Shown here one piece after another: positions 1 to 64,000 of a stretch of DNA of 64,000 nucleotides. Numbering within the stretch: position 1 is the first letter of the stretch; each line of letters opens with the position of its first letter. The notes under the pieces were generated by a model that saw nothing but the letters and a program-made list of their open reading frames with translations, was not told the origin of the DNA and did not search any database. Source of the DNA: Candidatus Nomurabacteria bacterium (GTDB lineage Bacteria > Patescibacteriota > Dojkabacteria > SC72 > JAHDCA01); contig JACKFQ010000002.1 of NCBI GenBank assembly GCA_020632395.1, forward strand, positions 172,971 through 236,970. The letters run 5' to 3'. The position numbers and the translations under genes were made by a program.

Positions 1-495
1 TGTTGGTCTGTCAGTGTTGATCTTGCCATATATAGGAGAGGGAACAGCTATAGAAGATGGTGTTCGAGCAGTATGTACATCTACAGTGCGTGAATACACG
101 TTAAATGGTCCCCAGGAGAGGTTTACCTGATATTGATGATCGTCAATCAAATTAGAAAGTGTGACGGTTTTAACATGATTCCCCTGTGAAAAAAGATCTG
201 ACAACCAAGGGATATTTCCTTGCAGATCATTTGTGTCTGCCCAATCTATCTCATATGATGTGCGATCAAGACCCACTACACTTACCGAAATTGGGTGAGG
301 TAAGCTCTGTGTAAATAGCAATGTTACCGAAGAATCCGTTGTATTTGTGATATAAACAGCATCTATACTCACACGTCTTTGGATAGCTGTAATACATAAC
401 AGACAGAGTAACAAAAACCCAATCACGACTACAACGAGCTGTAAGACTGTTCGAATTCTTAGCTTTTCCATTGATATCTGATAAGAAGTATTCAT
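1..495 (-). CDS. Giant surface protein paralog, N-terminal part (truncated by window edge): TM anchor plus FN3-like domain
   Basis: Open frame on the minus strand from ATG at 495..493 to position 1 with no stop. Translation MNTSYQISMEKLRIRTVLQLVVVVIGFLLLCLLCITAIQ has a hydrophobic anchor, then VYITNTTDSSVTLLF.. and ..HQYQVNLSW. These resemble the FN3-like N-termini of the 755..3352 and 4246..7932 proteins (NVTDRSVTISWVTK / ITNVTSNSATVTWVTK). Not in the supplied ORF track because it is incomplete. Confidence 0.6.
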   Translation of the reverse strand, partial: MNTSYQISMEKLRIRTVLQLVVVVIGFLLLCLLCITAIQRRVSIDAVYITNTTDSSVTLLFTQSLPHPISVSVVGLDRTSYEIDWADTNDLQGNIPWLSDLFSQGNHVKTVTLSNLIDDHQYQVNLSWGPFNVYSRTVDVHTARTPSSIAVPSPIYGKINTDRPT

Positions 496-696
496 TTGGG
501 TGCATTATTTAAACTTGGAGATCGTACTGTCCCATTTATATCATATCAAAAGTAACCCGATGATGTGTAGAACAAAGATCCGCGGTTAATGTAAGCTATA
601 TTTATATGTCTTTCTAAATGGAGTACTTCAGATCCACATCTTTAGCTGATGAATATATGTGTTTGGGTGTTCAACTTATACCGTCCTAATAATAAA

Positions 697-723
697 CCCC
701 GGAAGCTTTGTAAACTTCCGGGG
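697..723 (-). terminator. Rho-independent terminator hairpin (CCCCGGAAG-N9-CTTCCGGGG) downstream of the 755..3352 gene
   Basis: Perfect 9-bp inverted repeat with a 9-nt loop, 30 bp past the stop at 755. It is followed on the minus strand by UUUAUUAUU. A T-rich run also flanks it on the plus strand, so it may act bidirectionally. Confidence 0.6.
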
Positions 724-754
724 TAATTGCTTTGTTGTACCTCAGACTCAAGAG

Positions 755-3352
755 CTACTTTCTTTCAGGTTCCCAATTCCCTTGACCCTGTAATACTCTT
801 ACAAAATATGCAGTCTGTTGATCAAGAGGAAAATCGAATCCAAAAGTCTCTGAGCCTGTTTTCTGGAAACCCTCATACCGACCCTTCTCGATTGGCCAAC
901 GGGTAACATTATCTGCGTTGAAGTCGATGGGTTCGTAAAGATTCACGGAGTCAATCATCGATTCCGCAGTATACGCTTTGGTGCCAGTCCCATAGAGCCC
1001 AACAAGATTCCAACCTGGTGTCAGGTATATCGGTGCTGAGTCACCCTCCGATTCATATATTACCTGTTTACCAGTTAGTTCTATGTCCAAATTGATCTTG
1101 GACTTAAGGATATATCCTTGACCTGGAACGATCTGGAAATCATTCACATTATATTGACCTCCATTCTCACCAACCACATTCCAAGTACTTCTGAACTTTG
1201 AGATCGAATAAAAGGCATTATCATACCTCTCATTTAGGCCTGCAAGTAATGTGGAGGCGGTATTCTCTCCAACCAATACCATCGGAAATGAAACGAAGTT
1301 CAACCCCGCCTTTAGCGAATATGTCACCACATCAGCAACTAGTTCGAGATTTAGCAACGAGGCATCTTCGGATAGAGTCGTCTCTCCTGGATCTAAAATG
1401 CCATTTAAATTATTATCAAGGAAGATGGAGTACGATTTCCCTTCTTCTGGTAATAATACTGTGTATGTAACCCCTTGGTACTGGAATTGATATTCACCGT
1501 TAATATATACGAAATACTGACCAGATTGTGGATCGTATAGAACGTTCTGACTACTTTCCGGGACTTGAGCTGATATCTGAAACTTTAAACTGGCAAAGAG
1601 CCTACTCAATTCGGATGCTGATGAATCAGCGGATTCAGGGGTAGCTGGAGCTGCATTAGGGTCTCTTGGGGATCCACAGTATGTATTACCATCTGTATTG
1701 TTATCACATTCAGTTCCTGTCTCACAATCCCACATCCATGGATCATCCGTGCTCATCCCATCGCAACTACTCGGTTTTGTGCATCTTTTTCCACCCCCAC
1801 ACGGCTTCACATTTGTAGAAGTCTCTTGTGGAGGTTTCCAACAGGCACCACTCGGATATCCAACAACTTCATCTCGACACCCAGTTGTACTGAGATCAAC
1901 GCACTCTCCTCCAGCCATACTTTTATAATTGACACAAGCTCCGAATGATCCCCAACAGTTTCTTCCACCACAATTCTGTGCATCATCAGGAAGTTCCTGG
2001 GGCGAGATCGAACCGTTATTGGGTGAATCAGGACATGTCGTTGAGCCTTCGCTCTTGTGAACAACGAAAGGATAATACCAAGAACCATTTGGATACTGCC
2101 CGCCAGGACAGTGACATGAATAAAAACCATCGTCTGTGCCAGCTTCACACCAAGCTCCCTTACCACAATCCACCTGAATTCCATTCTCGTAACAATCATT
2201 AGGTATCACAGGAGGAGGAGATCCACTATCATCATTTGGGAGATTTGATGTTTGGACATCAGGTTCATCGGTATTACTGGGATCAGCGGTACCGATACAA
2301 TATGAATCATCTATACGGAATCCCCCTTGTGCAATTGTGACACCATCTATACATAATAATCTTCTGTCGTCACTAAGATTATCACCATCTCCATCAAAAC
2401 ACTCTCCAAATAATGCGGGGCAACAAGGGTCACATGAGTCCTCAGCATATACCTGATCAGTCAACAGACTGGACATCCCATCGGTCGAGAGTGCTTCATA
2501 GTCAAACAATTCTGTAACATCATATAGCTGCATAAGATTCATAGGTGCATCTTGACCAGTTAGAACTGTCATTGGCATTAGTCTGCCATTCGGACCTGCC
2601 TCCACCCATACCTCCTCAGTCAGTGCTTCTGTTACCTCCCCTAAATACTCTCCATCAGATGAGAGTGCATTAGAGAGATCAAAATAGAATGTGCCATTGT
2701 TTGGATTTACCGCAGAAGAAAGTATCTGAGCATCTGTACCATCAGCATGCCTCAATATCAAATACACCACGCCTTCATCGGATAATTGACCATCTATCGC
2801 TACTACCTGACCGTATGCAGGATAAGGGGTAGCTAACGTCTCTCTTTGTGTAAATGTTGTCACAGCCGTCTTTCTGGTTATGGCATCCCTCACCCCCCTG
2901 AAGAACCATCCATTACCTACCATGATCGAATAACTTGTACTGGGGTCGAGATCTGTGACTGTAACATGATGAACATAATATCTACCTTTCTTCGTAACCT
3001 TGACCTCTGTTTCTATACTATCCACAGACAGTCCAGATCCATTATCAGTGTTAGTAGCTTTTTTACGATTCTTATTGGCCAAAGCAATTTCAGCAGCTGA
3101 GTGATCGCGATCATCATACCCTGGCACACCTCCCGTCTGTAGGAGTTTGATAGATGGTGCACTCTCAGATAGCAACAGTGCCACACCAGGGGTTTTAGCC
3201 TTGGTGACCCATGATATAGTGACAGATCTATCGGTCACATTGGATACTAAAACATTCTTCGGAGCACTTCCCCAAATGCAGTATGTTAGGATGCCAATGA
3301 TCAGAACAGATACAACGAAAGCTATAAAAGCGTATCTTTTTTGTTTGAACAT
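755..3352 (-). CDS. Giant TM-anchored surface protein (865 aa): FN3-like N-domain, Cys/Asp-rich core, conserved C-terminal module
   Basis: N-terminal hydrophobic anchor AFIAFVVSVLIIGILTYCIW. FN3-like VSNVTDRSVTISWVTK...YYVHHVTVTDLDPSTSYSIMVGNG. Cys- and Asp-rich centre (CDPCCPALFGECFDGDGD..., about 40 Cys). C-terminal about 250 aa are homologous to the C-termini of the 4246..7932, 19360..23331 and 23339..27649 proteins (PGWNLVG...W..P end). Confidence 0.8.
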   Translation of the reverse strand: MFKQKRYAFIAFVVSVLIIGILTYCIWGSAPKNVLVSNVTDRSVTISWVTKAKTPGVALLLSESAPSIKLLQTGGVPGYDDRDHSAAEIALANKNRKKATNTDNGSGLSVDSIETEVKVTKKGRYYVHHVTVTDLDPSTSYSIMVGNGWFFRGVRDAITRKTAVTTFTQRETLATPYPAYGQVVAIDGQLSDEGVVYLILRHADGTDAQILSSAVNPNNGTFYFDLSNALSSDGEYLGEVTEALTEEVWVEAGPNGRLMPMTVLTGQDAPMNLMQLYDVTELFDYEALSTDGMSSLLTDQVYAEDSCDPCCPALFGECFDGDGDNLSDDRRLLCIDGVTIAQGGFRIDDSYCIGTADPSNTDEPDVQTSNLPNDDSGSPPPVIPNDCYENGIQVDCGKGAWCEAGTDDGFYSCHCPGGQYPNGSWYYPFVVHKSEGSTTCPDSPNNGSISPQELPDDAQNCGGRNCWGSFGACVNYKSMAGGECVDLSTTGCRDEVVGYPSGACWKPPQETSTNVKPCGGGKRCTKPSSCDGMSTDDPWMWDCETGTECDNNTDGNTYCGSPRDPNAAPATPESADSSASELSRLFASLKFQISAQVPESSQNVLYDPQSGQYFVYINGEYQFQYQGVTYTVLLPEEGKSYSIFLDNNLNGILDPGETTLSEDASLLNLELVADVVTYSLKAGLNFVSFPMVLVGENTASTLLAGLNERYDNAFYSISKFRSTWNVVGENGGQYNVNDFQIVPGQGYILKSKINLDIELTGKQVIYESEGDSAPIYLTPGWNLVGLYGTGTKAYTAESMIDSVNLYEPIDFNADNVTRWPIEKGRYEGFQKTGSETFGFDFPLDQQTAYFVRVLQGQGNWEPERK

Positions 3353-3616
3353 TCTTTTGATATATCATACATTATGTACTATAAATGTACATTAAACGGA
3401 ACCAACATACAAGAAAGTACATATGTAGATCTTTTCCAGCCAATGATATTTCAGCAGTTAATTCATAGACTGCAATTCGATACTGATTAGAATACAGAAA
3501 GTAATTGTTTTCATGACCATTATTATTGAGATCTGCTGGCGAGCACTGAATGAGTAAATTGAGATAAAGGCTGTATCTTAATATTCATATAGTCATAGAA
3601 TATCTTTGATTTAACG

Positions 3617-4131
3617 CATGAGTAAAAATTTTTGTGTCCATGTTGATTGGATCACTAATAATTTTACCAGTCACATATTGGGGCTACTGTTTATGGGCAT
3701 AGATACCTAAGAACGTTCTTGTAACAAACATTACGGATAAATCAGTTACACTATCTTGGGTGACTAAGGTCAAAACCCCTGGGATAGGATACATTTTGAA
3801 ATCTAACACAAATGTTAAGATCTAAGGAACAAGCAAGGCTGTAAGATACGAGAGCGATTCTGATGATAAACAATCTATTTTAGAACCGAGTTGGAACTTG
3901 ATCAGTCTTTATGGAACTGGTACTGTCGACTATACAGCGGAGTCTATGATAAATTTTATCAATATATGTGACCCAATCGACTTCACCGCAGATAATGTAA
4001 CACGTTGGCCTACCGAAAAAGGTCGGTATGAAGGTTTTCAAAAAACTGGTTCTGAAACTTACGGATCCGACTTTCCTCTTGATCAACAAACTGAATATTC
4101 TGTAAAAGTATTGCAGGGTCAAAGAACTTAG
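3617..4131 (+). pseudogene. Collapsed, inverted remnant of a giant-surface-protein paralog (TM/FN3 start joined directly to the C-terminal module; in-frame stops)
   Basis: Plus-strand translation gives ..YCLWA*IPKNVLVTNITDKSVTLSWVTKVKTPGIGYILKSNTNVKI*GTSKAVRYESDSDDKQSILEPSWNLISLYGTGTVDYTAESMINF...VKVLQGQRT. This aligns residue for residue with the N-terminus (YCIWGSAPKNVLVSNVTDRSVTISWVTKAKTPG) and the C-terminal module (GYILKSKINLDIELTGKQVIYESEGDSAPIYLTPGWNLVGLYGTGTKAYTAESMIDS...) of the 755..3352 protein. About 700 codons are missing in between. There are TAG and TAA stops in frame and a frameshift near the TM region. Confidence 0.65.
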
Positions 4132-4179
4132 GAAACTGACAGAGAGTAGCCCTTGAGTCTGAGGTGCAAAAAGACAAGA

Positions 4180-4208
4180 ACCCCTGAAAATTTAGAACCT
4201 CAGGGGTT
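4180..4208. terminator. Bidirectional terminator hairpin (CCCCTGA-N12-TCAGGGG) between the convergent pseudogene and the 4246..7932 gene
   Basis: 7-bp perfect stem. It is followed by TTTTAT on the plus strand and by UUCUUGUCUUUUUG on the minus strand. It lies 38 bp past the stop of the 4246..7932 gene. Confidence 0.5.
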
Positions 4209-4245
4209 TTATGATCATCACATTATGATCTGAACATAAATGAAA

Positions 4246-7200
4246 TTATGGATCAGGAGTCCATGTACCTTGCCCTTGCAATACACGTACGAAGTATCCA
4301 CTACTCGCAATTATCGGAAAGTCAAATCCATATACTTGATATAGACCATTTTCATCCTGCTCTTTCTGTAATCCGTCATACCGACCTTTGTCAGAGGACC
4401 ACCGTGAGACATTATCTACCACGAAAGTATTTGAATTGAGTGAATCGATCCAGGATTCAGCGGTATACAATGTTTCAGAACCAGCGATACCGACAAGATT
4501 CCAGCCTGGAGAGAGGGAGATAGGAACAGAGTCGACAACCTGTAGACCTCGTAGACCAATTAGATAATCATGATTCGATTTTAGAAGGTAACCTCTTCCT
4601 GGAATCAACTGAAAATCTTCGGATCCATAGAGAGAGCCGTCTTCACGCATTCCGACGATGCTCCATGAGCCTGAATCAAAAGCTGCAAGTGAAAAAAAAC
4701 CCTTTGAAAAATTCGTATTGAGGTAAGAAATGAACTCAAATGCAGTTGTGTAATCTTCAGATATTCGATCCAAGTGAATTAGATTCAACCCAGAGGTTAT
4801 GTTCAAATATTCAAGCGAATATTTCTCCTCTAACCTTAGACTTACTCCTTCATCCTCTAGTAGAATATCACCCTCATCCAAAATGTTGTTCTCATTATTG
4901 TCAATGTATAGATCGTATTGCCTACCATTCTCGAGCTCAAAACAATAACCTACACCTGCAACGTCAGTACAGTATCGTCCCGAAGTAGAGATTGAATAAA
5001 GACCATTTGTAGGAGACAGGATGATCTCTTCCTGTGCGTTGACTGTGGTTACTAAATCTTGGAGCTTACTGAAATAAACCGATCTAGTTGGTGGCCCAAG
5101 AGTAGAATTTTGAGCGCTAGGTGTCCTAGTTTTCTCACACGAATATATTATTGATGAATTACAATAGTTGCGGTATACATAATCGTTCAAACTCTCCTTA
5201 CAATTTTCAGAAAGGGCTTCATAACTAAAATCTCCACGAGGACAATCACAGTAATCAGAGTCCGGATCCAAACGTATGTATTCTTGGCATGTTTTTTCAC
5301 CTGAGACATCGCAAAACTCCCCGACGTTGGAAGCATAACAAGTTGCGAATGTTTGGGTAGGACAAATTTGATCTATGTGGATCTCCCAACTGTCAGTATA
5401 CGTCGAATTCCCACCCATACCATTTGATGTTCTTAAACCACCTTCACACCAACAATCATCCTCTGTACATTTATCTCCTGGGAAAATAATCGGCCTACCC
5501 TTCACAAGATGGGTACCAATAGTATCCTTACAAAATTTGCCTATAGGTACCTCGATCGGAGCCCCATTCCAAAATCCTTCCCCTACGTCCTTACATCGGC
5601 AACCAGAATCAACGAGACATCGATCATCCAAACCAATAAGTGATACCCACGTACCTCCAATACACCATAGAACTCCATCATTATTGCTAATCTGTTGACC
5701 CTCACTATATGGACAATCGTCACCAGCTACTATTGGGGTGCCGACACATTTTCCGGGAGTGGTAGAAAGATCACATATTTTAGACGAACATTCCTTATAT
5801 GAAAAGCAATCGCTGTCTAGGGTTCTCAAACAAATTCCTGGATTACTAGAACTACTTCCAACACAAGTTAGGTTATAATCACAGTCTCCAAAACATATTG
5901 CGTAAAGACCTTTTGATTGATTTGGTGATTGATTTGGTGATTGATTTGGTGATTGATTTGGTGATTGATTTGGTGATTGATTTGGTGATTGATTTGGTGA
6001 TTGATTTGGTGATTGATTTGGTGATTGATTTGGTGATTGATTTGGTGATTGATTTGGTGGAGATGTGCTGTCTAGAACTGTTGCACTGGTACATTCACAT
6101 TTTTCGTCCTTAGTACAGAATTTTATATCATCGTTATCTTCGCACAATAACTGACACCCAAGATAATAACATCTATCATCCTGATTGGTTATATCCTCAA
6201 TTGTACAAGTATTATCAGAACCAGTTGGTGAAGGATACTCATTATCTGAACATAAAGGGATGTTTACTGGCTTACAAACGGCATTTGAATTAGGATTCGC
6301 TTTATAACAATAATATCCTGATGGACAATCGTTAGTATTAATATCGCATTCTACTTGATCCGAACCTACCGGTGGAGTCTGACATACTCCAATGTCATAA
6401 CCACATTTACCAACACCAAAACAATCAATACACATTAGATCCCCATACCCGTCGCAACCACCTTCCAATGGGAACTGCTTTCCAATCACACATAGATCAC
6501 CTATGCCCTTATTCTCATTCGTACCATAGTCAGAATTTTTGCATTGATCCGGTGCATCTACCCAACCGCCTCCAATACATCTCCTCCATTCACAGCCACT
6601 GGCGTTTGGGTCATCCCAACACCTTAACTCGCTTGGTCCACACACACCATTAGCACATTGTGCTCCTGGTAGGGTACCGCCAGTATCAGGTTCTTGTGGT
6701 GTAGTTCCGCCGCCACCCCCACCACCACATGTGCTTGCAGCACCTGAAGCACAAGCCTCACTTCGCCACCTTTGTTCACCATCACATCCATTTGTTGCAC
6801 AATAACCATTAAACGAGTCCATATCCGATTGTGATGCTTCGTAACACTTTGATTCACAAGTGACAGTCCAACCAGCAAAGCTTTCAAATGAAACAAACGA
6901 CATGAATGATTGTAAGAGATTTTCTTCAATTACCCTGTACTCTTCGATCAGCACAAAATCCCTCGCTGGAGCATCTTCATATGGGGGTACCTCAGTTCTG
7001 TAGAGTTCGCCGTCTTGACTTCGTACCTCTCCAACTCTCTTGAAATCAAAGATCTCCTCTTCGGAATAGGTTTCTAAAAGGTACCCACCATCAGGTACAC
7101 GTAAAGAGGTGATGTCCAGATACCATGATCCATTTTTGGCTAAGGGAGTTGACACATAACTACTAGTTCGCTCACCTGAGCTATTTTCTAGATAGTAGTA

Positions 7201-7932
7201 GAAAATTCCATCCTCCAAGGGTACGGGTGTAGGAATATCATCAGTGCGATCAAATACTTTCCCATAGATCGGGTCAGGAGTGATTAATTCATCCAACTGG
7301 GGTAATGTTGTGAATGCTGTTTGTTCCTCATTTGATAATAATCTAAAAGTTGTTCCATCACCAATATAAATTGTGTAATTCGTCTCAGAATCCAAACCCC
7401 TAAATGTCACATGGTGAGTATAATATGCACCTAGCTCTGTAACTTCGACATCTTGTTCGATCTGCTTTCCAGAGATCTCTCCATCAGAAGCAATTTCTGC
7501 ATTTGCCTTAGCTAAGTCCAATTCAGCTTTAGTGTAATCCCTATCATCATACCCCTTTATAGAGCCATCGATATTCCCTACAATCAGTTCCTTTAAACCT
7601 TCAGCTTCTGGTACAGCTAATCCTACTGCTTTTTGTGGATTTTTTGTCACCCAAGTCACAGTTGCGGAATTCGAGGTTACATTTGTTATCCTCACCCCTA
7701 TAGGATCAGCAATAAACCTGGAGGTGAAATAGTATGCTCCTGATCCAATTAGAAGCACGATCAAGGCCACCAAAAGCATGATCAGATTGACACGTTTATC
7801 ACCGAAGACTCTTTTGAAAAGGTTCTTTGGCTTTTTTCCTTGAATTGTGGATGTGTCAGAAGTGTTCATAGCTCCCAATGTTCCAACTGCTGTATCCGTT
7901 GTAGCCTTTGTACTATGTGATTGTGACTGCAT
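4246..7932 (-). CDS. Giant TM-anchored surface protein paralog (1228 aa) with (SPNQ)12 repeat linker and conserved C-terminal module
   Basis: Cytoplasmic N-tail of about 50 aa, then TM LIMLLVALIVLLIGSGAYYF. FN3-like RITNVTSNSATVTWVTK...YYTHHVTFRGLDSETNYTIYIGDG. Gly run GGGGGGG. Cys-rich core. (SPNQ)x12. C-terminus ...FVRVLQGQGTWTPDP matches the 755..3352 C-terminus (...FVRVLQGQGNWEPERK). Confidence 0.85.
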   Translation of the reverse strand: MQSQSHSTKATTDTAVGTLGAMNTSDTSTIQGKKPKNLFKRVFGDKRVNLIMLLVALIVLLIGSGAYYFTSRFIADPIGVRITNVTSNSATVTWVTKNPQKAVGLAVPEAEGLKELIVGNIDGSIKGYDDRDYTKAELDLAKANAEIASDGEISGKQIEQDVEVTELGAYYTHHVTFRGLDSETNYTIYIGDGTTFRLLSNEEQTAFTTLPQLDELITPDPIYGKVFDRTDDIPTPVPLEDGIFYYYLENSSGERTSSYVSTPLAKNGSWYLDITSLRVPDGGYLLETYSEEEIFDFKRVGEVRSQDGELYRTEVPPYEDAPARDFVLIEEYRVIEENLLQSFMSFVSFESFAGWTVTCESKCYEASQSDMDSFNGYCATNGCDGEQRWRSEACASGAASTCGGGGGGGTTPQEPDTGGTLPGAQCANGVCGPSELRCWDDPNASGCEWRRCIGGGWVDAPDQCKNSDYGTNENKGIGDLCVIGKQFPLEGGCDGYGDLMCIDCFGVGKCGYDIGVCQTPPVGSDQVECDINTNDCPSGYYCYKANPNSNAVCKPVNIPLCSDNEYPSPTGSDNTCTIEDITNQDDRCYYLGCQLLCEDNDDIKFCTKDEKCECTSATVLDSTSPPNQSPNQSPNQSPNQSPNQSPNQSPNQSPNQSPNQSPNQSPNQSPNQSKGLYAICFGDCDYNLTCVGSSSSNPGICLRTLDSDCFSYKECSSKICDLSTTPGKCVGTPIVAGDDCPYSEGQQISNNDGVLWCIGGTWVSLIGLDDRCLVDSGCRCKDVGEGFWNGAPIEVPIGKFCKDTIGTHLVKGRPIIFPGDKCTEDDCWCEGGLRTSNGMGGNSTYTDSWEIHIDQICPTQTFATCYASNVGEFCDVSGEKTCQEYIRLDPDSDYCDCPRGDFSYEALSENCKESLNDYVYRNYCNSSIIYSCEKTRTPSAQNSTLGPPTRSVYFSKLQDLVTTVNAQEEIILSPTNGLYSISTSGRYCTDVAGVGYCFELENGRQYDLYIDNNENNILDEGDILLEDEGVSLRLEEKYSLEYLNITSGLNLIHLDRISEDYTTAFEFISYLNTNFSKGFFSLAAFDSGSWSIVGMREDGSLYGSEDFQLIPGRGYLLKSNHDYLIGLRGLQVVDSVPISLSPGWNLVGIAGSETLYTAESWIDSLNSNTFVVDNVSRWSSDKGRYDGLQKEQDENGLYQVYGFDFPIIASSGYFVRVLQGQGTWTPDP
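5915..6058. repeat. Perfect tandem repeat: 12 copies of the 12-bp unit GATTGATTTGGT inside the CDS, encoding (SPNQ)12 on the minus strand
   Basis: Direct reading of the sequence shows 144 bp with no mismatch between copies. The unit length is a multiple of 3, so copy-number change keeps the frame. The track ORFs 5879..6094 and 5898..6113 are frame artefacts of this repeat. Confidence 0.95.
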
Positions 7933-8045
7933 TGTGCTTTCGATGACAAATAATAGGGTTTTCCCCCATTAATAATCTATAATATCCAAGCATTTATGGC
8001 AAGGAAGTCGTATAATCACACATATCAAATGATCATCGGCATCCC

Positions 8046-8753
8046 ATGGGAGAACTGACCCTAAATATCAGAAGAAAAGTACAACCTGGCGAGTTAGTTG
8101 ATATCTCACAGAAAGATCGTGAGAATATATCTGAACTCGATTTTGAACTTCCTGATACAGTCATTGTAAAAAGCTTATCAGGAACGTTTATTGGTCAATT
8201 TCGCTGGGAATCAGGGAATGTAAGGCTTCTGATCTGCGATAGATCCAAAGATGACACTACATTACCAATTGTTTTGTTACAATCAATTCCAGAACCCCAA
8301 AACAGGTTTTCTAGGATCCTCGAGGGTTGCATAGAATTAGGTGTGGAATTTTTGATACCTTTAGATACATATTACGACAAACCAGTAAACGATCTACAGA
8401 AACTAATAAACGCCACCATTGCAGATTCGTCCAAGCAATCAATGACCGATACACCTACAGATATATCAGAGATCATGTCTCTTGATAAAATCGATTGGTC
8501 ACAATTCAATACCACGAACAAGATCTGTCTGAGCACCGAACCAGTCAACACAATTCGTTTATCTGAGGCTATTTCTATAGACAAACCCCATCTGATCGCT
8601 ATCGGACCACCTCGTGGCTGGCATAGTAGTGAGATCGAGTATTTTAAAGATCATGGATTCCATTTTGTGAATTTGAGGAGTAATATCCTACGAACTGATA
8701 CAGCAGGTGTGGTCGTTTCATCAATTATCAAGTATATTCAAGGAGAATTATGA
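8046..8753 (+). CDS. rsmE: 16S rRNA (uracil1498-N3)-methyltransferase RsmE-like (SPOUT)
   Basis: C-terminal motif HLIAIGPPRGWHSSEIEYFKDHGFHFVNLRSNILRTDTAGVV matches the RsmE signature (IGPEGG...E....G...LG.RILRTETA). Length of 235 aa is typical. Confidence 0.7.
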   Translation: MGELTLNIRRKVQPGELVDISQKDRENISELDFELPDTVIVKSLSGTFIGQFRWESGNVRLLICDRSKDDTTLPIVLLQSIPEPQNRFSRILEGCIELGVEFLIPLDTYYDKPVNDLQKLINATIADSSKQSMTDTPTDISEIMSLDKIDWSQFNTTNKICLSTEPVNTIRLSEAISIDKPHLIAIGPPRGWHSSEIEYFKDHGFHFVNLRSNILRTDTAGVVVSSIIKYIQGEL

Positions 8754-9778
8754 GCAAACCTAGAAAACCTCGTGGTCGCCGTCAGGCACAACGATCAAAG
8801 TTCAAGAATGATGAGAAGTTCTTTACGAAAGAGGATATATTTCTTTCACGCATGGCAAGTATACTACTGGTGGATAAGAAGCTGGTTAAATCATTCTTTG
8901 GTCAAAGGAATGTTAGTACAATCAGACTCAACAACCTTTTAGAAGATCCTCAAAAGATCAAACAGCATCTGATCGATGCTGGTCTAGACCTTATCGAGGT
9001 CGATTGGTCTCCCAACACCTATATTGTCAGTAACATGGATAAGTCAGAGTTAGGCAGAATGCAAGAATATGACAGAGGTTTATTCTATATCCAGAATCTA
9101 TCCAGTATGTTACCCGTGATAGTCCTCGACCCACAACCCGGAGAGAAGATACTAGATATGACTGCTGCACCGGGAAGTAAGACTTCGATGATAGCAGCAC
9201 TAACAGGCAATGAGGTGGAGATGATAGCAAATGAAGAGGATCACAGACGGGCAGGAAAACTCAGAGCAGTACTTTCTCAATTTGGCGTAAAACATACTCA
9301 AGTGACCGAGAAAGATGCTCGGTTCATAGGCAAAGCCCTACCAGACCACTTCGACAAAGTTCTACTAGACGCTCCATGTAGTGGGGAAGGCTTAGTATAT
9401 CTACGAGGAGATAAACCCTTACGTTTCTGGAATATTAAAAAGATCAAACATATGAGTTCACTACAAAAACAACTCATCACTTCCGCTTTTGATACATTAA
9501 AACCAGGTGGAGAACTTATTTATTCGACCTGTACTCTCGAACCAGAGGAAAATGAGGGTGTTGTGACACATCTGGTAGAACAGCGAAAAAATGCGCGTAT
9601 CGAAAAGATCGATCTGGTTAATTCCGATTCGTTCAAGGAGTTTTCGAGATTCACTACAAGAGGGATAGTAAAATGGAGCGGAAATAGATTTCATCAGGAA
9701 TCCGCACGAGCGATCCGAGTTATTCCTAGTGCTCAAATGCAAGGCTTCTTCATTTCAAAGATCTCTAAAAAGAAGTAG
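8750..9778 (+). CDS. rRNA cytosine-C5 methyltransferase, NOL1/NOP2/Sun (RsmB/RsmF) family
   Basis: AdoMet motif DMTAAPGSKT, active-site region VLLDAPCSGEG, and second Cys motif LIYSTCTLEPEENEGVV. ATGA start/stop overlap with rsmE. Confidence 0.8.
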   Translation: MSKPRKPRGRRQAQRSKFKNDEKFFTKEDIFLSRMASILLVDKKLVKSFFGQRNVSTIRLNNLLEDPQKIKQHLIDAGLDLIEVDWSPNTYIVSNMDKSELGRMQEYDRGLFYIQNLSSMLPVIVLDPQPGEKILDMTAAPGSKTSMIAALTGNEVEMIANEEDHRRAGKLRAVLSQFGVKHTQVTEKDARFIGKALPDHFDKVLLDAPCSGEGLVYLRGDKPLRFWNIKKIKHMSSLQKQLITSAFDTLKPGGELIYSTCTLEPEENEGVVTHLVEQRKNARIEKIDLVNSDSFKEFSRFTTRGIVKWSGNRFHQESARAIRVIPSAQMQGFFISKISKKK

Positions 9779-9930
9779 ATCTAACTGATTGTATATAAGA
9801 CCTGGGATATGGACTTTTACATTGACCCTACCCCATACTTTCCACCGCACCAGCTAAGATTACATCTCTACAAAGGGGATATGTTGTGCAGTAGCAATAC
9901 TGAAAATTCACCGAAATATCACTAATTTGT

Positions 9931-11901
9931 TTAGTATGAGCTACATTCATTGTAATTTGGATTCGAATGGCTAGGGATATTTGAGGTTGATGGGATCCAT
10001 GTCTCGCCTTCGATCTCTAATTCACCAAACCACACAACTTCTGCAGAGGTGATTTTCCATTCTCCACGTTCTAATCTAACATATAGTGAATCATTCATAC
10101 ATTGATCTACCATCTCACCTGTAGTCTTATTTGGAGCCTTGTAATTGAACTTGATCGGTATATATAGACCATACCAGTTATTCGGGATCCCAAAAGGATC
10201 ATAATTGAGCAGATACCAATCATCAAATGCAGGGATCTCCACAGGGACATATCCGGTAACGATTATTTGAGAAAGAGCTTGGAATTGCTTGTCCTCATAA
10301 ACCACACCGTCTGACCAGTATTTTTTTATCATTTGAGAGTTCTTATTCTTGAGTGCACCAGAATATCTGGAGATAAAATCTGCAAGATCATTTTCTGCCT
10401 CGAGTTTCAGTTCGACAGGATCAAGAGAGCTTTTCGACGATCTTAGGCTCGGCCAATATATATTCCATGCGCTATTATCGCCATTGAAAGACGGATCTGT
10501 AGAATAGTGTGCTTTCGTAACTTTCTGCATAGTTTCAGTACCGACTTCATCAACTTTCCGAAGATTTAAAGAAGTAGCTTCATCGCTTAGGTTAATGTTG
10601 TATGCAAGGTCAAAACTCGCACCGGATCCAAATCGCTCCCAATTCACATATGCCACCAATCGATCCGTAGGAAATACAATAAGTGGCAAGATGATGGACA
10701 ATGAAATATATAAAGACCATTTGTTGATCCTGCGAAAGAATTGCTCCGTTCGTACGGATAAGAACAACAAGGTCAACATCGCCATAACCCCTAGCATCAT
10801 TATATGACCAAGCAATCGGATATTCGTGAGTCCATAAAACTGCTCTGTGATAAGTAAACGGTAGTGAGCAGATACACCTATCAGAAATGTAAGTCCGATC
10901 AAGGTATAGAAAGGAAGAGTGAGACTCTTTTTCAATTTGACCCTATCAACCACACCTAACATCACAGTAGATATGCCGATCACTAGGAACGAAGTAATTA
11001 GTAATTCAACAAAACCTCTCCTTGCGTACTGTGCAAAGGTCAGGCCGGTAGCTTCTGAGATCACCTGTTCAGATCCTCCAAATAAGTACCGAAGTTGCAC
11101 AAACACAAACACTCCGAAAAGGATAGATAAAAGTGAGAAAAATGTTGTAAAGATGATTGGTTCATACCCCGTGATGATTGGTGGTTTCAATTTTATGAGT
11201 GAGTTTTGGAAAGCATCGGTCTTGGACATCATAATTCCGTACAAACCCACAAGTAAAAGAGAAACTATGACGATGACCATGAGATCATCTATCGAGACCC
11301 AGAGATCTATATCAGCCAACCACTTTATCAGATCGCTAACGGAGAATACCTGTGCAAATGCCGGATCAGCACTACTAAACAACCCTCCGAATATCACTAA
11401 CAACGGGATTGCAAGAATTATCCCTATAGCAACATATGTTAAACTACGGAAAGGGATCTTTCGATCTCCTTTGCTTTTGGTGATCTTTCTCTTACTGCCT
11501 GTATCGAATTGGTCATAAGCACTGATCATGGAGATTGGTAAACTTATACACCTTATCACTGCTTGTGCTACCCCTGCAGTGATAGATATTGGTTTTGAGT
11601 ACCCAAACTCATCCAACAGAGCTATGATCATGAACGGGAGTAACATACAGTAGATCACAGTAGCAAAAACATTATCTCGTATCAGGGGTGGTAACAGGAT
11701 GACCAGTATCGCTAATGATACTGAAATATTTAAACTCACCTTTTTAGATGGGATATACAATTTCACTAAGAGAAGAGAAACGACGATGATCGATGCAGTA
11801 AACAGAAATATCCCTAATCCTGGTTCAAAACCCCTAACCAAATAATTGAACATTAAAGAAAGAAGCAGAGAAAGTGAAAGTGTCGTGATAAATTTTTGCA
11901 T
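9931..11901 (-). CDS. Polytopic integral membrane protein (about 12 predicted TM helices) with a C-terminal soluble domain of about 230 aa; function unknown
   Basis: Repeated 20-25-residue hydrophobic stretches through the first 420 aa. The hydrophilic C-terminal domain (..NINLSDEATSLNLRKVDEVGTETMQK...) has no motif I recognise. Confidence 0.55.
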   Translation of the reverse strand: MQKFITTLSLSLLLSLMFNYLVRGFEPGLGIFLFTASIIVVSLLLVKLYIPSKKVSLNISVSLAILVILLPPLIRDNVFATVIYCMLLPFMIIALLDEFGYSKPISITAGVAQAVIRCISLPISMISAYDQFDTGSKRKITKSKGDRKIPFRSLTYVAIGIILAIPLLVIFGGLFSSADPAFAQVFSVSDLIKWLADIDLWVSIDDLMVIVIVSLLLVGLYGIMMSKTDAFQNSLIKLKPPIITGYEPIIFTTFFSLLSILFGVFVFVQLRYLFGGSEQVISEATGLTFAQYARRGFVELLITSFLVIGISTVMLGVVDRVKLKKSLTLPFYTLIGLTFLIGVSAHYRLLITEQFYGLTNIRLLGHIMMLGVMAMLTLLFLSVRTEQFFRRINKWSLYISLSIILPLIVFPTDRLVAYVNWERFGSGASFDLAYNINLSDEATSLNLRKVDEVGTETMQKVTKAHYSTDPSFNGDNSAWNIYWPSLRSSKSSLDPVELKLEAENDLADFISRYSGALKNKNSQMIKKYWSDGVVYEDKQFQALSQIIVTGYVPVEIPAFDDWYLLNYDPFGIPNNWYGLYIPIKFNYKAPNKTTGEMVDQCMNDSLYVRLERGEWKITSAEVVWFGELEIEGETWIPSTSNIPSHSNPNYNECSSY

Positions 11902-11960
11902 AGATAATTATAGCAACTTTATAGATATAATCTTCATACGATATATTGAAACAAAAGTAA

Positions 11961-11986
11961 CAGACGGAGCATTTCTGCTCCGTCTG
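11961..11986 (-). terminator. Rho-independent terminator downstream of pnp (CAGACGGAGC-N6-GCTCCGTCTG)
   Basis: Perfect 10-bp stem with a 6-nt loop, 24 bp past the pnp stop. It is followed on the minus strand by UUACUUUUGUUUC. Confidence 0.6.
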
Positions 11987-12009
11987 AAAAATCTTACCTA
12001 AGAAACCTT

Positions 12010-14157
12010 TTACTCCTCTGTGTTATTACTATCATCATGAGAGCTATTGGTACTCTGGTCTGGACTACTACCATTGCTCAAAGCTTTGATCGAAAGTCTG
12101 ATCTTTCCATTATCTCCAAAACCTATCACTTTTACCTTTACTGTCTCACCCTCTTTAAGGAAACTTCTAACATCCTTGACAAAAGAATCCGAGATCTCAG
12201 AGACATGCACCAAACCTTCAACGCTCTTGGCTAATTTCACAAAAGCCCCGAACTCTGCGATCTTTGAGACTGTTCCTGTATAGATCTGTCCCACTTCTGG
12301 CTCAAAAGCATATTCTTCGACATACTCTCTCGCCTTCTGGATAGAAGCGGCATCATCAGCATAGATATGTACAGACCCATCATCCTCAACATTCAATTCG
12401 ACGCCTGTTTCATCGATTATCTTCTTAATATTCTTTCCACCAGGTCCGATCAGCTCACCGATCTTGCTGACAGGTATCATCAGCATCTCAACCTTAGGTG
12501 CAAACTCCGAAAGCTCTTCACGAGGTTTACCAATGACTTCTGCCATTCCATCCAAGATAGTTAGTCTGGCCTTCTTCGCAGCCTGGATCGCCTCACGAAA
12601 TATCTCCATAGGCAAACCTGAAGATTTTGTATCCATCTGAACCGCAGTTACACCATCTCTCGTACCCGTAACCTTAAAGTCCATGTACCCATAAAAATCT
12701 TCTACCCCCTGTATATCGGTTAACACTTTGAACTCATTTGTATCTTCATCCATGACTACACCTATAGCTATTCCAGCCACAGGCTTCTTGATTGGAACAC
12801 CTGCATCCATCAAAGCAAGGGTAGAACCACATGTAGAAGCCATGCTACTTGAACCTTCTTCAGACATGATCTCACTCATGAGCATGATCGTGTATGGGAA
12901 TTCTTCCATCGAAGGTAGCACCGGGTACAAAGCCTTTTCTGCTAAAGCACCATGTCCGACCTCTCGTCTACCCGGAATATACTTATATCTTCCGGCTTCT
13001 CCGAAACTGTAAGGTCCCTCTACATAAAAATGCATATATCGGCGAGTATCCTCTCCTGTCATATCATCAACAAACATCATACTTCTAGAGCTACCAAGTG
13101 TAGCTATGGTCATAACCTGAGTCATACCTCGAGTAAACAAACCTGAACCATGAACCCTAGGTAACAGATCGACCTCATAATTTAGTTCGCGTATCTCATC
13201 CAATGCACGTCCATCTACTCTCTTACCTTCACCTAGAACTAACTTGCGTAGTTCTTTCTTTGCAACTGCTTCATACGCATCATCCAACTGTTTCTTACTG
13301 TATTCACTTCCAAACTCCTCTGCCATCTTCTCTAATGTTAGAGATTTTGCAGCTCGCTTATCAAGCATTGTCAGATTTCCACCTATCTCATCTCCAAATA
13401 TTGAAACTGCTTTCTTAACCAATTCTTCAGGAAGTGCAAAGGAAACATACTCCGCCTTCTCAACTCCTTCGACCATATCTGCAAATACCCTCTGAGCCTC
13501 TAACCAAGGTGTCATTAATTCTAGACCGTACTCCATAGCCTCAATGTATCGATCTTCCGAGATCTCATATGCATTGGAATCTATGTTTGTTAGGCTTTTA
13601 CCATCACCAGCAAGTACAAGGTCCAACTTTGACTCCTCGATGTTATCCCTGTCTACATGTTTGTTGTATGCAAACAAGGTTTCGTCTTTCATACCAACTC
13701 TTACACCTGAGATTGGTTCAGTAATTGGAGATCCTGAGATCAGTAAAGCTGCTGAGACAGCATTTACACCAATAATTACCGGATCATAATCTGGATCGAA
13801 TGAAAGAACTTTTACGATAACTTGTACCTCATCTCGATAATCCTCAGGAAATCTAGGTCTGATAGATCTATCTATGATCCTAGCTTTTAGAGTTGCATCA
13901 TCAGTAGGAAATCTATCTCTTTTCACAAAACGTGATCCTGATATCTTTCCTGCTGCATACATCTTCTCGATGTATTCAACACTGAGAGGGAAGTAATCCA
14001 TATCTGTTCGGGCTTCACCCGTATTCACAGTAGCCATGACAACTGTGTCGCCCATCTGTGCAATGACTGCAGATTGGGACTTTCTTGCAAGTTTTCCAGT
14101 CGAGAATGTACATTTTACACCCTCGATCTCAAACTCGTGCTTGATCTCTTTGAACAT
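12010..14157 (-). CDS. pnp: Polyribonucleotide nucleotidyltransferase (PNPase)
   Basis: N-terminus MFKEIKHEFEIEGVKCTFSTGKLARKSQSAVIAQMGDTVVMATV. Two RNase PH-like halves. KH motif ELIGPGGKNIKKI. S1 domain GQIYTGTVSKIAEFGAFVKL. Sits downstream of rpsO, the conserved arrangement. Confidence 0.95.
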   Translation of the reverse strand: MFKEIKHEFEIEGVKCTFSTGKLARKSQSAVIAQMGDTVVMATVNTGEARTDMDYFPLSVEYIEKMYAAGKISGSRFVKRDRFPTDDATLKARIIDRSIRPRFPEDYRDEVQVIVKVLSFDPDYDPVIIGVNAVSAALLISGSPITEPISGVRVGMKDETLFAYNKHVDRDNIEESKLDLVLAGDGKSLTNIDSNAYEISEDRYIEAMEYGLELMTPWLEAQRVFADMVEGVEKAEYVSFALPEELVKKAVSIFGDEIGGNLTMLDKRAAKSLTLEKMAEEFGSEYSKKQLDDAYEAVAKKELRKLVLGEGKRVDGRALDEIRELNYEVDLLPRVHGSGLFTRGMTQVMTIATLGSSRSMMFVDDMTGEDTRRYMHFYVEGPYSFGEAGRYKYIPGRREVGHGALAEKALYPVLPSMEEFPYTIMLMSEIMSEEGSSSMASTCGSTLALMDAGVPIKKPVAGIAIGVVMDEDTNEFKVLTDIQGVEDFYGYMDFKVTGTRDGVTAVQMDTKSSGLPMEIFREAIQAAKKARLTILDGMAEVIGKPREELSEFAPKVEMLMIPVSKIGELIGPGGKNIKKIIDETGVELNVEDDGSVHIYADDAASIQKAREYVEEYAFEPEVGQIYTGTVSKIAEFGAFVKLAKSVEGLVHVSEISDSFVKDVRSFLKEGETVKVKVIGFGDNGKIRLSIKALSNGSSPDQSTNSSHDDSNNTEE

Positions 14158-14246
14158 ATAATTTTCTTGAAAAATAAACTCCCTGTAAACATCCGGTGTT
14201 CAATTACCCGGGTATACAGTGGAAGTTAAATTGAGGAAGGAAGGGG

Positions 14247-14510
14247 TTAAAGCTTTAACTCTTTTGCTAACTTAGTGTACCTGTTCTCGTCAGTTCCTTT
14301 CAGATACTCAATGAGTCTCCTTCTTTTACCAACTAGCTGTAATAGACCTCTGCGTGAGTGGTTATCTTTCTTATGCCCTTTTAGATGCTCACTTAATCGT
14401 GAGATCCTTTCTGTAAGTATTGCGATCTGTACCTCGGGTGAACCTGTATCACCGTCATGCACTGCATACTTTGCAATTATTTTGCTCTTTTCTTCTGGTG
14501 TTAAAGACAT
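14247..14510 (-). CDS. rpsO: 30S ribosomal protein S15
   Basis: [70 protein letters not shown] is a canonical S15. Length 87 aa. Confidence 0.95.
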
Positions 14511-14648
14511 TGATTCAATCTATCACATAGCTAATATGGTGGCAATAGCAACCTGGACAGTGCTCTTTTCTTTCAAAACGAGTTATCCACAACTCGAATG
14601 ACGCGTATTTTTACTATTTTAATACGATATTGTCAAGCACTTTATGGG

Positions 14649-15872
14649 CTATTTACCTTTTGACCCACCAACTGTAGGAGGAAGATTGGGTCTTTCCTTC
14701 TCTCCGTTTCCCGCACTAGACTTGAATTCTACTGCTTTACCTTTAACGTTCAAGCCATACATATCATTTAAAACTACAAAGATGTTCTTCTCAAAATCCT
14801 TGATCGGCATATTCTCGACCCTAAAGGTCGCATGTGATGGTGTGCCTTTACCACCAAATACTCCAGCGATATTTGAAGCCTCATATTTGGAGGTATCATT
14901 TGATTCTACAACTATCTCTAGCTCATCTCTGGCAACTTCATACACAGCAAATGCTATATCAAACTCATCAGTGATATTGAAAATGATCCTTCCTCTCAGA
15001 TCGATATTGTCTTTATCTATCCCACAGAATTTCAATTCCTCTCTGTTTAATTTCGACCATATCACCCGACTCTCACGATCAACTGTCACATTGTGCATCA
15101 GCTTGATCTGAAGGTCCAGATTTGAATAGGTTTTGGTATAGAATATTTTGTTCAGTTTATCCGATAGATCAACCCCATACTTTCCTAATTCCACTAATTC
15201 ACTAAGTAGATCTGGATCTCCTATCATATCAACTGTCTGAATATCTCCAAGAAGTGCATCAGCTATCAAATTTGCAGATTTTTCATCAAGATCTTCACCG
15301 ATAAGTTGTTTTAATGCGACAAGGTAATTCTCATCTTCTCCGACTTGAATGCTTTGATCCCCCAACGTACTATCTCCCTTGACGATGGATATTACTTTGG
15401 AATCTATGAAAAGCTTTCGATTCTTATCATACAACTCTCCAAGATCTTTGAATGATGTGACTCCAATTGTGATAACGGTATCGAAATCATTTCCCTCTGT
15501 TTTATACTCGATATTCTCAAAGTCGAACTCTCCAGAAGTAGGGGTTATATAAAAATTCAATCGACCTGTCTTTTCATCCGGATCATACGATATCTTCTCA
15601 ATACCTGTTCTTCCGTAATCTATACTGATGACATATGTGATACTTTTCAAAGTATTTTCGACCTTGAAACCTTCGTTCTCTATCTTTTCTGCTAATTGAG
15701 TATCGATCGCTCCCGCACTATATACACCTACTTCTTTACCCCTATCTGCTAGAAACTTAGCAAGCAACCCTAAACATGTTGCGATCTCTGTAGAACTAAC
15801 ATCCTCTACACAAATGGCGATCTTCTTTGAATTGAGGATCATATCTTTTATAGACTCATTGTTATCAGCCAT
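14649..15872 (-). CDS. DHH/DHHA1-like protein (NrnA-like fold) with diverged catalytic motifs; function uncertain
   Basis: N-terminus IAICVEDVSSTEIATCLGLLAKFLADRGKEVGVY is colinear with NrnA motif I (..H.NPDGDA.GS.LAL..FL...GKEV.VY), but the His and Asp ligands are replaced. A C-terminal FGGKGTPSHA may be a degenerate GGGH of DHHA1. It sits where rbfA/nrnA/truB usually lie, between infB and rpsO. Confidence 0.35.
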   Translation of the reverse strand: MADNNESIKDMILNSKKIAICVEDVSSTEIATCLGLLAKFLADRGKEVGVYSAGAIDTQLAEKIENEGFKVENTLKSITYVISIDYGRTGIEKISYDPDEKTGRLNFYITPTSGEFDFENIEYKTEGNDFDTVITIGVTSFKDLGELYDKNRKLFIDSKVISIVKGDSTLGDQSIQVGEDENYLVALKQLIGEDLDEKSANLIADALLGDIQTVDMIGDPDLLSELVELGKYGVDLSDKLNKIFYTKTYSNLDLQIKLMHNVTVDRESRVIWSKLNREELKFCGIDKDNIDLRGRIIFNITDEFDIAFAVYEVARDELEIVVESNDTSKYEASNIAGVFGGKGTPSHATFRVENMPIKDFEKNIFVVLNDMYGLNVKGKAVEFKSSAGNGEKERPNLPPTVGGSKGK

Positions 15873-15957
15873 AGCTAAGTATAACCTATATAGTGCATTT
15901 CTGCAATTCTATAGGTATATCTTCACGCTTGGAACCGGGAGTTGGTGTTTCCTGTAA

Positions 15958-17556
15958 TTACTTAACAATCTTGAAACAGAATAGCTTGTCGCCAACTTCA
16001 GCATTTGCTGATGTTGGTTCGATTATTGCACCAAAATCATTACCCTTTTGTGTTTCTTTGATATCTTCTTTACCGTGCTTTAAGGATACTATGCGTCCCT
16101 CAGCAACAATATCATCACCCCGCACTACATAACATTTTTCCCCTCGCTTTATCAGACCATTTGATACTCTACCACCTAAAACCTTTTTCCCATCTGATAG
16201 TACAAAGATCTCTTTGATCTCTGCATCTCCTAGATCTTCTTCTGTTTCTTTAGGTGTGGACATAGCTGTGAGAACATCATTTACCTCATCAACAAGTTTG
16301 TAGATGATGTCATACTGTCGTATTAATATCTTGGAACTGCGAGCTTCTGCTGCAGCCAAATTATCCACCTGTACCTCAAATGCCAATATGATCGATTTTG
16401 TCACTCTCGCCATCTCCACATCTCTCATCCATACATCACCCACACCAGAATCTATGACATTTACGCTAAAGCCATCAACATCGACCTTCTCGAGACTTTT
16501 TAGTATGGCTTGTAGCGAACCTTCAGACGAACTTTTTACTATGATGTTCAATTTCTGGACTGGCTCATCTACTTCCTCCTCACCTCCAAACATTTCAGCG
16601 AACCATGCATCGGGTGTTTCTTCTTCTGCTTCAACCTCAGTTCTGATCTCTTCATCTTTGGTCACAATGTTCTTGGCTAATTGTTTATCGTTAGTTTCAG
16701 AAGAAAGGACAACAGCTCCAAGTTCGAGAAGATTCGATACTCCGATGATCTTACCTCCATAACCAGCCTTTAATGAATCTATCTTTTCACCTGTTTCAGA
16801 CATAAAGCCTTTTAATTTTTCGATATATGTTTCTCCCTTAAGTCCATATACCAACCAATCACCTACCTTTAATTCTCCTCCTGTAGCAATAACGGTTGAT
16901 ACATTTCCTTTACTATTGTCTTTGACAGATTCAAGCACAAATGCTCGACCTGTAGACCTATCGGGCAATTCATCGGGATTCCTTATACCTTCTACATCTA
17001 TCAATAGTGCGATTGTGTCTAAGAGTTCTGGGATACCCTTACCAGTTTTCCCAGATACTTGTACGAGAGGGATATCTCCACCCATCCCCTCTACTAAGAT
17101 CTCGTTGTTCGCAAGTTCGCGTTTGATCTTCTCGATATCTAGATTTGGTAGATCAACCTTGTTTACTACTACTATTGGTTTAGCCCTAGATGCCTTGATT
17201 ATCTCAATGGATTCTAGGGTTTGTGGTTTTAGACCATCATCAGCTGCAACGATTAGCAGTACAATATCAGCAATATCACCACCTCTCTTTCGCATCAGAT
17301 CAAAAGCTTCGTGTCCTGGTGTATCTATAAATGTAAGTTTTGAGAAATTCTTGGAATCACCAAAATGCTCATGTTCGATAGTGAATGCTGATATCTTTTG
17401 TGTGATACCTCCGACTTCTTTCAGTTGGACATTTGCATTCCTGATCTTATCAAGGATCGTGGTCTTTCCATGATCAACATGCCCGAGAATAGTGATGATC
17501 GGAATACGAGTATTAGATTGTGTTTTTGTGCTTGTTTTCATAGAATTCCTGACCAT
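15958..17556 (-). CDS. infB: Translation initiation factor IF-2 (short form, 532 aa)
   Basis: G domain GHVDHGKTTILDKIR ... DTPGHEAFDLMRKRG ... NKVDLP, followed by the beta-barrel and C-terminal domains. It lacks the long N-terminal region found in E. coli IF-2. Confidence 0.95.
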   Translation of the reverse strand: MVRNSMKTSTKTQSNTRIPIITILGHVDHGKTTILDKIRNANVQLKEVGGITQKISAFTIEHEHFGDSKNFSKLTFIDTPGHEAFDLMRKRGGDIADIVLLIVAADDGLKPQTLESIEIIKASRAKPIVVVNKVDLPNLDIEKIKRELANNEILVEGMGGDIPLVQVSGKTGKGIPELLDTIALLIDVEGIRNPDELPDRSTGRAFVLESVKDNSKGNVSTVIATGGELKVGDWLVYGLKGETYIEKLKGFMSETGEKIDSLKAGYGGKIIGVSNLLELGAVVLSSETNDKQLAKNIVTKDEEIRTEVEAEEETPDAWFAEMFGGEEEVDEPVQKLNIIVKSSSEGSLQAILKSLEKVDVDGFSVNVIDSGVGDVWMRDVEMARVTKSIILAFEVQVDNLAAAEARSSKILIRQYDIIYKLVDEVNDVLTAMSTPKETEEDLGDAEIKEIFVLSDGKKVLGGRVSNGLIKRGEKCYVVRGDDIVAEGRIVSLKHGKEDIKETQKGNDFGAIIEPTSANAEVGDKLFCFKIVK

Positions 17557-17562
17557 TATACA

Positions 17563-17901
17563 TCAATCTAGCTTAACTTTCTCTCCCTGTATGCGAATAC
17601 TAACCTTTTTCCTGTTTCCTCTAAATTGGACCTTTCGTATATATTGTTCAAATTCTTCTCGTGTGTCAGCATAATCTTCCCCTTCGATCTTGCTTTTCAA
17701 TGCCCTTTCAAAAGCTCCTGATCTAACAGCTTTATCGTAAAGCTCAAGATCCAAGCTAAGATTGGCACCTCTAGATCTAACCTTGCCCATACTATCTATA
17801 GTGAACTTACCTGACAAAGGATCGATAACAAACCTCGCCAACTGATCCTTTGGGAGCTTTTTCCTACTCACCAAACATGTACGCATAGGAATATGCTTCA
17901 A
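17563..17901 (-). CDS. ylxR: YlxR/DUF448 family RNA-binding protein (nusA-infB operon protein)
   Basis: PMRTCLVSRKKLPKDQLARFV ... SRGANLS matches the YlxR pattern (R.C..C.....K.EL.R.V ... GRGAY). Lies between nusA and infB. Confidence 0.7.
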   Translation of the reverse strand: MKHIPMRTCLVSRKKLPKDQLARFVIDPLSGKFTIDSMGKVRSRGANLSLDLELYDKAVRSGAFERALKSKIEGEDYADTREEFEQYIRKVQFRGNRKKVSIRIQGEKVKLD

Positions 17902-17921
17902 CTCTGATATGTCAACTGATC

Positions 17922-19256
17922 TTAGGCATTTAAGGCATCATGGATCTTCTGGGCGGATACTTTGCCTATCCCATCAAGCTCCATTAGCTGTTCAACACTC
18001 CAATCGGCTACTTCCTCGACACTTTTACCTGCTTTGGTTAATTTCTTCTCTATAGCCTCATCTACTTTTCTCTTTTTACTGGTTTCTTTTGTAGAGGCTG
18101 ATTTCTTTGCAGTAGTTTTCTTTGTAGAATTCTTCTTTGTGGACTTTTTTAGCTCATTTTCATCAATATCTTCGGTAGTTTCGTGATTATCTTCACCTTC
18201 TGCCTCATCCTTTGTGTGCCTTGAACTATTCCCATCAGGACCTTGTATGTCAATTTTCAGATTGGTTAGTTTGGCGGCGAGTCTTACATTCTGTCCATCT
18301 TTTCCGATCGCTAGGGATAACTGATCCTCTTCGACTTTAACTGTAGCAACACCATCTTCCACCTTTACCGATATGACCTGTGCAGGACTCAATGCTTTCT
18401 GTACATATTCTTCCACATCTTCCCTCCATTCGATTATATCGATCTTTTCTTCACCTAACTCTGACATGACATTTGCGATCCTCATCCCTCTTTGTCCAAC
18501 ACATGACCCAATAGGATCGACACCTGACTGATGTGAGGTAACAGACATCTTGCTTCGTGAGCCCGACTCTCTAGCACAACCTTTAACCTCAACAACACCG
18601 GATTCGATCTCAGGAACTTCCATAGCAAAAAGTCCTATCAAAAAATCCGGATCACTCCTCGATATGACGAGTGTCCTTCCTCGTGGTGTATCTTCTATAG
18701 CTTTAAGCAAGACTTTGTATCTCTCTCCCACTCGATAGAACTCGTTTGATACCTGTTCATCTGGTGGCATGAAAGCAACAGCCTTACCGATCTCAAAGAC
18801 AGCATTTCCACCCTGCATTCTGTGCATCATAGCAGTAAAGATCTCTCCAATCTTGTCGCTATATTCTTGTAGAACAGCTTCTTTTTCTGACTCACGGATA
18901 CCTTGCATTATGACCTGTTTTGCTGTTTGTGCTGCGATACGGCCAAAATCCTCAACCTCTTGTTCGATCTCTACAGTATCACCTACTTCTAGGCCTGGTT
19001 CGATCTTCTTTGCTTCTTTGAGTGAGATCTGGATATTCTCATCCTCTACCTTCTTGACAACCTCTTTTTTGGCGATAACTCTAAAGGTTCCTGTCTCTCT
19101 ATCCATCTCAACCATCATATCGCCTTCTTTTTCGTATTCCCTCTTATATGCTGCTAATACTGCGGTTTCAAGGGAAGTATAGACTGCTTCTGGTTCTATC
19201 CCTCTTTCAGAACAGATCTGATTTATTGCGGCAACAAATTCTGATACCATAGCCAT
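17922..19256 (-). CDS. nusA: Transcription termination/antitermination factor NusA with Lys-rich linker and C-terminal HhH
   Basis: NusA N-domain (MAMVSEFVAAINQICSERGIEPEAVYTSLETAVLAAYK). S1 and tandem KH (GSCVGQRGMRIANVMSELGEEKIDIIEW; IGKDGQNVRLAAKLTNLKIDI). Lys-rich low-complexity linker, then an HhH (MELDGIGKVSAQKIHDAL). Confidence 0.9.
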   Translation of the reverse strand: MAMVSEFVAAINQICSERGIEPEAVYTSLETAVLAAYKREYEKEGDMMVEMDRETGTFRVIAKKEVVKKVEDENIQISLKEAKKIEPGLEVGDTVEIEQEVEDFGRIAAQTAKQVIMQGIRESEKEAVLQEYSDKIGEIFTAMMHRMQGGNAVFEIGKAVAFMPPDEQVSNEFYRVGERYKVLLKAIEDTPRGRTLVISRSDPDFLIGLFAMEVPEIESGVVEVKGCARESGSRSKMSVTSHQSGVDPIGSCVGQRGMRIANVMSELGEEKIDIIEWREDVEEYVQKALSPAQVISVKVEDGVATVKVEEDQLSLAIGKDGQNVRLAAKLTNLKIDIQGPDGNSSRHTKDEAEGEDNHETTEDIDENELKKSTKKNSTKKTTAKKSASTKETSKKRKVDEAIEKKLTKAGKSVEEVADWSVEQLMELDGIGKVSAQKIHDALNA

Positions 19257-19359
19257 GATCTAAATAAATGAGAATTTAATCTTTGTCGTGATCATAAAAA
19301 AAAGGTGAGCTTAATTACCCACCTTCCCTTCATATAACTTCCGTCTTCATTCTAACACA

Positions 19360-22300
19360 TCAGCCATCAGGAGTCCAATAGCCGACACCCTCATCTACAA
19401 ATAGAAAGATTCCTATCTTGTCACTTATCGTGTAGTCTACTCCAAACACACCATCTCCTTTAGTAACATATGTAATGAACCTCCCTCGTGCCGGATCCCA
19501 GATCGCAACTTTACTAGCTTTGACACCTGGCAGTTGATTCACCTCTGCCAAGAGCTCGCTTGCAGATATCTGGGCTGATCCACCTTTCAATGCAATCAAA
19601 TTCCAGCCCTTTACCATATATTGCTGTACAGGGGATGTATAACTTTTCCCTTTGAGTCTCAATTTTACAGCCTCCTGGACTACTAGATACATCGCATCTC
19701 CCGGTGACAAGGTAAAGTCTTCACCATAATTCTGTGTCCCACGCCTATTCGCAGAAAACCATCCATTAGTAGCATTTCCCGAGTATGTAGCAACTGCTGT
19801 TGCATAACCCCCTTGATCTATGATCTCCTGAAGTATTTCTTGGGCCTCGTCAAAATCTTCTGTATAAAAAGGGATCGAGAGTATCGAGATACCCGGTTTT
19901 AGATCGATCTCTATGACATCCCCAACTTTTGTTAATTTCAGATCCATAATAGATGGGGCAGGGTATTCATCAGTGTCAAAGATCCCATCGCCATCTCTGT
20001 CTTGGAATACCGGTACATTTATCTGATCATCTGAATAATTATAGACATACTGTTCGCTTGTATCGAAAACAGATGATTCGATCAAAAATTCCCCACGACT
20101 TGGAAGTTTCAATGATGCAGCACCAAGAACCATATTCATAGATTCACCACCAGAAAGCAATATACTCTGCACACCACCAACAGATGGATCCCAGCAAGCT
20201 TCCCCATTAGGTCCTGACACATTATCAGAAGTGCATTGCCCACCTCCTCCACCTACACCTCCTCCACCTACTGCACCCCCATCAGTCTCGGCATTCCCCA
20301 CTGAGATCGAATCATTCACAAATAGCTCTGCAGAATCCCAGTAAGCATCAGAATTTCTGTACGGATATTCATTATTAGCAGCTAAATATACCGTGATAAG
20401 AGAGGAATCTGAGCTTGCAGAGATCTCAAAGTCAGTGAACTGACTACTGTCACTAGGTTGTACATTTGGTAGATCTTTCCAATCAGACCAGATGACAGAT
20501 GTAGAGTCAGGATCAATACCGCCTGTAGGGTCGATGCCTATCCTTCCTACAAATTTGTTTACTACCTGACACACACAATCACCTGACTCATTACAGCTGG
20601 CTTCTCCAAAATTCTCACAATGCTTACCATCAGACCAGGATGAAGCTCTTGCTTTAAATATAAGATCATTTGATCCACCTTCCCCAAGATCTATCTGCTG
20701 ATATACACCTGCATGATGAGTTCCGTAAGTTGTAAACCATTGTAAGGAGGAGGCTCCACCTCCTGAGGGGATCCTATTTGCAAATCCTGTCGATTGTTTA
20801 TACTCGGGTCGTCTGCATATCGCAGGATCTGACGAACACGAATACACCCCACACATCCCTCCCTGACATCCGTTCTGATACCATGCATGCCAATATTGTG
20901 GAACTTTGAGCTCAGCAGCACCATCAGATACGAAACTTCCTTCAAAACCTCCATTTAATAATCCACCTAAAGCTGTTGCATGATCTTGATGACCTACTCC
21001 TACACAAATATTCCCTAGGCATGGGTCATTTCCATTGTATGTCCCTCCGTAGGGAGATGACGAACTACTCGTATTTCCGTTTACCCCAGTTATACCAACA
21101 CTTGATGTATTGCCTGTGCTGGTAGCACTTCCTGTATATCCCTTTTCAAAAGTTACACTCACTGAGCCTTCCTGAGGAACCTGAAAATTTCCTGCTCCAC
21201 AATTTGATAACAGTCTTGAGATCAAGCCGGAATTAGACCATAACTCTTGATGATATGAAAATGCACTGTCGGGGTTAGAGCCAAGACTATTGAAAAGCAT
21301 TATCACAAAGACATTTTCCATCGAATCGAGAGCTCCTATAGTGTTTGCGAGAACATCCCAATTCATTGAAGTATCGATCTTTCCCAGCTCTGTAACAATT
21401 ATCGTATCCCTCAGCCCTTTTGATTGTAGATATGATGTAAATGCCTGAATATCAGATACAACATTACCCTCGCCCCTTTGATATAAGTAGTCATTTACTG
21501 CCCATGCAAATATATCTCCTGATACTGCTGAGAACGAGCTGTTTTCCAACATCTTATCCACATAGGTCTGTGCAGAATAGATAGGATGAGGATTTGGATC
21601 ATCACACCCATCATTGCAACCCGGCCACTGTCCATCGCCATTACTATATAGATCAAGATTTGGAGAGATCACTTTAATTCCAATATCCTCAGGATCTGTT
21701 GATAAAACGCCAGCTCCTTTCAGAACAGAGATCAGATCAGCAACAAACTGAGCCTCATCGTTAGGATCACGGTATTCGGCAACATTTGGTTCATTATGAC
21801 CTCCATGAATAAAAAGTCCATTTTGAGGTAATTGCCCAGAGGCTTTTAGTGAATTATAGACCTCTAATACGGAGTTACCATAAGCATTCCCATTATTGAT
21901 ATTGCAATTTCCTTTGTAGCAAAGCCTTAAGAGTAGGTTCATCCCGACATTCTTCCCATTTATCACACTTTGAGCATAATCATTCATCGCACCAAGATCA
22001 GTTATCAATGCCTCTCCCCATCTCATACGAGAACCTACAGCTTGTTGCATTTTATCTACAGGGACTTGGTACTGGATGGCGAAATTCTCCCCCATCTTTG
22101 AACATAAGTTCGCTGTTTGAGTCATCGGAGGGATAGTTGTTCCTGCTGGACTTGAGTCCCCTGCCGATCCAGTTGTTCCTGTAGAACCTGTTGTACCAGT
22201 CACGACTGGGGCTGGAGGTCCTTTTGGTATGTTCACGGTCACAGATGGGTCCTTTTCTGTCGTATTTATACACTCGGTTGTACCGTCAAAAGCTTTGATC

Positions 22301-23331
22301 AAATATGTCTTCCCGATCTCCAAACCAGATGATCCAATTTCTACATACCCACCATTTCGGATCTCAAGATCTGCATTAGTTGTAGGATCTTGAACATATG
22401 AGCTTGAGGTTTCATCAAAAAGTTTGAGGGTTACAGTAGCGGGTCTATGAAATTGGGTGTAGCTAGTATGTTTGATCAGCCCTAATCTAAATCTGGATTC
22501 CCCCTCCGGACAATCTCTGGTATCCAATGAGGATGTCCAATCGATCTTATCATTACACTGCACACGTATCCCTCCTCGATCAGTGCTATTTATACAGCTA
22601 TTTGCTGCATTTACTTGATGAAGAAGGGCAATATCTGATCCATCGAGTGTAGAGGGAAAGATTATGTCTGCTACAGGTTGATTATAGAAGGATGCGGTCA
22701 TATAGGTTCGTTTTTCACCGAGAGGCGTTACAACCTCAACTTCTTGAATGAAGTTCTCATCTACTCCATTGGTATATGCGATACTATAACTACCATTATC
22801 TCCTGTAGTGGAGGCAATTATCGGAGCAACATCATCTTCAGATCGTATCAATACCAGAGAATCTTTTATACCAAGGTCGTGATCATCTACAACTCGCCCA
22901 TACACTCTAGAAGGGGTTGGGATATCTTCGCTGACTGATGGCAGAGAGAATTGTTGCGATATCTCAGGCTTATTGAATATGACACCTTTTAGTGTATCAG
23001 ACCACGATAAAGAATGCTCTTGTATCGCATGATCGAGTTTAACTTCGTAATATTCATAATAAACAGTGTCAACATGATCGATCAAGCATGGAAGATTCCC
23101 ATTGTCACAATCAGATAGATGCTCGTCGTCACTTTTGATCACAGACGATACAAAAGGCAGATGAAAAGAAGGCTCTTTAAGGATCACTATTGTTATGGCG
23201 TCATCAGAGATATTGGCTAAAACATGTTCCTTGTATGAGGATCTTTCAATGAAAATGAACAGCAATAGTAATGTCGCCGGAACAAGTACTGCTAGAAACA
23301 GCATTATTGTTATCCTTACGGTATTTTTCAT
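19360..23331 (-). CDS. Giant secreted/TM-anchored protein (1323 aa) with a transthyretin-like domain, a GH5-like (clan GH-A) glycoside-hydrolase signature, a Cys-rich region and the shared C-terminal module
   Basis: N-terminal anchor ITIMLFLAVLVPATLLLLFIFI. CarboxypepD_reg-like VYGRVVDDHDLGIKDSLVLIRSEDD..TTGDNGSYSI. Gly/Thr linker TGTTGSTGTTGSAG. GH-A hallmarks: ..LLLRLCY.. (beta2 Arg), HGGHNEPNVAEY (acid/base NEP), and about 140 aa later IIVTELGK (nucleophile TE.G). Cys-rich region CLGNICVGVG..CQGGMCGVYSCSSDPAICRRPEY. Poly-Gly run. C-terminal KGWNLIALKG...VDEGVGYWTPDG is homologous to the 755..3352 family C-termini. Confidence 0.8.
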   Translation of the reverse strand: MKNTVRITIMLFLAVLVPATLLLLFIFIERSSYKEHVLANISDDAITIVILKEPSFHLPFVSSVIKSDDEHLSDCDNGNLPCLIDHVDTVYYEYYEVKLDHAIQEHSLSWSDTLKGVIFNKPEISQQFSLPSVSEDIPTPSRVYGRVVDDHDLGIKDSLVLIRSEDDVAPIIASTTGDNGSYSIAYTNGVDENFIQEVEVVTPLGEKRTYMTASFYNQPVADIIFPSTLDGSDIALLHQVNAANSCINSTDRGGIRVQCNDKIDWTSSLDTRDCPEGESRFRLGLIKHTSYTQFHRPATVTLKLFDETSSSYVQDPTTNADLEIRNGGYVEIGSSGLEIGKTYLIKAFDGTTECINTTEKDPSVTVNIPKGPPAPVVTGTTGSTGTTGSAGDSSPAGTTIPPMTQTANLCSKMGENFAIQYQVPVDKMQQAVGSRMRWGEALITDLGAMNDYAQSVINGKNVGMNLLLRLCYKGNCNINNGNAYGNSVLEVYNSLKASGQLPQNGLFIHGGHNEPNVAEYRDPNDEAQFVADLISVLKGAGVLSTDPEDIGIKVISPNLDLYSNGDGQWPGCNDGCDDPNPHPIYSAQTYVDKMLENSSFSAVSGDIFAWAVNDYLYQRGEGNVVSDIQAFTSYLQSKGLRDTIIVTELGKIDTSMNWDVLANTIGALDSMENVFVIMLFNSLGSNPDSAFSYHQELWSNSGLISRLLSNCGAGNFQVPQEGSVSVTFEKGYTGSATSTGNTSSVGITGVNGNTSSSSSPYGGTYNGNDPCLGNICVGVGHQDHATALGGLLNGGFEGSFVSDGAAELKVPQYWHAWYQNGCQGGMCGVYSCSSDPAICRRPEYKQSTGFANRIPSGGGASSLQWFTTYGTHHAGVYQQIDLGEGGSNDLIFKARASSWSDGKHCENFGEASCNESGDCVCQVVNKFVGRIGIDPTGGIDPDSTSVIWSDWKDLPNVQPSDSSQFTDFEISASSDSSLITVYLAANNEYPYRNSDAYWDSAELFVNDSISVGNAETDGGAVGGGGVGGGGGQCTSDNVSGPNGEACWDPSVGGVQSILLSGGESMNMVLGAASLKLPSRGEFLIESSVFDTSEQYVYNYSDDQINVPVFQDRDGDGIFDTDEYPAPSIMDLKLTKVGDVIEIDLKPGISILSIPFYTEDFDEAQEILQEIIDQGGYATAVATYSGNATNGWFSANRRGTQNYGEDFTLSPGDAMYLVVQEAVKLRLKGKSYTSPVQQYMVKGWNLIALKGGSAQISASELLAEVNQLPGVKASKVAIWDPARGRFITYVTKGDGVFGVDYTISDKIGIFLFVDEGVGYWTPDG

Positions 23332-23338
23332 TTACCAG

Positions 23339-26300
23339 TTACTTCTCTGAGGGTATCCAATACCCTACACCATTATCAACAAGTAAAAATATCCCCTGTA
23401 CATCAGTTATCCCGAAATCAGAACCATACTCCTCACGACCTTCAAAGATGAACTGTCTGTAACTACCTTTGGAACTATCCCATACCGCTATAGCAGATGC
23501 CTGTACTCCTGGGAGATCGGTTACTTCCTCTAATACTCTACCAGCATCATAGCTTGCAGATGTACCCTTGATTGCTATTAGATTCCAACCCGCCTTTACA
23601 TACTGCTGAACTGGTTCTGCGTAAGATGTACCCCGTAATCTAAGGTCTACAGCTCTTTTGATCACTATGAACATAGCGTCTCCAGGTCTGAAGTCAAAAT
23701 CCTCACCATAACTCTGGTTTCCGACCATACTATACATATTCCAGCCAGATGTTTTTCCACTATTTCGATAAACAGCAATAGAAGTTGCTAAACCACCTTG
23801 ATCTTTGATGGCAGAAAAGATATCACTTACACTCGTAAGATCTTCATTGTAAAAAGGAATTGAGACGAGGTTGATCCCTTCTGACAGATCTAGTTGTATG
23901 GCATCTCCGATCTGTCGAATGCTCACCATACTAACATCAGGAGCAAACGGTTCTCCTTCATCATATTCACCATCCTGATCCAGATCCTGAAATACAGGTA
24001 GTTCTAGCGGTGTATTTGCAAAATTCGCACGATAGATCGGTTCACTCATATATCCCTCTGCATAGATCTCATACTCACCTCGAGTTGGCAAAGTGATCAT
24101 TGGAGGGGTCGTTGCTCCTAATATATTTTGAGATATTATATTTGAATTCGTAGGAAGGAGATCTTTGCTACTTTGTAATCGGGGATCTTCAAAATCACCA
24201 TTCCAATTTGGTACACATTTTGTTACACAACAGTGTGCTCCCAACTTCCCGTCACCAGGAGGAATAACCCCACAACCTGCAGGGCATTGTGCAGATGTGC
24301 GCCCCCAGGGGCATGAGTTTGCCGGAGGGAGAGGTTCATCTGTATTGAGCCATTTTTTGGTTGATTCAATATATCCATCAGGACATAAAGGTTGACAACT
24401 TTGGGATTCAACCCAACAGGCGTCTATACCTGTTATATCGGAAACGCTTTGATCACACGCTATACCAGAGGGGGTTGTACCACCCCCACCTGTTGTATCA
24501 TATTCTAATTGCTGTTCACCTGAATTCGTGGCATCACCAACAGACAAAATATCATTTACGAACATTTCTACGCCATCCCAGTATGAGTCAGAGTTTCTGT
24601 ATGGATATTCATTATTTGAGGCGAGGAAAACTGTCACCCTATCATTTGAGGAGGTGGTTTCGATCTCAAATTGTACAAAATTCGCTCCATCTTGAGGTCC
24701 AACATTGGGTAATGACTTCCACTCTGTCCACTCAACGGTCGATGCGGTAGGATCGATACCCCCAGTTGGATCGATCCCTACCCGTCCAACAAATTTATTA
24801 ATTATCTCACAGAAACAATCCCCTTCAACAACACAACTAGATTGACCATATCCCTCACATCTTTTGTCATCCGACCAGGAAGACGCACTGGCAATAACTT
24901 TAATATCATTTGTTCCTCCTAGACCAAGTTCAACTTGTTGGTAAACTCCAGCATGATGTGTCCCGTAAGTAGTAAAGTATTGTAGCGAGGCGCTTCCTGC
25001 TAATCTACGATTTACGACATCAGCACCACTAGATTGCTTATATTCAGGTCTTCGGCAGAAGGCCGGCTCATTAGAACAAGCATAGATCCCACACTGCCCC
25101 CCCTGGCAACCGTTCTGATACCACACATGCCAGTACTTAGGCACATTTAATTCAGCTGCTCCATCGCTAACGAACTCACCTTCCATGTTTCCATTCAATA
25201 ATCCCCCTACCGCTACAGCATAATTATTATAATCTTTTCCTACGCATATCCCTCCTAGACAAGGGTCAGACCCATTATATGACGACCCGTAGATGCCGGG
25301 AGATCCACTACTACTCCGTGCGGAATTATCCGGTGAGCTATTAAATGGTACCGAACTTGAGGTTGTAGGGGGTGAGGAACTACCACTTGCACTACTGCCA
25401 TTACCATTACTCGAACTCCCAGAGGTAGTAGTCACAGGTACTTCTCCTTCCTGAGGGACTTGATATGATCCGATAGTACAATTTGAGAAAAGACTCTTGA
25501 GAAGGTTACTATCATCCCATAGGGGTTTGTGGTATTCAAAAGCAGGATCTCGATTAGTTCCTAAAGCATTGAACAGCAGGAATCCTTCGACATATTCTTT
25601 TGATTCTAATGTTGCCAAGGTATTTGCTAATACAGACCAGTCATGAATAGGTTGTTGTCCAGGAGGTGCGTAGTTACCAGTTTCTGTAATGAATACACGA
25701 CCCGGTAGATCTCGCGGTTGTAAGTATGCCGAGTAAAAGCCATCCACATCAGCATTAACAGCATCAGGACCCTTTTGATAAATATAATCATTTACTGCCC
25801 ATGCATACAACTTGTTCGCAGCTTCGTAGAAACCTTCAACCTTCAGCATCTCATCGATATATGACTGTGCGGTGTATATAGGATGTGGATTTGGGTCATC
25901 ACACCCGTCAGAACAACCTTGCCACTGTCCATTCTGATAAATGTACAGGTCAAGATTAGGACTCAAGAGCTTGATTGTAGTCTCACCGAGATCTTGTCCG
26001 AGCAATCCGGCAGAATCTACAGCATTCACAACACCTATCAGGAAGTTTGCCTCAGAGGTTGGATCTCGATATTCTGCATTGTTCGGCTCATTGTGCCCGG
26101 CATGGGCAAACAACCCATCCTGAGGAAGAGTACCGCTTTGCATCAACTCATTGAATACACCTACTAAGGCTTGACCATATGCAACCCCATCATTCACATT
26201 ACAATTATTTTTATAACATAAGCGAAGTATCACATTCATACCTAAATTATTTGCATCTGACACAGAAGCCTTATAATCATTGATCCCACCAAGATCCGTG

Positions 26301-27649
26301 ATCAATGCCTCTCCCCACCTCATTCCCAGTGAAACACCTTTCTGTATATCCTCTGCCGGGATCCTGTACTGTACTGCAAAATTATTTCCTACTTTCTTAC
26401 AAAGATTCATCTCGTCTGTGACAGGTGGTATCGTACCCGCACCACTTGTTCCATTACCTGTATTACCCGTACTGCCTGTATTGCCTGTATTACCCGTACT
26501 GCCTGTATTGGAACCAGAAGGAGGACCTTGGCGATTTTCTGGGGACCTATACAAAACAGTTGGGTCACCATCATCTGTATTTTTACACTCAGTCGTACCT
26601 TCGTACGCTTTGATAATATAAGTTGCACCATCCTTCAGATCGACCTCAACACCATCTACATAACCACCGTTTGAAACGGTCAAAACATTTCCATCAGAAT
26701 CTTTCACTAATTCACCTGTAGACTTCTCTACAAGTTGTAATTTCACATCCTCAGGCTTGTGGAACTGAGTAACTGATGTTGACTTGATCATTCCAAGTCG
26801 AAACCTACCATCTCCTTTGGGACAAGTTGTAGTGTCTAATTGAGATAACCAATCCACTTTCTCATTACACTGTGCACGAATACCTCCCATTGTGGTAGAT
26901 TTTATACAAGAATTTGCAGCATATGATTGGAAAGAAAGTTCAGACAATATGTTCTCCTCTGAAGGCTCTTTCACTTGGACTATAAGATCTGCCACGGGTT
27001 TGTTAAAATCACTACTCGTCCGTAGAGTTACCTCTTCTCCTCCCATTGTCACAACAGAAACCTCTTGGAGATAGTACTGTTCCGAATGGGGAAGGATAAA
27101 ACTGTATGTTCCATCCTCAGCTGTTTTGGTCACATATATGGTATCTAATTCGGGAGCATCGATAAACACTAAAGCGTCCCCGATCAGATTATCATACTGA
27201 TCTAGAACCCTTCCGTAAGCTCTTTCAAATGTCGGAACTACATTTTCGACATTTGATATAAGACCGATCGAGGTAGTTTCTGCACCAAATGATTGTTTCA
27301 AAGTGTCTACCCATTCAAGAGTATTTGTTTGAAGGTCAATCATATTTGCCACCTTGAAATACCAATACTTATCATTTTTCAGTACAGTCGAATAACATGG
27401 ATCAACAGTATCTTTACCGCACTCATTGATCTGCACATCATTTAGCAACAACTTAGGTTCTAAAGGATATGCACCTCTTGAAGGATCTAACTCTGCAATT
27501 ACTGAAATGGTCGAACCCTCCTGTTGATATGATCTTAGAGCCACCAGAGTGCTTTTCTGACCGTTAAAGAGAATTACAAGAAATATCAGAAATGAGAACA
27601 GAATTGTTACTGCTGAAATGAGCAGTATCTTTTTACGATTTTTATCCAT
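23339..27649 (-). CDS. Giant secreted/TM-anchored protein paralog (1436 aa) with GH5-like signature and shared C-terminal module
   Basis: Colinear with the 19360..23331 protein. Anchor ILLISAVTILFSFLIFLVILF. AYGRVLDQYDNLIGDALVFIDAPE. Linker GSNTGSTGNTGNTGSTGNTGNG. HAGHNEPNNAEY and VFITETGN. Cys-rich CLGGICVGKD..CQGGQCGIYACSNEPAFCRRPEY. C-terminal AGWNLIAIKG...VDNGVGYWIPSEK. Separated from its upstream paralog by 7 bp. Confidence 0.8.
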   Translation of the reverse strand: MDKNRKKILLISAVTILFSFLIFLVILFNGQKSTLVALRSYQQEGSTISVIAELDPSRGAYPLEPKLLLNDVQINECGKDTVDPCYSTVLKNDKYWYFKVANMIDLQTNTLEWVDTLKQSFGAETTSIGLISNVENVVPTFERAYGRVLDQYDNLIGDALVFIDAPELDTIYVTKTAEDGTYSFILPHSEQYYLQEVSVVTMGGEEVTLRTSSDFNKPVADLIVQVKEPSEENILSELSFQSYAANSCIKSTTMGGIRAQCNEKVDWLSQLDTTTCPKGDGRFRLGMIKSTSVTQFHKPEDVKLQLVEKSTGELVKDSDGNVLTVSNGGYVDGVEVDLKDGATYIIKAYEGTTECKNTDDGDPTVLYRSPENRQGPPSGSNTGSTGNTGNTGSTGNTGNGTSGAGTIPPVTDEMNLCKKVGNNFAVQYRIPAEDIQKGVSLGMRWGEALITDLGGINDYKASVSDANNLGMNVILRLCYKNNCNVNDGVAYGQALVGVFNELMQSGTLPQDGLFAHAGHNEPNNAEYRDPTSEANFLIGVVNAVDSAGLLGQDLGETTIKLLSPNLDLYIYQNGQWQGCSDGCDDPNPHPIYTAQSYIDEMLKVEGFYEAANKLYAWAVNDYIYQKGPDAVNADVDGFYSAYLQPRDLPGRVFITETGNYAPPGQQPIHDWSVLANTLATLESKEYVEGFLLFNALGTNRDPAFEYHKPLWDDSNLLKSLFSNCTIGSYQVPQEGEVPVTTTSGSSSNGNGSSASGSSSPPTTSSSVPFNSSPDNSARSSSGSPGIYGSSYNGSDPCLGGICVGKDYNNYAVAVGGLLNGNMEGEFVSDGAAELNVPKYWHVWYQNGCQGGQCGIYACSNEPAFCRRPEYKQSSGADVVNRRLAGSASLQYFTTYGTHHAGVYQQVELGLGGTNDIKVIASASSWSDDKRCEGYGQSSCVVEGDCFCEIINKFVGRVGIDPTGGIDPTASTVEWTEWKSLPNVGPQDGANFVQFEIETTSSNDRVTVFLASNNEYPYRNSDSYWDGVEMFVNDILSVGDATNSGEQQLEYDTTGGGGTTPSGIACDQSVSDITGIDACWVESQSCQPLCPDGYIESTKKWLNTDEPLPPANSCPWGRTSAQCPAGCGVIPPGDGKLGAHCCVTKCVPNWNGDFEDPRLQSSKDLLPTNSNIISQNILGATTPPMITLPTRGEYEIYAEGYMSEPIYRANFANTPLELPVFQDLDQDGEYDEGEPFAPDVSMVSIRQIGDAIQLDLSEGINLVSIPFYNEDLTSVSDIFSAIKDQGGLATSIAVYRNSGKTSGWNMYSMVGNQSYGEDFDFRPGDAMFIVIKRAVDLRLRGTSYAEPVQQYVKAGWNLIAIKGTSASYDAGRVLEEVTDLPGVQASAIAVWDSSKGSYRQFIFEGREEYGSDFGITDVQGIFLLVDNGVGYWIPSEK

Positions 27650-27665
27650 ACCACATGGTACAAAT

Positions 27666-28766
27666 TCAGCGCTGTTCTTGCAACTTTTCCCAAAGCTTCT
27701 TTTCTTCTCGACTGATCTTCTTAGGTATAACTACCTTAACCCTGACGTATTGGTCACCTCTACCTTCTCTCCCAATGATTGGTGCTCCTTTGCCAGAGAT
27801 CCTGAAAATCGTGTCGGGCTGAGTGCCAGATGGGATCTTTAATTTAACAGCTCCTTGCAGGGATTCGATCTCGACCTGATCACCTAGGACTGCTGTCATT
27901 GGAGAGATCTCGTGATCGATATAGATGTCATTTCCTCTCCTTTCAAATATCTCATGAGGTTCGACAGATATCTCGATGAATAGATCTCCAGATGAGTGGC
28001 CTCTCCTACCACTATTACCACTACCACGATATCTGAGTATCATTCCGTCATAAGCTCCTGCTGGTACTTTTATCTTCAGAGGTACTTCCTGATGTATCAC
28101 GCCTTGTCCATTACAATCTGGACATTTCTCTTTTACTATCTTCCCCGATCCATCACAATCTGGACATTCGGACAACATTGCGATCCTACCAAAGATACTT
28201 TGTTGTACTCGTTGTACCTGTCCTCTACCACCACATGTCGTACACGTTTGAAGTTCACCACTCTTGCTGCCACTACCAGAACAGGTTTTACACTCAACAT
28301 CCCTCGTCACGTTGATCTTATACTCTCCCCCTTCCATAGCTTCCATGAATGACAGGTTGATCTTGTATCGAAGATCGCTACCTTGCATATTTTGCGTTCG
28401 TGCCGAACCTCGACCATTCATACCCCCAAAGTCAAACCCAAAACCCTGACCACCACCGAAGAATTGACTAAAGATATCTCCAATATCACCCATATCAAAA
28501 GGTGTTCCATTGAACCCCTCAGCTCCTGAGAAGCCACCGAACCCTTCTGTACCTGCGTGTCCATATTGATCATATGCTTTCCGTTTCGATTCATCAGACA
28601 GAACCTCATATGCTTCAGATACTTCTTTGAATTTTTCCTCGGCACCTGGATCGCTGTTGTGATCAGGATGATATTCTTTCGCAAGTTTTCGATAAGCCTT
28701 TTTAACCTCTGTTTGTGAGGCTCCTTTTTCTACACCTAATATTTCATAATAATCTCTTTTTGACAT
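27666..28766 (-). CDS. dnaJ: Chaperone DnaJ (J-domain, G/F region, four CxxCxGxG zinc-finger repeats)
   Basis: [37 protein letters not shown]; G/F-rich segment; [32 protein letters not shown]. The track ORF starts at a GTG (28787). The ATG giving the canonical [12 protein letters not shown] start is at 28766 and is preferred. Confidence 0.93.
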
Positions 28767-28775
28767 ACGCAGTAT

Positions 28776-28802
28776 TCTAGCAGACACGCAGCCTGAGTGC
28801 CA
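28776..28802. promoter_or_regulatory. Candidate degenerate CIRCE-like inverted repeat (CTAGCAGAC-N9-GAGTGCCAG) immediately upstream of dnaJ
   Basis: Compared with the CIRCE consensus TTAGCACTC-N9-GAGTGCTAA, it has 6/9 and 7/9 matches with the exact 9-nt spacer. It lies 10-36 nt upstream of the preferred dnaJ ATG. It is weak, and no hrcA gene is seen in this window. Confidence 0.25.
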
Positions 28803-28947
28803 GCCCCATGGTACGATGATCTTAACAGATCCGAATTCTCCAAAAAGTATAAACTAATTGTCATTTATCATAACTTTGCAGATTGTAAAGCAACCCATGA
28901 TAAGATAACATTCGGATTGTAGATGAAATTACAACATTAAACATCTT

Positions 28948-29757
28948 ATGGCAATGTGGAATGTCAGTTCATCAGAGGCAAAGCATGAACGTACAGTTAA
29001 ATACATTAGAATAACAATATCCTTACTGCTCTCTGGAGTTGGTTTGTATATTCTCGCTTCACAAGCGGTACCCATCGGCCAATCATATATTAAGGGTGCT
29101 ATCATTGAGAAAAGGGAGGAATTGAAAGTAAGTCCTGTCCCTGGTTCGTACAAGAGAGAGATCGGGGGAGAATTTGCCTATTGGGATCCGGGAAGAAGCT
29201 ACTTTGAGAACCTGATCGCTCAAGCTGTCTTGACCCCTGAGAATGGCCAAAGGGTCTACAACCCAGAAACCCAGCAATATCTAGATGTAGAAATAGATCA
29301 GAACTATTCAACTCCGATGTCACTTACTATCAGTTCGCTAGACATCGTCGACCTCAACATCACCCCTAACGTAGATAGCTATGATGAGAATGCTTATAAT
29401 CGGGTATTGAAATATGGGTTGGCTCATTTTAAGAGTACACCTCTACCAGGGGCAGGTGGAAATTCTTTTATATATGGGCACTCCGCTGTAGATTCGTATT
29501 TCAACAATCATAAGAATAATCCCGAGGTTGCATTCTCGATATTAGAGGATATCAAAATAGGCGATGAGGTAGAACTGACCAAAGATGGTAGAATATACAG
29601 GTATGTAGTGAGAAAGAAGAAGATAGTAGAACCGACCGATTTCTCTATCCTTTCCAGACAAACATGGAAGGAAACTCTCACATTGATGACCTGTTCGCCG
29701 GTCGGTATCGGTACAAATAGATTAGTTGTAACAGCAGAATTAATAAATGGACAGTAA
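28948..29757 (+). CDS. Sortase (membrane-anchored transpeptidase)
   Basis: N-terminal anchor ITISLLLSGVGLYILA. Catalytic His in FIYGHSAVD. Signature TLTLMTCSPVGIGTNRLVV, i.e. the TLxTC active-site Cys with the conserved Arg 9 residues later. Confidence 0.8.
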   Translation: MAMWNVSSSEAKHERTVKYIRITISLLLSGVGLYILASQAVPIGQSYIKGAIIEKREELKVSPVPGSYKREIGGEFAYWDPGRSYFENLIAQAVLTPENGQRVYNPETQQYLDVEIDQNYSTPMSLTISSLDIVDLNITPNVDSYDENAYNRVLKYGLAHFKSTPLPGAGGNSFIYGHSAVDSYFNNHKNNPEVAFSILEDIKIGDEVELTKDGRIYRYVVRKKKIVEPTDFSILSRQTWKETLTLMTCSPVGIGTNRLVVTAELINGQ

Positions 29758-31099
29758 GAAATTGATCCTGATAGTCGGCGTAGTGGCGACTATTATCATT
29801 GGTGTGCTTCTAGTCGTAAGTATGAACAGCAACAGCGACTCACCTTCTGGACAGGATGGCAACAATGACAATGTTAACACACCTACAGGTGAACCTGTGA
29901 CATTAGAATACTGGGGTTTGTGGGAGCCTGAAGGAGTAATGCTACCCTTGATCGAGAAATATCAACAGGCAAATCCAAATGTCAGAATAATCTACACCCA
30001 AAAATCATTCGAAGGATACGAAGGAACTCTGTACACACGTTTACAACAAGGAGCCTCAGCTCAATCTCCAGCACCTGATATCTTCAGGATAGACAATCGT
30101 TGGCTAAATAAATTTCAAGGGTACCTAAACCCATTACCCTCAACTATCATGGATCCTGCAGAGTATTCTGCAACATTTTATCCTACAGCAGTGAGCGATT
30201 TTACCGGAACGGATTCACAGATCTATGCGATTCCTCTTGAGGTGGACGGCCTAGCCCTTTTCTATAATAAAGAACTCTTTGCACAAGCGAGTTTGTCAAA
30301 ACCATCAGGAGATTGGGATTCTGTTATAGATGAGGCAAAATTATTGACCATCAAAGATCCTTCAGGAAATATCGACCAGGCAGGTCTAGCGATCGGTTCG
30401 GCAACAAACATCAAACATTCTGCAGATATCCTTTCACTGTTTCTTCTACAGAATGGTGTGGAGATCAATCAGAATTATAATACAGAAGTTTCGCTCACAA
30501 CACAGAGAGCTATCGATGCACTCGACTTTTATACATCTTTCACTAACGAGCATGAGGTATGGAGCTCAGATCTTCGATCAGATCTTGAGATGTTCTTTCA
30601 AGGTAAGTTGGCAATGATGCTTGCTCCAAGTTGGAGGGCTTTTGACATAATCAATGCAAATCCCGCAATCGAATTCGGCATAGTTCCAGCACCAACCCTA
30701 CCAGGAGATCCGGTCTATTTCTCGATGTATTGGGGAGAGGCTGTTTCAGCTACCTCTGAAAATTCAACAGAAGCCTGGAAATTCATCAAATTCTTAAGCG
30801 AGCAGGATCAGATCAGAGAATTTCACAATAATTCGATAAGTGTAGGAGGAAGAGCCTTTGGAGAACCTTATTCCCGCAAAGATATGGGTGCTGAACTACA
30901 AAGCCATGCATACCTTGGTGCTTTTATGGAGATGGCTCCTCAGATGAAGGCTTGGAAGATCGGTGAACAAAGCTATATCGAAGAGCAGCTGAGGACTGCT
31001 ATAAACGATGTCGCAGTAAATGGTACACCAAGCGAAGTGGCACTATTAGAAGCTGAAGAATCAATAAATGCCAAACTTGCACAATTATTCGGCTTGTAG
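29747..31099 (+). CDS. ABC transporter extracellular solute-binding protein, family 1 (carbohydrate-type), N-terminally membrane-anchored
   Basis: Anchor LILIVGVVATIIIGVLLVV. VTLEYWGLWEPEG...IEKYQQANPNVRIIYTQ...PDIFRIDNRWL is typical of MalE-like sugar-binding proteins. No permease or ATPase genes are adjacent. It overlaps the sortase 3' end by 11 nt. Confidence 0.65.
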   Translation: MDSKKLILIVGVVATIIIGVLLVVSMNSNSDSPSGQDGNNDNVNTPTGEPVTLEYWGLWEPEGVMLPLIEKYQQANPNVRIIYTQKSFEGYEGTLYTRLQQGASAQSPAPDIFRIDNRWLNKFQGYLNPLPSTIMDPAEYSATFYPTAVSDFTGTDSQIYAIPLEVDGLALFYNKELFAQASLSKPSGDWDSVIDEAKLLTIKDPSGNIDQAGLAIGSATNIKHSADILSLFLLQNGVEINQNYNTEVSLTTQRAIDALDFYTSFTNEHEVWSSDLRSDLEMFFQGKLAMMLAPSWRAFDIINANPAIEFGIVPAPTLPGDPVYFSMYWGEAVSATSENSTEAWKFIKFLSEQDQIREFHNNSISVGGRAFGEPYSRKDMGAELQSHAYLGAFMEMAPQMKAWKIGEQSYIEEQLRTAINDVAVNGTPSEVALLEAEESINAKLAQLFGL

Positions 31100-31194
31100 A
31101 GTTATTATGAAAAGTGGATATTTTCTGGTCGCAAACATTTAGGTTAATTAATGAACTGCTTCATCATTGATACTACATTCTTTTCTGTAGTATA

Positions 31195-34100
31195 TTGATT
31201 ATAGTTATGAAAAGACTCACTAGATCAAAACGATTAAAACTTTCGATCACAACATCGATCTTTCTTTTATTATCGATACCTATCGTTCTTTACGGTCTAC
31301 TAAAGACAGAGAGTGTTGATCCACGAAGTGATGCAGGTACAGAAGTGCCGAAGACTTTCTGCTCCATATCTTTTCCATATGTCGAAAGTGATACGATCGA
31401 AGCTGGCAAGGTAGTCCAGGTGACCATCAATGGTTCTGCTCCAAATGAAATCTCCTTGATCAGTACGATCAAGATTGAAACCTCAGAGGAGGTCGTCTTA
31501 TTAGAAAAGAATTACCCTCAACCCCAATCCACGATCAGTGAGACAGTCACATTCACCACAGAAAATATCGGTAACGTGAGAATATTCGGACAAATGACGA
31601 CACAAGGAGCGAATTATCCATGTATCTTGGAGGGTTCGAACGAATCAGGAGTTGTTACTACAAAAGAGATAAACAGTGCACCAGAATTCACCTCTATACC
31701 AGAAACAGATGCTCAACCCTCAAACGCGATCAAGGTAGGAGACAGTTATGAATACACGCTTACTGCTCAAGATACTGATGGAGATGGGATAGAATTCGCA
31801 TATAGCTTCACTCCTAGGGCAGATTGGTTAACTATGAGCGTAATAAAAGCAGGAACAGATGGTGAATTAACGCTACTATTCAAAGGGACAGCTGATCAGC
31901 CTGCGAGTTATCTCGCAAATGTTTTTATTCACGACGGTTACAATCAACATCTAAGAGCTCAAACCTGGGTCATAAGTGTTGACCCTACTGAGAACGACAC
32001 ACCGATAGTAAAAGTTTCCGCTCCACCGTTTGGAACATCTGTAACACAAGGACAGAACCTCACCACTTCTTGGAGTGCGACAGATCTCAACCAGATAATT
32101 AAGTACAAACTATACTACGCATCAAACCCAGGGAATCAGAATTCCTGGAAACCTATTGACGACAACATCTCTTACAAGATCGGGTCATATATAGTTGATA
32201 CAAAGGCAATAGAGCCAGGTGATTACAAATTCATAATCGAGGCAGAAGACAATCAAAATCCACCTGCGATCGGGACAGGTGTTTCAGAATCCTTTACGAT
32301 CATTGCTCTACCACCAGCTCCTGTTGATGACGACCTTCCTCCTGTTGATGACGATGGTAAACCTCCTATAAAACCTCCTGATGACGGGGTGGTCATACAG
32401 GAAGCTCAGATAGTCAACGTTAATCCCGCAGATTCAAGTGTCATTAACAATGGAAGAAGGACAATAAGTGCGACCTTAGTTGCATCCAAGGATGCCACCA
32501 TAGTTACAGACTCGATAACTATGAAATTAGATTCAAAAGATATTACAAACGAGCTGGAGATCAGCGAAATATCCGAATCAGAAGTGACAGTGATCTACAA
32601 ACCGTCAAACGATCTGGAAGATGGTGAGCACAAAGTAGAGGTCTCCTTCGAAGATTCTGAAGGTGGAAACGCAACAAAAGCATGGACATTTACCATGGAA
32701 TCATTAGACGAGGATAATACAGATACCATTAATATATTTGGATTCGAGATCAGTAACCGAACAGCCTGGATCATATTGATTGGTCTTGGGATCATCGTCC
32801 TTGCACTGATAATCCCTTGGATCCTATATCTCGCATGGAGAGATGACGGAGATAATGAAACCAATATCTACGACATCAGACCTACCGCAAGATATCCGTA
32901 CAATACATCTCCTAGTACAAGTGTACCCCCTACAATAGATTCATCATCTAATAAAAAGGACGCCCCAAAACCGGTATTCGTACCAACGGTCACAATGCCC
33001 TCATCAAAAAAAGATGACACGGTAAATAAAACTATCGATACAAAAACTATCTCTACAAATACCCAAGATACAAATACTCACGCTTCAAACACTGCTATAA
33101 CAAGTACTGAAACAGAGCCATCTGCTGAAACATCAGAAAACACTACAAAAGTGGTTGGAAAAGGAACAGATGAGATAGAAGCAAAACCAGCCTCAAAAGA
33201 TGTCACTTCTACAGGTACTGAAATTCCAAAAGAGAAAATACCCATTACGACATTAGAAGATGAAGCTTCAAAGAAAAGATCCAAATTTAGTCAACTAAAA
33301 AACATTCTACCAACAGGGAGGGAAAATTCGACTGAGCAAGATACAACTCCAATTTTAGATCCAACTAGACTAAGAAACACATCAAACGATGATACTCAAA
33401 CCCAAACAATAGATACCAAGGTAGTAAGTCAGAAACCAACAGGACAACAAGATCTCGTAACGGATGAGAGTGTAAAAGGGAGCCGTTTCAAACCTATGCT
33501 CAAATTCACAAATTCAAAGAACAGAAAAGGTGATCATGACAAAATCGATAGTTCAAAGAATGACACAGCGGTTACAGACAAAACCTCTACAGGGGGTGGT
33601 ACAGTAGATGGAATGATCGCTAATAGTACCTCTGATACGGTAAACTCTACCGCACCACTTATGTGGAAACCTAAGGTTATCGTCCCTCCAAGACGAGAAG
33701 ATGACAGTGGTACAAACGCCAAAGATGAGCCCAAACCTGAAACTCCATCTGAACCCTCTGTTCCAACAGGTGTATCTTCTGATACTGGATCTGCTCCCAT
33801 CTTTAATACAGCATCTAACTCAACTCTCGAACCTGAAACTAAATCAAATATAGTTACTACAGAGCAACAGAACCCTTCTGCTACATCACCTGTTACACCA
33901 CCTGCTACACCACCTGCTACGTCACCTTCTACATCACCTTCTACATCACCTTCTACATCACCTTCTACATCACCTTCTACATCACCTTCTACATCACCTT
34001 CTACACCACCTGTTACACCACCTGTTACACCACCTGCTACACCACCCACTACACCGATGGATCCAATGCCCCCAACATCCCCTGTTCCGATCATGACTAC

Positions 34101-34602
34101 GCCATCTGATCAAACAACCACAACCCTATCTGATCAAACAGCCACTACACCACCCAACCAAATCAACATAACATCCTCAGAGCCAAGATTTTCTTTGATT
34201 TCGGATTCTGAAAGCAGTTCGACATCTACTGAACCTAGCTCGACATCTACTGATCCGTACTCAAACGACTCAGATACCGATACAACACAATTACCACCCC
34301 AAAGCGATGAGGGATCCGAGATACCTGACCCTAACTCCTCAGATTCACTGACGGCCTTACTCCAGCAGATCGAAGAATCCAAATTGCTGGTAGAAAAGGA
34401 AAGAGAAGAGAAGCAACAAGCTCAAAAGGCTAGTGATGCAGGTGACCTCCAAATACCTACTCAACCAATAGAGGATACAAACCAGAATACACCAGCAGGA
34501 GGAACGATGGATCAAGAGAAAAATACTCCTCCCAGAAACGATACCAACAACTCAACTCCTCTCACCTTCTCCGCACCACCTCCATCTGTAGGAGCTAATT
34601 GA
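31195..34602 (+). CDS. Large membrane protein (1135 aa): N-terminal signal/anchor, Ig-like extracellular region, central TM helix, long Ser/Thr/Pro-rich low-complexity tail
   Basis: N-terminal hydrophobic SITTSIFLLLSIPIVLYGLL. Proline repeats PPAPVDDDLPPVDDDGKPPIKPPDDG. TM helix AWIILIGLGIIVLALIIPWILYLAW. Tail with (TSPS)n / TPPATPPVTPP repeats and a poly-acidic and Ser-rich tail. Confidence 0.7.
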   Translation: MIIVMKRLTRSKRLKLSITTSIFLLLSIPIVLYGLLKTESVDPRSDAGTEVPKTFCSISFPYVESDTIEAGKVVQVTINGSAPNEISLISTIKIETSEEVVLLEKNYPQPQSTISETVTFTTENIGNVRIFGQMTTQGANYPCILEGSNESGVVTTKEINSAPEFTSIPETDAQPSNAIKVGDSYEYTLTAQDTDGDGIEFAYSFTPRADWLTMSVIKAGTDGELTLLFKGTADQPASYLANVFIHDGYNQHLRAQTWVISVDPTENDTPIVKVSAPPFGTSVTQGQNLTTSWSATDLNQIIKYKLYYASNPGNQNSWKPIDDNISYKIGSYIVDTKAIEPGDYKFIIEAEDNQNPPAIGTGVSESFTIIALPPAPVDDDLPPVDDDGKPPIKPPDDGVVIQEAQIVNVNPADSSVINNGRRTISATLVASKDATIVTDSITMKLDSKDITNELEISEISESEVTVIYKPSNDLEDGEHKVEVSFEDSEGGNATKAWTFTMESLDEDNTDTINIFGFEISNRTAWIILIGLGIIVLALIIPWILYLAWRDDGDNETNIYDIRPTARYPYNTSPSTSVPPTIDSSSNKKDAPKPVFVPTVTMPSSKKDDTVNKTIDTKTISTNTQDTNTHASNTAITSTETEPSAETSENTTKVVGKGTDEIEAKPASKDVTSTGTEIPKEKIPITTLEDEASKKRSKFSQLKNILPTGRENSTEQDTTPILDPTRLRNTSNDDTQTQTIDTKVVSQKPTGQQDLVTDESVKGSRFKPMLKFTNSKNRKGDHDKIDSSKNDTAVTDKTSTGGGTVDGMIANSTSDTVNSTAPLMWKPKVIVPPRREDDSGTNAKDEPKPETPSEPSVPTGVSSDTGSAPIFNTASNSTLEPETKSNIVTTEQQNPSATSPVTPPATPPATSPSTSPSTSPSTSPSTSPSTSPSTSPSTPPVTPPVTPPATPPTTPMDPMPPTSPVPIMTTPSDQTTTTLSDQTATTPPNQINITSSEPRFSLISDSESSSTSTEPSSTSTDPYSNDSDTDTTQLPPQSDEGSEIPDPNSSDSLTALLQQIEESKLLVEKEREEKQQAQKASDAGDLQIPTQPIEDTNQNTPAGGTMDQEKNTPPRNDTNNSTPLTFSAPPPSVGAN
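33922..34005. repeat. Perfect tandem repeat: 7 copies of the 12-bp unit TCACCTTCTACA encoding (STSP)n, flanked by degenerate PPAT/PPVT copies
   Basis: Direct reading of the sequence; the unit is a multiple of 3. The antisense ORF 33534..34094 (GDVEGDVE...) is an artefact of it. Confidence 0.9.
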
Positions 34603-34604
34603 GA

Positions 34605-34633
34605 TTGACATTAGAGGTATTTAACAATAGAAT
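34605..34633 (+). promoter_or_regulatory. Sigma70-type promoter TTGACA-N17-TAGAAT driving the alaS leader
   Basis: Consensus -35 hexamer TTGACA (34605-34610), a 17-nt spacer, then TAGAAT (34628-34633). It is immediately upstream of the T-box leader. Confidence 0.5.
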
Positions 34634-34639
34634 TCGCAC

Positions 34640-34885
34640 TAGGGTAATGCTATGAACAGTAAAAGCGAAAGTGGCCAACTGGGAGCGTTGTAGGAAGTCT
34701 TAGGGCGCAACTACAGTCTTGATGTGAGACACCCGAACACAGAACACTTGTTGATAGACAAGTGACTAAGGTTGATATAGCGATATATCAACGAAACAAG
34801 GTGGTAACACGAGATGAAGACCTCGTCCTTGTCGAACCGGAACATGGGTTACGGTTCCGCAGGAAAGGGGTCTTTTTTATTAATA
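34640..34885 (+). promoter_or_regulatory. T-box riboswitch leader (tRNA-sensing antiterminator/terminator) upstream of alaS
   Basis: T-box-like sequence AACAAGGGUGGUAACACGAG. It folds into the canonical antiterminator: helix A1 ACAAGG(34795-800)/CCUUGU(34827-832), an 8-nt bulge GUGGUAAC containing UGGU (complementary to tRNA ACCA-3' with discriminator A, as in tRNA-Ala), and helix A2 ACGAG/CUCGU. A competing terminator follows: AAGACC..GAACCG-loop-CGGUUC..GGUCUUUUUU ends in a U6 tract, and its 5' arm overlaps the antiterminator 3' arm. A long structured Stem I region lies upstream. The specifier codon could not be assigned with confidence. Confidence 0.65.
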
Positions 34886-34902
34886 TTTTACAAGAATCTC
34901 TG

Positions 34903-36723
34903 ATGAAAAAAATGAGCTACAACGAGATCCGGGAGATCTATTTAGACTATATGAAGCAACATGATCATTCGTTCATCCCTTCTGCATCTCTAGTACCCGA
35001 TAATGATCCAACAGTACTGTATGTCAATGCTGGTATGTTTCCATTAGTGCCGTTTTTAATGGGAGAGAGCCATCCCAATGGAACAAGGCTTGCAAATTCT
35101 CAGAGATGTATAAGAACTATAGATATAGATGAGGTGGGAGACATAAGCCATCTGACATCATTTGAGATGCTTGGGAACTGGTCTCTAAACGATTACTTCA
35201 AGAAAGAAGCGATCGAACTAACCGTGGATCTGTTTGTGAACAGATATGGATTCGACATTAACAATATTTATGCATCAGTATTTGAGGGAAACGAGAATTC
35301 ACCGGAGGATGATGTATCTATCCAAGTATGGAAAGAGATCTTTCGTAGTTACGGTATTGAGGCAAGTGCTGGACCTGGGGAGAGGATCCAGAAACTTGGC
35401 ATGGACGAAAACTGGTGGGAATTAGCAGGTGGTGGCCCTTGTGGACCTTGTTCTGAGATATTTTACGATACAGGAAAAGAGCTCTGTTCTGATAAATGCG
35501 ACGTTAGTTGCAGTTGTGGTAAATATATTGAGCTAGGCAACAATGTATTCATGGAATATCTGAAAGAGGGAGAAAGTTACAAACCTCTTGGGAGATTCAA
35601 CGTTGACTTTGGTGGGGGTCTAGATCGACTTGCAATGATCTCACAGCAGGCAGAGTCTGTTTGGGAGACTGACAAATACCTTCCGATCTTGAAGAAGGTC
35701 AAAGAGCTAAGTCAAGTAGAGGTCGTAGAATCTGAAAGGATAATTATCGATCATCTTAAAGCTGCATCTTGGATCGTGATGGATGGAGTGATCCCGGGAA
35801 GGACAGAAAGAGAATACATCCTGAGAAGGTTGATAAGGAGAGCTATTCGACACGGTAGGAATTTAGGGATGACAAAGAGTTTTGTCGGAGAGATCGTTGA
35901 CATCTGTATAGATCAATTCATGGACATATACCCACAATTAGATGAGGATAGAGAGAAGATCGTAGAAGTGATCGTATCAGAAGAGACAAAATTCAACGAA
36001 ACAATAGAAAAGGGATTGCACGAATTTGAGAGGTGGTTCGATAAGACTTTTGAGGGTAAGAAAGAGTATATATTTGATAATTCGGACGGATTTACATTTA
36101 GTATGTACGAAACCTTTGGATTTCCTCTTGAGATGTCCCTTGAAGAGCTTAAAAATCGAAATGTGCGATTCGATGAAGCGCAAGTAAGAGAAAATCATCT
36201 GCGTGAATACGAAAAACATCAAGAGAAAAGTCGAACTGCGACAAAAGGATTGTTCAAGGGAGGCTTGGCTGACACTTCCGAAGAAAGCAAGAAGCTACAT
36301 ACAGCTACTCACCTACTGCTTCAGGCGCTTTATAGGGTTGTTGGTTCGCATGTATTTCAGAAAGGTAGTAATATTACACCTGAGAGGTTACGTCTTGATT
36401 TCCCAAATGACACGAAACTAACTCCAGAACAGATCCAGAAGGTGGAAGACTTGGTGAATGAGCAGATAGATAAAAAATTACCCGTATCTTTTGTCGAAAT
36501 GTCAAAGGACGAAGCGATGAAATTAGTCCAGTATGCTGCTTTTGAGGATCGGTATGGAGAGATTGTCAAAGTATATACTATCGGAACAGCAGATGACCCA
36601 TACTCTATTGAGATCTGCAATGGACCTCATGTTGATAATACATCGGAACTAAGGAGATTTAAAATCATAAAACAGGAGAATGTCGGTGCAGGGATCAAGA
36701 GGATCAAAGCCATCCTTGAATAA
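34903..36723 (+). CDS. alaS: Alanine--tRNA ligase, short form (catalytic, tRNA-recognition and editing domains; no C-Ala domain)
   Basis: FIPSASLVPDNDPTVLYVNAGM, QRCIRTIDIDEVGD, HLTSFEMLGNWSLNDYFK (class II AlaRS core). Editing-domain HTATHLLLQALYRVVG....LRLDF and C-terminal CNGPHV..T.E. The protein ends about 200 aa short of full-length AlaRS. The track ORF starts at 34762 but runs through the leader/terminator. The first plausible start downstream of the terminator is ATG 34903 (MKKMSYNEI...). Confidence 0.85.
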   Translation: MKKMSYNEIREIYLDYMKQHDHSFIPSASLVPDNDPTVLYVNAGMFPLVPFLMGESHPNGTRLANSQRCIRTIDIDEVGDISHLTSFEMLGNWSLNDYFKKEAIELTVDLFVNRYGFDINNIYASVFEGNENSPEDDVSIQVWKEIFRSYGIEASAGPGERIQKLGMDENWWELAGGGPCGPCSEIFYDTGKELCSDKCDVSCSCGKYIELGNNVFMEYLKEGESYKPLGRFNVDFGGGLDRLAMISQQAESVWETDKYLPILKKVKELSQVEVVESERIIIDHLKAASWIVMDGVIPGRTEREYILRRLIRRAIRHGRNLGMTKSFVGEIVDICIDQFMDIYPQLDEDREKIVEVIVSEETKFNETIEKGLHEFERWFDKTFEGKKEYIFDNSDGFTFSMYETFGFPLEMSLEELKNRNVRFDEAQVRENHLREYEKHQEKSRTATKGLFKGGLADTSEESKKLHTATHLLLQALYRVVGSHVFQKGSNITPERLRLDFPNDTKLTPEQIQKVEDLVNEQIDKKLPVSFVEMSKDEAMKLVQYAAFEDRYGEIVKVYTIGTADDPYSIEICNGPHVDNTSELRRFKIIKQENVGAGIKRIKAILE

Positions 36724-37177
36724 AAAACGTTTTCCGATACTCGCCATAGATTATGGAGAAAAAAGGTTTGGTATAGCTATTTCTGATAGCAAAGGGATCG
36801 TATCAACGTCCCTTGGGACATTAAGCATCTCAAAGAATATCGGGATAGGCGATATAATAGAGCAGATCAGAGTTATCACTACTCAGAATAGAGTTAGTTC
36901 AATTCTCTTAGGTCTTCCTCAAGCATTTGAGAAAGCTTATGAGATCAATAGAGATCGGATAAAGAGATTTGGACAGATGATCAGTGAAGCAACTGGTCTG
37001 GAAGTGTACTATTATGATGAGAGTTACTCATCCAAGCAAGCAACTGCGGTGATGATAGAAACTGGTAAAACACGTACTCAAAGAAGAAAAGATGTAGACA
37101 GTGTTGCGGCAGCTTTATTTTTGCAAGAATATTTAGATGGAAACAATTCTAAACAACTACAAAACAGAAACAGATAG
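36680..37177 (+). CDS. ruvX: YqgF/RuvX-like putative pre-16S rRNA nuclease / Holliday-junction resolvase-like protein
   Basis: FPILAIDYGEKRFGIAISDSKGIVSTSLGTL matches the RuvX N-terminus (ILGLD.G.KRIGVA.SD). Length is about 160 aa. The start is uncertain: ATG 36680 has an AGGAG only 1 nt upstream, GTG 36686 has better spacing, and either overlaps the alaS 3' end. Confidence 0.65.
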   Translation: MSVQGSRGSKPSLNKKRFPILAIDYGEKRFGIAISDSKGIVSTSLGTLSISKNIGIGDIIEQIRVITTQNRVSSILLGLPQAFEKAYEINRDRIKRFGQMISEATGLEVYYYDESYSSKQATAVMIETGKTRTQRRKDVDSVAAALFLQEYLDGNNSKQLQNRNR

Positions 37178-38207
37178 CAAGTCTAGAAGCACTCTAAAGA
37201 CTATGTTCGTGATCCTTGTCCTATTTCTAACGATAGTAGGCGGAGGTATTTACTATGTTTACAAAACATACACTGACAATGTCAATCAACCACTAACAGA
37301 TCGAGATGATCTTATCGAGTTTGAGATACCAGAAGGAAGCTCAGTGGACGATGTCCTCAATTTGCTTGAAGATCTGGAGATCATGCCACCAAATAAAAGC
37401 AGTTCATTCAAAATATATCTTAAGATAAATGAACTCGAACAGCTCATCCAGGCAGGTTTGTTCAAGATCCCTATGAATTTGAATATGAAAGAACTTGCGA
37501 TCGAACTCCAGACTGCAGGCATACCAGATGTATGGGTCACATTACCCGAAGGGCTACGTTTTGATGAGATCTCAGAGATTTTAGCAGAAGAATTTGGTTC
37601 ACACGAAGGTTCTACATTCAGTAAACAGGAATTCGACCGTCTATCAACCGATCCTACATATATCAGTACCCTTCAACTACCCTTTACACCTGAGGGAGGC
37701 GATCCGATATCACTAGAAGGTTATTTGTTTCCTGACAGATATAGATTTCCGCTTGAAAGTACAGAGGAATTGGTGATAGAAACTATGCTGGATAATCTTC
37801 GAACCAAGATACCAGAAGACCTCACCTATCAGGATCTGATCTTGGCAAGTATGTTGGAGAGAGAGGGTAGAAATGCAGATGAGAGAGCTATGATCTCGGA
37901 TATCATAAGAAGAAGGTTGGATGAGGGGTGGTTCCTAAATATCGATGCGACGCTACTTTACTACTATAAAGATTGGAAACATGTTTTGACACAAGAAGAT
38001 CTCGATACTGACCATGAATACAACACTTATACACGAATAGGTATGCCACTAACACCAATCTGTAATCCCGGTGAGGTCGCGATCAACGCAGCTGTCAATC
38101 CTCGAACAAATGATTATTACTACTACCTACATGAAGATAATGGTATGATACACTACGCTAGAACTTGGGAAGAACATTCAGCAAATGTGAATACTTATCT
38201 ACGTTAG
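37137..38207 (+). CDS. mltG: Endolytic murein transglycosylase MltG/YceG family
   Basis: N-terminal TM MFVILVLFLTIVGGGIYYV. Conserved LILASMLEREGRNADERAMISDIIRRRLDEGWFLNIDATLLYY matches the YceG signature (ASIIEKE....ER..IA.V..NRL.......D.T..Y). The true start may be ATG 37203 (MFVILV..), which would avoid the 41-nt overlap with ruvX. Confidence 0.65.
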   Translation: METILNNYKTETDSKSRSTLKTMFVILVLFLTIVGGGIYYVYKTYTDNVNQPLTDRDDLIEFEIPEGSSVDDVLNLLEDLEIMPPNKSSSFKIYLKINELEQLIQAGLFKIPMNLNMKELAIELQTAGIPDVWVTLPEGLRFDEISEILAEEFGSHEGSTFSKQEFDRLSTDPTYISTLQLPFTPEGGDPISLEGYLFPDRYRFPLESTEELVIETMLDNLRTKIPEDLTYQDLILASMLEREGRNADERAMISDIIRRRLDEGWFLNIDATLLYYYKDWKHVLTQEDLDTDHEYNTYTRIGMPLTPICNPGEVAINAAVNPRTNDYYYYLHEDNGMIHYARTWEEHSANVNTYLR

Positions 38208-38219
38208 TAAAACTGCGCC

Positions 38220-39680
38220 ATGTCTCTATCTATCAACATCAATGACAGTAATAAAGTCATGCTGGAAAACAGAAATTTACCGTCTGATCCTGGGAACAAC
38301 AAGTCCCGATCCAGATCATCCATGAGTTCGAAAAAGAAGATCATTCTGGTGATCCTTGGTGTGATACTCTTGGTCGGAATAACAAGTTTTGGAAAGATCC
38401 TCGGATATACAAAAGATCTAGGTTTGAAGATCTCTGCCGGGGACATTATCTCCCCTATCAAAAAAGACCCCCAACTAAGAACTGACAGTTCAGGTATTAG
38501 GACAAATGCCTTGCTGGTTGGGATAGATACGAGAGAAACTAATCAAGGCTTGCAGAACACAGATACAATAATTGTTGCTTCATACAATAAGGAGCGCAAT
38601 GACGTTGAAATGATCTCTATACCAAGAGATACATACGTTGAGATCCCTGAAGCAAATTGGAACATCAAGATAAACGGAATATACAACAGGGCAGAGAATG
38701 AAGAGGAAGGAACTGGGCTTGAGGCACTAAAAAGTGTCGTTGAAGAGTATACGGGATTGGAGATACAGTATTATGTGATGGTGGATGTCAAAGCATTGAC
38801 CAATATTATCGATATTATGGGCGGAATTGAGGTTTATGTAGAAAATTCATTCACTGATTATGCTTACCCTGATGAAACAAACCCATATAGTGACTATCAG
38901 GTAGTGAGTTTTGATGCAGGTCCGCAGACAATGGATGGAGATACTGCAGTAAAATTTTCAAGGTCTAGAAAATCTTTAGATAACAATGAGGGCAGTGACT
39001 TTGCTAGGGCAAGAAGACAACAGAAAGTACTAGAAGCCATCAAGAACAAGTTACTCTCTACAGATACTTTCCTCGATCCTGACAAGCTTTATAGCATCCT
39101 TGCCGAATTACGAGACCACATAAAAGTATCTGAATTTACCAATGAAGATGTACAGGCGGGATTGCAACTTGCGTCTATTGCATCAGAGGTTAAGATATTC
39201 TCATTTGTCCTTGATCCATCTGTTGGTGGCGGGACAGTGCTTATAACAAATCAGATCCCGGATGCTTATTCGATATCACCTGCTGCAGGTTTAGGAGTTT
39301 ATAAAGATATTAATGAATTAGTCGGACTGTATCTCGAAGAACCGGAGATCTATGCTGAAGATGCTCTGATCTATGTCTATGATGTGGGGTTGGGATACCA
39401 AGAGGCCTATGACCTTACCACAGAGCTTTCAGAAAAATTCCCATACCTCAGGATAATCTTTAGAGGGACCTTATTTTCCGATAAAACAGGAAGTTATGTA
39501 TATTCAAATAGTGGAGATGATGAGTATGATGTGACAGCAAAGCGATTAGGTACGATCGTAGGAAGTAGAACCCATGATAGACCCGATTTTATTACCAACA
39601 GACTGAATGGTGAGGATGTAGTTATTCTTTTAGGCGGAGATCTGGTGACTGATACTCCTTCTGAAGAAAGCACACAGTAG
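38220..39680 (+). CDS. LytR-CpsA-Psr (LCP) family cell-wall polymer phosphotransferase, membrane-anchored
   Basis: TM IILVILGVILLVGITSF. LCP core NALLVGIDTRETNQGLQNTDTIIVASYNKERNDVEMISIPRDTYVEIP....KINGIY matches the family signature (LLLG.D.R......RSDT.ML......K...lSIPRD..V.IPG....KIN.A). Confidence 0.75.
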   Translation: MSLSININDSNKVMLENRNLPSDPGNNKSRSRSSMSSKKKIILVILGVILLVGITSFGKILGYTKDLGLKISAGDIISPIKKDPQLRTDSSGIRTNALLVGIDTRETNQGLQNTDTIIVASYNKERNDVEMISIPRDTYVEIPEANWNIKINGIYNRAENEEEGTGLEALKSVVEEYTGLEIQYYVMVDVKALTNIIDIMGGIEVYVENSFTDYAYPDETNPYSDYQVVSFDAGPQTMDGDTAVKFSRSRKSLDNNEGSDFARARRQQKVLEAIKNKLLSTDTFLDPDKLYSILAELRDHIKVSEFTNEDVQAGLQLASIASEVKIFSFVLDPSVGGGTVLITNQIPDAYSISPAAGLGVYKDINELVGLYLEEPEIYAEDALIYVYDVGLGYQEAYDLTTELSEKFPYLRIIFRGTLFSDKTGSYVYSNSGDDEYDVTAKRLGTIVGSRTHDRPDFITNRLNGEDVVILLGGDLVTDTPSEESTQ

Positions 39681-39751
39681 GATATGAGGATATGAGGATA
39701 TGAGGATACGAGGATATGAGGATATGAGGATACGAGGATGTGAGGATTTGA
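39680..39751. repeat. Intergenic tandem repeat: 9 copies of the 8-bp unit GGATATGA (variants GGATACGA, GGATGTGA, GGATTTGA)
   Basis: Direct reading of the sequence. It begins at the G of the LCP stop codon and ends 32 bp before the next start. Each unit contains GAGGA followed by ATG..TGA, giving SD-like plus mini-ORF iterations. The unit is not a multiple of 3. Confidence 0.9.
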
Positions 39752-39783
39752 CCCTTATGACAGATCTTATAGTAGTCTAATAT

Positions 39784-40734
39784 ATGAAGCTTTCCGAAAT
39801 GATCCGATTATTCCATGGGAAAAATTCATTTATTTCTTATCGAGAAGCTCGAACTTATATCGATGATGCCAAGAGCAAGGATCCGGATCGAGAATACCTA
39901 GAGATAGAAGCTGAGACTTTAGATATTTCTGAGATCGTCCAGACATACCAAACACACGGCATGTTCAGCACTAGGAAATTGATCTTTATTAAGCGACTAT
40001 ACCAAAGTAAAGAAAGATCAGTGATAACAGAACATCTGGTCAGTGATTTCCAAGATGAAGATCCTTCAATAGAGATAATTATCTGGGAATCTCAAAAGAT
40101 CCCTGCAAACACAAAGTACCTAAAATTCTTCAGATCATCGAATTCTGTATACGAATCTCCAGAGCTCAACAAGAGAACCTTCATAACCTGGGCGAAAGAA
40201 GAATGCATACGAGAATCCATAGATATCACAATTAAAGCTCTCCAAGAATTAGCCCAACGGTGTAATTTCGATCCAGAGAGATTTGTGAACGAAATAAAGA
40301 AGGTAAAACTTCTCTCTCTAAAGCACGTCGATATTGATGATATCCAGAAGATCTCAGCAGATACATTCGAATATGACATATGGAAACTGATCGACCATCT
40401 AAATGAGCATGACCGTCAGACCACTGCGGTGATCCTTGATAGGCTCCTTAAACAGAATGTAGACCCCCATTATATCCTTGCTATGATATACAGAAACACA
40501 AGATTGATAGTCCTTTGTAGAGATGTCATAGATGGTGGAGGTGATAGCCGTGATGTAGCAAAGACCTTAAAGATCCCACCTTTTACAGTTCCTTCAATAA
40601 TTCGAAGCTCCAAACAGGTAACTCGAAACGATCTGGTTAACTTGTATGAAAAGATGACAAATCTGGATTTCCAGATCAAGGTAGGAGCGATCGATGCTAC
40701 TATCGGATTAACCCTCCTCTCAACGATCTTATAA
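39784..40734 (+). CDS. holA: DNA polymerase III delta subunit (HolA)-like
   Basis: 316 aa. C-terminal region ILAMIYRNTRLIVLCRDVIDGGGDSRDVAKTLKIPPFTVPSIIRSSKQVTRNDLVNLYEKMTNLDFQIKVGAID follows the HolA domain III pattern (R..R.L......G.s...ia..l.i.pf.v.k....a..fs...L......L...D..iK.G). The N-terminus is a Rossmann-like AAA+ lid without a Walker A motif. Confidence 0.5.
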   Translation: MKLSEMIRLFHGKNSFISYREARTYIDDAKSKDPDREYLEIEAETLDISEIVQTYQTHGMFSTRKLIFIKRLYQSKERSVITEHLVSDFQDEDPSIEIIIWESQKIPANTKYLKFFRSSNSVYESPELNKRTFITWAKEECIRESIDITIKALQELAQRCNFDPERFVNEIKKVKLLSLKHVDIDDIQKISADTFEYDIWKLIDHLNEHDRQTTAVILDRLLKQNVDPHYILAMIYRNTRLIVLCRDVIDGGGDSRDVAKTLKIPPFTVPSIIRSSKQVTRNDLVNLYEKMTNLDFQIKVGAIDATIGLTLLSTIL

Positions 40735-40927
40735 CTATCTATATATATACGGGACAAGACCGACTCTCTAAGGTTTTATTCGAAGTACCAAATCCTATAT
40801 ACCTCAGTTCGAAGTGACCTTATTCGAAATACCACAATCTTAACTGTCCTCATTGAGTATAAATTCTCTATTACAAACGATATGGGATGTTTGAGCGAAA
40901 AAATGGCGAAGTGGATCAAAGTGGCTA

Positions 40928-43495
40928 CTACTTTAAGGTCAAAGGAGGTGGATTTGATTTGTTATCCTGTTGAGTACCGGGTTGGATTGCTAGATCAGCA
41001 CGCTTGCTCATCTCCTCGGCAACAATAGTAGCATCACGGCCATACTTCAGTTTCGACAATCTCTTGATCAGCTCTGCAACTTCCTTGTTCTTGGGAAGAT
41101 CGAAACCGGAATTGGGGTATAAAGGTCCGAATCCAGGATCCAAAGAGAACGGTGATGAATATTTCCCATCAGTGATCATTTTTACATAAGCATGGACATT
41201 GGGCTGATTTAGCAGATCGTTGGATGATAAAGTCGGCTCAAATTGCTTTTCGAGGAATTCTGCATCTTCGGGACCGACTCTTGCAACCATCATAGAACCG
41301 ACATTACCGAAAACAGCATCTCGAACCTTTTCAGGCATCTGAGCAATATACTGATTTGCCATAGTAAGGTTCAGATGGTATTTACGAGCTTCTGATAGGA
41401 TAGAAGCAAACTCATCAGTAGCAAAGTTCTGAAACTCATCAACGTAGAAGAAGAAATCTTTTCGGTCTTCCTCAGGGATATCTTGTCTACTCAACGCAGC
41501 ACTGACCAGCTTGGGGATCAACATGACTCCGAGGAACTGGGCATTTTCATCACCGAGTACACCTTTCGAAAGATTTATGATCAGGATCTTCCCGCTATCC
41601 ATTACTTCACGGAAATTGAATGATGACTCTGTTTGTCCGACAATATTTCGTATAGCCATGTTGGTCACAAATCGGTCAAACTTTGAAACTATATACCCTA
41701 GTGTTTCGGATTTTTGTTGTTCAGTTGTCTTGGCGATCTGATCAGTCCAATACCTTTTGACCAGATCATCTTTGATCAATGGAAGCCACTTCTCATTTAC
41801 CCACTTCTCATCTGTAAGGATCCTTACCACTTCTACTAGAGTAGAGCCTTTTTCAGACATAGCCGTAAGCATAGCGTTTCGAACAGCTCTTTCAAGGATA
41901 GGACCTACGATACCCTGTTCATTAGGGTCAAACAGCTTCTTTAGCATTCCGATAAATCCATTTACTACCCTATGTTTATCCTGCTCATTCTGATAATCCA
42001 TAAGATTAAAACCAAATGGTCTCTCAAAATCTCCTGCATTGAAATATATGACATCTTCGGCTCTCTCATGTGGGATCCTAGGGAGGATCATTTCAGCGAG
42101 CTCTCCGTGAGGATCCATTACGCATACACCATCACCATTATAGATATCCTGAATTATCATTCGTAAGAGTGACCAAGACTTACCAGAACCCGTTTGACCT
42201 ATCACATACATATGCCTGCGTCTGTCATCACGTTTGAAGCAAACCGGTTTAGTTTTCCCCAGATATACATTATTTCCTAACCAAACAGTATCAGGCGAGT
42301 TTATGTCCGAATCTACCCAATGTGCAGCAGGAACCTCACGTGATAGCAACCAGTTGATGTTCGGGATCTGGATATTCTTATTTGGGAAGTGATAGAGACC
42401 TGCAAGCTCTTCGACATTGAGGACAGTCTTGGTACTAAGTGGCATACGGCGATATATGACATTGTGCATGAACTCTCTTTCGTCTGAGGTACGAATATCT
42501 GCTTTTTTCAAAGTATTGATACCTGGGTTGGAGAATTGATCAAAGGCACCTATGATATTTGTCACATGCATTTTTGCGATCTCTGTTTCAGGAGCACTCG
42601 CAACTACTCGAATTGCAGCATTAAACCCTATCTTCCCTGACTTTTTAGCAATAGCTTGAAGTTGTTCCTGACTGACGCTGATCCTTTTTTTCTCAGGGTC
42701 TGCATTGTTGCTCTCCACTTTACCTACAAATTTCCGTCCAGCTTTCTGCCATCCCGAATCCGCAGGAGAGAGTACTATCTGTATCAAAGCACCCTCCTTA
42801 TCTCCCATCTTCCCTAGAGATGAGAGGATGTTTGCAAGTGGATCACCTTTAAAATCCTCAGCAACCTTGATCGGATAGTATCGCTCATCTGTGAGATCTA
42901 ACTGGGTGAATGCAACCTTACCTTCTTCATGAAAAATATTATGTTCATCAACTACTGATACCTCTGCATCCTGATATGAACCTAATATCTGTTTCTCTAC
43001 AAGATTTGCCAGTTTCTTTGGGGAATACACAAAAAACCTTATCTCCCCAGGAAGTCCGATGACCTCAAAACTGATACTATTTTTGACTGTGATATGTTTC
43101 TTAAGACCCTTTCCAGCTCCGCCGATCCCATAAAGATTGGCAAACATCTGCTCTGCGACCCCGATCTCTATCTCATTTCCTTTTGGAACTTTTACCTCAA
43201 AGAGTATACCTTCCTTAGTCTTTTCTTCTCGATCTTTCTTTTTTAGATAATTTGAATACAAATATGCAGAAAGACCAGCAACTCCAGCGAGCAGAAGAAT
43301 GAAAACTACAACAAGTATCAAGAGCCCTATCGAAAAGCCCCCTTGATCTGGCTCATATGGGTTATCCGGGTATGTGACATCTTGACCCGGAGTAATATCA
43401 TTACCACCAGGAATCGGAGGTCCTGCTTGTGTTAGTAGGATCTCATCGGATGAATCTATAAATGTAATTAGTGGGACAGTACTTATCATTATCAA
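40928..43495 (-). CDS. T4SS coupling-protein-like ATPase (VirD4/TraD/TraG-type, FtsK/HerA superfamily) with N-terminal membrane anchor
   Basis: TM GLLILVVVFILLLAGVAGLSAYLY. Walker A YVIGQTGSGKSWSLL. Walker B FFFYVDEFQNFATDEF. Then SEARKYHLNLTMANQYIAQM (the coupling-protein RK.G..l.laTQ motif). 855 aa with an extra N-domain of about 400 aa. Confidence 0.55.
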   Translation of the reverse strand: MIMISTVPLITFIDSSDEILLTQAGPPIPGGNDITPGQDVTYPDNPYEPDQGGFSIGLLILVVVFILLLAGVAGLSAYLYSNYLKKKDREEKTKEGILFEVKVPKGNEIEIGVAEQMFANLYGIGGAGKGLKKHITVKNSISFEVIGLPGEIRFFVYSPKKLANLVEKQILGSYQDAEVSVVDEHNIFHEEGKVAFTQLDLTDERYYPIKVAEDFKGDPLANILSSLGKMGDKEGALIQIVLSPADSGWQKAGRKFVGKVESNNADPEKKRISVSQEQLQAIAKKSGKIGFNAAIRVVASAPETEIAKMHVTNIIGAFDQFSNPGINTLKKADIRTSDEREFMHNVIYRRMPLSTKTVLNVEELAGLYHFPNKNIQIPNINWLLSREVPAAHWVDSDINSPDTVWLGNNVYLGKTKPVCFKRDDRRRHMYVIGQTGSGKSWSLLRMIIQDIYNGDGVCVMDPHGELAEMILPRIPHERAEDVIYFNAGDFERPFGFNLMDYQNEQDKHRVVNGFIGMLKKLFDPNEQGIVGPILERAVRNAMLTAMSEKGSTLVEVVRILTDEKWVNEKWLPLIKDDLVKRYWTDQIAKTTEQQKSETLGYIVSKFDRFVTNMAIRNIVGQTESSFNFREVMDSGKILIINLSKGVLGDENAQFLGVMLIPKLVSAALSRQDIPEEDRKDFFFYVDEFQNFATDEFASILSEARKYHLNLTMANQYIAQMPEKVRDAVFGNVGSMMVARVGPEDAEFLEKQFEPTLSSNDLLNQPNVHAYVKMITDGKYSSPFSLDPGFGPLYPNSGFDLPKNKEVAELIKRLSKLKYGRDATIVAEEMSKRADLAIQPGTQQDNKSNPPPLTLK

Positions 43496-43551
43496 ATTTC
43501 AAAAGAGTTCTTGCTTAAGAATATCACAGCGTGGCTATTGATGCACCAGTT

Positions 43552-44244
43552 CTATGATTGGTTGAATGCAGCCCAGATCTTCAATATGATATTTGCAGCC
43601 CATGTTTTCGAACTGTCTGGATCTCCTTGACTACTTACTTGTACAGTACGAAGGAATTGTTGACTAGGTTGATAACCGGCCAGCCTTGGAACATTCATAT
43701 TATTTGTAAATGTTGCACCTGACTCATCTTGTATCCTTTTCACATCTTCCGGACTCTGGACACTCGTTTCATCCTCCGCAAGCTCAACCTGTTGAACTCT
43801 CTCTTTCAGTGCATCAAACCTCTTTTCTACTTCAGACCTCTGATTGATCAAAACCTCACCACCAGGGACTTGAGCTTTTTCATGCTGTTTATCTGGAGAA
43901 GTAGAACCTATATTTCCTTCGACCTGATCTACAAACTGTTCAAATTCGGGTCGTCCTGCAACTGTTAGAGTAGATCCTTCACCTTTTGGTAAGATCTCGT
44001 GAGAGAACAAGAATTCCAGTTTCTGCTGAACGTTCAATGTCGACCATACACTTTCAGGAACGACACCGTACAATCGCTTGGGAAGTGTATCGATATCTAA
44101 AAGGATACCTCTCTGTTCGTAGGTCAATTTTCCCCACATCTCTATACTAACAAGGGTAGAGAGCCTTTCTGGTGGGACATCCAACCTTTTTCGAGCATCC
44201 TGCTCTAATATCTGCTCTTTTGTTACTAATTTTTGATCTGCCAT
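43552..44244 (-). CDS. Hypothetical protein (230 aa), acidic and helical; adjacent to the coupling ATPase
   Basis: Complete ORF with no motif I recognise. Its position suggests a possible T4SS accessory role; this is inference only. Confidence 0.4.
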   Translation of the reverse strand: MADQKLVTKEQILEQDARKRLDVPPERLSTLVSIEMWGKLTYEQRGILLDIDTLPKRLYGVVPESVWSTLNVQQKLEFLFSHEILPKGEGSTLTVAGRPEFEQFVDQVEGNIGSTSPDKQHEKAQVPGGEVLINQRSEVEKRFDALKERVQQVELAEDETSVQSPEDVKRIQDESGATFTNNMNVPRLAGYQPSQQFLRTVQVSSQGDPDSSKTWAANIILKIWAAFNQS

Positions 44245-44300
44245 TTTTTATAATTGCCTGATCTCAATGGTCGAACTCGACCACACGCATAAGCTAGGCG

Positions 44301-44759
44301 TTATTTTACCATAAATGAGCGTCTCTCTCTATGCAACTCTCTTTCCAGATCCCTTTCTTTGATCCTCTTTTTCTTCTCATACGATCTTTTACCTTTTCCT
44401 AAACCTATCTCTAGCTTTACCATACCTCTTGCTAAAAATACGGATAAAGGAACGATCGTCATTCTATCACTTTCAGCTTTACGTTGTAATTCCCTCAATT
44501 CAGCCCTTTTTAATAGTAGTTTTCTACTTCTAAACGGGTCGTATCCCTCAACAGTTGCATATTTATATTTTGGGATGTCGGCATTCCACAAAAATGCTTC
44601 TCCACCAATTATCTTAACAAATGAATCAGAAATGTTCACTTGACCACTCTTGATCGCTTTGACCTCTGATCCGAGTAGTTGAATACCAGCTTCGTACTTT
44701 TCCTTGATCTCATAATTGAAATAGGCTTTCTTATTTTTGGTTATCAATTTGATTCCCAT
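44301..44759 (-). CDS. smpB: SsrA-binding protein SmpB
   Basis: KKAYFNYEIKEKYEAGIQLLGSEVKAIKSGQVNISDSFV...GYDPFRSRKLLL...EIGLGKGKRSYEKK is a canonical SmpB. Length 152 aa. Confidence 0.9.
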   Translation of the reverse strand: MGIKLITKNKKAYFNYEIKEKYEAGIQLLGSEVKAIKSGQVNISDSFVKIIGGEAFLWNADIPKYKYATVEGYDPFRSRKLLLKRAELRELQRKAESDRMTIVPLSVFLARGMVKLEIGLGKGKRSYEKKKRIKERDLERELHRERRSFMVK

Positions 44760-47464
44760 TATCGTAGTTTTACAGACCAGATCGTTGGCCCATCAAGTAT
44801 GTATAGCCTCGTTTCACCGGTATCAACCACGATATCTGAGACTGAAGAGAATGCAGAATCCCTCTCCCCCCGATAAACCAGACGTGACCTGAGAACCATT
44901 TCTCCCGGATGAAGTCCTGTTGTCTCATCAGGTTTCTCAAATGTCATTATTGAATCTCTATCAGTTTCAAATAGGTATAACTTATATTCGAGATTGATCC
45001 CTGCATACCCTGCTGTTACAGGCCCTATATCCCCTCTCAAGCCACTGATAGACCAAGGGTCTAGGATATATCCACCAACATCACGATTAAAATAGTATCG
45101 ATTGAATGTAGGACTCTCTGTCGAGAGCACATAACCGCTGAAATCTGCAAAGAAATCTGTAGGTACGAGGTTCTGATCCAATTCGAGAAATCGTGAAGCA
45201 AATCCGTACGAACCTGATGAGTATCTGACCGATCTATAAACTGCCAAAGACTTTGCATCAAGCAAATACACAAAGTCGTCCCCTCCTAAGATCGCAAATT
45301 CTGTTATATCCTCGATATTTTGGTCATCCAGATCATCACGTGTAATTCCACTTAATGCAACAAATGACCCTATATCAGATGCACCATTAGAATACGGTGC
45401 CATCAGAACACCAGAGATATCATCATAAACATAAACTCCATCATTCCCAACATCTACATACATCGGTGCCTGAAGAAGACCTTTCTCATCAGGGATTTTT
45501 GAGATAGTTCCAGTGCTGAGATTGTATCTATGTACAGTCTGTAAACCCGGATCAGTGATAAGCAGATACTCGACCAGGTTATCATCACTATATATCGCAA
45601 TATCAGAAGGTGTTTGAGAATTAGTACCTGCGAGAAGATCTTCAAGGACAGAAATGTTACCAGCTGATTCAGAAAGGATAGTAACTTTGTCCAATATGTC
45701 ATAAACTCCTAGAACTGAACCTTCAACCTGAGACAGGAGTTCTTGGTCTTTTTCATTTAATTTGCTTCTATCAAACCCTCCCTCTTCCAATTTCTTTTCT
45801 ACAGACAATAGTTTTAATTGTGCCTGTTCTGGATCTGTCTTTGCCTCTTTGTTTGCCTTTTCCAAGAGGGCAGAAACCTCGTCATAGATCGACAAGAACT
45901 GCTGGTGTACAAGACTTTTTTCTCTTACGTCTTTTGCAGCATTATATCCTGCATAAAGAGCTACGAGTACAAGAACAGTAGAGCCAAGAATGATAAATCT
46001 TTTGTTCCTCAGATTTTTTGTTCTGTAATCTCCTAAACGCATCTTCCTGATATCTGGAGTACCTATCCTAGTCTGCGAGAACTTAGCCCTCAACCGTTTG
46101 AACCAAACCTTCCTTCCATACCGATTTACTAAATACCGGTTGACCCATGCCTTCAGATTAGAGATCACTCTCGAAATGAATTTCTTAGTCCTTAACAGTA
46201 GTGGCATAAGGAAAGTTATGGTGTTTCGGACAAATTTCTTAATATAGAATAAAACCTTTGCAAATGCTGTTGTTGGTATTGGTTCAATAGGTTTGGCAAA
46301 CAAACCATCTGACATAGTTCGTGGTGAAGTGTCAGTTTTTTCAAGGGTATCCCCATGAGAGAGTCCGTTCAAGACACGATCTTCTGCCTCAGATTCATCT
46401 GTATCATACTTTCGCTGACCGACCTTATTGATATTTGCATCCTCATAGCTATTAGACGAAGCAACCTCATCATCTCTGATATCATGACCTTTCTGAACAG
46501 ATGAGAGAGGGATTTCGCTTGTTTTATCAACATCTGTAATGACTGTTTCAGTAGATAAGTTTTCTGTTTCTGATAGAGAGTCGTGTTCCACAGGATCATT
46601 ATCATCCCCTTCAAATTCTGTATATTCCATCATACCCACAGGTGTTTCTTCACTCTGCTCATCTGTAGATGAGAGATCTACTGGTTTAGTTTGCTCAAGG
46701 CCATGAACTTCTTCATGATCTTCATTAACTTCAGCACCTTCTTTATCTTCAGTCTCTTCATTATCTTCAGATAATGACACCACCTCGATCTCTACATCAG
46801 ATACTCCTTCTGCTTCTTTTTCAAATAGAACTACAGTTTGCAGATCAACACCTGTAGATGCAGAAACACATCCTTCACCTAATTCAAACTCGTGAGAATC
46901 GAGTAGTTGCATCATCCCAACAGGTGTGTGTATATCGGTGATATTGAGCTTACCGAGATAGTTTGGTGAAGAAAGCATTAGCACATCATCATCGCTTAGT
47001 TGAGTGCTACCTGTTTGTACATTGTTTTCTTTCAATAACGATGTGACATCCACTAACTCCATCTCATGAAGTATATGAATTTTGGATCCTCCCAGAAAAC
47101 CGAAGTATAGATTATTATCCTGATAGTGACAGGTTATGATATCAAGTTCCACACCATTAGAGGCATCCTCATCATTCTTGATCAACTCTAAAAGCTTTCT
47201 TTGTGCCTCCTCCAAGATCAGCTTCATCACTGATACACTACCCCCATCGTGTTGCATAAACTCGTCTAAGACGCCATTCCAAACAAAACGTGCGATATTA
47301 GATGCATCCAGATCTCCCGGACTATGTACAGATACTAAACCAAGCAAATATCCCCTAGCTGTATCTCCAGGGTCGAAGTGGTGAAAAGCACTTGTGACAC
47401 GATCCCCTCCCGCACTGCGAGAGAGAAAATCCTTTATGTATACTTTCATACTACTATTATGCAA
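44759..47464 (-). CDS. Large hypothetical protein (901 aa): cytoplasmic N-domain, acidic linker, single TM, extracellular beta-rich C-domain
   Basis: TM near residue 480 (FIILGSTVLVLVALYAGY). Acidic low-complexity region (EDKEGAEVNEDHEE...). The C-terminal half is rich in aromatic/Gly turns suggestive of beta-propeller/beta-sandwich repeats. No catalytic motif recognised. Confidence 0.45.
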   Translation of the reverse strand: MHNSSMKVYIKDFLSRSAGGDRVTSAFHHFDPGDTARGYLLGLVSVHSPGDLDASNIARFVWNGVLDEFMQHDGGSVSVMKLILEEAQRKLLELIKNDEDASNGVELDIITCHYQDNNLYFGFLGGSKIHILHEMELVDVTSLLKENNVQTGSTQLSDDDVLMLSSPNYLGKLNITDIHTPVGMMQLLDSHEFELGEGCVSASTGVDLQTVVLFEKEAEGVSDVEIEVVSLSEDNEETEDKEGAEVNEDHEEVHGLEQTKPVDLSSTDEQSEETPVGMMEYTEFEGDDNDPVEHDSLSETENLSTETVITDVDKTSEIPLSSVQKGHDIRDDEVASSNSYEDANINKVGQRKYDTDESEAEDRVLNGLSHGDTLEKTDTSPRTMSDGLFAKPIEPIPTTAFAKVLFYIKKFVRNTITFLMPLLLRTKKFISRVISNLKAWVNRYLVNRYGRKVWFKRLRAKFSQTRIGTPDIRKMRLGDYRTKNLRNKRFIILGSTVLVLVALYAGYNAAKDVREKSLVHQQFLSIYDEVSALLEKANKEAKTDPEQAQLKLLSVEKKLEEGGFDRSKLNEKDQELLSQVEGSVLGVYDILDKVTILSESAGNISVLEDLLAGTNSQTPSDIAIYSDDNLVEYLLITDPGLQTVHRYNLSTGTISKIPDEKGLLQAPMYVDVGNDGVYVYDDISGVLMAPYSNGASDIGSFVALSGITRDDLDDQNIEDITEFAILGGDDFVYLLDAKSLAVYRSVRYSSGSYGFASRFLELDQNLVPTDFFADFSGYVLSTESPTFNRYYFNRDVGGYILDPWSISGLRGDIGPVTAGYAGINLEYKLYLFETDRDSIMTFEKPDETTGLHPGEMVLRSRLVYRGERDSAFSSVSDIVVDTGETRLYILDGPTIWSVKLR

Positions 47465-47714
47465 GAAGTATCAGTATCATTGCAAGGAATCCACCGATCA
47501 ATGATATGAGAAGGTGTATAGTAGTTGCAAACATTACCTTGCCAGAATGTGGTGTTTTTATTGTATCAGCGAGTATTCTTACCCTAAGCAAGAGTAAAAA
47601 TGAATAAAGAATGTAACCAACTAATAGTACGAAAAACAGAAGTTTGAAAACAAAATTGATCCCCAAAAAAGATACTGAAGGTGTTGGTCCTGAGAGTCCG
47701 TCTAAAAAGTTCAT
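47457..47714 (-). CDS. Small 2-TM membrane protein (85 aa)
   Basis: Two hydrophobic helices (FVFKLLFFVLLVGYILYSFLLLL and TTIHLLISLIGGFLAMILILLA). Overlaps neighbours by 1-8 nt. Confidence 0.4.
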   Translation of the reverse strand: MNFLDGLSGPTPSVSFLGINFVFKLLFFVLLVGYILYSFLLLLRVRILADTIKTPHSGKVMFATTIHLLISLIGGFLAMILILLA

Positions 47715-48349
47715 TAGATCTGTCCTTTCTGTTTCATTTCAAGTAAATCTAATAAGGTATCCTGAACATCTCGTGGTCTAGGGATGTTGATGAATTCAAA
47801 TTCCGGCTTTGAACCAGCTGTTTGGATATAAACAGTACCGTAATCAAAAATAGATCCCCAAATTCCTGCAACAGTATGAGTGACATCTTCGATCTGCTCT
47901 AATTGTGCCTCAGAAAATCTGTGAAATAGTACGTTAGAGAAATCTACATCTACTATCCTTTGATCTGTAATGATACTCACTGAAAAGAACCACTTAACAA
48001 AGGTATCAAATGCGATCGTGATGGCCAGTAGTATAAAGAATATCGACCCCCCAGCACCTAAACTAGCTAAGGATGTTCCCTCTACACCTATCGCACCCAG
48101 TACAGAAAAAAAGAACAGTGGGAAGAGCAATAAAAAGATCACTCCAAGGATATTTAAGATCAAAGATGCCGGATCTCTCCTGACTATCAACACAACACAT
48201 TCCCCAGAATCCTTTCCCTGAAAATCCACCTTCTGAGGAAATGAACAAAAAGAGGAAAAACCTGATTTATCAGTATCATTCTGGATCTTACCTATGAAAG
48301 AAAGTCCCGGCTTAAGGAATCTCTCGGGTATCACGGTCTTTTTAGCCAT
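47714..48349 (-). CDS. Membrane protein with a bacterial PH-like (YdbS/YdbT-type) architecture; function unknown
   Basis: Two adjacent TM helices (ILNILGVIFLLLFPLFFFSVLGAIGV; GGSIFFILLAITIAFDTFVKWFF) followed by a soluble beta-rich domain. Confidence 0.4.
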   Translation of the reverse strand: MAKKTVIPERFLKPGLSFIGKIQNDTDKSGFSSFCSFPQKVDFQGKDSGECVVLIVRRDPASLILNILGVIFLLLFPLFFFSVLGAIGVEGTSLASLGAGGSIFFILLAITIAFDTFVKWFFSVSIITDQRIVDVDFSNVLFHRFSEAQLEQIEDVTHTVAGIWGSIFDYGTVYIQTAGSKPEFEFINIPRPRDVQDTLLDLLEMKQKGQI

Positions 48350-48403
48350 ACACCAGTATATAATATCTTATATAGGATTATAACACATTTAGTATCGTAT
48401 TTC

Positions 48404-50206
48404 CTATTTCCTTTCGATATTCAGAAATGCAAATCCGGATTGTGGTACTGCTAGATATCCAGGAGCACGGGTATTGAAGACAGCTTTGAAATCCGCTCCA
48501 GACAATGATACAACCCCACGATTTGTACTGAAAGAAATAAGGTCGGTTTGACCAGAGGAGCCTAAGCTGACTCCAGGATAGCCTATGATACTTGTCACTG
48601 GTGCGGAGAGGAGAGATCGCATCTCAGACATACTGTATGGGTTACCCGAAAAACCAGAGTAGGTACAGGTATTTACGGTAACAGGCAGGATCCTTCCATC
48701 ATCCACACTTCCTGTAACGCCTTCTCGATTCATTACCAACCAGGTATTTAGAATATCTGCCATCTCCTCCTGTGTCATCCATGGATATCGGCCACATGAA
48801 CTGGAAGAATCGCTATATCCACTTCTATACCATGCCTTGTAGAACCAGGGACTTCCTGCGATGCTCTCGTATGCTCTAGCAGTCCAATCTCCCCCTCCCG
48901 TACGATCTGTAGTATCCCAACCAGACGTATCAAGATATCCTCCTGCAGTGGAAGAATAGAAGGTGACGACATCCTCAAGCACCATACCACGAGTTTCATC
49001 TACAGCCTGTTTCCATAAAGCAGGTGGTGCATCTGCTTTCGGTTTATAAAAAACCTGACAAGCCTCAGTGACACAGATCTCGATATTATCTCTGTAATAT
49101 CTATACGCATATGTTCTAGCTGCAACAGCTTGCGCTTTCTGTGCCTCAAGACTCCAGGAGGATGGCATTTCAGCTATCCCATACAAATAATATGATTCAA
49201 AATCAACAGATCCCTGGCCAGCTACTTTGATCTTTCCTGAAGTATCTTTAAGTACAGGTGTTTTGCCGTAATATGCCTGTAAGATCTGCTGATAGTTCTG
49301 TCCGGATTCGGCTCTTGCCAATGCACCATATTGACTCATTCCTTTTCTATGGGTGTAAGCGCCAAAAGAAAACACCGCAAAAGAACCGGCCGGAGCACTT
49401 TCTCTAAAACCTGCTGCTGTTGAGTAGTAATCCCCTCCGGTAGGTAATGAGCCTACAGATGGGACATAAGCACCCGATCGAGCAAGAAGGATAGCCTCTT
49501 GTAGTTCGGTGATCTTACTGTTCAGCAAACCTATTTCATTTTGGAGTTGCCCTTTGGCAGCTGTGCGCGCGGCAATTTCTCTCTCTAACTTAGCTTGTTC
49601 TGATGACAATATCGCCTTTGATTCATCCAGAGCCTCTCCTTCAGCTTCTAACTTGATCCTCTGTTGCTCTAAAGCATCTCGTTTTACTTGCATATCGCCA
49701 AGTTGAACATTTAACTCTTCGATGTTCTGGCGTTGTTTCTCTAACGTATATTTCTTTAAGATATAGCTTCGCAACATACTTGACCCAGTATCTTCACTCA
49801 AAAACACATCGAACATATTTACCTTCGAGTTGATATATAGTCTCCGTGAGATCGCTTGAACCTGATCTATACGTTCGGTTATTAGATCCTCATGATACCT
49901 GATCTGTTCTTCCTTATTCTGAATATCAGCCTGTGTATCTGCAATATTCTGCTCCATCTCTTGGATCTGTTCTTCGATCGCAGAGATCTTTTGACTCAAG
50001 GTTAAAGAGCTGTTAAGAATCGACTCTATCTCGGATTGGGTTTTCTCTAGTATCTGTTGTTTGTATTCTTTCTCTTGTTGTGTCTTCTCCAATTCTTGCT
50101 CCAGATCATCAACCGAATCTTGTGAATGCACAATCAGCACAATATTACTGGATATCGTAGCAAGAGATACTGTTATGATGATAGCGATTAAGAATTTCTT
50201 CAACAT
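48404..50206 (-). CDS. Secreted coiled-coil protein with C-terminal SpoIID/LytB domain (peptidoglycan-remodelling)
   Basis: Signal/anchor LIAIIITVSLATISSNIVLIV. About 230 aa of heptad-rich coiled coil (QQILEKTQSEIES...). Then YYLYGIAEMPSSWSLEAQKAQAVAARTYAYRYY, matching the SpoIID signature (..E.P.sw..EALKAQAVAARTYA). Confidence 0.6.
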   Translation of the reverse strand: MLKKFLIAIIITVSLATISSNIVLIVHSQDSVDDLEQELEKTQQEKEYKQQILEKTQSEIESILNSSLTLSQKISAIEEQIQEMEQNIADTQADIQNKEEQIRYHEDLITERIDQVQAISRRLYINSKVNMFDVFLSEDTGSSMLRSYILKKYTLEKQRQNIEELNVQLGDMQVKRDALEQQRIKLEAEGEALDESKAILSSEQAKLEREIAARTAAKGQLQNEIGLLNSKITELQEAILLARSGAYVPSVGSLPTGGDYYSTAAGFRESAPAGSFAVFSFGAYTHRKGMSQYGALARAESGQNYQQILQAYYGKTPVLKDTSGKIKVAGQGSVDFESYYLYGIAEMPSSWSLEAQKAQAVAARTYAYRYYRDNIEICVTEACQVFYKPKADAPPALWKQAVDETRGMVLEDVVTFYSSTAGGYLDTSGWDTTDRTGGGDWTARAYESIAGSPWFYKAWYRSGYSDSSSSCGRYPWMTQEEMADILNTWLVMNREGVTGSVDDGRILPVTVNTCTYSGFSGNPYSMSEMRSLLSAPVTSIIGYPGVSLGSSGQTDLISFSTNRGVVSLSGADFKAVFNTRAPGYLAVPQSGFAFLNIERK

Positions 50207-50214
50207 AATGTCGA

Positions 50215-50880
50215 TCAGTAGTTTTTCACTTTATCAGACATCGAAACGGTATTGTATGCCTCTTCCTTATTGAATCTGTCATACCGTCTGAATACTGCCA
50301 ATGTACCTGCACCGATCATAAGCAGTGCCATACCCGCAACTGCAGGGTAATCATCCAAGAAGGAGGCTTGTGGAAGTGTCGTAGTAGTGTAAGAAGTACC
50401 AGAGGGAACATAATTTGAGATAGTATAATTGCCACCAACAAGTGAGTCGACCACAACTGAATCATCCGCATTCTGCATTGTCATACTGACAGTTCCGTTA
50501 CCTGTTGTACGAAAGACCAATTTTGCTATCGTGCCACTATTTGGTAGTTTTCCATCAGACTGAACACTCGCCAGACACAAAATACTTAAACGCCCAGAAG
50601 TAGTTTTATTTACAACAAGGGTTCCACAACCTAACGTTCCAGCAGAATAGCTAGAAAACTCTACAGGTCCAGTGTAGATCAGATCTATGTCAAATCCAAC
50701 TACTGGGTCACCTGTATTGTTTACCACGACATCTATGAAGATATTTTGAGAAAACGTGCCTGTCGCAGGAGAAAGATTGATCGCTGCTCCGGCATAGACA
50801 CTCTGCAATGGGGAAAATAGGAGTAGAAACATCACTACTGCGACTTTGGATAGAAAGACTGGAGTTGTGAGTATTTTCAT
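50215..50880 (-). CDS. Secreted beta-rich protein with cleavable signal peptide and a C-terminal motif-TM-basic tail (LPQAS..hydrophobic..RRYDR)
   Basis: Signal peptide VAVVMFLLLFSPLQSVYAGA. Ig/cohesin-like Thr/Gly/Val-rich body. C-terminus TTTLPQASFLDDYPAVAGMALLMIGAGTLAVFRRYDRFNKEE... resembles a sorting signal, but the motif is not LPXTG and the tail is long. Confidence 0.45.
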   Translation of the reverse strand: MKILTTPVFLSKVAVVMFLLLFSPLQSVYAGAAINLSPATGTFSQNIFIDVVVNNTGDPVVGFDIDLIYTGPVEFSSYSAGTLGCGTLVVNKTTSGRLSILCLASVQSDGKLPNSGTIAKLVFRTTGNGTVSMTMQNADDSVVVDSLVGGNYTISNYVPSGTSYTTTTLPQASFLDDYPAVAGMALLMIGAGTLAVFRRYDRFNKEEAYNTVSMSDKVKNY

Positions 50881-50897
50881 GGGCAGAAACTAATTAG

Positions 50898-51500
50898 TTA
50901 TAATGGTTGACCTACTGGTAGATACTGCATATCAGGTGATAAGAGATTTTCACTTGATCCTACTTCTAGAACGGTACTTTGATTGCTATTTTGATCATTT
51001 ACCACTAATTCAGCCGATGTATCAGGGTCATAGATTATCGTCCCTAATTCAATTGTGCCATCTATTACACTACTCGCATTTCCAGGAAACCTAAAAAATA
51101 CCAGATTTAGTATATTGTCAGCATAAGTGTAATAACACTCGAATTCTGGATCACAGATAACATCTTTTATGTCGAGATTGCCATTGATATACATATCAAA
51201 TTCTGCTCCTGCAAGTATAGTCGGCTTAGATAAGACCATTTCCAATACGCCCTCACCTATAGTAGCATTGTTCAGTCTCACAACAGCGACATTACCTACC
51301 GGATTAACTACATTATCTGTAGTAGTTGTCGATGTTCCATAGATCTGTGGTTCAGAAGGAGATTTATCTGAAGAAATTGTGATAAGCCCATCGACACCTG
51401 TCAGAAAAACGTAGAAGAAGAACAGAAATGAGCCGAGCGAGACTAAAACCAGACTCTTTAACTGTTTCTCTTGCTCTGTTTCATTCATTACTTTAGACAT
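50898..51500 (-). CDS. N-terminally anchored beta-rich protein (200 aa), possibly pilus-associated
   Basis: TM SLVLVSLGSFLFFFYVFLTGV followed by a soluble beta-rich domain. It lies directly downstream of the pilin array on the same strand. Confidence 0.4.
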   Translation of the reverse strand: MSKVMNETEQEKQLKSLVLVSLGSFLFFFYVFLTGVDGLITISSDKSPSEPQIYGTSTTTTDNVVNPVGNVAVVRLNNATIGEGVLEMVLSKPTILAGAEFDMYINGNLDIKDVICDPEFECYYTYADNILNLVFFRFPGNASSVIDGTIELGTIIYDPDTSAELVVNDQNSNQSTVLEVGSSENLLSPDMQYLPVGQPL

Positions 51501-51603
51501 CAGTGTATTGGGACTGAATTAATATTACACCTTCATTCTATCACAAAGTGTCTGTGAGTAAAGAAATTCGAGGCTGAAAACACCTCTGTTTGATGATATA
51601 TCC

Positions 51604-51966
51604 TTAGATCTGAGCTTGGATGATATTTCCAAGCACAAACTTGACAAGAAGTACGGACACGAAACAGATGATCAAACCAATTACTGCATATGTTATCCCT
51701 TTCGTAGCCTTTTCAACCTTACTCTCATCCCCACCGGAGATTATGTATAAAATTCCGTTGTAAACGAGGAATACCACTGCGATAAGACCCGCCATTCCAA
51801 TTGCAAGACTTATCACTCTATTTACAAAAGTTATCAGATCGCTATCTCCAGTGGGATTAGGTGGTAAAAAGCTCAAAAATTCTACCGCTCTAACAGGTAG
51901 GGATAACACTGAGAAGATCGATAAAACGATGAACGATCGTACAGCCACCTTATTAACCATTTTCAT
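51604..51966 (-). CDS. VirB2/TrbC-like T4SS pilin paralog 1
   Basis: Signal peptide (..SIFSVLSLPVRA), then hydrophobic helix - GGDESKVEKATKG loop - second hydrophobic helix (LISLAIGMAGLIAVVFLVYNGILYIISGGDESKVEKATKGITYAVIGLIICFVSVLLVKFVL). Shares the family signature with five neighbours. Confidence 0.65.
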   Translation of the reverse strand: MKMVNKVAVRSFIVLSIFSVLSLPVRAVEFLSFLPPNPTGDSDLITFVNRVISLAIGMAGLIAVVFLVYNGILYIISGGDESKVEKATKGITYAVIGLIICFVSVLLVKFVLGNIIQAQI

Positions 51967-52043
51967 ACTATTTGTTGTGATGTAATATTATCTAATTTCG
52001 CAAACATCATTTCTAAGATCCTGTCTTGACGATATCTTTCGTG

Positions 52044-52358
52044 TTATGTTTCCAAGAATTTAACAACAGAGAAGAGTATCATTCCAAAGATCGACAAAAA
52101 GATCAGTCCCAAAACTGCCCAAGTAAGTATCCCTTGAGCCTTCTTGACTTTGGCTGGATCTCCTCCAGACATCATCCATACATACCCTCCATACACCATA
52201 TAACCTAACGCAAGCAAACCTCCAAACGGTAAAAGAAGAGCCATGATCCTATCAAAGATCGCAGTAAGACCGTCTATTCTAGGTGGCGGGGCTGCAAGAG
52301 CCACCCCGGGTAAGAGTAGATACAGTCCAATTAACGATATCGAGAGTACTCTTTTCAT
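52044..52358 (-). CDS. VirB2/TrbC-like T4SS pilin paralog 2
   Basis: Signal peptide LLLPGVALAA, then ..LLPFGGLLALGYMVYGGYVWMMSGGDPAKVKKAQGILTWAVLGLIFLSIFGMILF. Confidence 0.65.
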   Translation of the reverse strand: MKRVLSISLIGLYLLLPGVALAAPPPRIDGLTAIFDRIMALLLPFGGLLALGYMVYGGYVWMMSGGDPAKVKKAQGILTWAVLGLIFLSIFGMILFSVVKFLET

Positions 52359-52628
52359 TTATACGCTTTGAATAATATTTTCTAATATAAACCTTACAAT
52401 AAGCGGTGATATAAATGCAATAATTAATCCCAGAACGGTATAGATCATCATTTTTTGTGCTTTTTCAGCCTTTTCACCTCCAGCGGAAATGATATATGTA
52501 AATCCGGCATAGATCAGAAATATCACTGCAAGTAGACCTGTTAAAGCAACAACTAATTCTATCGTTGATTGAGCGAATACTATCAGATCAGTATATCCCG
52601 TATTGTTTAAGCTACTAATTTCGAACAT
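52359..52628 (-). CDS. VirB2/TrbC-like T4SS pilin paralog 3 (no obvious signal peptide)
   Basis: ELVVALTGLLAVIFLIYAGFTYIISAGGEKAEKAQKMMIYTVLGLIIAFISPLIVRFIL. The gene is contiguous with paralog 2, with no gap between them. Confidence 0.6.
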   Translation of the reverse strand: MFEISSLNNTGYTDLIVFAQSTIELVVALTGLLAVIFLIYAGFTYIISAGGEKAEKAQKMMIYTVLGLIIAFISPLIVRFILENIIQSV

Positions 52629-52707
52629 AACCTTGATAACTCACTTTAAAGAACAAGACACCCGTTGGGCAGGGTGTCTTGAAATTGTTAATTGCAAAGA
52701 TCCTGAC

Positions 52708-53067
52708 TTAAACCTTGAGAACTTGTTTAAGTACAAACTCAACGATCAGAACAGCAATGAAGCAGATGATAAGACCAATGACTGAGTACTGTATACCTTT
52801 AGTAGCTTTTTCCACCTTACCTTCATCACCTGATGCAAGGATATACTGAACACCACTATAGACCAGTACACCTACAGCTATAAGTCCTGCCAATCCGATA
52901 GCGAGATTTAAAGTATTTCTAATAAATTCGATCAATTCACCACCTGCTTGGTTTGTTATACCTTGAATATAGTTACTAGGAGGCTGACCTTGTGCCATAA
53001 CAGAAGCAACTGCTGTCTGCATGATGACGGAAGCTGAAACCACATACTTAGCAATTTTCTTGAACAT
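52708..53067 (-). CDS. VirB2/TrbC-like T4SS pilin paralog 4
   Basis: From ATG 53067 the product is MFKKIAKYVVSASVIMQTAVASVMAQG (signal peptide), then ..LNLAIGLAGLIAVGVLVYSGVQYILASGDEGKVEKATKGIQYSVIGLIICFIAVLIVEFVL. The track ORF, which extends to 53151, starts at an upstream alternative codon. Confidence 0.65.
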   Translation of the reverse strand: MFKKIAKYVVSASVIMQTAVASVMAQGQPPSNYIQGITNQAGGELIEFIRNTLNLAIGLAGLIAVGVLVYSGVQYILASGDEGKVEKATKGIQYSVIGLIICFIAVLIVEFVLKQVLKV

Positions 53068-53162
53068 ACTAGAATTGCATAAAATTATTTTTATAGGATA
53101 GAGCATTATATTACTTCGACCTACAATTTGCAACATAATAGCTCCTTCCAATTAGTGTATCA

Positions 53163-53510
53163 TCAGATGAGAACTGTATCAATAATGTATAACAGGATCA
53201 TCCTTGATATAAAAACTATCACTAAACCTATAACTGTATTGGTGATAATATTTGTTGCTTTTGTGATCTTATCCGGATCCCCTCCAGCGAGGATAAAGTT
53301 ATACCCTGCGTAAACGAGCAGGATAACAGCAACTAAGGCAGAAAACCCAGTGAACCAACCGATCGCAACCTGGATCTTGACGATCACATCATCTAAACTA
53401 CCCGGTCCGTAGCCTATACATACACCCATCCAACAAGATGCAGATAATCCTGTGCTGAACTCTCGGATCTTTTTTTCCAACCTGCTTTTTGTATTATCTA
53501 TCAAGATCAT
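53163..53510 (-). CDS. VirB2/TrbC-like T4SS pilin paralog 5
   Basis: ..VAIGWFTGFSALVAVILLVYAGYNFILAGGDPDKITKATNIITNTVIGLVIVFISRMILLYII. ATGA overlap with paralog 6. Confidence 0.6.
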   Translation of the reverse strand: MILIDNTKSRLEKKIREFSTGLSASCWMGVCIGYGPGSLDDVIVKIQVAIGWFTGFSALVAVILLVYAGYNFILAGGDPDKITKATNIITNTVIGLVIVFISRMILLYIIDTVLI

Positions 53511-53881
53511 GGTATGTTCGGCAAATTTAATAGGTTCTGAATGATCACTAAAACAGCTACAGAGAGTATGATCAGACCGAAGCCAAGTATAGCATTTGTT
53601 AAAACCTCCCTAGCCTGTCCGAGTTTCTCAGGATCTCCTTGACTAGTGATAAGTAGGAACCCTGCATAGCCACTCAAACCGATCAGTGCAAAAACAGAGA
53701 GCGGTATAGATAACTCAAGAACCCCTTTCACGAAAGTAGTTTGGTCAGTTGCCGCTGAAATATCATTTATTCTGTCGCTTAAAACATCCGCACGAGCCAC
53801 AAAAGGCGTGCTAAATGACACGAACAAGATGAACATGGTGAACGCCATTACTAATTTGTACTTCGAAGTTGTAGTTTTCAT
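53507..53881 (-). CDS. VirB2/TrbC-like T4SS pilin paralog 6 (first gene of the array)
   Basis: Signal peptide LVMAFTMFILFVSFSTPFVARA, then ..LSIPLSVFALIGLSGYAGFLLITSQGDPEKLGQAREVLTNAILGFGLIILSVAVLVII. Confidence 0.65.
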   Translation of the reverse strand: MKTTTSKYKLVMAFTMFILFVSFSTPFVARADVLSDRINDISAATDQTTFVKGVLELSIPLSVFALIGLSGYAGFLLITSQGDPEKLGQAREVLTNAILGFGLIILSVAVLVIIQNLLNLPNIP

Positions 53882-53918
53882 TATTTTCCGACTTTGCCGG
53901 GTGATTATACCCTATAAC

Positions 53919-56900
53919 CTATATATCAGCCAACGCATCCTCACAGATCTCACGATAATCACAGTACGAGCAATGAAAGCCTGGCGTTGCGACGAAATCC
54001 ATCTGTCGTATCCTCTCGACCAGGTGCAAGATATGTTCTTTTACCTCATCTTTTCTTTCTTGCCCAATATTTACGCTTATTTTTGCACCATGCTCAACAA
54101 AAATCAAACTTGCAGATCTCACCTTATACCCAAAAACCTCTTCTGCGACAATAGAGTATATCGCAAGCTGGACATTGTCACGAACATCCGCCTCTGACTT
54201 TAGCTTTCCGGTTTTATAGTCTATTAGTTCAACGATCTTCTGCCCATTTTTCTCCTCTAAGACATCTATCCTATCTATCATTCCTTTTAGTATGATGTCT
54301 TTTAGTTGATATCTAAAGGACACTTCTAAACCGACAGTCACACTTTGAGGATCGAACTGTTCCCTATAGAAATCCTTTAAGATACTTTGGCCGAATTCCT
54401 TTCTGGCTTTCTCGTGCTCCAAACTATCATAGCCTTCCGTTATCCATTTCTGATCGTAATACTGCAAAAGATCGTTGAGTTGAGGCTCCTTGGCAAAGCC
54501 CTGTAGACCTTCTTGGTAATTTTTCAATTGAGAATAAAATGAACGCAATGAGTTATGAATACTTAAACCAAAGGCAAGAGAGGAGCTGGGACGTCCAGGG
54601 ATCTTGTATATGTAACTGTATTTATATCGTTTAGGGCATGTCTCATAAGTATCAAGTTGTGAATAACTGACCGTTTGAGGATCCAATCCCCTCAACTGTT
54701 TGAATTCAATATCATCATTTTCGGTAGAGACATGTACTACGAAATCTGATTTTTCATTAGCCGAATCTTTGTCTGCCCCGAATTCCTCTACAACCTTCCT
54801 GTTCAACAGTTCATCAAGAAATACACTCGGTTTCTTTGCTCGCTTAGCATCGCCATAGAAACGAGCAGCTGTAAGGTAAAGCAATTCTTGAGCTCGGGTA
54901 GCCCCCACATAGAACAAACGTCGCTCCTCTCGTCTATGCTCTTCAGAGGTATCAACATCAGCTATGTGATCTTTGATCAATGCGTCAGGGATAGGGATAC
55001 TATCGCCTCGATTCCTTGTAGGGAATCTTTCTGATACAAGGTTTACTAGGAATACAACAGGGAATTCAAGCCCTTTCGACCTATGAACGCTCATGATATT
55101 TACCGCATCATACCCTTCTAATGCATCCGACTCTGTAGAAGGATTCTCCCCGATCTCGATACTGTAATTCAGATAATCCACATAATCAGAAACTGAGGCT
55201 CCATGATTCGAATCCTCAAAAGATTTGATCATCTCGAAATATTTACTGATATTTTGAACCTGGAAAAGCGCTTGTGCATCATCCTCCTTAGATAACAGGC
55301 TCTTCATTATCCCGCTTTCTTTGAAGTATTCGAATAATGTTTCACCTATCGATGAACCTGATCGCAACATCGACATACCTTTTCCAATAAGTTGTAAAAG
55401 TTCTTTAAGGTGCTCTCTATGTTCTTCAGAAACTATCTCTTTTAGAAGGTTACTGGGCTCACCATCGATCGAAAGGTCTTCACCAACAGTACAACTCCAC
55501 TGATCCTCAAGAAATCTCATCACGGGGGTCTTCAATCTCCGAGCGCTTCGCATAATATCCACCAATTCCCTAGCGGTAAGTCGCCAAAGATCCATCTTTA
55601 ACAATCCATACATACTCAGATCATCTGTATGATCCGCAAGGATCCGTAGATAAGAAATAAGTTCGGCGATCTCAGGTCTGCTGTATAACCCTTTGGGACC
55701 AGCATATTTGAATGGGATCCCATAATGCTTTAAGGCTTGGACAAATGGCTCTGCATGACTATTTGCTCTAGAAAGGATGGCGATGTCTGAAAAACGCATA
55801 ACCTCTCTCTCTGCGTTATCTACATCCACAAACATAGCCTGCCCCTTATCATCGAACTGTTTCTTAACTATATCGCTTCCTCCGTTAACCTTATCGATAT
55901 TACCTGTCAATCGAAGGATCTCTCTGGCAACCAGATCTGCCTCCTCAGAACCGGTTTCAGCTACGAGTAGTTTTACAGGTTCTGCAATATCCTGATCAAA
56001 TACCTTTCTGGATATAAGACGTTTATCTACAGACTCAGTTACCTCTAACCGATCTGGATCATTATTTTTGATCAGTTGATATGCAGAATCAAGGATTCCC
56101 TGTCTGGAGCGATAATTCGATGTCAACACCACCCTCTTTGCTTTAGGGTATGCATCCTTAAAATGCAAAATATTGGAGATCGCCGCGCCTCGAAATTTGT
56201 ATATCGCCTGATCATCATCACCAACTACTGTAACATTTGCAGAATTCCTCTCCTGCAAGCTACTTTTCTCAACGGTTTGGCCTAATGCGAGCAGATTCAC
56301 AAGGACGCTTTGTGTGTAATTTGTATCTTGGAATTCATCAACCAAGATATATTTATACTTCTGATGATATTTCTGTAAAATATTTGGTCGTTCCCTTAAT
56401 AATCGTAAAGTCTGCATTATCAGATCACCAAAGTCCAAATTGGATTCAGATATCTTCAGTTTTGTATACGCTTCGTATGTTCCAGCTAATTCAAGTGCTT
56501 GTTTCTTCATCGCGATCTCTTCCTCGGATGTCTCAGGGAGAGTAGACGCATATGATCGATAATCCTCAGGAAAGACATCTTCATCTTGTAATCTTGAGAA
56601 GTGCTTCAGTATAGCTGTAATGTTTGCTGAAGGCTTTCCTGTAGGTCGTAGTTCATCTAAGGGAAATTCAAATAAGTGCCTTCTAAAGAAAATGTAACTT
56701 TGTGCCTCTGACATCAGGTCGAAATCGATATCTAAACCGATATACAAGCCATCCTGCCGAAGGATCGAATCACAAAACGAATGGAAGGTCATGATATCTA
56801 CCTCTTCATATCCTATCGGCATCTCCTGATCTACACGTTCTATCATTTCTGAGGAGGCCTTTTCTGTGAATGTAAGTGCCAATATCTCAGAGGCTTTTGC

Positions 56901-57038
56901 TTCTCCAGACCTTAACAGATCGATTATTCGCTGGGTGATGACTGCGGTTTTGCCTGTACCTGCGCCAGCAATTATCAGGAGCGGAGAACCCCTGTGTTTT
57001 ACTGCTGACAGCTGTTCATCATTTAATTTGATCTCCAT
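53919..57038 (-). CDS. UvrD/PcrA-family helicase fused to a C-terminal Cas4/AddB-type PD-(D/E)xK nuclease with a 4-Cys cluster
   Basis: Helicase motifs: LLIIAGAGTGKT (I), ILVDEFQDTN (II), VTVVGDDDQAIYKFRGA, SNYRS (IV), VMSVHRSKGLEF (VI). C-terminal nuclease: ETCPKRYKY...GMIDRIDVLEEKNGQKIVELIDYKTGK...QLAIYSIV...FHCSYCDYREIC. Confidence 0.8.
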   Translation of the reverse strand: MEIKLNDEQLSAVKHRGSPLLIIAGAGTGKTAVITQRIIDLLRSGEAKASEILALTFTEKASSEMIERVDQEMPIGYEEVDIMTFHSFCDSILRQDGLYIGLDIDFDLMSEAQSYIFFRRHLFEFPLDELRPTGKPSANITAILKHFSRLQDEDVFPEDYRSYASTLPETSEEEIAMKKQALELAGTYEAYTKLKISESNLDFGDLIMQTLRLLRERPNILQKYHQKYKYILVDEFQDTNYTQSVLVNLLALGQTVEKSSLQERNSANVTVVGDDDQAIYKFRGAAISNILHFKDAYPKAKRVVLTSNYRSRQGILDSAYQLIKNNDPDRLEVTESVDKRLISRKVFDQDIAEPVKLLVAETGSEEADLVAREILRLTGNIDKVNGGSDIVKKQFDDKGQAMFVDVDNAEREVMRFSDIAILSRANSHAEPFVQALKHYGIPFKYAGPKGLYSRPEIAELISYLRILADHTDDLSMYGLLKMDLWRLTARELVDIMRSARRLKTPVMRFLEDQWSCTVGEDLSIDGEPSNLLKEIVSEEHREHLKELLQLIGKGMSMLRSGSSIGETLFEYFKESGIMKSLLSKEDDAQALFQVQNISKYFEMIKSFEDSNHGASVSDYVDYLNYSIEIGENPSTESDALEGYDAVNIMSVHRSKGLEFPVVFLVNLVSERFPTRNRGDSIPIPDALIKDHIADVDTSEEHRREERRLFYVGATRAQELLYLTAARFYGDAKRAKKPSVFLDELLNRKVVEEFGADKDSANEKSDFVVHVSTENDDIEFKQLRGLDPQTVSYSQLDTYETCPKRYKYSYIYKIPGRPSSSLAFGLSIHNSLRSFYSQLKNYQEGLQGFAKEPQLNDLLQYYDQKWITEGYDSLEHEKARKEFGQSILKDFYREQFDPQSVTVGLEVSFRYQLKDIILKGMIDRIDVLEEKNGQKIVELIDYKTGKLKSEADVRDNVQLAIYSIVAEEVFGYKVRSASLIFVEHGAKISVNIGQERKDEVKEHILHLVERIRQMDFVATPGFHCSYCDYREICEDALADI

Positions 57039-57050
57039 ATATACATTCTA

Positions 57051-57860
57051 TCATTTAACAGATGGGGTTGGCTTTGAAATATCAAAGTCTCGTAATTTCT
57101 CTTGTCGAAAATGAGAAGGGTAGAATTCTATCTTTCCAGATAAATACCCCTTGAATAACCTCTTAAACTCTGGTTTATGACCAAAAATCAGCATATAAAG
57201 TAGTTGTGCTAGAAATGCAATTATTTCAAAGGGAAAAAGTAGGACTGACATCTTTTTCAAGGGCGAGTTAGATATTTGAGTAGGCAGAGTATTCACACCA
57301 AATTTCGAGACTAATTCCGAATTCGATCTGATCAGAGCGTTTTTAGGTAATACACCATACACCTTCTCAAGATAAACAAGTTCATTGAACGTAAAGATGT
57401 CATGCTCAGACATTTGCATACCTCGTTCTTCAACGATCATATTTATACAATATTTATCTTTCTGATCGATATCTCCGTACCACACTGCCTTATTACCCAA
57501 AAGCAGTTTCACCACACCCCTTACTATCCATGCGGTGTGATCTGTACAGACTAGGAAAACATCGATATCATCGTTTTCTTTTGCAATTCCTGCTGCAACA
57601 GAACCCGATATCCCAACAAATCTAATAAAAGGAACATTAGCAATGGTTAGAAGCTCTTTCTTGGCTTTTTTTAATTTTCGTTCACTCGCCATTGAACCCT
57701 TCCATTTTACAGGAATATCATGATCTTGGATGACCTTACGGACATTCGGAGATCCTCCCCACATCTCAAAAATGTGTTGTGCATCAAGCTGTCCATGCAT
57801 CGAATGACGGAACTCCTTCAAATCACCGATTCCTTTGTTAACATCCCTTAATCTTGACAC
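57051..57860 (-). CDS. Nucleotidyltransferase-fold protein (pol-beta-like GS...DxD motif); function unknown
   Basis: FIRFVGISGSVAAGIAKENDDIDVFLVCTD carries the minimal nucleotidyltransferase signature. No HEPN-like partner is visible. Confidence 0.4.
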   Translation of the reverse strand: MSRLRDVNKGIGDLKEFRHSMHGQLDAQHIFEMWGGSPNVRKVIQDHDIPVKWKGSMASERKLKKAKKELLTIANVPFIRFVGISGSVAAGIAKENDDIDVFLVCTDHTAWIVRGVVKLLLGNKAVWYGDIDQKDKYCINMIVEERGMQMSEHDIFTFNELVYLEKVYGVLPKNALIRSNSELVSKFGVNTLPTQISNSPLKKMSVLLFPFEIIAFLAQLLYMLIFGHKPEFKRLFKGYLSGKIEFYPSHFRQEKLRDFDISKPTPSVK

Positions 57861-57927
57861 AGATATCTGTTAAACTATTCAGGTATTACAATGCATTTTA
57901 TCACTAATTCAATAATGTGCTTATGAG

Positions 57928-59472
57928 ATGAGGCAACACCCGATCCCGCAAAACATATTAGACATTGAGTTCAAGCTGTTTACCAAGTTCACTATACGTG
58001 AATTTGCGTATATGGCTATCGGTATTGGGTTTGGCGGTATCTTCCTATATCTCTTTTCAAAAGGAGAGATCCCCGCTGTCATTGCACTACCAGTTTTCCT
58101 CATATCATCTGGGATAGGATTATTCTTGGGATTAGTCCCTATTAACGATCAAAATGCAGATGTGTTCCTGAGGAACTATTTCCTTGCAATCTCAAGACCA
58201 ACCCAAAGAGTATGGAAAGGAGAGCTATTTGACGAAAAGGTACAAGTGATTGCCCAACAGAAAGGTGTTTCGCTTGGAACCACAGGGACTATGGATAGAG
58301 ATGCAAATCTGAAATCTAACTCTAAGGTTATAGGTGGTACTGCAAAGAATCTCCCCACTACACAATTTATCGAAGAAGAAACTTTGTCAGAGATCGAGGA
58401 GGACGAAGCCGAACAGCTCGAACTTATCGATCAGATCGCAAAACAACAATTTGTTATGAATGCAGGTGACGATCTTTCAACAAGCCCTACCAAATCAACG
58501 GATACCAGGGAGATGACTAGCTCTACCCAAGCAGTAAACCCAAGTGAAGAAAAAGGCTCTAGCGGAGCAGTATTATCTGACGACGCAGTGCCATCTAGCG
58601 GAACCCTACCATCTGACGACACAGTGCCATCTGCAGAAGCGACAAATACCGTTGAGGCAACGAATCCTAGCGATACAACGAATCTCACCGTGGTAACAGA
58701 TCGTCCCCAAACAACAAGTTCTTCTGAAACAACGAATTTTAAAACGGTCGAAGAATCAGCCAATCCAACGGATGCGATAGAGCCTCAGGTCGCAAAATTT
58801 ACAGATGAGTTAGCTCCCAGAACAGAACTCGAGTTTACTTCTCCTGACCAGGAGACACCCGCTACGAACAATTTAGATGATGGCGGATTCTCTACTCAGA
58901 ACAACTCTCATCGATCTGACAAACCTCTCGTATCAGTAAACAATCCTTCCCTATCACCAGAAGCCATACCCGCATCATTAGACAACCCTTCCCTGTCACC
59001 AGGCGCCCCTTACAGATCCGAATATAATCCTCCTACATCAGTAGACAACCCTCTTGATCAGATCAAACCTGTACCAACAGTTCAAAATATACGATCCGAG
59101 CATGTAGATAAAGTTCCGGCAACCGGAGGATCCATTCAAGAGAACGATCTGATCACAATAACAAGCGAAACCGCAAAACCGGTTGCTACACAGGTGGAAG
59201 ATTACCCAGAGGACCCGGGTAATATTGCTATGTACCTGACAAATACGAACGGAGACCCGATCCCTCAAGCTATGACCCTGATAAAAGATAGTGCTGGTTC
59301 GATACTGCAAGTTATCCAATCCGACCCTCAAGGTTTGGTCTTACCTAACAAAAAGTTTGTAAAAGGGAAATACCTTGCTGAAATAAAACATGACAATGCA
59401 CACTTCCCTCGTGTAAACTTCATATTGGATGGAAACAAGTTACCAGTTGTAAATATAACCTCTATAAACTGA
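57928..59472 (+). CDS. PrgI/VirB3-like 2-TM membrane protein with a long Ser/Thr/Pro-rich extracytoplasmic extension
   Basis: N-terminal NILDIEFKLFTKFTIREFAYMAIGIGFGGIFLYLF....VIALPVFLISSGIGLFLGLVP has two TM helices spaced as in the PrgI family. The remaining 400 aa are low-complexity S/T/P/N-rich. It lies immediately upstream of the VirB4 pieces. Confidence 0.4.
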   Translation: MRQHPIPQNILDIEFKLFTKFTIREFAYMAIGIGFGGIFLYLFSKGEIPAVIALPVFLISSGIGLFLGLVPINDQNADVFLRNYFLAISRPTQRVWKGELFDEKVQVIAQQKGVSLGTTGTMDRDANLKSNSKVIGGTAKNLPTTQFIEEETLSEIEEDEAEQLELIDQIAKQQFVMNAGDDLSTSPTKSTDTREMTSSTQAVNPSEEKGSSGAVLSDDAVPSSGTLPSDDTVPSAEATNTVEATNPSDTTNLTVVTDRPQTTSSSETTNFKTVEESANPTDAIEPQVAKFTDELAPRTELEFTSPDQETPATNNLDDGGFSTQNNSHRSDKPLVSVNNPSLSPEAIPASLDNPSLSPGAPYRSEYNPPTSVDNPLDQIKPVPTVQNIRSEHVDKVPATGGSIQENDLITITSETAKPVATQVEDYPEDPGNIAMYLTNTNGDPIPQAMTLIKDSAGSILQVIQSDPQGLVLPNKKFVKGKYLAEIKHDNAHFPRVNFILDGNKLPVVNITSIN

Positions 59473-59476
59473 AGCC

Positions 59477-60106
59477 TTGAAAGCACAAACTAGAGCCAGG
59501 ATCACAACACCAACACAGGATCATCTTGATGTCCTAGATATCAAAGATGATCTTATCATAAGCAAAAATGGTACTGTCTCGATAGTCATCAAAACCAATG
59601 CCGTGAACTTTGATCTTCTTTCTGAACAGGAACAGGATAACAAGATATATGCTTTTGCAGGTATGTTGAATTCATTGAACTTCCATTTACAAATTCTGGT
59701 CATGACCGAAAGGATCGATATCGGTAATTACATAGAGTACTTACAAGCCCAGGCTCAGAGACAGATGTCTGACGGACTCAGACATCAGCTGTCGATCTAC
59801 ACTCAATTCATACAGAATCTTATCGTCACAAACGATGTATTAGATAAGAATTTCTATATCGTGGTACCTTATAACTCCGGAGGGGCAGCGGTGATTGGGG
59901 CTAAGATACGAAAGAACAACAACACACAACAATTACTCTCAGAAGAACAGAAACTTCGAATAATCGAACAGGGTAGGATCTTCCTACTTCCGAAGCGTGA
60001 CCATATCCTAAAACAACTAGGTCGGATGGGATTGATAGGGCATCAACTCACCACTACAGAACTGATCGAGCTTTTTTATAGTATTTATAATCCAGAGGAA
60101 GATTAA
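59477..60106 (+). CDS. VirB4/TraC-family N-terminal domain encoded as a separate ORF
   Basis: LDVLDIKDDLIISKNGTVSIVIKTNAVNFDLLSEQEQDNKIYAFAGMLNSLNFHLQILVMTERID matches the VirB4 N-domain pattern (I.....l.t.dG.l.....v.g..f.l.seee......f...L..L.....qi....r). The stop overlaps the next start (TAATG at 60104-60108). Confidence 0.55.
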   Translation: MKAQTRARITTPTQDHLDVLDIKDDLIISKNGTVSIVIKTNAVNFDLLSEQEQDNKIYAFAGMLNSLNFHLQILVMTERIDIGNYIEYLQAQAQRQMSDGLRHQLSIYTQFIQNLIVTNDVLDKNFYIVVPYNSGGAAVIGAKIRKNNNTQQLLSEEQKLRIIEQGRIFLLPKRDHILKQLGRMGLIGHQLTTTELIELFYSIYNPEED

Positions 60107-62526
60107 TGCCAGATCCATTTCAAAAAGATAATAATAGATTTAACAAACAGCCTTTGAGCAAGGCTCAAGAGATGTTGCAAAAGCGTGCTGACAAACTGAA
60201 ACCTGCAGAGGCTTTAGACCGTGTAAGGCTTGATGCAAAGGAGGAAAAGGATCGACGGGAGGCTCTCAAGGAGAAAGAGAGATTAGAAGACACTAGGATA
60301 AATAAAAGACGCTTCGGGATCCTCCAAGATCTGGTCAATATAGTCACTTTCAGGAAGAAGGATCCTGATGCACCACCAAAACCAAAAGCCACTTCAACTG
60401 ATATCGAAGGTCTAACACTCCAAGACATCATTGCTCCGATAGACATGGAGATAGATTTCAACACTTTGGAAGTAGGAGAATGGTTCTTTAGGACATTCTT
60501 TATCAGTGGTTATCCTAGGTTTGTTGGTCCTAACTGGTTGTCCCCTATTGTTAATTTCGAAAATTCTTTGAGGATAAGCACCTTTTACTACCCGGTGGAC
60601 TCCAAGGTTATCCTTCAGAAACTAAAGAAGAAGATCGGTGAGATGGAAGCGACTTTGTATTCACAAATGGAAGGTCGTAAGGTAGTTGACGCATCAATGA
60701 AAGTTGCACTCACTGATGCTCAACAATTACAAGATTCTATTGCTGAAGGGACTGAGAAATTCTTCCATTTCGGAATGTATGTCACAATTCAAAGCAAGGA
60801 TAAAGAGCAACTGGAAAAGATCTCCAAAAATGTCGTATCTACACTGGCATCAATAAATGTCACAGCAAAACCTGCACTTCTCCAGCAAGAGCAAGGTTTT
60901 ATTAGTACACAACCACTCGGTCTCGACAAACTGTTCATCACCAGAAACATGGATACGACATCACTTGCTACTACATTCCCATTTGTCACAAGTGAGCTGA
61001 CCATGGATCATGGGATCATGTACGGCATCAACCAACACAATCGCAGTTTGGTGGTATTCGACAGATTTGATATGGAAAATGCGAATACAGTAGTGTTTGC
61101 AAAATCTGGTGCAGGAAAAAGTTATTTTGTGAAATTAGAAGCAGTACGTAGCATGATGCTTGGTACAGAACTGATCATTATCGATCCTGAGAGAGAATAT
61201 GAAAGGCTCGCAGCTTCTGTGAACGGTTCATATATTTCATTCTCACAAGATAAAGGCGACAAGATGAATCCTTTCGAACTTTCAGGGCTTGGGGAGGATG
61301 AGGATGAGTTAAGAATGAAGATGCTTTCATTACAAGGTTTCTTCAAGCTGATGCTCGGAGAACTTAATAGTATAGAACTGGCTATCTTGGATCGTGCACT
61401 GATCCTTACATACCGAGAGAAAGGGATCACGCTAGACCCATCTACCCAGAAAAATGCTAACTACCCTCTTCTTGAAGATCTGTATAAGGTCCTAAAGGGT
61501 ATGGCGGAATCAGAAGCTCGCAGTATGTCGAGTCGGCTAGAAAGATATATCATCGGTAGTGCTGCGGGTGTTTTCAATGAAAAAAGCACCATAGAGATAA
61601 ATAATCCATTCACAGTCTTTAGTATCCGAGATATGCCTGAAGAATTGCGACCTATGTCAATGTATCTCATGTTGGATTATATATGGACTAAGATCAGAAA
61701 AGATCAGAAAAGAAGACTCCTTGTCGTTGATGAGGCTTGGTACATGATGCAAAATGAGGATTCAGCGAAATTCATGTACAGTATCGCAAAAAGAGCTAGG
61801 AAGTATTACCTTGGCTTAACAACGATAACTCAAGATGTTGACGACTTCCTCCAGAACGATATGGGGAGGGCTATCATAACCAACTCAGCGATCCAATTCC
61901 TGATGAAACAAAGTCCAACTGCTGTGGAACGATTACAGAAAGTGTTCAATTTATCAGAGGGAGAGCGACAATACTTGCTTACGGCCGACAAAGGACAGGG
62001 GCTTTTCTTTGCAGGACAGAACCATGTCGCTATTATGGTGGTTTCCAGCCAGGCTGAGCATGAATTGATCACAACTGATCCAAAGGATCTCGAACGAATG
62101 AAAAAAGAAGGAGCCTTAGACAAATCGTTAGAGGAGTTAGCTCAGATGTATGAACCTCCGGCAATGCAACAACCGATCAAGGACAGTGTAGATAGAGAGC
62201 AAAGTCAAAATATACAGAAAGCGGTTCAAACAAGAAAGCAAACTGTCGAGCAGATGATCGAGGAGAAATTGAGACTCGGAACTAGATCAGGTGAAAGCGA
62301 TGGGGAACTCGACACCACACTTACCGAAAGCCAGAGACAACAGCTGTACACATCACTCACCGATCAGGTTGTAGCAGCTCGAAAAGAGATGAATAGAGGG
62401 CGTACTCACCTTACACCTCAAGGGATCGTAGGCGACCTAAATGACATTTCAGATACAACAGGTGATAATGATAAACAGAGTGATTCAACTAATCCTACTG
62501 GCAAAGACAAAGAAAGAGTAAATTGA
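60106..62526 (+). CDS. VirB4/TrbE/CagE-family T4SS ATPase (main body)
   Basis: Walker A VVFAKSGAGKSYFV. Walker B with the family-specific DEAW motif (LLVVDEAWYMM). ARKYYLGLTTITQDVDDF (RK.G..l.l.TQ...D). EWFFRTFFISGYP in the N-proximal region. 806 aa. Confidence 0.8.
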   Translation: MPDPFQKDNNRFNKQPLSKAQEMLQKRADKLKPAEALDRVRLDAKEEKDRREALKEKERLEDTRINKRRFGILQDLVNIVTFRKKDPDAPPKPKATSTDIEGLTLQDIIAPIDMEIDFNTLEVGEWFFRTFFISGYPRFVGPNWLSPIVNFENSLRISTFYYPVDSKVILQKLKKKIGEMEATLYSQMEGRKVVDASMKVALTDAQQLQDSIAEGTEKFFHFGMYVTIQSKDKEQLEKISKNVVSTLASINVTAKPALLQQEQGFISTQPLGLDKLFITRNMDTTSLATTFPFVTSELTMDHGIMYGINQHNRSLVVFDRFDMENANTVVFAKSGAGKSYFVKLEAVRSMMLGTELIIIDPEREYERLAASVNGSYISFSQDKGDKMNPFELSGLGEDEDELRMKMLSLQGFFKLMLGELNSIELAILDRALILTYREKGITLDPSTQKNANYPLLEDLYKVLKGMAESEARSMSSRLERYIIGSAAGVFNEKSTIEINNPFTVFSIRDMPEELRPMSMYLMLDYIWTKIRKDQKRRLLVVDEAWYMMQNEDSAKFMYSIAKRARKYYLGLTTITQDVDDFLQNDMGRAIITNSAIQFLMKQSPTAVERLQKVFNLSEGERQYLLTADKGQGLFFAGQNHVAIMVVSSQAEHELITTDPKDLERMKKEGALDKSLEELAQMYEPPAMQQPIKDSVDREQSQNIQKAVQTRKQTVEQMIEEKLRLGTRSGESDGELDTTLTESQRQQLYTSLTDQVVAARKEMNRGRTHLTPQGIVGDLNDISDTTGDNDKQSDSTNPTGKDKERVN

Positions 62527-62541
62527 TCGAGATTTTTACAA

Positions 62542-62778
62542 ATGGGTCTATTCGACTTTTTCCTAAAAAAGAATAATGACGACACTGCAGATATACCAGT
62601 AAGCCAGGCTGTAGATCCTCGATCTTTGTCCTCTACAAAACAGGATAAAGATCTAAAGGCACTTATGTCATTTGAAGAGAAGATCAACAACTCGACTCAA
62701 ACACTCACAGAAGAAGATGGTACTACGAAACAGAAAGATCTAGGGTTGTCACTTCAGAACCCATTTCGAGGGATATAG
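62542..62778 (+). CDS. Small hypothetical protein (78 aa), hydrophilic
   Basis: Complete ORF 16 bp after virB4. No recognisable motif. Kept only because of its tight spacing in an operon-like context. Confidence 0.3.
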   Translation: MGLFDFFLKKNNDDTADIPVSQAVDPRSLSSTKQDKDLKALMSFEEKINNSTQTLTEEDGTTKQKDLGLSLQNPFRGI

Positions 62779-62923
62779 GTGACCTCATCATGTAAAACTC
62801 ACATCAATTTCTGAAATAGTAAGGTGTTCGAACCGATAGAGATCCAGAATGGATAACGAGATGGATGTTCTCAATAATTTTCTGACGATATCAAAAATTC
62901 CCAAAAACCATTTATATATATTT

Positions 62924-63730
62924 CTATTCAGGGTCTTCTAAACCAGCATTTGGGTCTACGACATGTTCTGCATTATCTTCATATTCACCATAAAAAGCCT
63001 TGGGATCAGGCAATCCGTCAATACACACCTCCCTCTCTAAATACTCAGTAGGATCTACCAGATCCCAATGAATATTTTTCAGTAAGCTAAAGTGAAGATG
63101 CACACCTCCCCTGACTTCTCCGGTTTGTCCCATCTTCGCGATAATTTGTCCACGACCAACCTCATCCCCTTCCTCAACATATATCTCATGAAGATGCCCA
63201 TAAACAGATATCAAACCATTCTCATGTTCTATCATAACTGTACGTGCCAAACCAGATCCTCCAGAATACACACCTGCAGGCGGACAAATTCCATAACAAC
63301 CTGCCAGTATAACCTTTCCTTTCTCTCCTGCCAGTATATTTGGATATGTGTGATCTGCTATATCGACGCCATTATGTACTTCATCAAAACATTGGGTTAC
63401 AGTACCAACCCCTCCCTCAACAGGCCAAGCCAAAGAGAACCCTTGATCAAGCTCTGCGATACTAGGATCAAGAGGTTTACCCTTGAGGATCTTATACCTT
63501 CCTATGTCATCGGCAATCTCTTCTATCTCCAAATCTGTTGTTTCTATAGATCCTTCCGGGTCTATCGATGTATCCGATACATTGATCGTACGATCAGATA
63601 CTGTATCTCCTAAGACAGAAGGGGTTGTTATTCCCACTGTTCCAAAGATGAAGTCGGCAGAGCTGATCATCACGATAGATAGCATGATATAAACAATCAC
63701 CCCAGAGATAACATAATCAAAGCGACTCAT
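62924..63730 (-). CDS. M23 (LytM-type) peptidoglycan metallo-endopeptidase, membrane-anchored
   Basis: TM VISGVIVYIMLSIVMIS. M23 motifs HNGVDIAD (HxGxD), VYGHLHEI, and GQTGEVRGGVHLHFSL (G.TG...G.HLHF). Confidence 0.8.
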   Translation of the reverse strand: MSRFDYVISGVIVYIMLSIVMISSADFIFGTVGITTPSVLGDTVSDRTINVSDTSIDPEGSIETTDLEIEEIADDIGRYKILKGKPLDPSIAELDQGFSLAWPVEGGVGTVTQCFDEVHNGVDIADHTYPNILAGEKGKVILAGCYGICPPAGVYSGGSGLARTVMIEHENGLISVYGHLHEIYVEEGDEVGRGQIIAKMGQTGEVRGGVHLHFSLLKNIHWDLVDPTEYLEREVCIDGLPDPKAFYGEYEDNAEHVVDPNAGLEDPE

Positions 63731-63744
63731 ATTTCTAACAAAGC

Positions 63745-64000
63745 TTAGCTTAAGGGTCCTTGATCTGGGAGTACGAAATCTCGGATATTCTCTGGAGTGA
63801 TCCTGATCGGAGGTTGTACTCCTTCTATGATCTTTCGCGCTACGGCTCTTACCATTGTTGCGAGATTTCGCTCAAGCTGTCTCAACCCAGCATCAAAGCC
63901 TACCGGGCGAACAAGTATAGGCCACACCTCCTCCTCTATGATCAAAGTATCTGGTGAAAGACCACTATTCTTCAAAACCTTCGGCATAGAGTAATTCTTT
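63745..64000 (-). CDS. C-terminal end of an AAA+ protein with a Lon-type alpha-helical lid (gene continues past window end)
   Basis: FDAGLRQLERNLATMVRAVARKIIEGVQPPIRITPENIRDFVLPDQGP is colinear with the Lon segment EAGVR.LEREI..ICRKVA......ITP.NL..YLG. The ORF stops 5 residues later, so no Lon protease domain follows. The reading frame stays open to position 64000. Confidence 0.4.
   Translation of the reverse strand, partial: KNYSMPKVLKNSGLSPDTLIIEEEVWPILVRPVGFDAGLRQLERNLATMVRAVARKIIEGVQPPIRITPENIRDFVLPDQGPLS

Follow-up and report, generated by a model that had tools for sequence, protein, structure and literature searches.

T-box riboswitches have been described from the Firmicutes, Actinobacteria, Chloroflexi and Deinococcus-Thermus and, through transfer, from other phyla; the Candidate Phyla Radiation (CPR) is not mentioned among their hosts (PMC7778990 supplement). 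Our own full-text literature search for T-boxes in Patescibacteria, the CPR or Saccharibacteria returned nothing relevant. Those T-boxes that act on transcription 'generally require' a distal platform on Stem I (PMC7583486, section 6.2), which is thought to speed the capture of tRNA before the polymerase reaches the terminator, and an intermediate or ultrashort Stem I that lacks the platform is a mark of the translational T-boxes of Actinobacteria (PMC7583486). These short-armed actinobacterial elements cannot bind tRNA without Stem II and the pseudoknot, and a long, elbow-binding Stem I has come to be associated with kinetically driven attenuation, a short one with equilibrium translational control (PMC7583486). 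A different kind of economy has been discussed for glycine T-boxes, where the all-G/C pairing of codon and anticodon has been suggested to make extra stabilisation dispensable (PMC7583486).

Here we describe a leader, lying within a 64-kb stretch of DNA (the window; ~41% G+C), that is likely to be an alanine-specific T-box riboswitch of a Dojkabacteria-like CPR host, controlling alaS, and probably ruvX, mltG and an LCP-family gene as well, by transcription attenuation. It belongs to a genuine family of terminator-type T-boxes with a reduced Stem I, confined to one subclade of Dojkabacteria and missed by the Rfam threshold. Sequence motifs, mutually exclusive folds, covariation and recurrence 5' of alaS all support what the initial annotation of this DNA had proposed, namely a T-box leader with its own promoter that regulates alaS.

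With the class I T-boxes of Firmicutes (RF00230; B. subtilis tyrS and alaS) the family shares a K-turn at the base of Stem I, a specifier loop whose 3' side carries the specifier codon and then a purine, an aminoacyl-tRNA synthetase (aaRS) gene as target, a Stem II, a Stem IIA/B pseudoknot, a Stem III with flanking purines, an antiterminator with a 7-nt UGGN bulge and a rival intrinsic terminator with a U-tract. It differs from them in that Stem I measures 38-57 nt (38 nt in the window) rather than ~95 nt and is without the AG bulge/distal-loop platform, the 3' side of the specifier loop is cut to just 1-2 nt plus GCC-A, the internal loop of Stem II is not GAA/AGUA, an extra hairpin precedes Stem III and, in 6/7 leaders, an A2 base pair is A-U instead of a G-U wobble; the family also scores far below the Rfam threshold and has a CPR host. 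The class II ileS T-boxes of Mycobacterium and Nocardia (PDB 6UFG, 6UFM; PMC7583486) are similar in having a truncated Stem I without the elbow-binding platform (IDTM), in keeping the K-turn, Stem II and the IIA/B pseudoknot, and in carrying the specifier in a small side loop; in one further-reduced variant of our family, L022, the specifier may be in an apical loop. Their expression platform, however, is an SD sequestrator, whereas that of the family is a hairpin followed by a U-tract, and the family is set apart from them by an Ala GCC specifier in place of an Ile codon, by its alaS target, by its phylum and by the extra hairpin (hairpin Y). The glyQS T-boxes are likewise minimalised, one tRNA-contacting module having been dropped, and likewise have an all-G/C codon-anticodon pair (GGC:GCC in glyQS, GCC:GGC here), but it is the Stem II domain that glyQS has lost, its Stem I having stayed long, and in the family the situation is reversed. 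Judged by sequence and predicted structure, then, this is a family that combines a Stem I like that of translational T-boxes with an expression platform like that of transcriptional ones, and the presence of a short arm and a terminator in a single family constitutes a natural test of the rule that links architecture to mechanism (PMC7583486).

The features of the window are collected in Table 1. The promoter-like site begins 2 nt past the stop codon of an upstream ORF of 1135 aa, and the K-turn begins 15 nt past the end of the -10 box; a similar -35/-10 pair lies 12-21 nt 5' of the K-turn in four related loci (L001, L203, L204 and L201) and was seen by eye in two more (L210 and L213). Both the promoter and the structured leader of ~240 nt had been claimed before, and both are present as described: the 246-nt leader folds at -78.7 kcal/mol, which corresponds to z = -5.0 against dinucleotide shuffles. 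Two other statements of the initial annotation did not hold. It called alaS truncated, yet a length of ~600 aa is the norm of the lineage, more than 100 AlaRS homologues being 584-633 aa long and matching at 59-67% identity over 98-100% coverage; a database twin of the protein (P0001) starts at the second ATG (34912). It also hinted at Firmicutes, whereas the named AlaRS homologues are Candidatus Dojkabacteria or candidate division WS6, the best 80 GTDB loci for AlaRS are Dojkabacteria or Patescibacteria MAGs, and the gene order alaS-ruvX-mltG-LCP is kept in relatives. By its AlaRS relatives and synteny, therefore, the host is a Dojkabacteria-like CPR/Patescibacteria bacterium. Overlaps and short gaps suggest that the three genes 3' of alaS are probably co-transcribed with it. 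There is no other aaRS gene within the 64-kb window.

Table 1. Positions of the leader elements and neighbouring genes in the 64-kb window (nt).
Feature	Position	Strand	Description
Sigma-70-like promoter (putative)	34605-34633	+	TTGACA (34605-34610), 17-nt spacer, TAGAAT (34628-34633); 11/12 consensus matches
Reduced Stem I	34649-34686	+	38 nt; K-turn, lower helix, specifier loop, 2-bp distal stub
Candidate specifier GCC (Ala) plus purine A	34674-34677 (GCC 34674-34676)	+	Directly 5' of lower helix
Stem II	34689-34715	+	Helix UGUAG/CUACA around internal loop (5' GAA, 3' GCAA), small top hairpin
Stem IIA/B H-type pseudoknot	34716-34741	+	Directly 3' of Stem II; GUCU (34716-34719)/AGAC (34727-34730) interleaved with UGUG (34723-34726)/CACA (34738-34741)
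Extra hairpin Y	34745-34764	+	CACUUGU-UGAUAG-ACAAGUG; outside the canonical T-box description
Stem III	34771-34792	+	GUUGAUAU/AUAUCAAC; purine flanks AAG (5') and GAA (3')
Antiterminator (discriminator core)	34796-34832	+	A1, 7-nt bulge, A2; -10.1 kcal/mol
Helix A1	34796-34801 and 34827-34832	+	ACAAGG/CCUUGU
T-box bulge	34802-34808	+	UGGUAAC, 7 nt; UGGU (34802-34805) would pair with tRNA 3'-ACCA
Helix A2	34809-34813 and 34822-34826	+	ACGAG/CUCGU
Intrinsic-terminator-like hairpin	34813-34878 (core 34816-34875)	+	Ends in U6 (34873-34878); -30.5 kcal/mol
alaS	34903 or 34912 to 36723	+	603-606 aa; class II core and tRNA_SAD editing domain, no C-Ala domain
ruvX	36680-37177	+	3' of alaS
mltG/YceG	37137-38207	+	3' of alaS
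LCP-family gene	38220-39680	+	3' of alaS

Full leaders were found at seven loci, namely the window, L001, L201, L203, L204, L210 and L213, in every case 5' of an orthologous alaS. The AlaRS proteins of the six relatives with a full leader are ~60-67% identical to that of the window and lie within one AlaRS clade. L210 is identical to L209 and comes from a closed genome of 1.04 Mb (CP129478.1; GCA_030583845.1), whose reverse strand carries the leader at ~577,200-577,500. In addition to L022 there is a leader fragment, L206, cut off within the antiterminator by the start of its contig. When the best 80 GTDB alaS loci were considered, a GGTGGNA core within 400 nt 5' of alaS was seen only in L001 and L022, and in nearly all of the others the non-coding stretch 5' of the gene was shorter than 100 nt; L201, L203, L204, L210, L213 and L206 were added from look-ups of the closest AlaRS relatives. 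The leader is absent from L202, L205, L207, L208, L211 and L212, with synteny unchanged wherever the flanks are visible. In a neighbour-joining AlaRS tree the leader-bearing genes, L022 excepted, fall within a single clade (26/202 sequences) in which they are mixed with leaderless members, a distribution consistent with the leader having been gained or retained once and then lost repeatedly.

In the 3' half of the leader, the T-box core at 34795-34813 reads AACAAGGUGGUAACACGAG; the motif had been recognised correctly, although the sequence as first quoted contained one G in excess. Helices A1 and A2 and the 7-nt bulge are found as described, and the UGGU of the bulge, which fits a tRNA with A73 as had been proposed, is invariant in 7/7 full leaders. 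Helix A1 has undergone a compensatory change from C-G to U-A in L210 and L213. The overlapping terminator hairpin that had been reported as a competitor is also present, and the 3' strands of A2 and A1 are taken up into its 5' strand. Folding of 34771-34882 both ways confirmed that the two structures are mutually exclusive: the minimum-energy fold contains the terminator at -43.0 kcal/mol, compared with -33.6 kcal/mol when the antiterminator is enforced, so that the terminator fold is the more stable by ~9 kcal/mol, and 13 nt are paired differently between the two. The energies of the separate hairpins stand in the relation recorded in TBDB and agree with its ranges (antiterminator -7.4±4.2, terminator -19.5±7.9; PMC7778990 supplement). 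Folding of six other leaders, the variant L022 and the fragment L206 among them, gave an equivalent hairpin and U-run, which could also be seen by eye in L210 and L213.

A short Stem I without the IDTM has otherwise been described for translational T-boxes (PMC7583486, section 6.2), and a purine-rich AGGAAAGGGG (34860-34869) is held in the 3' strand of the hairpin, so it might be asked if the family exerts translational or dual control in the manner of the short-armed actinobacterial ileS T-boxes, the apparent 'terminator' being a sequestrator. We consider this most improbable. At least 34 nt separate the purine run AGGAAAGGGG from the first ATG on its 3' side, every leader has U5-U9 after the hairpin, the distance from U-run to start codon varies from ~25 to >120 nt across the leaders (the U-run of the window ends 25-34 nt 5' of ATG), and no SD-like motif adjoins the alaS start codon in the window. 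Given the U-runs, these distances and the lack of an adjoining SD-like motif, transcription termination is a better reading of the hairpin than SD sequestration.

The 5' half is a different matter. No Rfam family reached its gathering score anywhere in the 64-kb window. With permissive filters, RF00230 was matched over the whole model at 34643-34833 with 42.9 bits (gathering score 93) and an E-value of 3e-8 locally or 3.9e-6 over the 64-kb window, where it was the sole match with E <= 0.1. The initial annotation had staked its T-box claim on an above-threshold RF00230 hit; by that measure alone the claim would fail, and it is the comparative evidence that rescues it. Eight other scorable leaders (the six full sister leaders, L209 counted apart as a duplicate, and L022) scored 30.3-50.1 bits and so were always below threshold, but the full model was matched in the window and sister leaders alike, with E-values from 3e-8 to 5e-3. 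Neither the loci with long gaps upstream of alaS (L012, L026, L051 and L079) nor the distant Patescibacteria alaS loci (L076-L078) gave any RF00230/Rfam match. In the Rfam alignment of the window the 3' half is textbook, while the Stem I insert is 12 nt long as opposed to 71 in the model. The low score arises because Stem I is cut down and without its distal platform.

The predicted Stem I of the window has the K-turn sequence GC-UAU-GA-A ... G-GA-GC, a lower helix CAGU/ACUG, a specifier loop with AAAA on its 5' side and G-GCC-A on its 3' side, and a distal stub of 2 bp (GC/GU) capped by GAAA; the AG bulge/distal-loop platform that would bind the tRNA elbow is absent from it. Across the family the K-turn frame is GC-NNN-GA-N-CAG ... 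CUG-N-GA-GC, with the G-A columns invariant in 7/7 full leaders, the 5' side of the specifier loop is purine-rich (AAAA, CAGAG or AAGAG), the 3' side consists of 1-2 nt and then GCC-A, and the distal stub has 2-4 bp, the distal part of L201 amounting to 25 nt. The description of the element as 'well-formed' is thus not borne out in the canonical sense.

For comparison we scanned metagenomes with a T-box core pattern, which listed at least 120 matches, almost all of them unrelated T-boxes with a long Stem I and many from gut samples; among the matches listed, only L176, L178 and L196 were near a distant alaS, and these had a normal long leader. An nhmmer profile of the 5' module of the family matched only the family and none of the leaders from the metagenome scan. 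Using the K-turn frame as a ruler on unrelated terminator-type metagenome leaders, the frame was found in 75/109, and Stem I clustered tightly at 91-100 nt. Four unrelated leaders (L085, L200, L125 and L192) showed only short framed hairpins; in L085, L200 and L125 the short Stem I is an artefact of the heuristic, the usual AGAGAG...GGUGG distal motifs being present.

These data bear on whether the element might be an ordinary canonical T-box of the Firmicutes type, its low Rfam score reflecting sequence drift alone. The textbook discriminator half is what one would expect from such an element, and the AACACG core variant is common among unrelated metagenomic T-boxes (at least 120 matches listed). 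Drift nonetheless accounts poorly for the short Stem I insert in the Rfam alignment and for a K-turn-framed Stem I of 38-57 nt when unrelated leaders are so tightly grouped; the AGAGAG and GGUGG distal motifs are absent from the Dojkabacteria-like family, and the host belongs to the CPR and not to the Firmicutes. We therefore regard a canonical T-box as very unlikely and a T-box with a genuinely reduced Stem I as the better description.

The codons considered as specifier in the initial annotation lie elsewhere, GCU (34649-34651) in the K-turn stem and GCA/GCG near 34715 in Stem II. Instead, the candidate is GCC-A (Table 1), an Ala codon matching the downstream alaS as the annotation had expected; GCC-A is invariant at this position in 7/7 full leaders, each of them 5' of alaS, and in the Rfam alignment of L201 it occupies the specifier and purine positions of the model, directly before the lower helix.

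The helix of Stem II is 100% paired and 4/5 of its pairs show compensatory changes. Its internal loop is GAA/GCAA as against the canonical S-turn GAA/AGUA; the 5' GAA is present in 5/7 full leaders, and the 3' strand is NNAA-like in place of the canonical AGUA. The topology of the IIA/B pseudoknot recurs in 7/7 full leaders with differing sequences, both helices being 100% paired and 9/11 pairs compensatory, and under a single uniform definition it arises by chance in 0.3-6.4% of dinucleotide shuffles per leader. Hairpin Y is 100% paired (7/8 pairs compensatory) and Stem III 98% paired (8/9 pairs compensatory).

Covariation was assessed over the leader as a whole. A whole-leader MAFFT alignment was misaligned in the variable middle, and a hand-made, N-padded structural alignment of the seven full leaders was used instead; MAFFT did not alter its N padding. 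The alignment was hand-fitted to the proposed structure, which biases the paired percentage upward, but 96.7% of cells hold standard pairs and the controls are still far lower, at 69.5% in shuffles (0/500 reaching the observed value) and 32-43% when partners are slid by 1-3 columns. Compensatory changes are seen at 33/55 pairs (19.8 in shuffles), and the covariation score is 0.669, compared with 0.176 in shuffles and at most 0.064 in the slid alignments. Most pairs of Stem II, hairpin Y and Stem III show such changes, as do most of those in the distal stub and in each of the two pseudoknot stems; no variation is seen in the K-turn stem, in the lower helix of Stem I or in most of A1 and A2, which are hence uninformative on covariation. 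Taken together, compensatory changes in every variable helix and invariance of GCC-A, the K-turn G-A pairs and UGGU indicate that purifying selection acts on the tRNA-binding architecture as a whole rather than on the terminator alone.

The same evidence argues against two further explanations. The failure of any Rfam match to reach its gathering score could be taken to mean that the resemblance is due to chance, or that this is some other structured leader, for example an autoregulatory site bound by AlaRS. Such a reading is barely credible and is effectively refuted, since the full RF00230 model is matched with an E-value of 3.9e-6 over the whole window and is matched in the sister leaders too, the element recurs 5' of alaS in seven other loci (the fragment L206 included), and covariation backs helices specific to T-boxes, the IIA/B pseudoknot included. 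It may alternatively be proposed that the leader is a decaying relic which, having lost the arm that contacts the elbow, no longer senses tRNA and persists as a leaky constitutive terminator or without function. Its patchy distribution is in keeping with decay, seven distinct members of the clade being leaderless with unchanged synteny (L202, L205, L208, L211, L212, L007 and L009), as are the further reduction of L022 and the reported importance of the platform for transcriptional T-boxes (PMC7583486). We nevertheless think a relic unlikely, given that no full leader departs from GCC-A, the K-turn G-A pairs or UGGU, that every variable helix has undergone compensatory change across leaders whose AlaRS are ~60-67% identical to that of the window, and that a terminator of -30 kcal/mol before an essential, single-copy aaRS gene would be costly.

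An active T-box in this locus could operate as follows. Transcription would start a few nt 3' of the TAGAAT box, and the nascent leader would fold into a shortened, K-turn-based Stem I that offers GCC-A to the GGC anticodon of tRNA-Ala. By analogy with the actinobacterial ileS T-boxes, Stem II and the IIA/B pseudoknot might clamp the codon-anticodon duplex in place of an elbow contact. If the tRNA is uncharged, its 3'-ACCA would pair with UGGU, and the resulting stabilisation of Stem III, A1 and A2 would permit read-through into alaS; if it is charged or absent, the more stable terminator would be expected to form and transcription to stop. In this model we infer that the leader binds tRNA and senses whether it is charged, that transcription terminates in vivo, and that Stem II and the pseudoknot make up for the lost platform. 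A stronger version holds that the terminator-type T-boxes of this natural lineage dispense with tRNA-elbow contact altogether, the 'anticodon clamp' of Stem I, Stem II and pseudoknot together with the GCC:GGC duplex being enough for co-transcriptional sensing; we give equal weight to its being right and its being wrong.

Were this elbow-free reading true, it would run counter to the working rule that a T-box acting on transcription needs a long Stem I platform, and no T-box family would have been documented in the Candidate Phyla Radiation before this one, which is invisible to annotation at the Rfam threshold. The nine scorable leaders all lie at 30-50 bits, compared with a threshold of 93, which illustrates how RNA regulators of the CPR can be systematically missed by curated thresholds. 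The family extends the range of T-boxes to the Patescibacteria, and this bears on the question of whether they are ancestral to Terrabacteria or have spread by transfer. It also suggests that some ultrasmall, host-dependent bacteria monitor the charging of alanine directly. At ~230 nt the element is a compact terminator-type T-box and may be of use in engineering.

The codon-anticodon pair itself deserves comment. By analogy with the glycine T-boxes, it may be that the all-G/C GCC:GGC duplex compensates for the missing platform. Our model assumes a tRNA-Ala(GGC) with A73 in the source genome; searches of the window and of 60 related loci found no tRNA genes. In the local coding sequences GCC is the rarest of the Ala codons (14/130).

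In the T-box leader of alaS, the IIA/B pseudoknot and Stem III are separated by an additional hairpin, Y, which is conserved with covariation in all seven full leaders. The canonical description of the T-box includes no such hairpin. The specifier is invariably GCC, even though GCC is used less often than any other alanine codon across the operon and the gene upstream of it (14 of the 130 Ala codons, window 31195-39680).

A further reduced alaS leader was observed in a distant Dojkabacteria lineage (L022:2215-2440, JAFGIK010000072.1). The discriminator, the terminator and a Stem II-like helix are retained in this leader, while both the K-turn and the pseudoknot are absent; in their place stands a perfect 6-bp hairpin (UCUCAG-AAGCUCA-CUGAGA) with GCU within its 7-nt apical loop. 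It may be that this hairpin represents an 'ultrashort' Stem I.

Upstream of the leader, an ORF of 1135 aa stops just 2 nt short of the -35 box, with no terminator-like site detected that would separate it from the promoter. Transcription from the ORF may read through into the leader. No Pfam domain was found in the encoded protein, and its counterparts in relatives yielded only a faint match to Big_7. On the downstream side, the related alaS locus L210 (CP129478.1) contains approximately 120 nt of G+C-rich nested palindromes (L210:1095-1170) after the U-run of the terminator and ahead of the alaS start codon; these palindromes are not present in the window. The AlaRS itself is devoid of the C-Ala domain, as are all Dojkabacteria homologues (584-633 aa), and the 3' end of alaS overlaps the start of ruvX by 44 nt, an arrangement also found in relatives.

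Throughout the window (1-64000), no tRNA or tmRNA gene was detected, and no Rfam family reached E <= 0.1 besides the sub-threshold T-box. The protein-coding features are listed together with those of the alaS locus in the table.

Coordinates of features in the window
Feature	Window position	Strand	Remark
2 large proteins (865, 1228 aa)	755-7932	-	Sole recognisable domain purple-acid-phosphatase N-terminal (fibronectin-like)
PNPase	12010-14157	-	
3 very large ORFs (1323, 1436, 901 aa)	19360-27649 and 44759-47464	-	No Pfam match at all
Upstream ORF (1135 aa)	31195-34602		
Hairpin Y	34745-34764		
AlaRS	34903-36723		
ruvX	36680-37177		
Type IV secretion/conjugation-type ATPases	40928-43495 (-) and 60106-62526 (+)	-/+	VirD4/TrwB-like coupling protein and TraG/VirB4-like P-loop protein
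AddA-like helicase-nuclease	53919-57038	-

Follow-up and report, generated by a model that had tools for sequence, protein, structure and literature searches.

A 64-kb stretch of DNA (hereafter the window) from a genome of Candidatus Dojkabacteria (WS6) contains a 23-kb region in which homologs of type IV secretion system (T4SS) genes lie among other genes, and we asked what machine this region encodes and whether it would serve conjugation, DNA import or contact with a host cell. The best named VirB4 and TrsD homologs, only those with a source name being counted, were all labelled Dojkabacteria, WS6 or, in a few cases, Nomurabacteria. The gene calls of the preliminary description were correct: every boundary coincided with an ORF of the mechanical ORF list, and the families held by Pfam, NCBIfam and PDB matches. 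The region is very probably a chromosomal T4SS of the relaxase-less kind that typifies Patescibacteria (CPR), in this case within a Dojkabacteria genome. The system is already published for this group and hence not new. Quinonero-Coronel et al. (2025) reported T4SS across Patescibacteria, in a dataset including Dojkabacteria genomes, as MPF-FATA-derived systems with TrsD, PrgI and VirB4, arrays of 2–11 pilins, a chromosomal location and no relaxase (PMC12102498).

The core of the locus is one tightly packed operon (57928–62778, plus strand) with intergenic gaps of 4, -1 and 15 nt, the stop codon of the second gene overlapping the start codon of the third:

57928–59472, plus strand: PrgI/VirB3-like membrane protein, 514 aa (Pfam PrgI, 30.1 bits; gathering score 27)
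59477–60106, plus strand: TrsD-like protein, 209 aa, a stand-alone homolog of the VirB4 N-terminal domain
60106–62526, plus strand: VirB4-family ATPase, 806 aa (NCBIfam NF045971, 381 bits; curated cut-off 325)
62542–62778, plus strand: short acidic ORF (78 aa) that follows VirB4 immediately and is conserved in position

VirB4 covered positions 177–733 of the 752 in NF045971, the VirB4-like CD1110 family, and matched Pfam P-loop_TraG at 6.8e-27. Its closest solved structure was the Gram-positive VirB4 4ag5 (1.8e-47), the match to TrwK reaching only 1.6e-4, and it carries Walker A (AKSGAGKS) and Walker B (LLVVDE) motifs. Judged by these matches, VirB4 is of the Gram-positive CD1110 or MPF-FATA type, in line with the Gram-positive-style T4SS first proposed. 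The PrgI-like protein comprises a PrgI domain with two transmembrane (TM) helices at aa 5–95, a linker at about aa 170–400 that is rich in S, T, P, D and E and expanded in this genome, and, at the C terminus, a conserved domain of about 100 aa; its relatives are 273–335 aa long, with conservation in the N-terminal (53–63%) and C-terminal (26–30%) parts. An ORF of 77–102 aa lies just 3' of VirB4 in all Dojkabacteria loci examined; the one here had no Pfam match and showed about 33% identity to its counterparts in two related loci, L001 and L002.

VirB4 had initially been called split. Two genes are indeed present, and they form a conserved TrsD-plus-VirB4 arrangement, not a broken gene: VirB4 itself lacks the N-terminal segment, which the upstream TrsD-like gene supplies. 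The TrsD-like protein matched NCBIfam VirB4_plasma at profile positions 112–233 (8e-8) and NCBIfam TrsD at 28 bits, far below the curated cut-off of 200. The top 14 Foldseek PDB matches of its AF2 model (pLDDT 70) were TrwK/VirB4 of R388, the only significant PDB matches, at modest E-values (1.4e-3). An in silico fusion of the two proteins aligned unbroken to CD1110 positions 21–733 of 752 and scored 394 bits, above VirB4 alone. We rejected damage as the cause of the split, given this collinearity with full-length VirB4 models and the existence of 508 stand-alone TrsD-like homologs (the best 120 of the 508 being 190–220 aa long).

The pilin genes lie 4 kb from this operon:

51604–53881, minus strand: six divergent VirB2-like T4SS pilin genes in tandem (PF18895, T4SS_pilin)

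Five of the six exceeded the PF18895 gathering score of 26.6, and the sixth (53507–53881) reached 22.1 bits. All six align, with a common loop (Y..G...SGGD..K..KA..G) between two TM helices and 27–54% identity to the first pilin in the six-sequence alignment. A terminator-like hairpin at 52681–52654 divides the array into three plus three, and arrays of five pilins occupy the same position in L001, L003–L007 and L090.

We then considered whether the locus is a present or recent integrative conjugative element (ICE), or its decayed remnant, whose transfer genes still serve horizontal DNA transfer. Both ATPases of the region are closest to Gram-positive conjugative transposon families (CD1110 and CD1115), and the PrgI-VirB4-hydrolase order echoes prgI-prgJ-prgK of pCF10; the PrgI-VirB4 order is real and conserved in relatives. 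Against this, relaxase, integrase and transposase genes were absent among all ORFs of at least 100 aa in the window, no direct repeats bracketing the region were found, and the window gave no tRNA or Rfam match. GC content is flat at 0.39–0.44. The region contains smpB (identity confirmed with Pfam), SpoIID and repair genes, further single-copy housekeeping genes lie inside and around it, and holA, LytR, MltG, RuvX and AlaRS abut it; the remainder of the window is taken up by housekeeping genes. Moreover, the gene order is common to related genomes down to 64% identity of the T4CP-like ATPase, and Patescibacteria VirB4 form their own clade, with transfer between classes rare (PMC12102498). An ICE is thus highly improbable, and the earlier view of a chromosomally fixed, non-conjugative locus is supported.

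Gene order in relatives separates a conserved core from its surroundings. The full order, from the T4CP-like ATPase through pilins, helicase-nuclease and nucleotidyltransferase (NTase) to the divergent PrgI-TrsD-VirB4-small ORF genes and M23, recurs in relatives (clade A) with 64–79% T4CP and 71% VirB4 identity, whereas a second Dojkabacteria clade (clade B) keeps the core alone. Across Dojkabacteria loci, only the NTase gene diverging from PrgI-TrsD-VirB4-small ORF is invariant. In clade B the pilin array is not beside VirB4, so that co-function of the two loci is something we infer. Three further genes of the region are the following:

40928–43495, minus strand: T4CP-like (VirD4/TraG-superfamily) ATPase, 855 aa (Pfam T4SS-DNA_transf, TrwB_AAD_bind and TraG-D_C)
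53919–57038, minus strand: UvrD/PcrA-type helicase fused to a PD-(D/E)XK (Cas4-like) nuclease (Pfam)
57051–57860, minus strand: nucleotidyltransferase-fold protein, 269 aa (weak Pfam NTP_transf_2/Polbeta matches)

The first two of these genes are central to the reading of the locus as a T4SS for DNA import or nucleotide scavenging, comparable to ComB of Helicobacter or Ced of Sulfolobales. In this reading VirB4 and the T4CP-like ATPase would draw host DNA in through the pilus and channel, and the UvrD-PD-(D/E)XK enzyme would process it. Like those systems, the locus has a chromosomal VirB4-family ATPase without a relaxase, the absence of which makes conjugative DNA export unlikely, and nucleotide synthesis is missing in CPR bacteria (PMC10633639). 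The matches to Ced models were weak, CedB scoring 62 bits (cut-off 700) and CedD 30 and 21 bits (cut-off 600), and no CedA-like partner was identified here.

The T4CP-like ATPase, with intact Walker motifs (A, GQTGSGKS; B, FFYVDE), lies 16.6 kb away from and within 19 genes of VirB4, a proximity that is rare in CPR (148/5,713; PMC12102498). A single N-terminal TM helix is followed by an uncharacterized domain of about 340 aa and then a P-loop domain; all three Pfam matches fall within aa 417–748. Its coupling-ATPase family assignment held at the Pfam level (T4SS-DNA_transf 45.3 bits, gathering score 20.1; TrwB_AAD_bind 27.9 bits, gathering score 20.5), with a PDB match to TrwB at 1.6e-3; its NCBIfam match stayed below the cut-off (CD1115, 55 bits versus 250). 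Its membership of the machine is doubtful, because orthologs in other CPR classes sit in housekeeping contexts (in at least 21 loci they immediately follow ruvX, and elsewhere they are linked to mltG), and none lay within 10 kb of VirB4. The ortholog in Southlakia epibionticum is likewise unlinked and reported to be non-essential (PMC12102498). This gene probably stands apart from the T4SS, as a broadly conserved CPR gene rather than an obligatory component.

The helicase-nuclease (UvrD-helicase 1.2e-71, UvrD_C, PDDEXK_1 1.6e-35) sits right beside the pilin array in relatives of clade A, but only there: it is missing from the clade B T4SS neighborhood, and another CPR genome has a similar gene among unrelated ones. 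Its best NCBIfam models were PcrA, Rep, UvrD and AddA, all scoring below equivalog cut-offs. Most likely the enzyme acts in repair or recombination and is no more than a neighbor of the T4SS. The suggestion that it processes incoming DNA thus found no backing. In S. epibionticum, competence depends on ComEC, and comEC deletion leaves viability unaffected (PMC12857230), whereas the T4SS is essential. Import of DNA by the locus, one of the uses originally put forward, is not supported by positive evidence, and we consider it improbable.

The NTase-fold protein has an invariant GSVAAG...DDID motif in the alignment and a C-terminal TM helix; the core of its low-confidence AF2 model weakly matches ANT/AadA/MNT. 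A functional link to the T4SS is unproven. The gene adjoins prgI in L001, L002, L082, L083 and L088, every Dojkabacteria locus seen.

Envelope genes make up much of the remainder:

62924–63730, minus strand: membrane-anchored M23 peptidoglycan endopeptidase (Peptidase_M23, 77 bits)
47457–50206, minus strand: SpoIID-domain protein (600 aa), bPH_2 protein with two TM helices (211 aa) and DUF5657 protein with two TM helices (85 aa) (Pfam)
50215–51500, minus strand: two beta-rich proteins of 221 and 200 aa, small and exported or anchored (TM and signal predictions)

The M23 protein has an N-terminal TM helix and HxxxD and HxH motifs. Its gene is convergent with the VirB4 operon and is kept downstream of VirB4 in L001; an ABC transporter takes its place in clade B. 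By proximity, it is a possible VirB1 substitute. Of 38 metagenome loci of at least 7 kb each, on related contigs of unknown taxonomy, 25 had SpoIID immediately upstream of bPH, and 15 had pilin-like genes adjoining SpoIID, even at 29–40% bPH identity. bPH was followed by a two-TM ORF of 72–98 aa in the five distant loci inspected. SpoIID-bPH_2-DUF5657 is thus an envelope module that is often a neighbor of pilin arrays, and for this reason SpoIID, correctly placed inside the region at the outset, may be more than a housekeeping interloper. The two beta-rich proteins lie between SpoIID and the pilin array and are variable accessories (L001 has both, L003 the 200-aa protein alone and L004–L007 neither); the larger gave a weak cohesin-like signal (E 0.021).

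The system might instead comprise no more than the four genes of the VirB4 operon and the pilin array, the rest of the 23 kb being ordinary neighborhood, with T4CP, M23, SpoIID, helicase-nuclease and NTase kept by ancestry in a small, gene-dense genome. Consistent with this, the LytR-holA and NTase-PrgI anchors enclose a completely different gene set in clade B, many loci carry SpoIID-bPH-DUF5657-...-SmpB but no detectable pilins, elsewhere T4CP is found linked to ruvX or mltG, and a distant NTase homolog in another CPR genome has no T4SS beside it. The adjacency of SpoIID to pilin-like genes, the NTase-prgI pair and the essentiality of the peptidoglycan hydrolases beside VirB4 in S. epibionticum (PMC12102498) argue against so narrow a boundary, and we lean away from it while regarding it as a real possibility. 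This alternative overlaps with our preferred explanation and differs only in the number of accessory parts counted.

Among known systems, the Patescibacteria exemplar is SEML1_0006-0019 of Southlakia epibionticum ML1 (PMC10633639, PMC12102498). Both loci are chromosomal and without a relaxase, share the order PrgI, TrsD-position protein, VirB4, and have six divergent PF18895 pilins in an array and a peptidoglycan hydrolase near VirB4; the T4CP homologs have the same architecture, with the P-loop domain from about residue 400. The S. epibionticum cluster is compact and includes VirB6-like (about 1,088 aa), 998-aa and NTF2-like (VirB8-like) proteins, none of which was found in this window, so that a complete translocon is not demonstrated. 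The proposed VirB6 candidate at 9931–11901 was rejected: it is a DUF4153 protein, and even at E<=10 it gave no signal for VirB6/TrbL. Also unlike S. epibionticum, helicase-nuclease and NTase genes part the pilins from the VirB4 operon here, the hydrolase is small, of M23 type and encoded on the opposite strand, and T4CP is not far away from VirB4.

With the MPF-FATA systems (pGO1/pSK41 trsC-trsD-trsE, pCF10 prgI-prgJ-prgK, Clostridioides difficile CTn2 CD1110/CD1115) the locus shares a VirB4 above the CD1110 equivalog cut-off, an upstream VirB3-like PrgI, a T4CP most similar to CD1115, a monoderm architecture without VirB7, VirB9 and VirB10 and, in common with the pGO1 subclass, a TrsD-type N-terminal module encoded separately ahead of VirB4. 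It differs in lacking a relaxase, oriT, integrase and mobile-element context, a PrgB-type adhesin and a multidomain PrgK/TrsG-type hydrolase in the operon, and in having VirB2-like pilins, of which we know no case in Gram-positive conjugative T4SS.

We therefore return to a chromosomal Patescibacteria T4SS and propose how it may work. The two-TM PrgI-like protein would anchor the VirB4 ATPase at the membrane. VirB4, made as two collinear pieces (TrsD-like N-terminal module and ATPase body), would power extraction and polymerization of VirB2-like pilins supplied by the six-gene array, yielding a pilus or channel across the monoderm envelope. The wall may be opened locally by nearby hydrolases (M23 and possibly the SpoIID-domain protein) in place of a canonical VirB1. 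Wang et al. (2023) found the T4SS essential for epibiotic growth of the Saccharibacterium S. epibionticum (PMC10633639), the only experimental model. Dojkabacteria have no cultured member, and the function is carried over here from a different class (Saccharimonadia). Because S. epibionticum depends on the homologous cluster, pilins included, to grow on its host bacterium, the cluster being essential there, the most likely function by analogy is contact-dependent exchange with a host cell, by exporting proteins or signals or by taking up host molecules, and not conjugation. Tandem divergent VirB2-like pilin paralogs also occur in the VirB/D4 (MPF-T) systems of Bartonella and Anaplasma, which, unlike this locus, are diderm and have VirB7, VirB9, VirB10 and a VirB4 from a different clade. 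Such multiple divergent pilin paralogs suggest surface variation or host-range adaptation.

The window carries an identifiable, collinear, conserved and non-mobile set of type IV secretion system (T4SS) genes. In a survey of 3,035 Patescibacteria genomes, Dojkabacteria included, the VirB4 proteins formed a monophyletic Patescibacteria clade nested in MPF-FATA, TrsD and PrgI were frequent beside VirB4, VirB2-like pilins occurred in arrays of 2-11 genes, relaxases were almost absent and the location was chromosomal (Quinonero-Coronel et al. 2025, PMC12102498). Because the window matches the published description feature by feature, we regard it as a further member of an already published system; it adds no new kind of system. 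The principal genes are the following (window positions).

40928-43495, minus strand: T4CP-like ATPase, 855 aa, with T4SS-DNA_transf, TrwB_AAD_bind and TraG-D_C domains in residues 417-748
51604-53881, minus strand: six tandem VirB2-like pilin genes (PF18895, T4SS_pilin; five of the six above the Pfam gathering score, one just below)
57928-59472, plus strand: PrgI/VirB3-like protein with two N-terminal TM helices (PF12666, 30.1 bits; gathering score 27)
59477-60106, plus strand: TrsD-like protein, 209 aa, adjoining virB4, its 3' end overlapping the virB4 start codon
60106-62526, plus strand: VirB4-family ATPase (NCBIfam NF045971, "VirB4-like conjugal transfer ATPase, CD1110 family", 381 bits, above the curated cut-off of 325)
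62924-63730, minus strand: membrane-anchored M23 peptidase in which both catalytic motifs are present

All ORF boundaries named in the preliminary description of this DNA coincide exactly with ORFs of the window, and the pilin array that it proposed was recovered, with the same boundaries, as six PF18895 genes. The observation stands, and its interpretation holds in part. The VirB4 of the window has MPF-FATA affinity: in a comparison with PDB sequences its closest solved relative was the Gram-positive VirB4 4ag5 (1.8e-47), with TrwK far behind (1.6e-4). Its best 120 homologues are 62-100% identical, and every source name given for them is a CPR lineage (Dojkabacteria, WS6 or Nomurabacteria), an indirect hint that this VirB4 may fall inside the monophyletic Patescibacteria clade.

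The VirB4 gene had been described as split. A TrsD homologue adjoins virB4, though it matches the curated TrsD model weakly (28 bits, below the cut-off of 200). On one NCBIfam VirB4 model, this ORF covers positions 112-233 and the 806-aa VirB4 covers positions 292-892. Searched as a profile against PDB sequences, the TrsD alignment gave no match even at E<=10, and fold comparison alone succeeded: the 14 best PDB matches of the AF2 model (pLDDT 70) were TrwK/VirB4 chains of R388 (E 1.4e-3 to 4e-2), the next match following only at E 0.38. An in silico fusion of the 209-aa protein with residues 96-670 of VirB4 aligned as a single collinear stretch to positions 21-733 of the 752 in the CD1110 model; VirB4 by itself covers 177-733, and the fusion scored higher, at 394 bits. 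Two other VirB4 models behaved alike. The profile positions, the TrwK/VirB4 fold match and the collinear fusion therefore make "split VirB4" correct as a statement of descent. The gene is not a broken one: the TrsD-like protein has 508 stand-alone homologues, and since the best 120 of these are of similar length (190-220 aa; 57-75% identical, the 100% self-match aside), the ORF is a stable gene and not a frameshift product. The same conserved TrsD plus VirB4 arrangement is known in the pGO1 subclass, and it has been reported as the commonest T4SS component in Patescibacteria (PMC12102498). In silico, TrsD and VirB4 of the window add up to a single unsplit VirB4.

The other hallmarks of the Patescibacteria clade are a VirB3/PrgI-like protein adjoining virB4 and an array of divergent VirB2-like pilins near it, and both are present. 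The six pilin genes, within the range of 2-11, lie 4-8 kb from virB4, and their products align on a loop that is conserved and flanked by two TM helices; compared with the first pilin, identity is 27-54%. One pilin (52359-52628, minus strand, 89 aa) consists of the two-TM core only, without an N-terminal leader or signal segment, a form that is conserved because CP129478.1 has a homologue just as short (92 aa). At 514 aa, the PrgI-like protein of the window exceeds those of relatives (273-335 aa), since a low-complexity linker rich in S, T, P, D and E has expanded between the conserved PrgI domain and a C-terminal domain (about 100 aa) that is also conserved and for which Pfam offered nothing usable at E<=10.

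The PrgI-VirB4 synteny recurs in related genomes. In one set of relatives (T4CP 64-79% identical; VirB4 71% in CP129478.1) the whole order is retained: T4CP, a 230-aa protein, SmpB, a protein of about 900 aa, DUF5657, bPH_2 and SpoIID; then two small beta-rich proteins (variable in occurrence), 5-6 pilins, the helicase-nuclease and a nucleotidyltransferase (NTase)-fold gene divergent from PrgI; and finally TrsD, VirB4, a small ORF, M23 and a Lon-like AAA protein. A second Dojkabacteria clade (VirB4 65-68%) kept only the divergent NTase gene and PrgI-TrsD-VirB4-small ORF; there, the outer anchors LytR-holA and NTase-PrgI flank unrelated genes (S20, LepA, an SMC_N protein) and the M23 position is taken by an ABC transporter. 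Because the second clade retains just those genes, the invariant unit is a four-gene operon plus the divergent NTase-fold gene. The call "NTase fold" is made mainly because of an invariant GS...DxD motif in the alignment; a more specific assignment was rejected, as the AF2 model had a pLDDT of 51 and the Foldseek matches to ANT, AadA and MNT were weak. A word-based search found five homologous proteins, and since a distant homologue in another CPR genome has no adjoining T4SS, the NTase-T4SS link is lineage-specific and unproven.

The coupling ATPase of the preliminary description exists as a gene and carries the expected Pfam domains (PF02534, 45.3 bits, gathering score 20.1; PF10412, 27.9 bits, gathering score 20.5), with intact Walker A and B motifs in its nucleotide-binding domain and one N-terminal TM helix; its membership of the machine is doubtful. 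Tested against T4SS-specific models, VirB4 passed NF045971 and the T4CP passed Pfam but failed all curated NCBIfam T4CP equivalogs, the best being CD1115 (55 vs 250 bits). The domain of about 340 aa between its TM helix and P-loop domain had no family match in Pfam at E<=10, and the overall architecture is common to orthologues in other CPR classes and to SEML1_0293 of the cultured Saccharibacterium Southlakia epibionticum. In the window, 16.6 kb (18 genes) separate T4CP from virB4, a linkage kept in close relatives; no VirB4, PrgI or TrsD occurred within 10 kb of T4CP in the 71 more distant CPR loci, where T4CP identity is just 31-42% and the labels are Peregrinibacteria, Gracilibacteria and other CPR groups. 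Instead, the gene immediately upstream of the orthologue is ruvX in at least 21 loci and mltG in one, and in the Gracilibacteria locus L043 the orthologue lies between L9/RuvX and PAP2/PGK. The ruvX-linked loci (L029, L033, L040, L043, L044, L046, L047, L049, L050, L052, L053, L056-L058, L060, L062, L064, L067, L069, L072 and L076) belong to Peregrinibacteria, Gracilibacteria and related CPR lineages; T4CP lies downstream on the same strand, at about position 10001 where the flanks are complete, and no T4SS genes occur within 10 kb. Tandem T4CP pairs were seen in L011, L012 and L080. In the survey, just 148 of 5,713 T4CP homologues lay near virB4, and the S. epibionticum copy was noted as not essential (PMC12102498). 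The failed equivalogs, the unlinked or ruvX-linked orthologues, the survey count and the non-essential copy make T4CP a doubtful part of the machine, and its occurrence in genomes that lack VirB4 also speaks against co-function. The ruvX-linked loci and the tandem pairs suggest that this near-universal CPR ATPase has a T4SS-independent, possibly DNA-related role.

Between the T4SS genes, profile searches confirmed SmpB, a SpoIID-domain protein and a UvrD plus PD-(D/E)XK helicase-nuclease, all three reported earlier for the region. The membrane-anchored M23 hydrolase was likewise upheld by its anchor and catalytic motifs. No PrgK/TrsG-type multidomain wall hydrolase was found in the transfer operon, just the single-domain M23, which is on the opposite strand and missing at the corresponding position in the second clade. 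The best models for the helicase-nuclease are of the PcrA/UvrD/AddA type, every score being below the equivalog cut-off; since it adjoins the T4SS in the first clade only, we treat it as a repair enzyme.

SpoIID, bPH_2 (two TM helices and a PH domain) and a DUF5657-like two-TM ORF form a conserved string (window 47457-50206; loci L099-L151) that persists in metagenome contigs where bPH_2 is just 29-40% identical. Scanning metagenome contigs with the bPH_2 alignment yielded 38 loci of at least 7 kb; in 25 of them SpoIID immediately preceded bPH_2, in 23 SmpB was a few kb off, and in 15 pilin-like genes or T4SS pilin arrays abutted SpoIID. In five distant loci inspected, bPH_2 was followed by a 72-98-aa two-TM ORF resembling DUF5657. 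This recurrence and pilin adjacency mark the string as an old envelope module, often beside pilin arrays; the bPH_2 genes of S. epibionticum are away from its T4SS. The neighbouring 901-aa protein (44759-47464, minus strand) is encoded at the same place, between smpB and DUF5657, in closer relatives at 24-37% identity. Its N-terminal domain is globular and is followed by a long acidic linker, a single TM helix near aa 490-508 and a seemingly beta-rich C-terminal half; the protein had no family match in Pfam or NCBIfam, and neither half gave anything usable in Pfam at E<=10.

The conserved block that unites T4CP and the helicase-nuclease with pilins and VirB4 is the basis for another reading, in which the Dojkabacteria T4SS is wired unlike the Saccharibacteria model: T4CP, helicase-nuclease, pilins and VirB4 would form a relaxase-independent importer of host DNA or nucleotides, and SpoIID-bPH_2-DUF5657 would be an unrecognised factor in pilus biogenesis or wall crossing. 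We consider this improbable. If it were true, import would proceed via a VirB2-like pilus, and the module would be newly implicated in pilus biogenesis or wall crossing. DNA import through the T4SS in general, which the preliminary description had suggested as one of two uses beside host contact, with possible processing of incoming DNA by the helicase-nuclease, gained no positive support and seems quite unlikely: the helicase-nuclease is adjacent in the first clade only, and Ced/ComB-type equivalogs were far from reached (CedB, 62 vs 700 bits; CedD, 30 and 21 vs 600 bits). In S. epibionticum, ComEC loss abolishes competence and leaves viability unaffected (2025 review, PMC12857230).

The window encodes no VirB6-like polytopic protein, its only polytopic protein (9931-11901) being DUF4153 (1.6e-48); the suggestion that this was a VirB6 failed: even a threshold of E<=10 yielded no TrbL/VirB6 signal. 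Nor was an NTF2/VirB8-like protein recognised in the window; the 200- and 221-aa proteins were rejected as VirB8, since by eye they look all-beta, with a weak cohesin-like match, and not NTF2-like. VirB6 and VirB8 homologues occur in a minority of Patescibacteria only, VirB6 being not obligatory, present in Saccharimonadia and scarce in several classes (PMC12102498). Their absence from the window is typical, since the survey finds both in a minority; the translocon of the window remains incompletely defined.

The locus had been read as chromosomally fixed and free of mobile hallmarks, and in the 64-kb window this was borne out. Profile searches of all ORFs of at least 100 aa found no relaxase, integrase or transposase family, and hence no MOB relaxase of a conjugative element; the window held no tRNA gene or Rfam match, GC was flat (0.39-0.44), and no att-like direct repeats bracketed the region. 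The direct repeats in the window are in-gene tandem repeats of surface-protein genes, paralogue similarity and 17-29-nt chance matches. A single-copy smpB lies inside the T4SS block, synteny is conserved, and housekeeping genes occur throughout, the rest of the window being core genome (PNPase, IF-2, NusA, DnaJ, sortase, AlaRS, RuvX, MltG, LytR-CpsA-Psr, holA), which fits a small Patescibacteria (CPR) chromosome. An integrative conjugative element with an MPF-FATA T4SS is rejected on the lack of relaxase, integrase, bracketing repeats and tRNA in the window and on its flat GC. The best VirB4 and TrsD-like homologues are mostly unnamed; the names given are Candidatus Dojkabacteria, candidate division WS6 and a few "Nomurabacteria". 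The NCBI proteins that are almost identical are encoded on a contig of 1.09 Mb. The NCBI label "Candidatus Nomurabacteria bacterium" is probably wrong, because the close named protein relatives are Dojkabacteria or WS6.

Four large proteins with an N-terminal anchor (755-3352, 4246-7932, 19360-23331 and 23339-27649, all minus strand; 865-1,436 aa) have little or no Pfam signal and look like a surface-protein family typical of episymbionts. Their related C-termini read ...YGFDFP...YFVRVLQGQG.W.P.. and ...G.D....D..GIFL.VD.GVGYW.P.., with 19360-23331 and 23339-27649 being paralogues arranged in tandem (repeat families D5-D7 and D15). Tandem repeats of 12 nt lie within giant surface-protein genes at 5878-6093 and 33842-34101, the latter encoding (TSPS)n and TPPA/TPPV runs, probably variable linkers. 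A tandem repeat with an 8-nt unit, AGGATATG, in about 10 copies (39671-39758, family D4), begins at the 3' end of the LytR-CpsA-Psr gene, which ends at 39680, and occupies most of the spacer to holA (39784); the tract could be slippage-prone or regulatory. Promoter-like sites numbered 38, compared with 36.2 in shuffled sequence; because their frequency showed no excess, promoter claims were dropped.

In S. epibionticum, the cluster SEML1_0006-0019 encodes a lysozyme, a peptidase, VirB4, a protein at the TrsD position, PrgI, two large proteins (one VirB6-like), an NTF2-like protein and six pilins, without a recognisable coupling protein or relaxase; most of these genes, all six pilins included, are essential for epibiotic growth, a requirement shown experimentally for this species only (Wang et al. 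2023, PMC10633639). According to a speculation in a 2025 review, the pilus may be a channel that carries signals or lets the cell take up material from its host (PMC12857230). For the window, homology suggests pilus assembly, a role for the hydrolases and a function in host interaction, and we hold with good confidence a joint reading in which PrgI would anchor the two-piece VirB4 ATPase, VirB4 would assemble several pilin paralogues into a VirB2-like pilus or channel, the wall would be opened by hydrolases encoded nearby, and the machine would serve host-bacterium contact, not conjugation. To our knowledge, the Patescibacteria T4SS is the first T4SS shown to be essential for its own bacterium. 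The window provides a clean Dojkabacteria example that separates the invariant genes, the divergent NTase and PrgI-TrsD-VirB4-small ORF, from mere neighbours, and it cautions that a CPR T4CP homologue should not be counted as a T4SS part by default. It also flags candidate accessory genes: the small ORF that follows VirB4, the NTase-fold protein encoded divergently and, next to pilin arrays, SpoIID-bPH_2-DUF5657.

Follow-up and report, generated by a model that had tools for sequence, protein, structure and literature searches.

The stretch of DNA analysed here (64,000 nucleotides; the window) belongs to a MAG of Candidatus Dojkabacteria, an ultra-small bacterium of the Patescibacteria/CPR; its proteins matched NCBI entries for Candidatus Dojkabacteria exactly, on a 1.09-Mb contig. 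Patescibacteria, which live attached to host cells, account for a large part of known bacterial diversity. On the minus strand of the window, six adjacent small ORFs form a tandem, chromosomal array at 51604-53881 and encode paralogous two-helix hairpin proteins. The similarity of these proteins is far beyond chance because their E-values in a Pfam search against T4SS_pilin (PF18895) range from 1.8e-14 to 1.6e-4, and because they are 20%-53% identical in pairs (mean 33%) when all six are aligned. A preliminary description of this DNA had been accurate on the layout of the array: all six minus-strand ORFs are in the ORF list at the positions given below, neighbouring genes do overlap by 4 nt (ATGA, 53507-53510) and do abut (TAA/ATG, 52359/52358), and the six loop sequences quoted there are all present in the translations.

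The first pilin gene (paralog 1, 53507-53881) encodes 124 aa with a signal peptide ending ARA/D, two TM helices, the loop SQGDPEKLGQARE, and a C-terminal LPNIP. This type diverges the most (PF18895, 22.1 bits; NF045849, E 4e-8), with orthologs that are 40% identical, and its relatives in loci L007 and L010 carry Cys-rich N-terminal ectodomains. Paralog 2 (53163-53510, 115 aa, PF18895 37.5 bits), which overlaps paralog 1 by 4 nt, has no classical signal peptide and is the fastest-evolving copy, its positional orthologs being only 29%-30% identical. The top family score belongs to paralog 3 (52708-53067, 119 aa from ATG, PF18895 54 bits), whose orthologs are 55%-57% identical. The mechanical ORF of paralog 3 opens at a TTG at 53151, and gene callers give 142 aa; we placed its start at 53067 because of the conserved promoter described below and the aligned N-termini of the orthologs. 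Paralog 4 (52359-52628, 89 aa, PF18895 34.4 bits, TrbC 18.6 bits and sub-threshold) has no signal peptide, as is also true of its 54%-56% identical orthologs. It is abutted by paralog 5 (52044-52358, 104 aa, PF18895 31.1 bits), which has a signal peptide ending ALA/A and orthologs that are 45%-49% identical. The last gene, paralog 6 (51604-51966, 120 aa, PF18895 51.2 bits), has no positional ortholog in the related loci L011, L015, and L016, which hold five pilins each. Its best blastp matches were paralog 3 and the paralog 3 orthologs, with 61% identity over 75 aa to the paralog 3 of the window itself. By these alignments, paralog 6 stands nearest to paralogs 3 and 4 and is a recent, lineage-specific additional copy from the type-3/4 lineage.

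Five of the six pilins passed the PF18895 gathering score of 26.6 bits (31.1-54 bits), and 53507-53881 remained below it. The L011 positional ortholog of this divergent type is recorded as PF18895, and the related proteins from L007 and L010 scored 27.8-28.1 bits. All six also matched NF045849, the Mycoplasma-ICE 'pilin-like conjugal transfer protein' (E 1e-9 to 2e-3, 17.8-37.8 bits). None reached the equivalog cut-off of this model (40 bits; best 37.8 bits), and judged by these scores the six are homologous to NF045849 at the family level, not equivalogs. The cut-off of TrbC/VirB2 (PF04956, 27.9 bits) was not reached by any of the six; the best score was 18.6 bits (E 0.0022, 52359-52628) and the others were at most 12.3 bits. 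The relationship of the array to PF04956 is, on these scores, remote at best. Of the two Pfam models proposed in the preliminary description, T4SS_pilin was thus borne out and TrbC/VirB2 was not.

Kyte-Doolittle hydropathy identified two TM-like segments in each of the six proteins, in agreement with the two hydrophobic helices and charged loop noted before. An N-terminal leader-like hydrophobic stretch was clear in three proteins, sub-threshold with an A-x-A-like site in one, and absent in two. These two copies without a classical N-terminal hydrophobic signal are 52359-52628 and 53163-53510, where the earlier account had counted only one. The loops had also been regarded as a variable part of the proteins. 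In the six-protein alignment, the charged loop is instead the best-conserved region, with invariant columns (Y69, G71, G79, K83, A87, G97, and L98) flanking and filling it, and the greatest divergence between the paralogs is in the mature N-terminal segment. No solved structure related to the pilins by sequence was found.

Genes of a type IV secretion system (T4SS) lie on both sides of the array. Encoded on the plus strand are a membrane protein of the PrgI family (VirB3-like) that has a long extension rich in Ser, Thr, and Pro (57928-59472; PF12666, 30.1 bits), a TrsD/TraC-like protein akin to the N-terminal portion of VirB4 (59477-60106; PF26593, precomputed; NF041427 TrsD and NF045975 both sub-threshold), and a VirB4-type T4SS ATPase (60106-62526; PF19044, 94.6 bits; PF12846). 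The array and this virB4 operon are transcribed divergently, with a UvrD/PD-(D/E)XK helicase-nuclease gene between them. A secreted M23 peptidase on the minus strand (62924-63730; PF01551, 77 bits) is a candidate functional analog of VirB1; in Southlakia epibionticum, the peptidases adjoining virB4 are essential (PMC12102498). On the other side of the array, also on the minus strand, are a SpoIID-domain protein with a coiled-coil N-terminus (48404-50206; PF08486, 60.7 bits), which is syntenic in all Dojkabacteria loci and is a candidate enzyme for cell-wall remodelling at this locus, and a VirD4/TraG-like coupling ATPase (T4CP; 40928-43495; PF02534, PF10412, and PF12696). A hydropathy scan of the window detected no VirB6-like polytopic protein, the proposed assembly platform, near the array; among the nine large ORFs scanned, the only polytopic protein was a DUF4153 protein at 9931-11901. 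No relaxase was present among the window ORFs surveyed.

The proposal that the array encodes VirB2-like T4SS pilins was upheld by the scores of five of the six proteins at or above the PF18895 gathering score, by T4SS genes within 4-10 kb, and by the weak TrbC/VirB2 and Mycoplasma-ICE pilin-like matches. As far as sequence can tell, all six ORFs do belong to the T4SS_pilin family of Patescibacteria, whose proteins are VirB2-like, and form an array beside a monoderm-type T4SS. In Patescibacteria, 441 arrays of 2-11 divergent VirB2-like pilins have been described, an array being defined as at least two pilin genes, in tandem or with one non-pilin gene between them, in a VirB4 genome and within 20 CDS of virB4 (Quinonero-Coronel 2025, PMC12102498). 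S. epibionticum ML1 has an essential six-pilin array (Wang 2023, PMC10633639; PMC12857230). At the present locus, six consecutive pilin genes lie four genes (6.2 kb) from virB4, in a Patescibacterium with an MPF-FATA-like T4SS (PrgI, the TrsD-like protein, and VirB4 are present). This array resembles those published, including the ones of S. epibionticum and TM7x ('Sec secreted array'), in its PF18895 proteins, in its tandem arrangement (six genes here, 2-11 there), in the low identity of its members (mean 33% and maximum 53%, compared to the published mean of 25% and maximum of 54%), in being chromosomal and near a monoderm-type VirB4, and in having no relaxase among the surveyed window ORFs. 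It differs in that its lineage, Dojkabacteria, is absent from the main-text discussion of PMC12102498, and in its divergent orientation from the virB4 operon across the helicase-nuclease gene. The Dojkabacteria array is a further example of the published array type, not a new kind.

More distant systems share fewer of these features. The Gram-negative VirB2/TrbC/TraA pilins (PF04956) are likewise small mature proteins with two TM helices, a short charged loop, and, as in some copies here, a leader. In contrast to them, the Dojkabacteria proteins show sub-threshold similarity (at most 18.6 bits compared to 27.9 bits), occur as multiple co-located paralogs in a monoderm host without outer-membrane core components, and have no sign of cyclisation or acetylation enzymes. 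PrgF of Enterococcus pCF10 and Mbov_0395 of the Mycoplasma ICE (NF045849) are two-TM proteins with a charged loop as well, and are encoded in MPF-FATA-type loci of monoderm or wall-less hosts. Those systems are conjugative and usually have one functional copy, whereas the array here is multicopy and below the NF045849 cut-off. A tblastn search of PLSDB plasmids with the best window pilin gave no match.

Comparison with L011 and L015 identified one-to-one, same-order orthologs for four of the five shared paralogs by blastp bit scores; the orthologs of paralog 2 were assigned by gene order. Between the window and these orthologs, the pilins are 29%-57% identical and the neighbouring genes 29%-59%, and between L011 and L015 the pilins are 80%-96% identical and the neighbouring genes 70%-77%. 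The five paralog types are shown by these comparisons to be old, to have a fixed gene order across Dojkabacteria, and, judging from their identities, to be under purifying selection. Across six environmental contigs, which form a biased sample as they were retrieved by exact identity to one pilin, the array differed by a single SNP.

Two promoter-like sites were observed at the array. The first, TTGGCT-18-TATAAT at 53904-53933 (minus strand), precedes the first pilin gene and is identified solely by its match to the consensus. The second, TTGCAA-17-TATAAT at 53105-53133 (minus strand), is internal to the array and upstream of paralog 3, and it has identical hexamers and spacing upstream of the L011 and L015 orthologs. 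The alignment of this non-coding region from the three genomes contains the conserved blocks TGTTGCAAA and TAATATAATG. Directly 3' of paralog 3, a 10-bp hairpin (6 GC) followed by TTCTTT (52654-52681, minus strand) resembles a terminator or attenuator; in L011 and L015, the corresponding position holds a 10-11-bp hairpin that differs in sequence and in both cases has no qualifying T-tract. Because it has its own conserved promoter and is followed by a hairpin, 52708-53067 is likely the major, abundant subunit, and we regard it as the candidate major pilin. This assignment is one from promoter and hairpin patterns only, and the hairpin lacks a canonical T-tract in two relatives.

The array is followed on the same strand by two larger genes, 50898-51500 and 50215-50880, whose coordinates, together with the LPQAS-TM-RRYDR tail of the second, had been given exactly in the preliminary description. 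Their products had been described as Ig-like; by AF2 models and Foldseek, both are cohesin-like beta-sandwiches. The 200-aa protein (50898-51500) is anchored by an N-terminal TM segment, which is followed by a low-complexity Ser/Thr linker and a beta-sandwich containing two conserved, paired Cys residues. Its model has a mean pLDDT of 61 (core 64-88) and its top Foldseek matches were cohesins at E of about 1e-3, so that it is weakly cohesin-like; a single weak match to a pilus-protein domain appeared at rank 29. The 221-aa protein (50215-50880) begins with a signal peptide and continues with a cohesin-fold module, a linker rich in Thr, LPQAS, a TM helix, and a charged tail. Its model (pLDDT 85) matched cohesin or cohesin-like structures in the first 39 Foldseek PDB matches, except for one adhesin domain (E 2e-8 to 1e-4; TM normalised to target about 0.5-0.73 for most single-module chains), in keeping with a cohesin jelly-roll fold. 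It scored 15.5 bits (E 0.021) against Pfam Cohesin (PF00963), below the cut-off of 24.1 bits. The profile of a sortase-assembled Gram-positive pilin (CnaA/CnaB Ig-like fold, pilin-motif lysine, E-box) does not suit this protein, whose fold is that of a cohesin and not CnaA/B.

The 221-aa protein has 65 homolog clusters. Its sorting signal consists of LPQAS, a TM helix at 178-198, and RRYDR, the layout of a sortase substrate with an atypically long tail after the TM helix. The reading of this tail as a sorting signal was substantiated by the motif LPx[T/A/S][G/A/S/N], which is kept in 39-41 of 41 homologs (L in 39; P, T/A/S, and G/A/S/N in all 41), and by a sortase gene in the window (28948-29757, plus strand; PF04203, 85.6 bits; TIGR01076, 62.9 bits and above cut-off), whose product is the candidate enzyme for the LPQAS protein. 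We predict from sequence and model that 50215-50880 is a sortase-anchored single-cohesin protein. Similar to the ScaE-type scaffoldins of Ruminococcus flavefaciens, it has a single cohesin-fold module together with a signal peptide, a linker, and a sorting signal of the LPXTG type; its fold matches include ScaE (2zf9) and the autonomous cohesin 4n2o, and its distant homologs adjoin dockerin-bearing proteins (Dockerin_1). In contrast to ScaE and the autonomous cohesins, it is sub-threshold for Pfam Cohesin, has LPQAS as its motif, occurs with no cellulosome context and no dockerin in the window (Pfam and Ca-loop regex), has an unusually long cytoplasmic tail with a conserved terminal E-K-x-F-like pattern, and is paired with a second, membrane-anchored cohesin-like protein. 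In L011, L015, L016, L012, and L018, the gene immediately upstream of the 221-aa homolog encodes a homolog of the 200-aa protein. The pilin-free occurrences that bear on a separate-module reading of the pair are one well-covered locus (L012) and several short contigs.

We consider it probable that the locus as a whole comprises a VirB2-like pilin array beside a monoderm-type T4SS, with non-redundant paralogs and a separate cohesin pair. By analogy with VirB2/TraA pilins, and as proposed for PrgF, the pilin subunits would insert in the membrane with the loop cytoplasmic, and a VirB4-driven machine would pull them out to form a helical tube, with the loop lining the lumen and the variable N-terminal segments displayed on the exterior. 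This tube would cross the cell wall in the direction of the host bacterium. Each paralog most likely plays a structural part of its own that the others do not duplicate, with 52708-53067 as the major subunit and the others as minor or specialised ones. Surface variation has been proposed for the VirB2 paralogs of Bartonella and Anaplasma, whose effector T4SSs also adjoin tandem divergent virB2 genes, and the paralogs here could by the same logic be interchangeable, each giving the pilus a different surface in the service of evasion or of adaptation to a range of hosts. The mature N-terminal segment, which lies on the outside of known conjugative pili (bioRxiv 10.64898/2025.12.18.695078), is indeed where the paralogs diverge most; one of them, 51604-51966, is a lineage-specific duplication, and the idea has been raised for Patescibacteria (PMC12102498). 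Such variation, which the preliminary description had suggested, is disfavoured and fixed non-redundant roles are favoured because the orthologs of the five types keep the same order and equal or exceed their housekeeping neighbours in conservation. Variation in Bartonella and Anaplasma is thought to serve immune evasion, whereas the orthologs here are conserved with no sign of diversification. The array is essentially invariant across the six environmental contigs, ORF and Pfam surveys found no inverted repeats, recombinase, or silent cassettes around it, and the reported essentiality of the S. epibionticum array fits non-redundancy better; we therefore regard interchangeable alternatives as quite improbable.

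To our knowledge, no pilus of a PF18895-type family has been seen in any Patescibacterium, and the proteins might instead be membrane-embedded parts of the T4SS channel, like VirB3/PrgI or CDS13/15 of the mycoplasma ICE, with no extracellular pilus. All six match the Mycoplasma ICE family, whose corresponding mycoplasma proteins are described as VirB3-like, two copies are without signal peptides, and relatives fuse the hairpin to large Cys-rich ectodomains that may pack poorly in a filament. A channel role is nevertheless unlikely: a separate PrgI/VirB3-like gene is already present, and the proteins follow the VirB2-type pilin pattern in their conserved basic loop, in their helices rich in Gly, and in the architecture of a processed leader. 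Moreover, the two-TM PrgF, a VirB2-like pilin of a Gram-positive T4SS, exposes its loop in a pilus-like lumen according to mutagenesis and labelling, and N-terminal domains could decorate a filament, as the N-terminus is outside in known pili (bioRxiv 10.64898/2025.12.18.695078). There is a negligible chance that the ORFs encode holins, bacteriocin-immunity proteins, or other small membrane proteins that are unrelated to pilins and similar to them in hydrophobicity only. Short two-TM proteins do yield many weak compositional matches, as in our sub-threshold Pfam list. This reading is effectively refuted by five matches above the curated PF18895 gathering score and by the consistent matches to a second, independent pilin-like model (NF045849); the array is also linked to T4SS genes in several genomes, and neither of the two families that had been named beforehand as possible confounders appeared among the Pfam matches. 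The cohesin pair had been suggested to supply tip or minor subunits of the pilus, and could also anchor it, with functions analogous to those of VirB5 or of PrgA/B/C, which are LPXTG proteins. Gram-positive T4SS operons typically include LPXTG-anchored surface proteins as accessory components, and in four Dojkabacteria loci the pair lies on the same strand between the array and the SpoIID gene; no adhesin has been identified for the Patescibacteria T4SS (PMC12102498). We consider a pilus role of the pair improbable, since it recurs in L012 and L018 with no nearby pilin gene, other homologs adjoin Dockerin_1, BNR, or Cohesin proteins, and the cohesin fold is a protein-docking module with no similarity to VirB5 or PrgB, with no dockerin partner for it in the window. 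The two genes are a separate conserved surface-protein pair, and their place beside the array is lineage-specific synteny, not evidence of a pilus role.

The T4SS and pilin array are essential in the one tractable Patescibacteria species. The Dojkabacteria locus leaves that picture unchanged and is of value as comparative material. What it contributes beyond the published arrays is orthology by position, signs of purifying selection, and a conserved promoter inside the array. In view of these three features, we suggest that the paralogs are non-redundant parts of differing abundance, not variable alternatives, which leaves fewer hypotheses for testing in Southlakia or by structural modelling. 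In a more detailed and speculative version, to which we give little credence, the pilus of this monoderm would be a T4SS heteropolymer of fixed composition with 52708-53067 as the separately transcribed major pilin and four conserved minor ones; among these four, the 53507-53881 type, whose relatives in other lineages bear the large Cys-rich ectodomains, would be an adaptor or adhesin, and the membrane- and wall-anchored cohesin pair would dock the conduit or dockerin-tagged cargo at the epibiont-host interface. The cohesin pair itself flags a sortase-anchored docking module in CPR genomes, which may merit a survey of its own.

The ORF survey of the window revealed six consecutive small ORFs on the minus strand at 51604–53881, which are, from 5′ to 3′, 53507–53881, 53163–53510, 52708–53067, 52359–52628, 52044–52358, and 51604–51966. 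The first two genes are joined by an ATGA overlap at 53507–53510, and the fourth and fifth genes abut, with the TAA stop of the former ending at 52359 and the ATG of the latter starting at 52358. The tandem ORFs, the 4-nt overlap, the abutting pair, and the loop sequences quoted in the preliminary description were all present. The start of the third gene was assigned to the ATG at 53067, which gives a product of 119 aa, because its orthologs open with the same MFKK/MLKK residues and because a conserved promoter lies 5′ of this ATG but 3′ of the other in-frame starts. In Kyte–Doolittle scans, every copy contained two TM-like segments with a charged loop between them. A leader-like N-terminal hydrophobic stretch was clear in three copies (53507–53881, 52044–52358, and 51604–51966) and was not detected by these scans in 52359–52628 and 53163–53510. 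The corresponding stretch of 52708–53067 was under the scan threshold, yet it ends in an A-x-A-like site. Pairwise identity among the six aligned proteins was 20–53% (mean 33%). The invariant columns of this alignment (Y69, G71, G79, K83, A87, G97, and L98 in the numbering of the 51604–51966 product) occupy the end of helix 1, the loop, and the start of helix 2. Conservation is thus highest in the basic loop, and the mature N-terminal segment varied most among the copies.

The identification of these proteins as T4SS pilins was borne out by profile searches. Five of the six scored above the gathering score of the Pfam family PF18895 (T4SS_pilin; 31–54 bits vs 26.6), and the product of 53507–53881 remained below it with 22.1 bits. 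A related contig carries a positional ortholog of the latter that is annotated as PF18895, and members of this subtype from other loci reached 27.8–28.1 bits. All six matched NCBIfam NF045849, the Mycoplasma ICE "Mbov_0395 family pilin-like conjugal transfer protein", with E-values of 1e-9 to 2e-3 and scores that were all below the equivalog cut-off. Matches to TrbC/VirB2 (PF04956) were sub-threshold only. A holin or immunity-protein identity, which had been named as the unrelated outcome, was rejected: no such family was present in the Pfam results, and PF18895 and NF045849 were matched instead. A profile of 18 pilin-type proteins retrieved no related solved structure from the PDB sequences. 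The best pilin had no tblastn match among the PLSDB plasmids, so there is no direct sequence bridge to the PrgF-like genes of Gram-positive plasmids.

Exact look-ups matched the array proteins to database entries for hypothetical proteins of a Candidatus Dojkabacteria bacterium, encoded on a 1.09-Mb contig. The window is chromosomal, as it carries PNPase, IF-2, NusA, DnaJ, AlaRS, SmpB, and others, and a monoderm-type T4SS surrounds the array. On the plus strand, this system comprises a PrgI-family protein (57928–59472), a TrsD/TraC-like protein (59477–60106), and VirB4 (60106–62526); an M23 peptidase is encoded at 62924–63730. The minus strand also encodes, downstream of the array, a SpoIID-domain protein (48404–50206) and a VirD4-like coupling protein (40928–43495). 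The search for a VirB6-like polytopic protein near the array gave no candidate. The 209-aa product of 59477–60106 matches TrsD and the N-terminal part of the mycoplasma VirB4 model. Because of this match and the NF045849 matches of the six pilins, the profile searches hint that the pilin-like component may have been inherited with an MPF-FATA-type T4SS and not from diderm systems, a point left unsettled in PMC12102498. The PrgI-family (VirB3-like) protein has 514 aa, well above the length of canonical VirB3 or PrgI, with two N-terminal TM helices, ~350 aa of Ser/Thr/Pro/Asp-rich low complexity, and a short C-terminal domain.

Three related Dojkabacteria contigs, L011, L015, and L016, were retrieved via neighboring genes; L015 and L016 belong to NCBI Dojkabacteria assemblies. 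Their common gene order is UvrD-like helicase-nuclease, pilin array, 197-aa protein, 240/245-aa protein, and SpoIID, followed by bPH, DUF5657, a large protein, SmpB, and T4CP. Each contains five pilin genes vs six in the window. In a blastp matrix, four of the first five paralogs of the window had one-to-one orthologs in the same order; the ortholog of paralog 2 (53163–53510) was assigned by position, as its best bit score points to a different gene. For 51604–51966, no positional ortholog was found in the related contigs. This protein is closest to 52708–53067 (61% over 75 aa) and to the orthologs of the latter, and looks like a lineage-specific extra copy. Pilin orthologs of the window and its relatives were 29–57% identical, which is within the range of the neighbors (UvrD 53%, SmpB 59%, SpoIID 29%). 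Between L011 and L015, the pilins were 80–96% and the neighbors 70–77% identical. Comparison of six environmental contigs belonging to one strain, that of the window, showed one SNP across the array, although this sample is biased because it was chosen through identity in one pilin.

Upstream of 52708–53067, a promoter-like TTGCAA-17-TATAAT was observed, and identical hexamers with the same spacing precede its ortholog in L011 and L015, inside conserved non-coding blocks. A 10-bp hairpin with a T-rich tail (52654–52681) lies directly 3′ of the gene. The relatives have hairpins of different sequence at the same position, without a canonical T-tract. From these signals we infer that 52708–53067 would be transcribed separately and is probably the most abundantly transcribed paralog, which makes it a candidate major subunit.

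Pilin arrays of this type have been published. Quinonero-Coronel et al. (2025, PMC12102498) screened 3,035 genomes of Patescibacteria, using PF18895 together with related profiles, and found 441 arrays of 2–11 pilin genes, distributed over 383 assemblies; identity within arrays averaged 25% and did not exceed 54%. The authors suggested that such arrays help the bacteria to adapt to different hosts. In Southlakia epibionticum, the pilin series of the T4SS cluster was found to be essential (Wang et al. 2023, PMC10633639), and a 2025 review describes this cluster as six VirB2-like pilins of conserved structure and divergent sequence (PMC12857230). According to a December 2025 preprint (bioRxiv 10.64898/2025.12.18.695078), PrgF of pCF10 is a VirB2-like pilin that is essential for conjugation, and PrgF-like pilins occur in most Gram-positive T4SSs. 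Given these reports, the present array is another instance of a described phenomenon. Taken together, the ortholog order, the ortholog and neighbor identities, and the single SNP indicate, at the level of sequence, that the paralogs are old, individually conserved, and under purifying selection. Surface variation, which had been offered as a function of the paralogs, is disfavored by the conserved same-order orthologs and by the L011 and L015 pilins being more alike than their neighbors; non-redundant roles fit this conservation better.

By extension from VirB2/TraA structures and the work on PrgF, the pilins would insert in the membrane with the loop in the cytoplasm, and their VirB4-dependent extraction would produce a helical tube. 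The loop would line the lumen of this tube and the variable N-terminal segments would face outside, and the tube would extend through the wall in the direction of the host cell. The chief alternative is that the array proteins stay membrane-embedded as parts of the channel, which is in keeping with the fact that no pilus of this family has been visualized.

The two genes downstream of the array, 50898–51500 (200 aa) and 50215–50880 (221 aa), had been proposed to encode tip or minor pilus subunits. A word-indexed homolog search with the 221-aa protein retrieved only itself, whereas an exhaustive HMMER search found 65 homolog clusters, most of 200–240 aa and with the same layout. The proposed sorting signal was supported: in an alignment of 41 homologs, LPQAS corresponded to LPETG, LPQTS, LPSTA, and related motifs, with L conserved in 39/41 and P, T/A/S, and G/A/S/N each in 41/41. 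A TM helix and a charged tail follow the motif, and two cysteines were invariant. A sortase gene is present in the window (28948–29757). In this family, the cytoplasmic tail after the TM helix is unusually long (20–35 aa), and many members end in a K-x-x-E-K-(K/R)-F-like sequence that is not typical of sortase substrates. Among the first 39 PDB hits of the AlphaFold2 model of the 221-aa protein (pLDDT 85), 38 were cohesin or cohesin-like modules, including the sortase-anchored scaffoldin ScaE; the best of the hits had an E-value of 2e-8. A sortase-assembled pilus of the LPQAS protein was rejected, as the fold is cohesin and not CnaA/B.

The 200-aa protein has an N-terminal TM anchor and a beta-sandwich modeled with modest confidence, for which cohesins were the best, weak matches. 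BLASTP detected no significant similarity between the two proteins; a common cohesin-like fold is predicted, with the 200-aa model of modest quality. A homolog of the 200-aa protein directly precedes the 221-aa homolog in the Dojkabacteria loci and also in L012 and L018, which have no pilin gene. Other 221-aa homologs adjoin Dockerin_1, BNR, or Cohesin-plus-Dockerin proteins; several homolog contigs were too short for reading the gene context. A Pfam search of all large ORFs and a Ca-binding-loop regex detected no dockerin in the window. The pilus-subunit proposal is not supported and seems unlikely, as the pair occurs without pilins and is predicted to have cohesin-like folds, and 221-aa homologs have dockerin-type neighbors elsewhere. 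We conclude that the pair is an independent surface-docking module and that its position beside the array is particular to the present lineage.

Several neighboring proteins have unusual layouts. A fusion of a UvrD helicase and a PD-(D/E)XK/Cas4-like nuclease (1039 aa; 53919–57038, minus strand; AddB/AdnA-like) separates the pilin array from the prgI-virB4 operon and is directly upstream of the array also in L011 and L015. Between this gene and the divergent prgI operon, 57051–57860 (minus strand) encodes a 269-aa protein with weak nucleotidyltransferase (Pol-beta-like) similarity and a C-terminal TM helix, conserved in strain-level contigs. A 901-aa protein without a Pfam match (44759–47464, minus strand) is found between DUF5657 and SmpB in all Dojkabacteria loci; after the N-terminal domain come low-complexity sequence that is very acidic and then a basic region, which contains one TM helix near residue 490, and the C-terminal domain is large. 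Three proteins of 1323, 1436, and 1135 aa without a Pfam domain (19360–27649, minus strand, and 31195–34602, plus strand) have an N-terminal signal or anchor and no C-terminal sorting signal; their genes flank those for DnaJ and the sortase/solute-binding protein.

In distant Patescibacteria loci adjoining a SpoIID homolog, the PF18895 hairpin forms the C-terminal part of 193–364-aa proteins (L007:8796–9890, L010:5832–6779, and L010:5247–5828, all minus strand) with large Cys-rich N-terminal regions and Pro/Thr linkers. These hairpins belong to the 53507–53881 subtype: the loop has G(N/D)PE, and LPGF/LPNIP is found C-terminally. The proteins would be putative pilin-domain fusions displaying an ectodomain. 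Three contigs, L007 (CAZVTT010000001.1), L008 (CAZPNL010000039.1), and L009 (CAYNJY010000004.1), are labeled "uncultured Gammaproteobacteria bacterium". Their gene content, with the SpoIID/bPH/SmpB synteny and with PF18895 pilins, is typical of Patescibacteria, and the label looks wrong.
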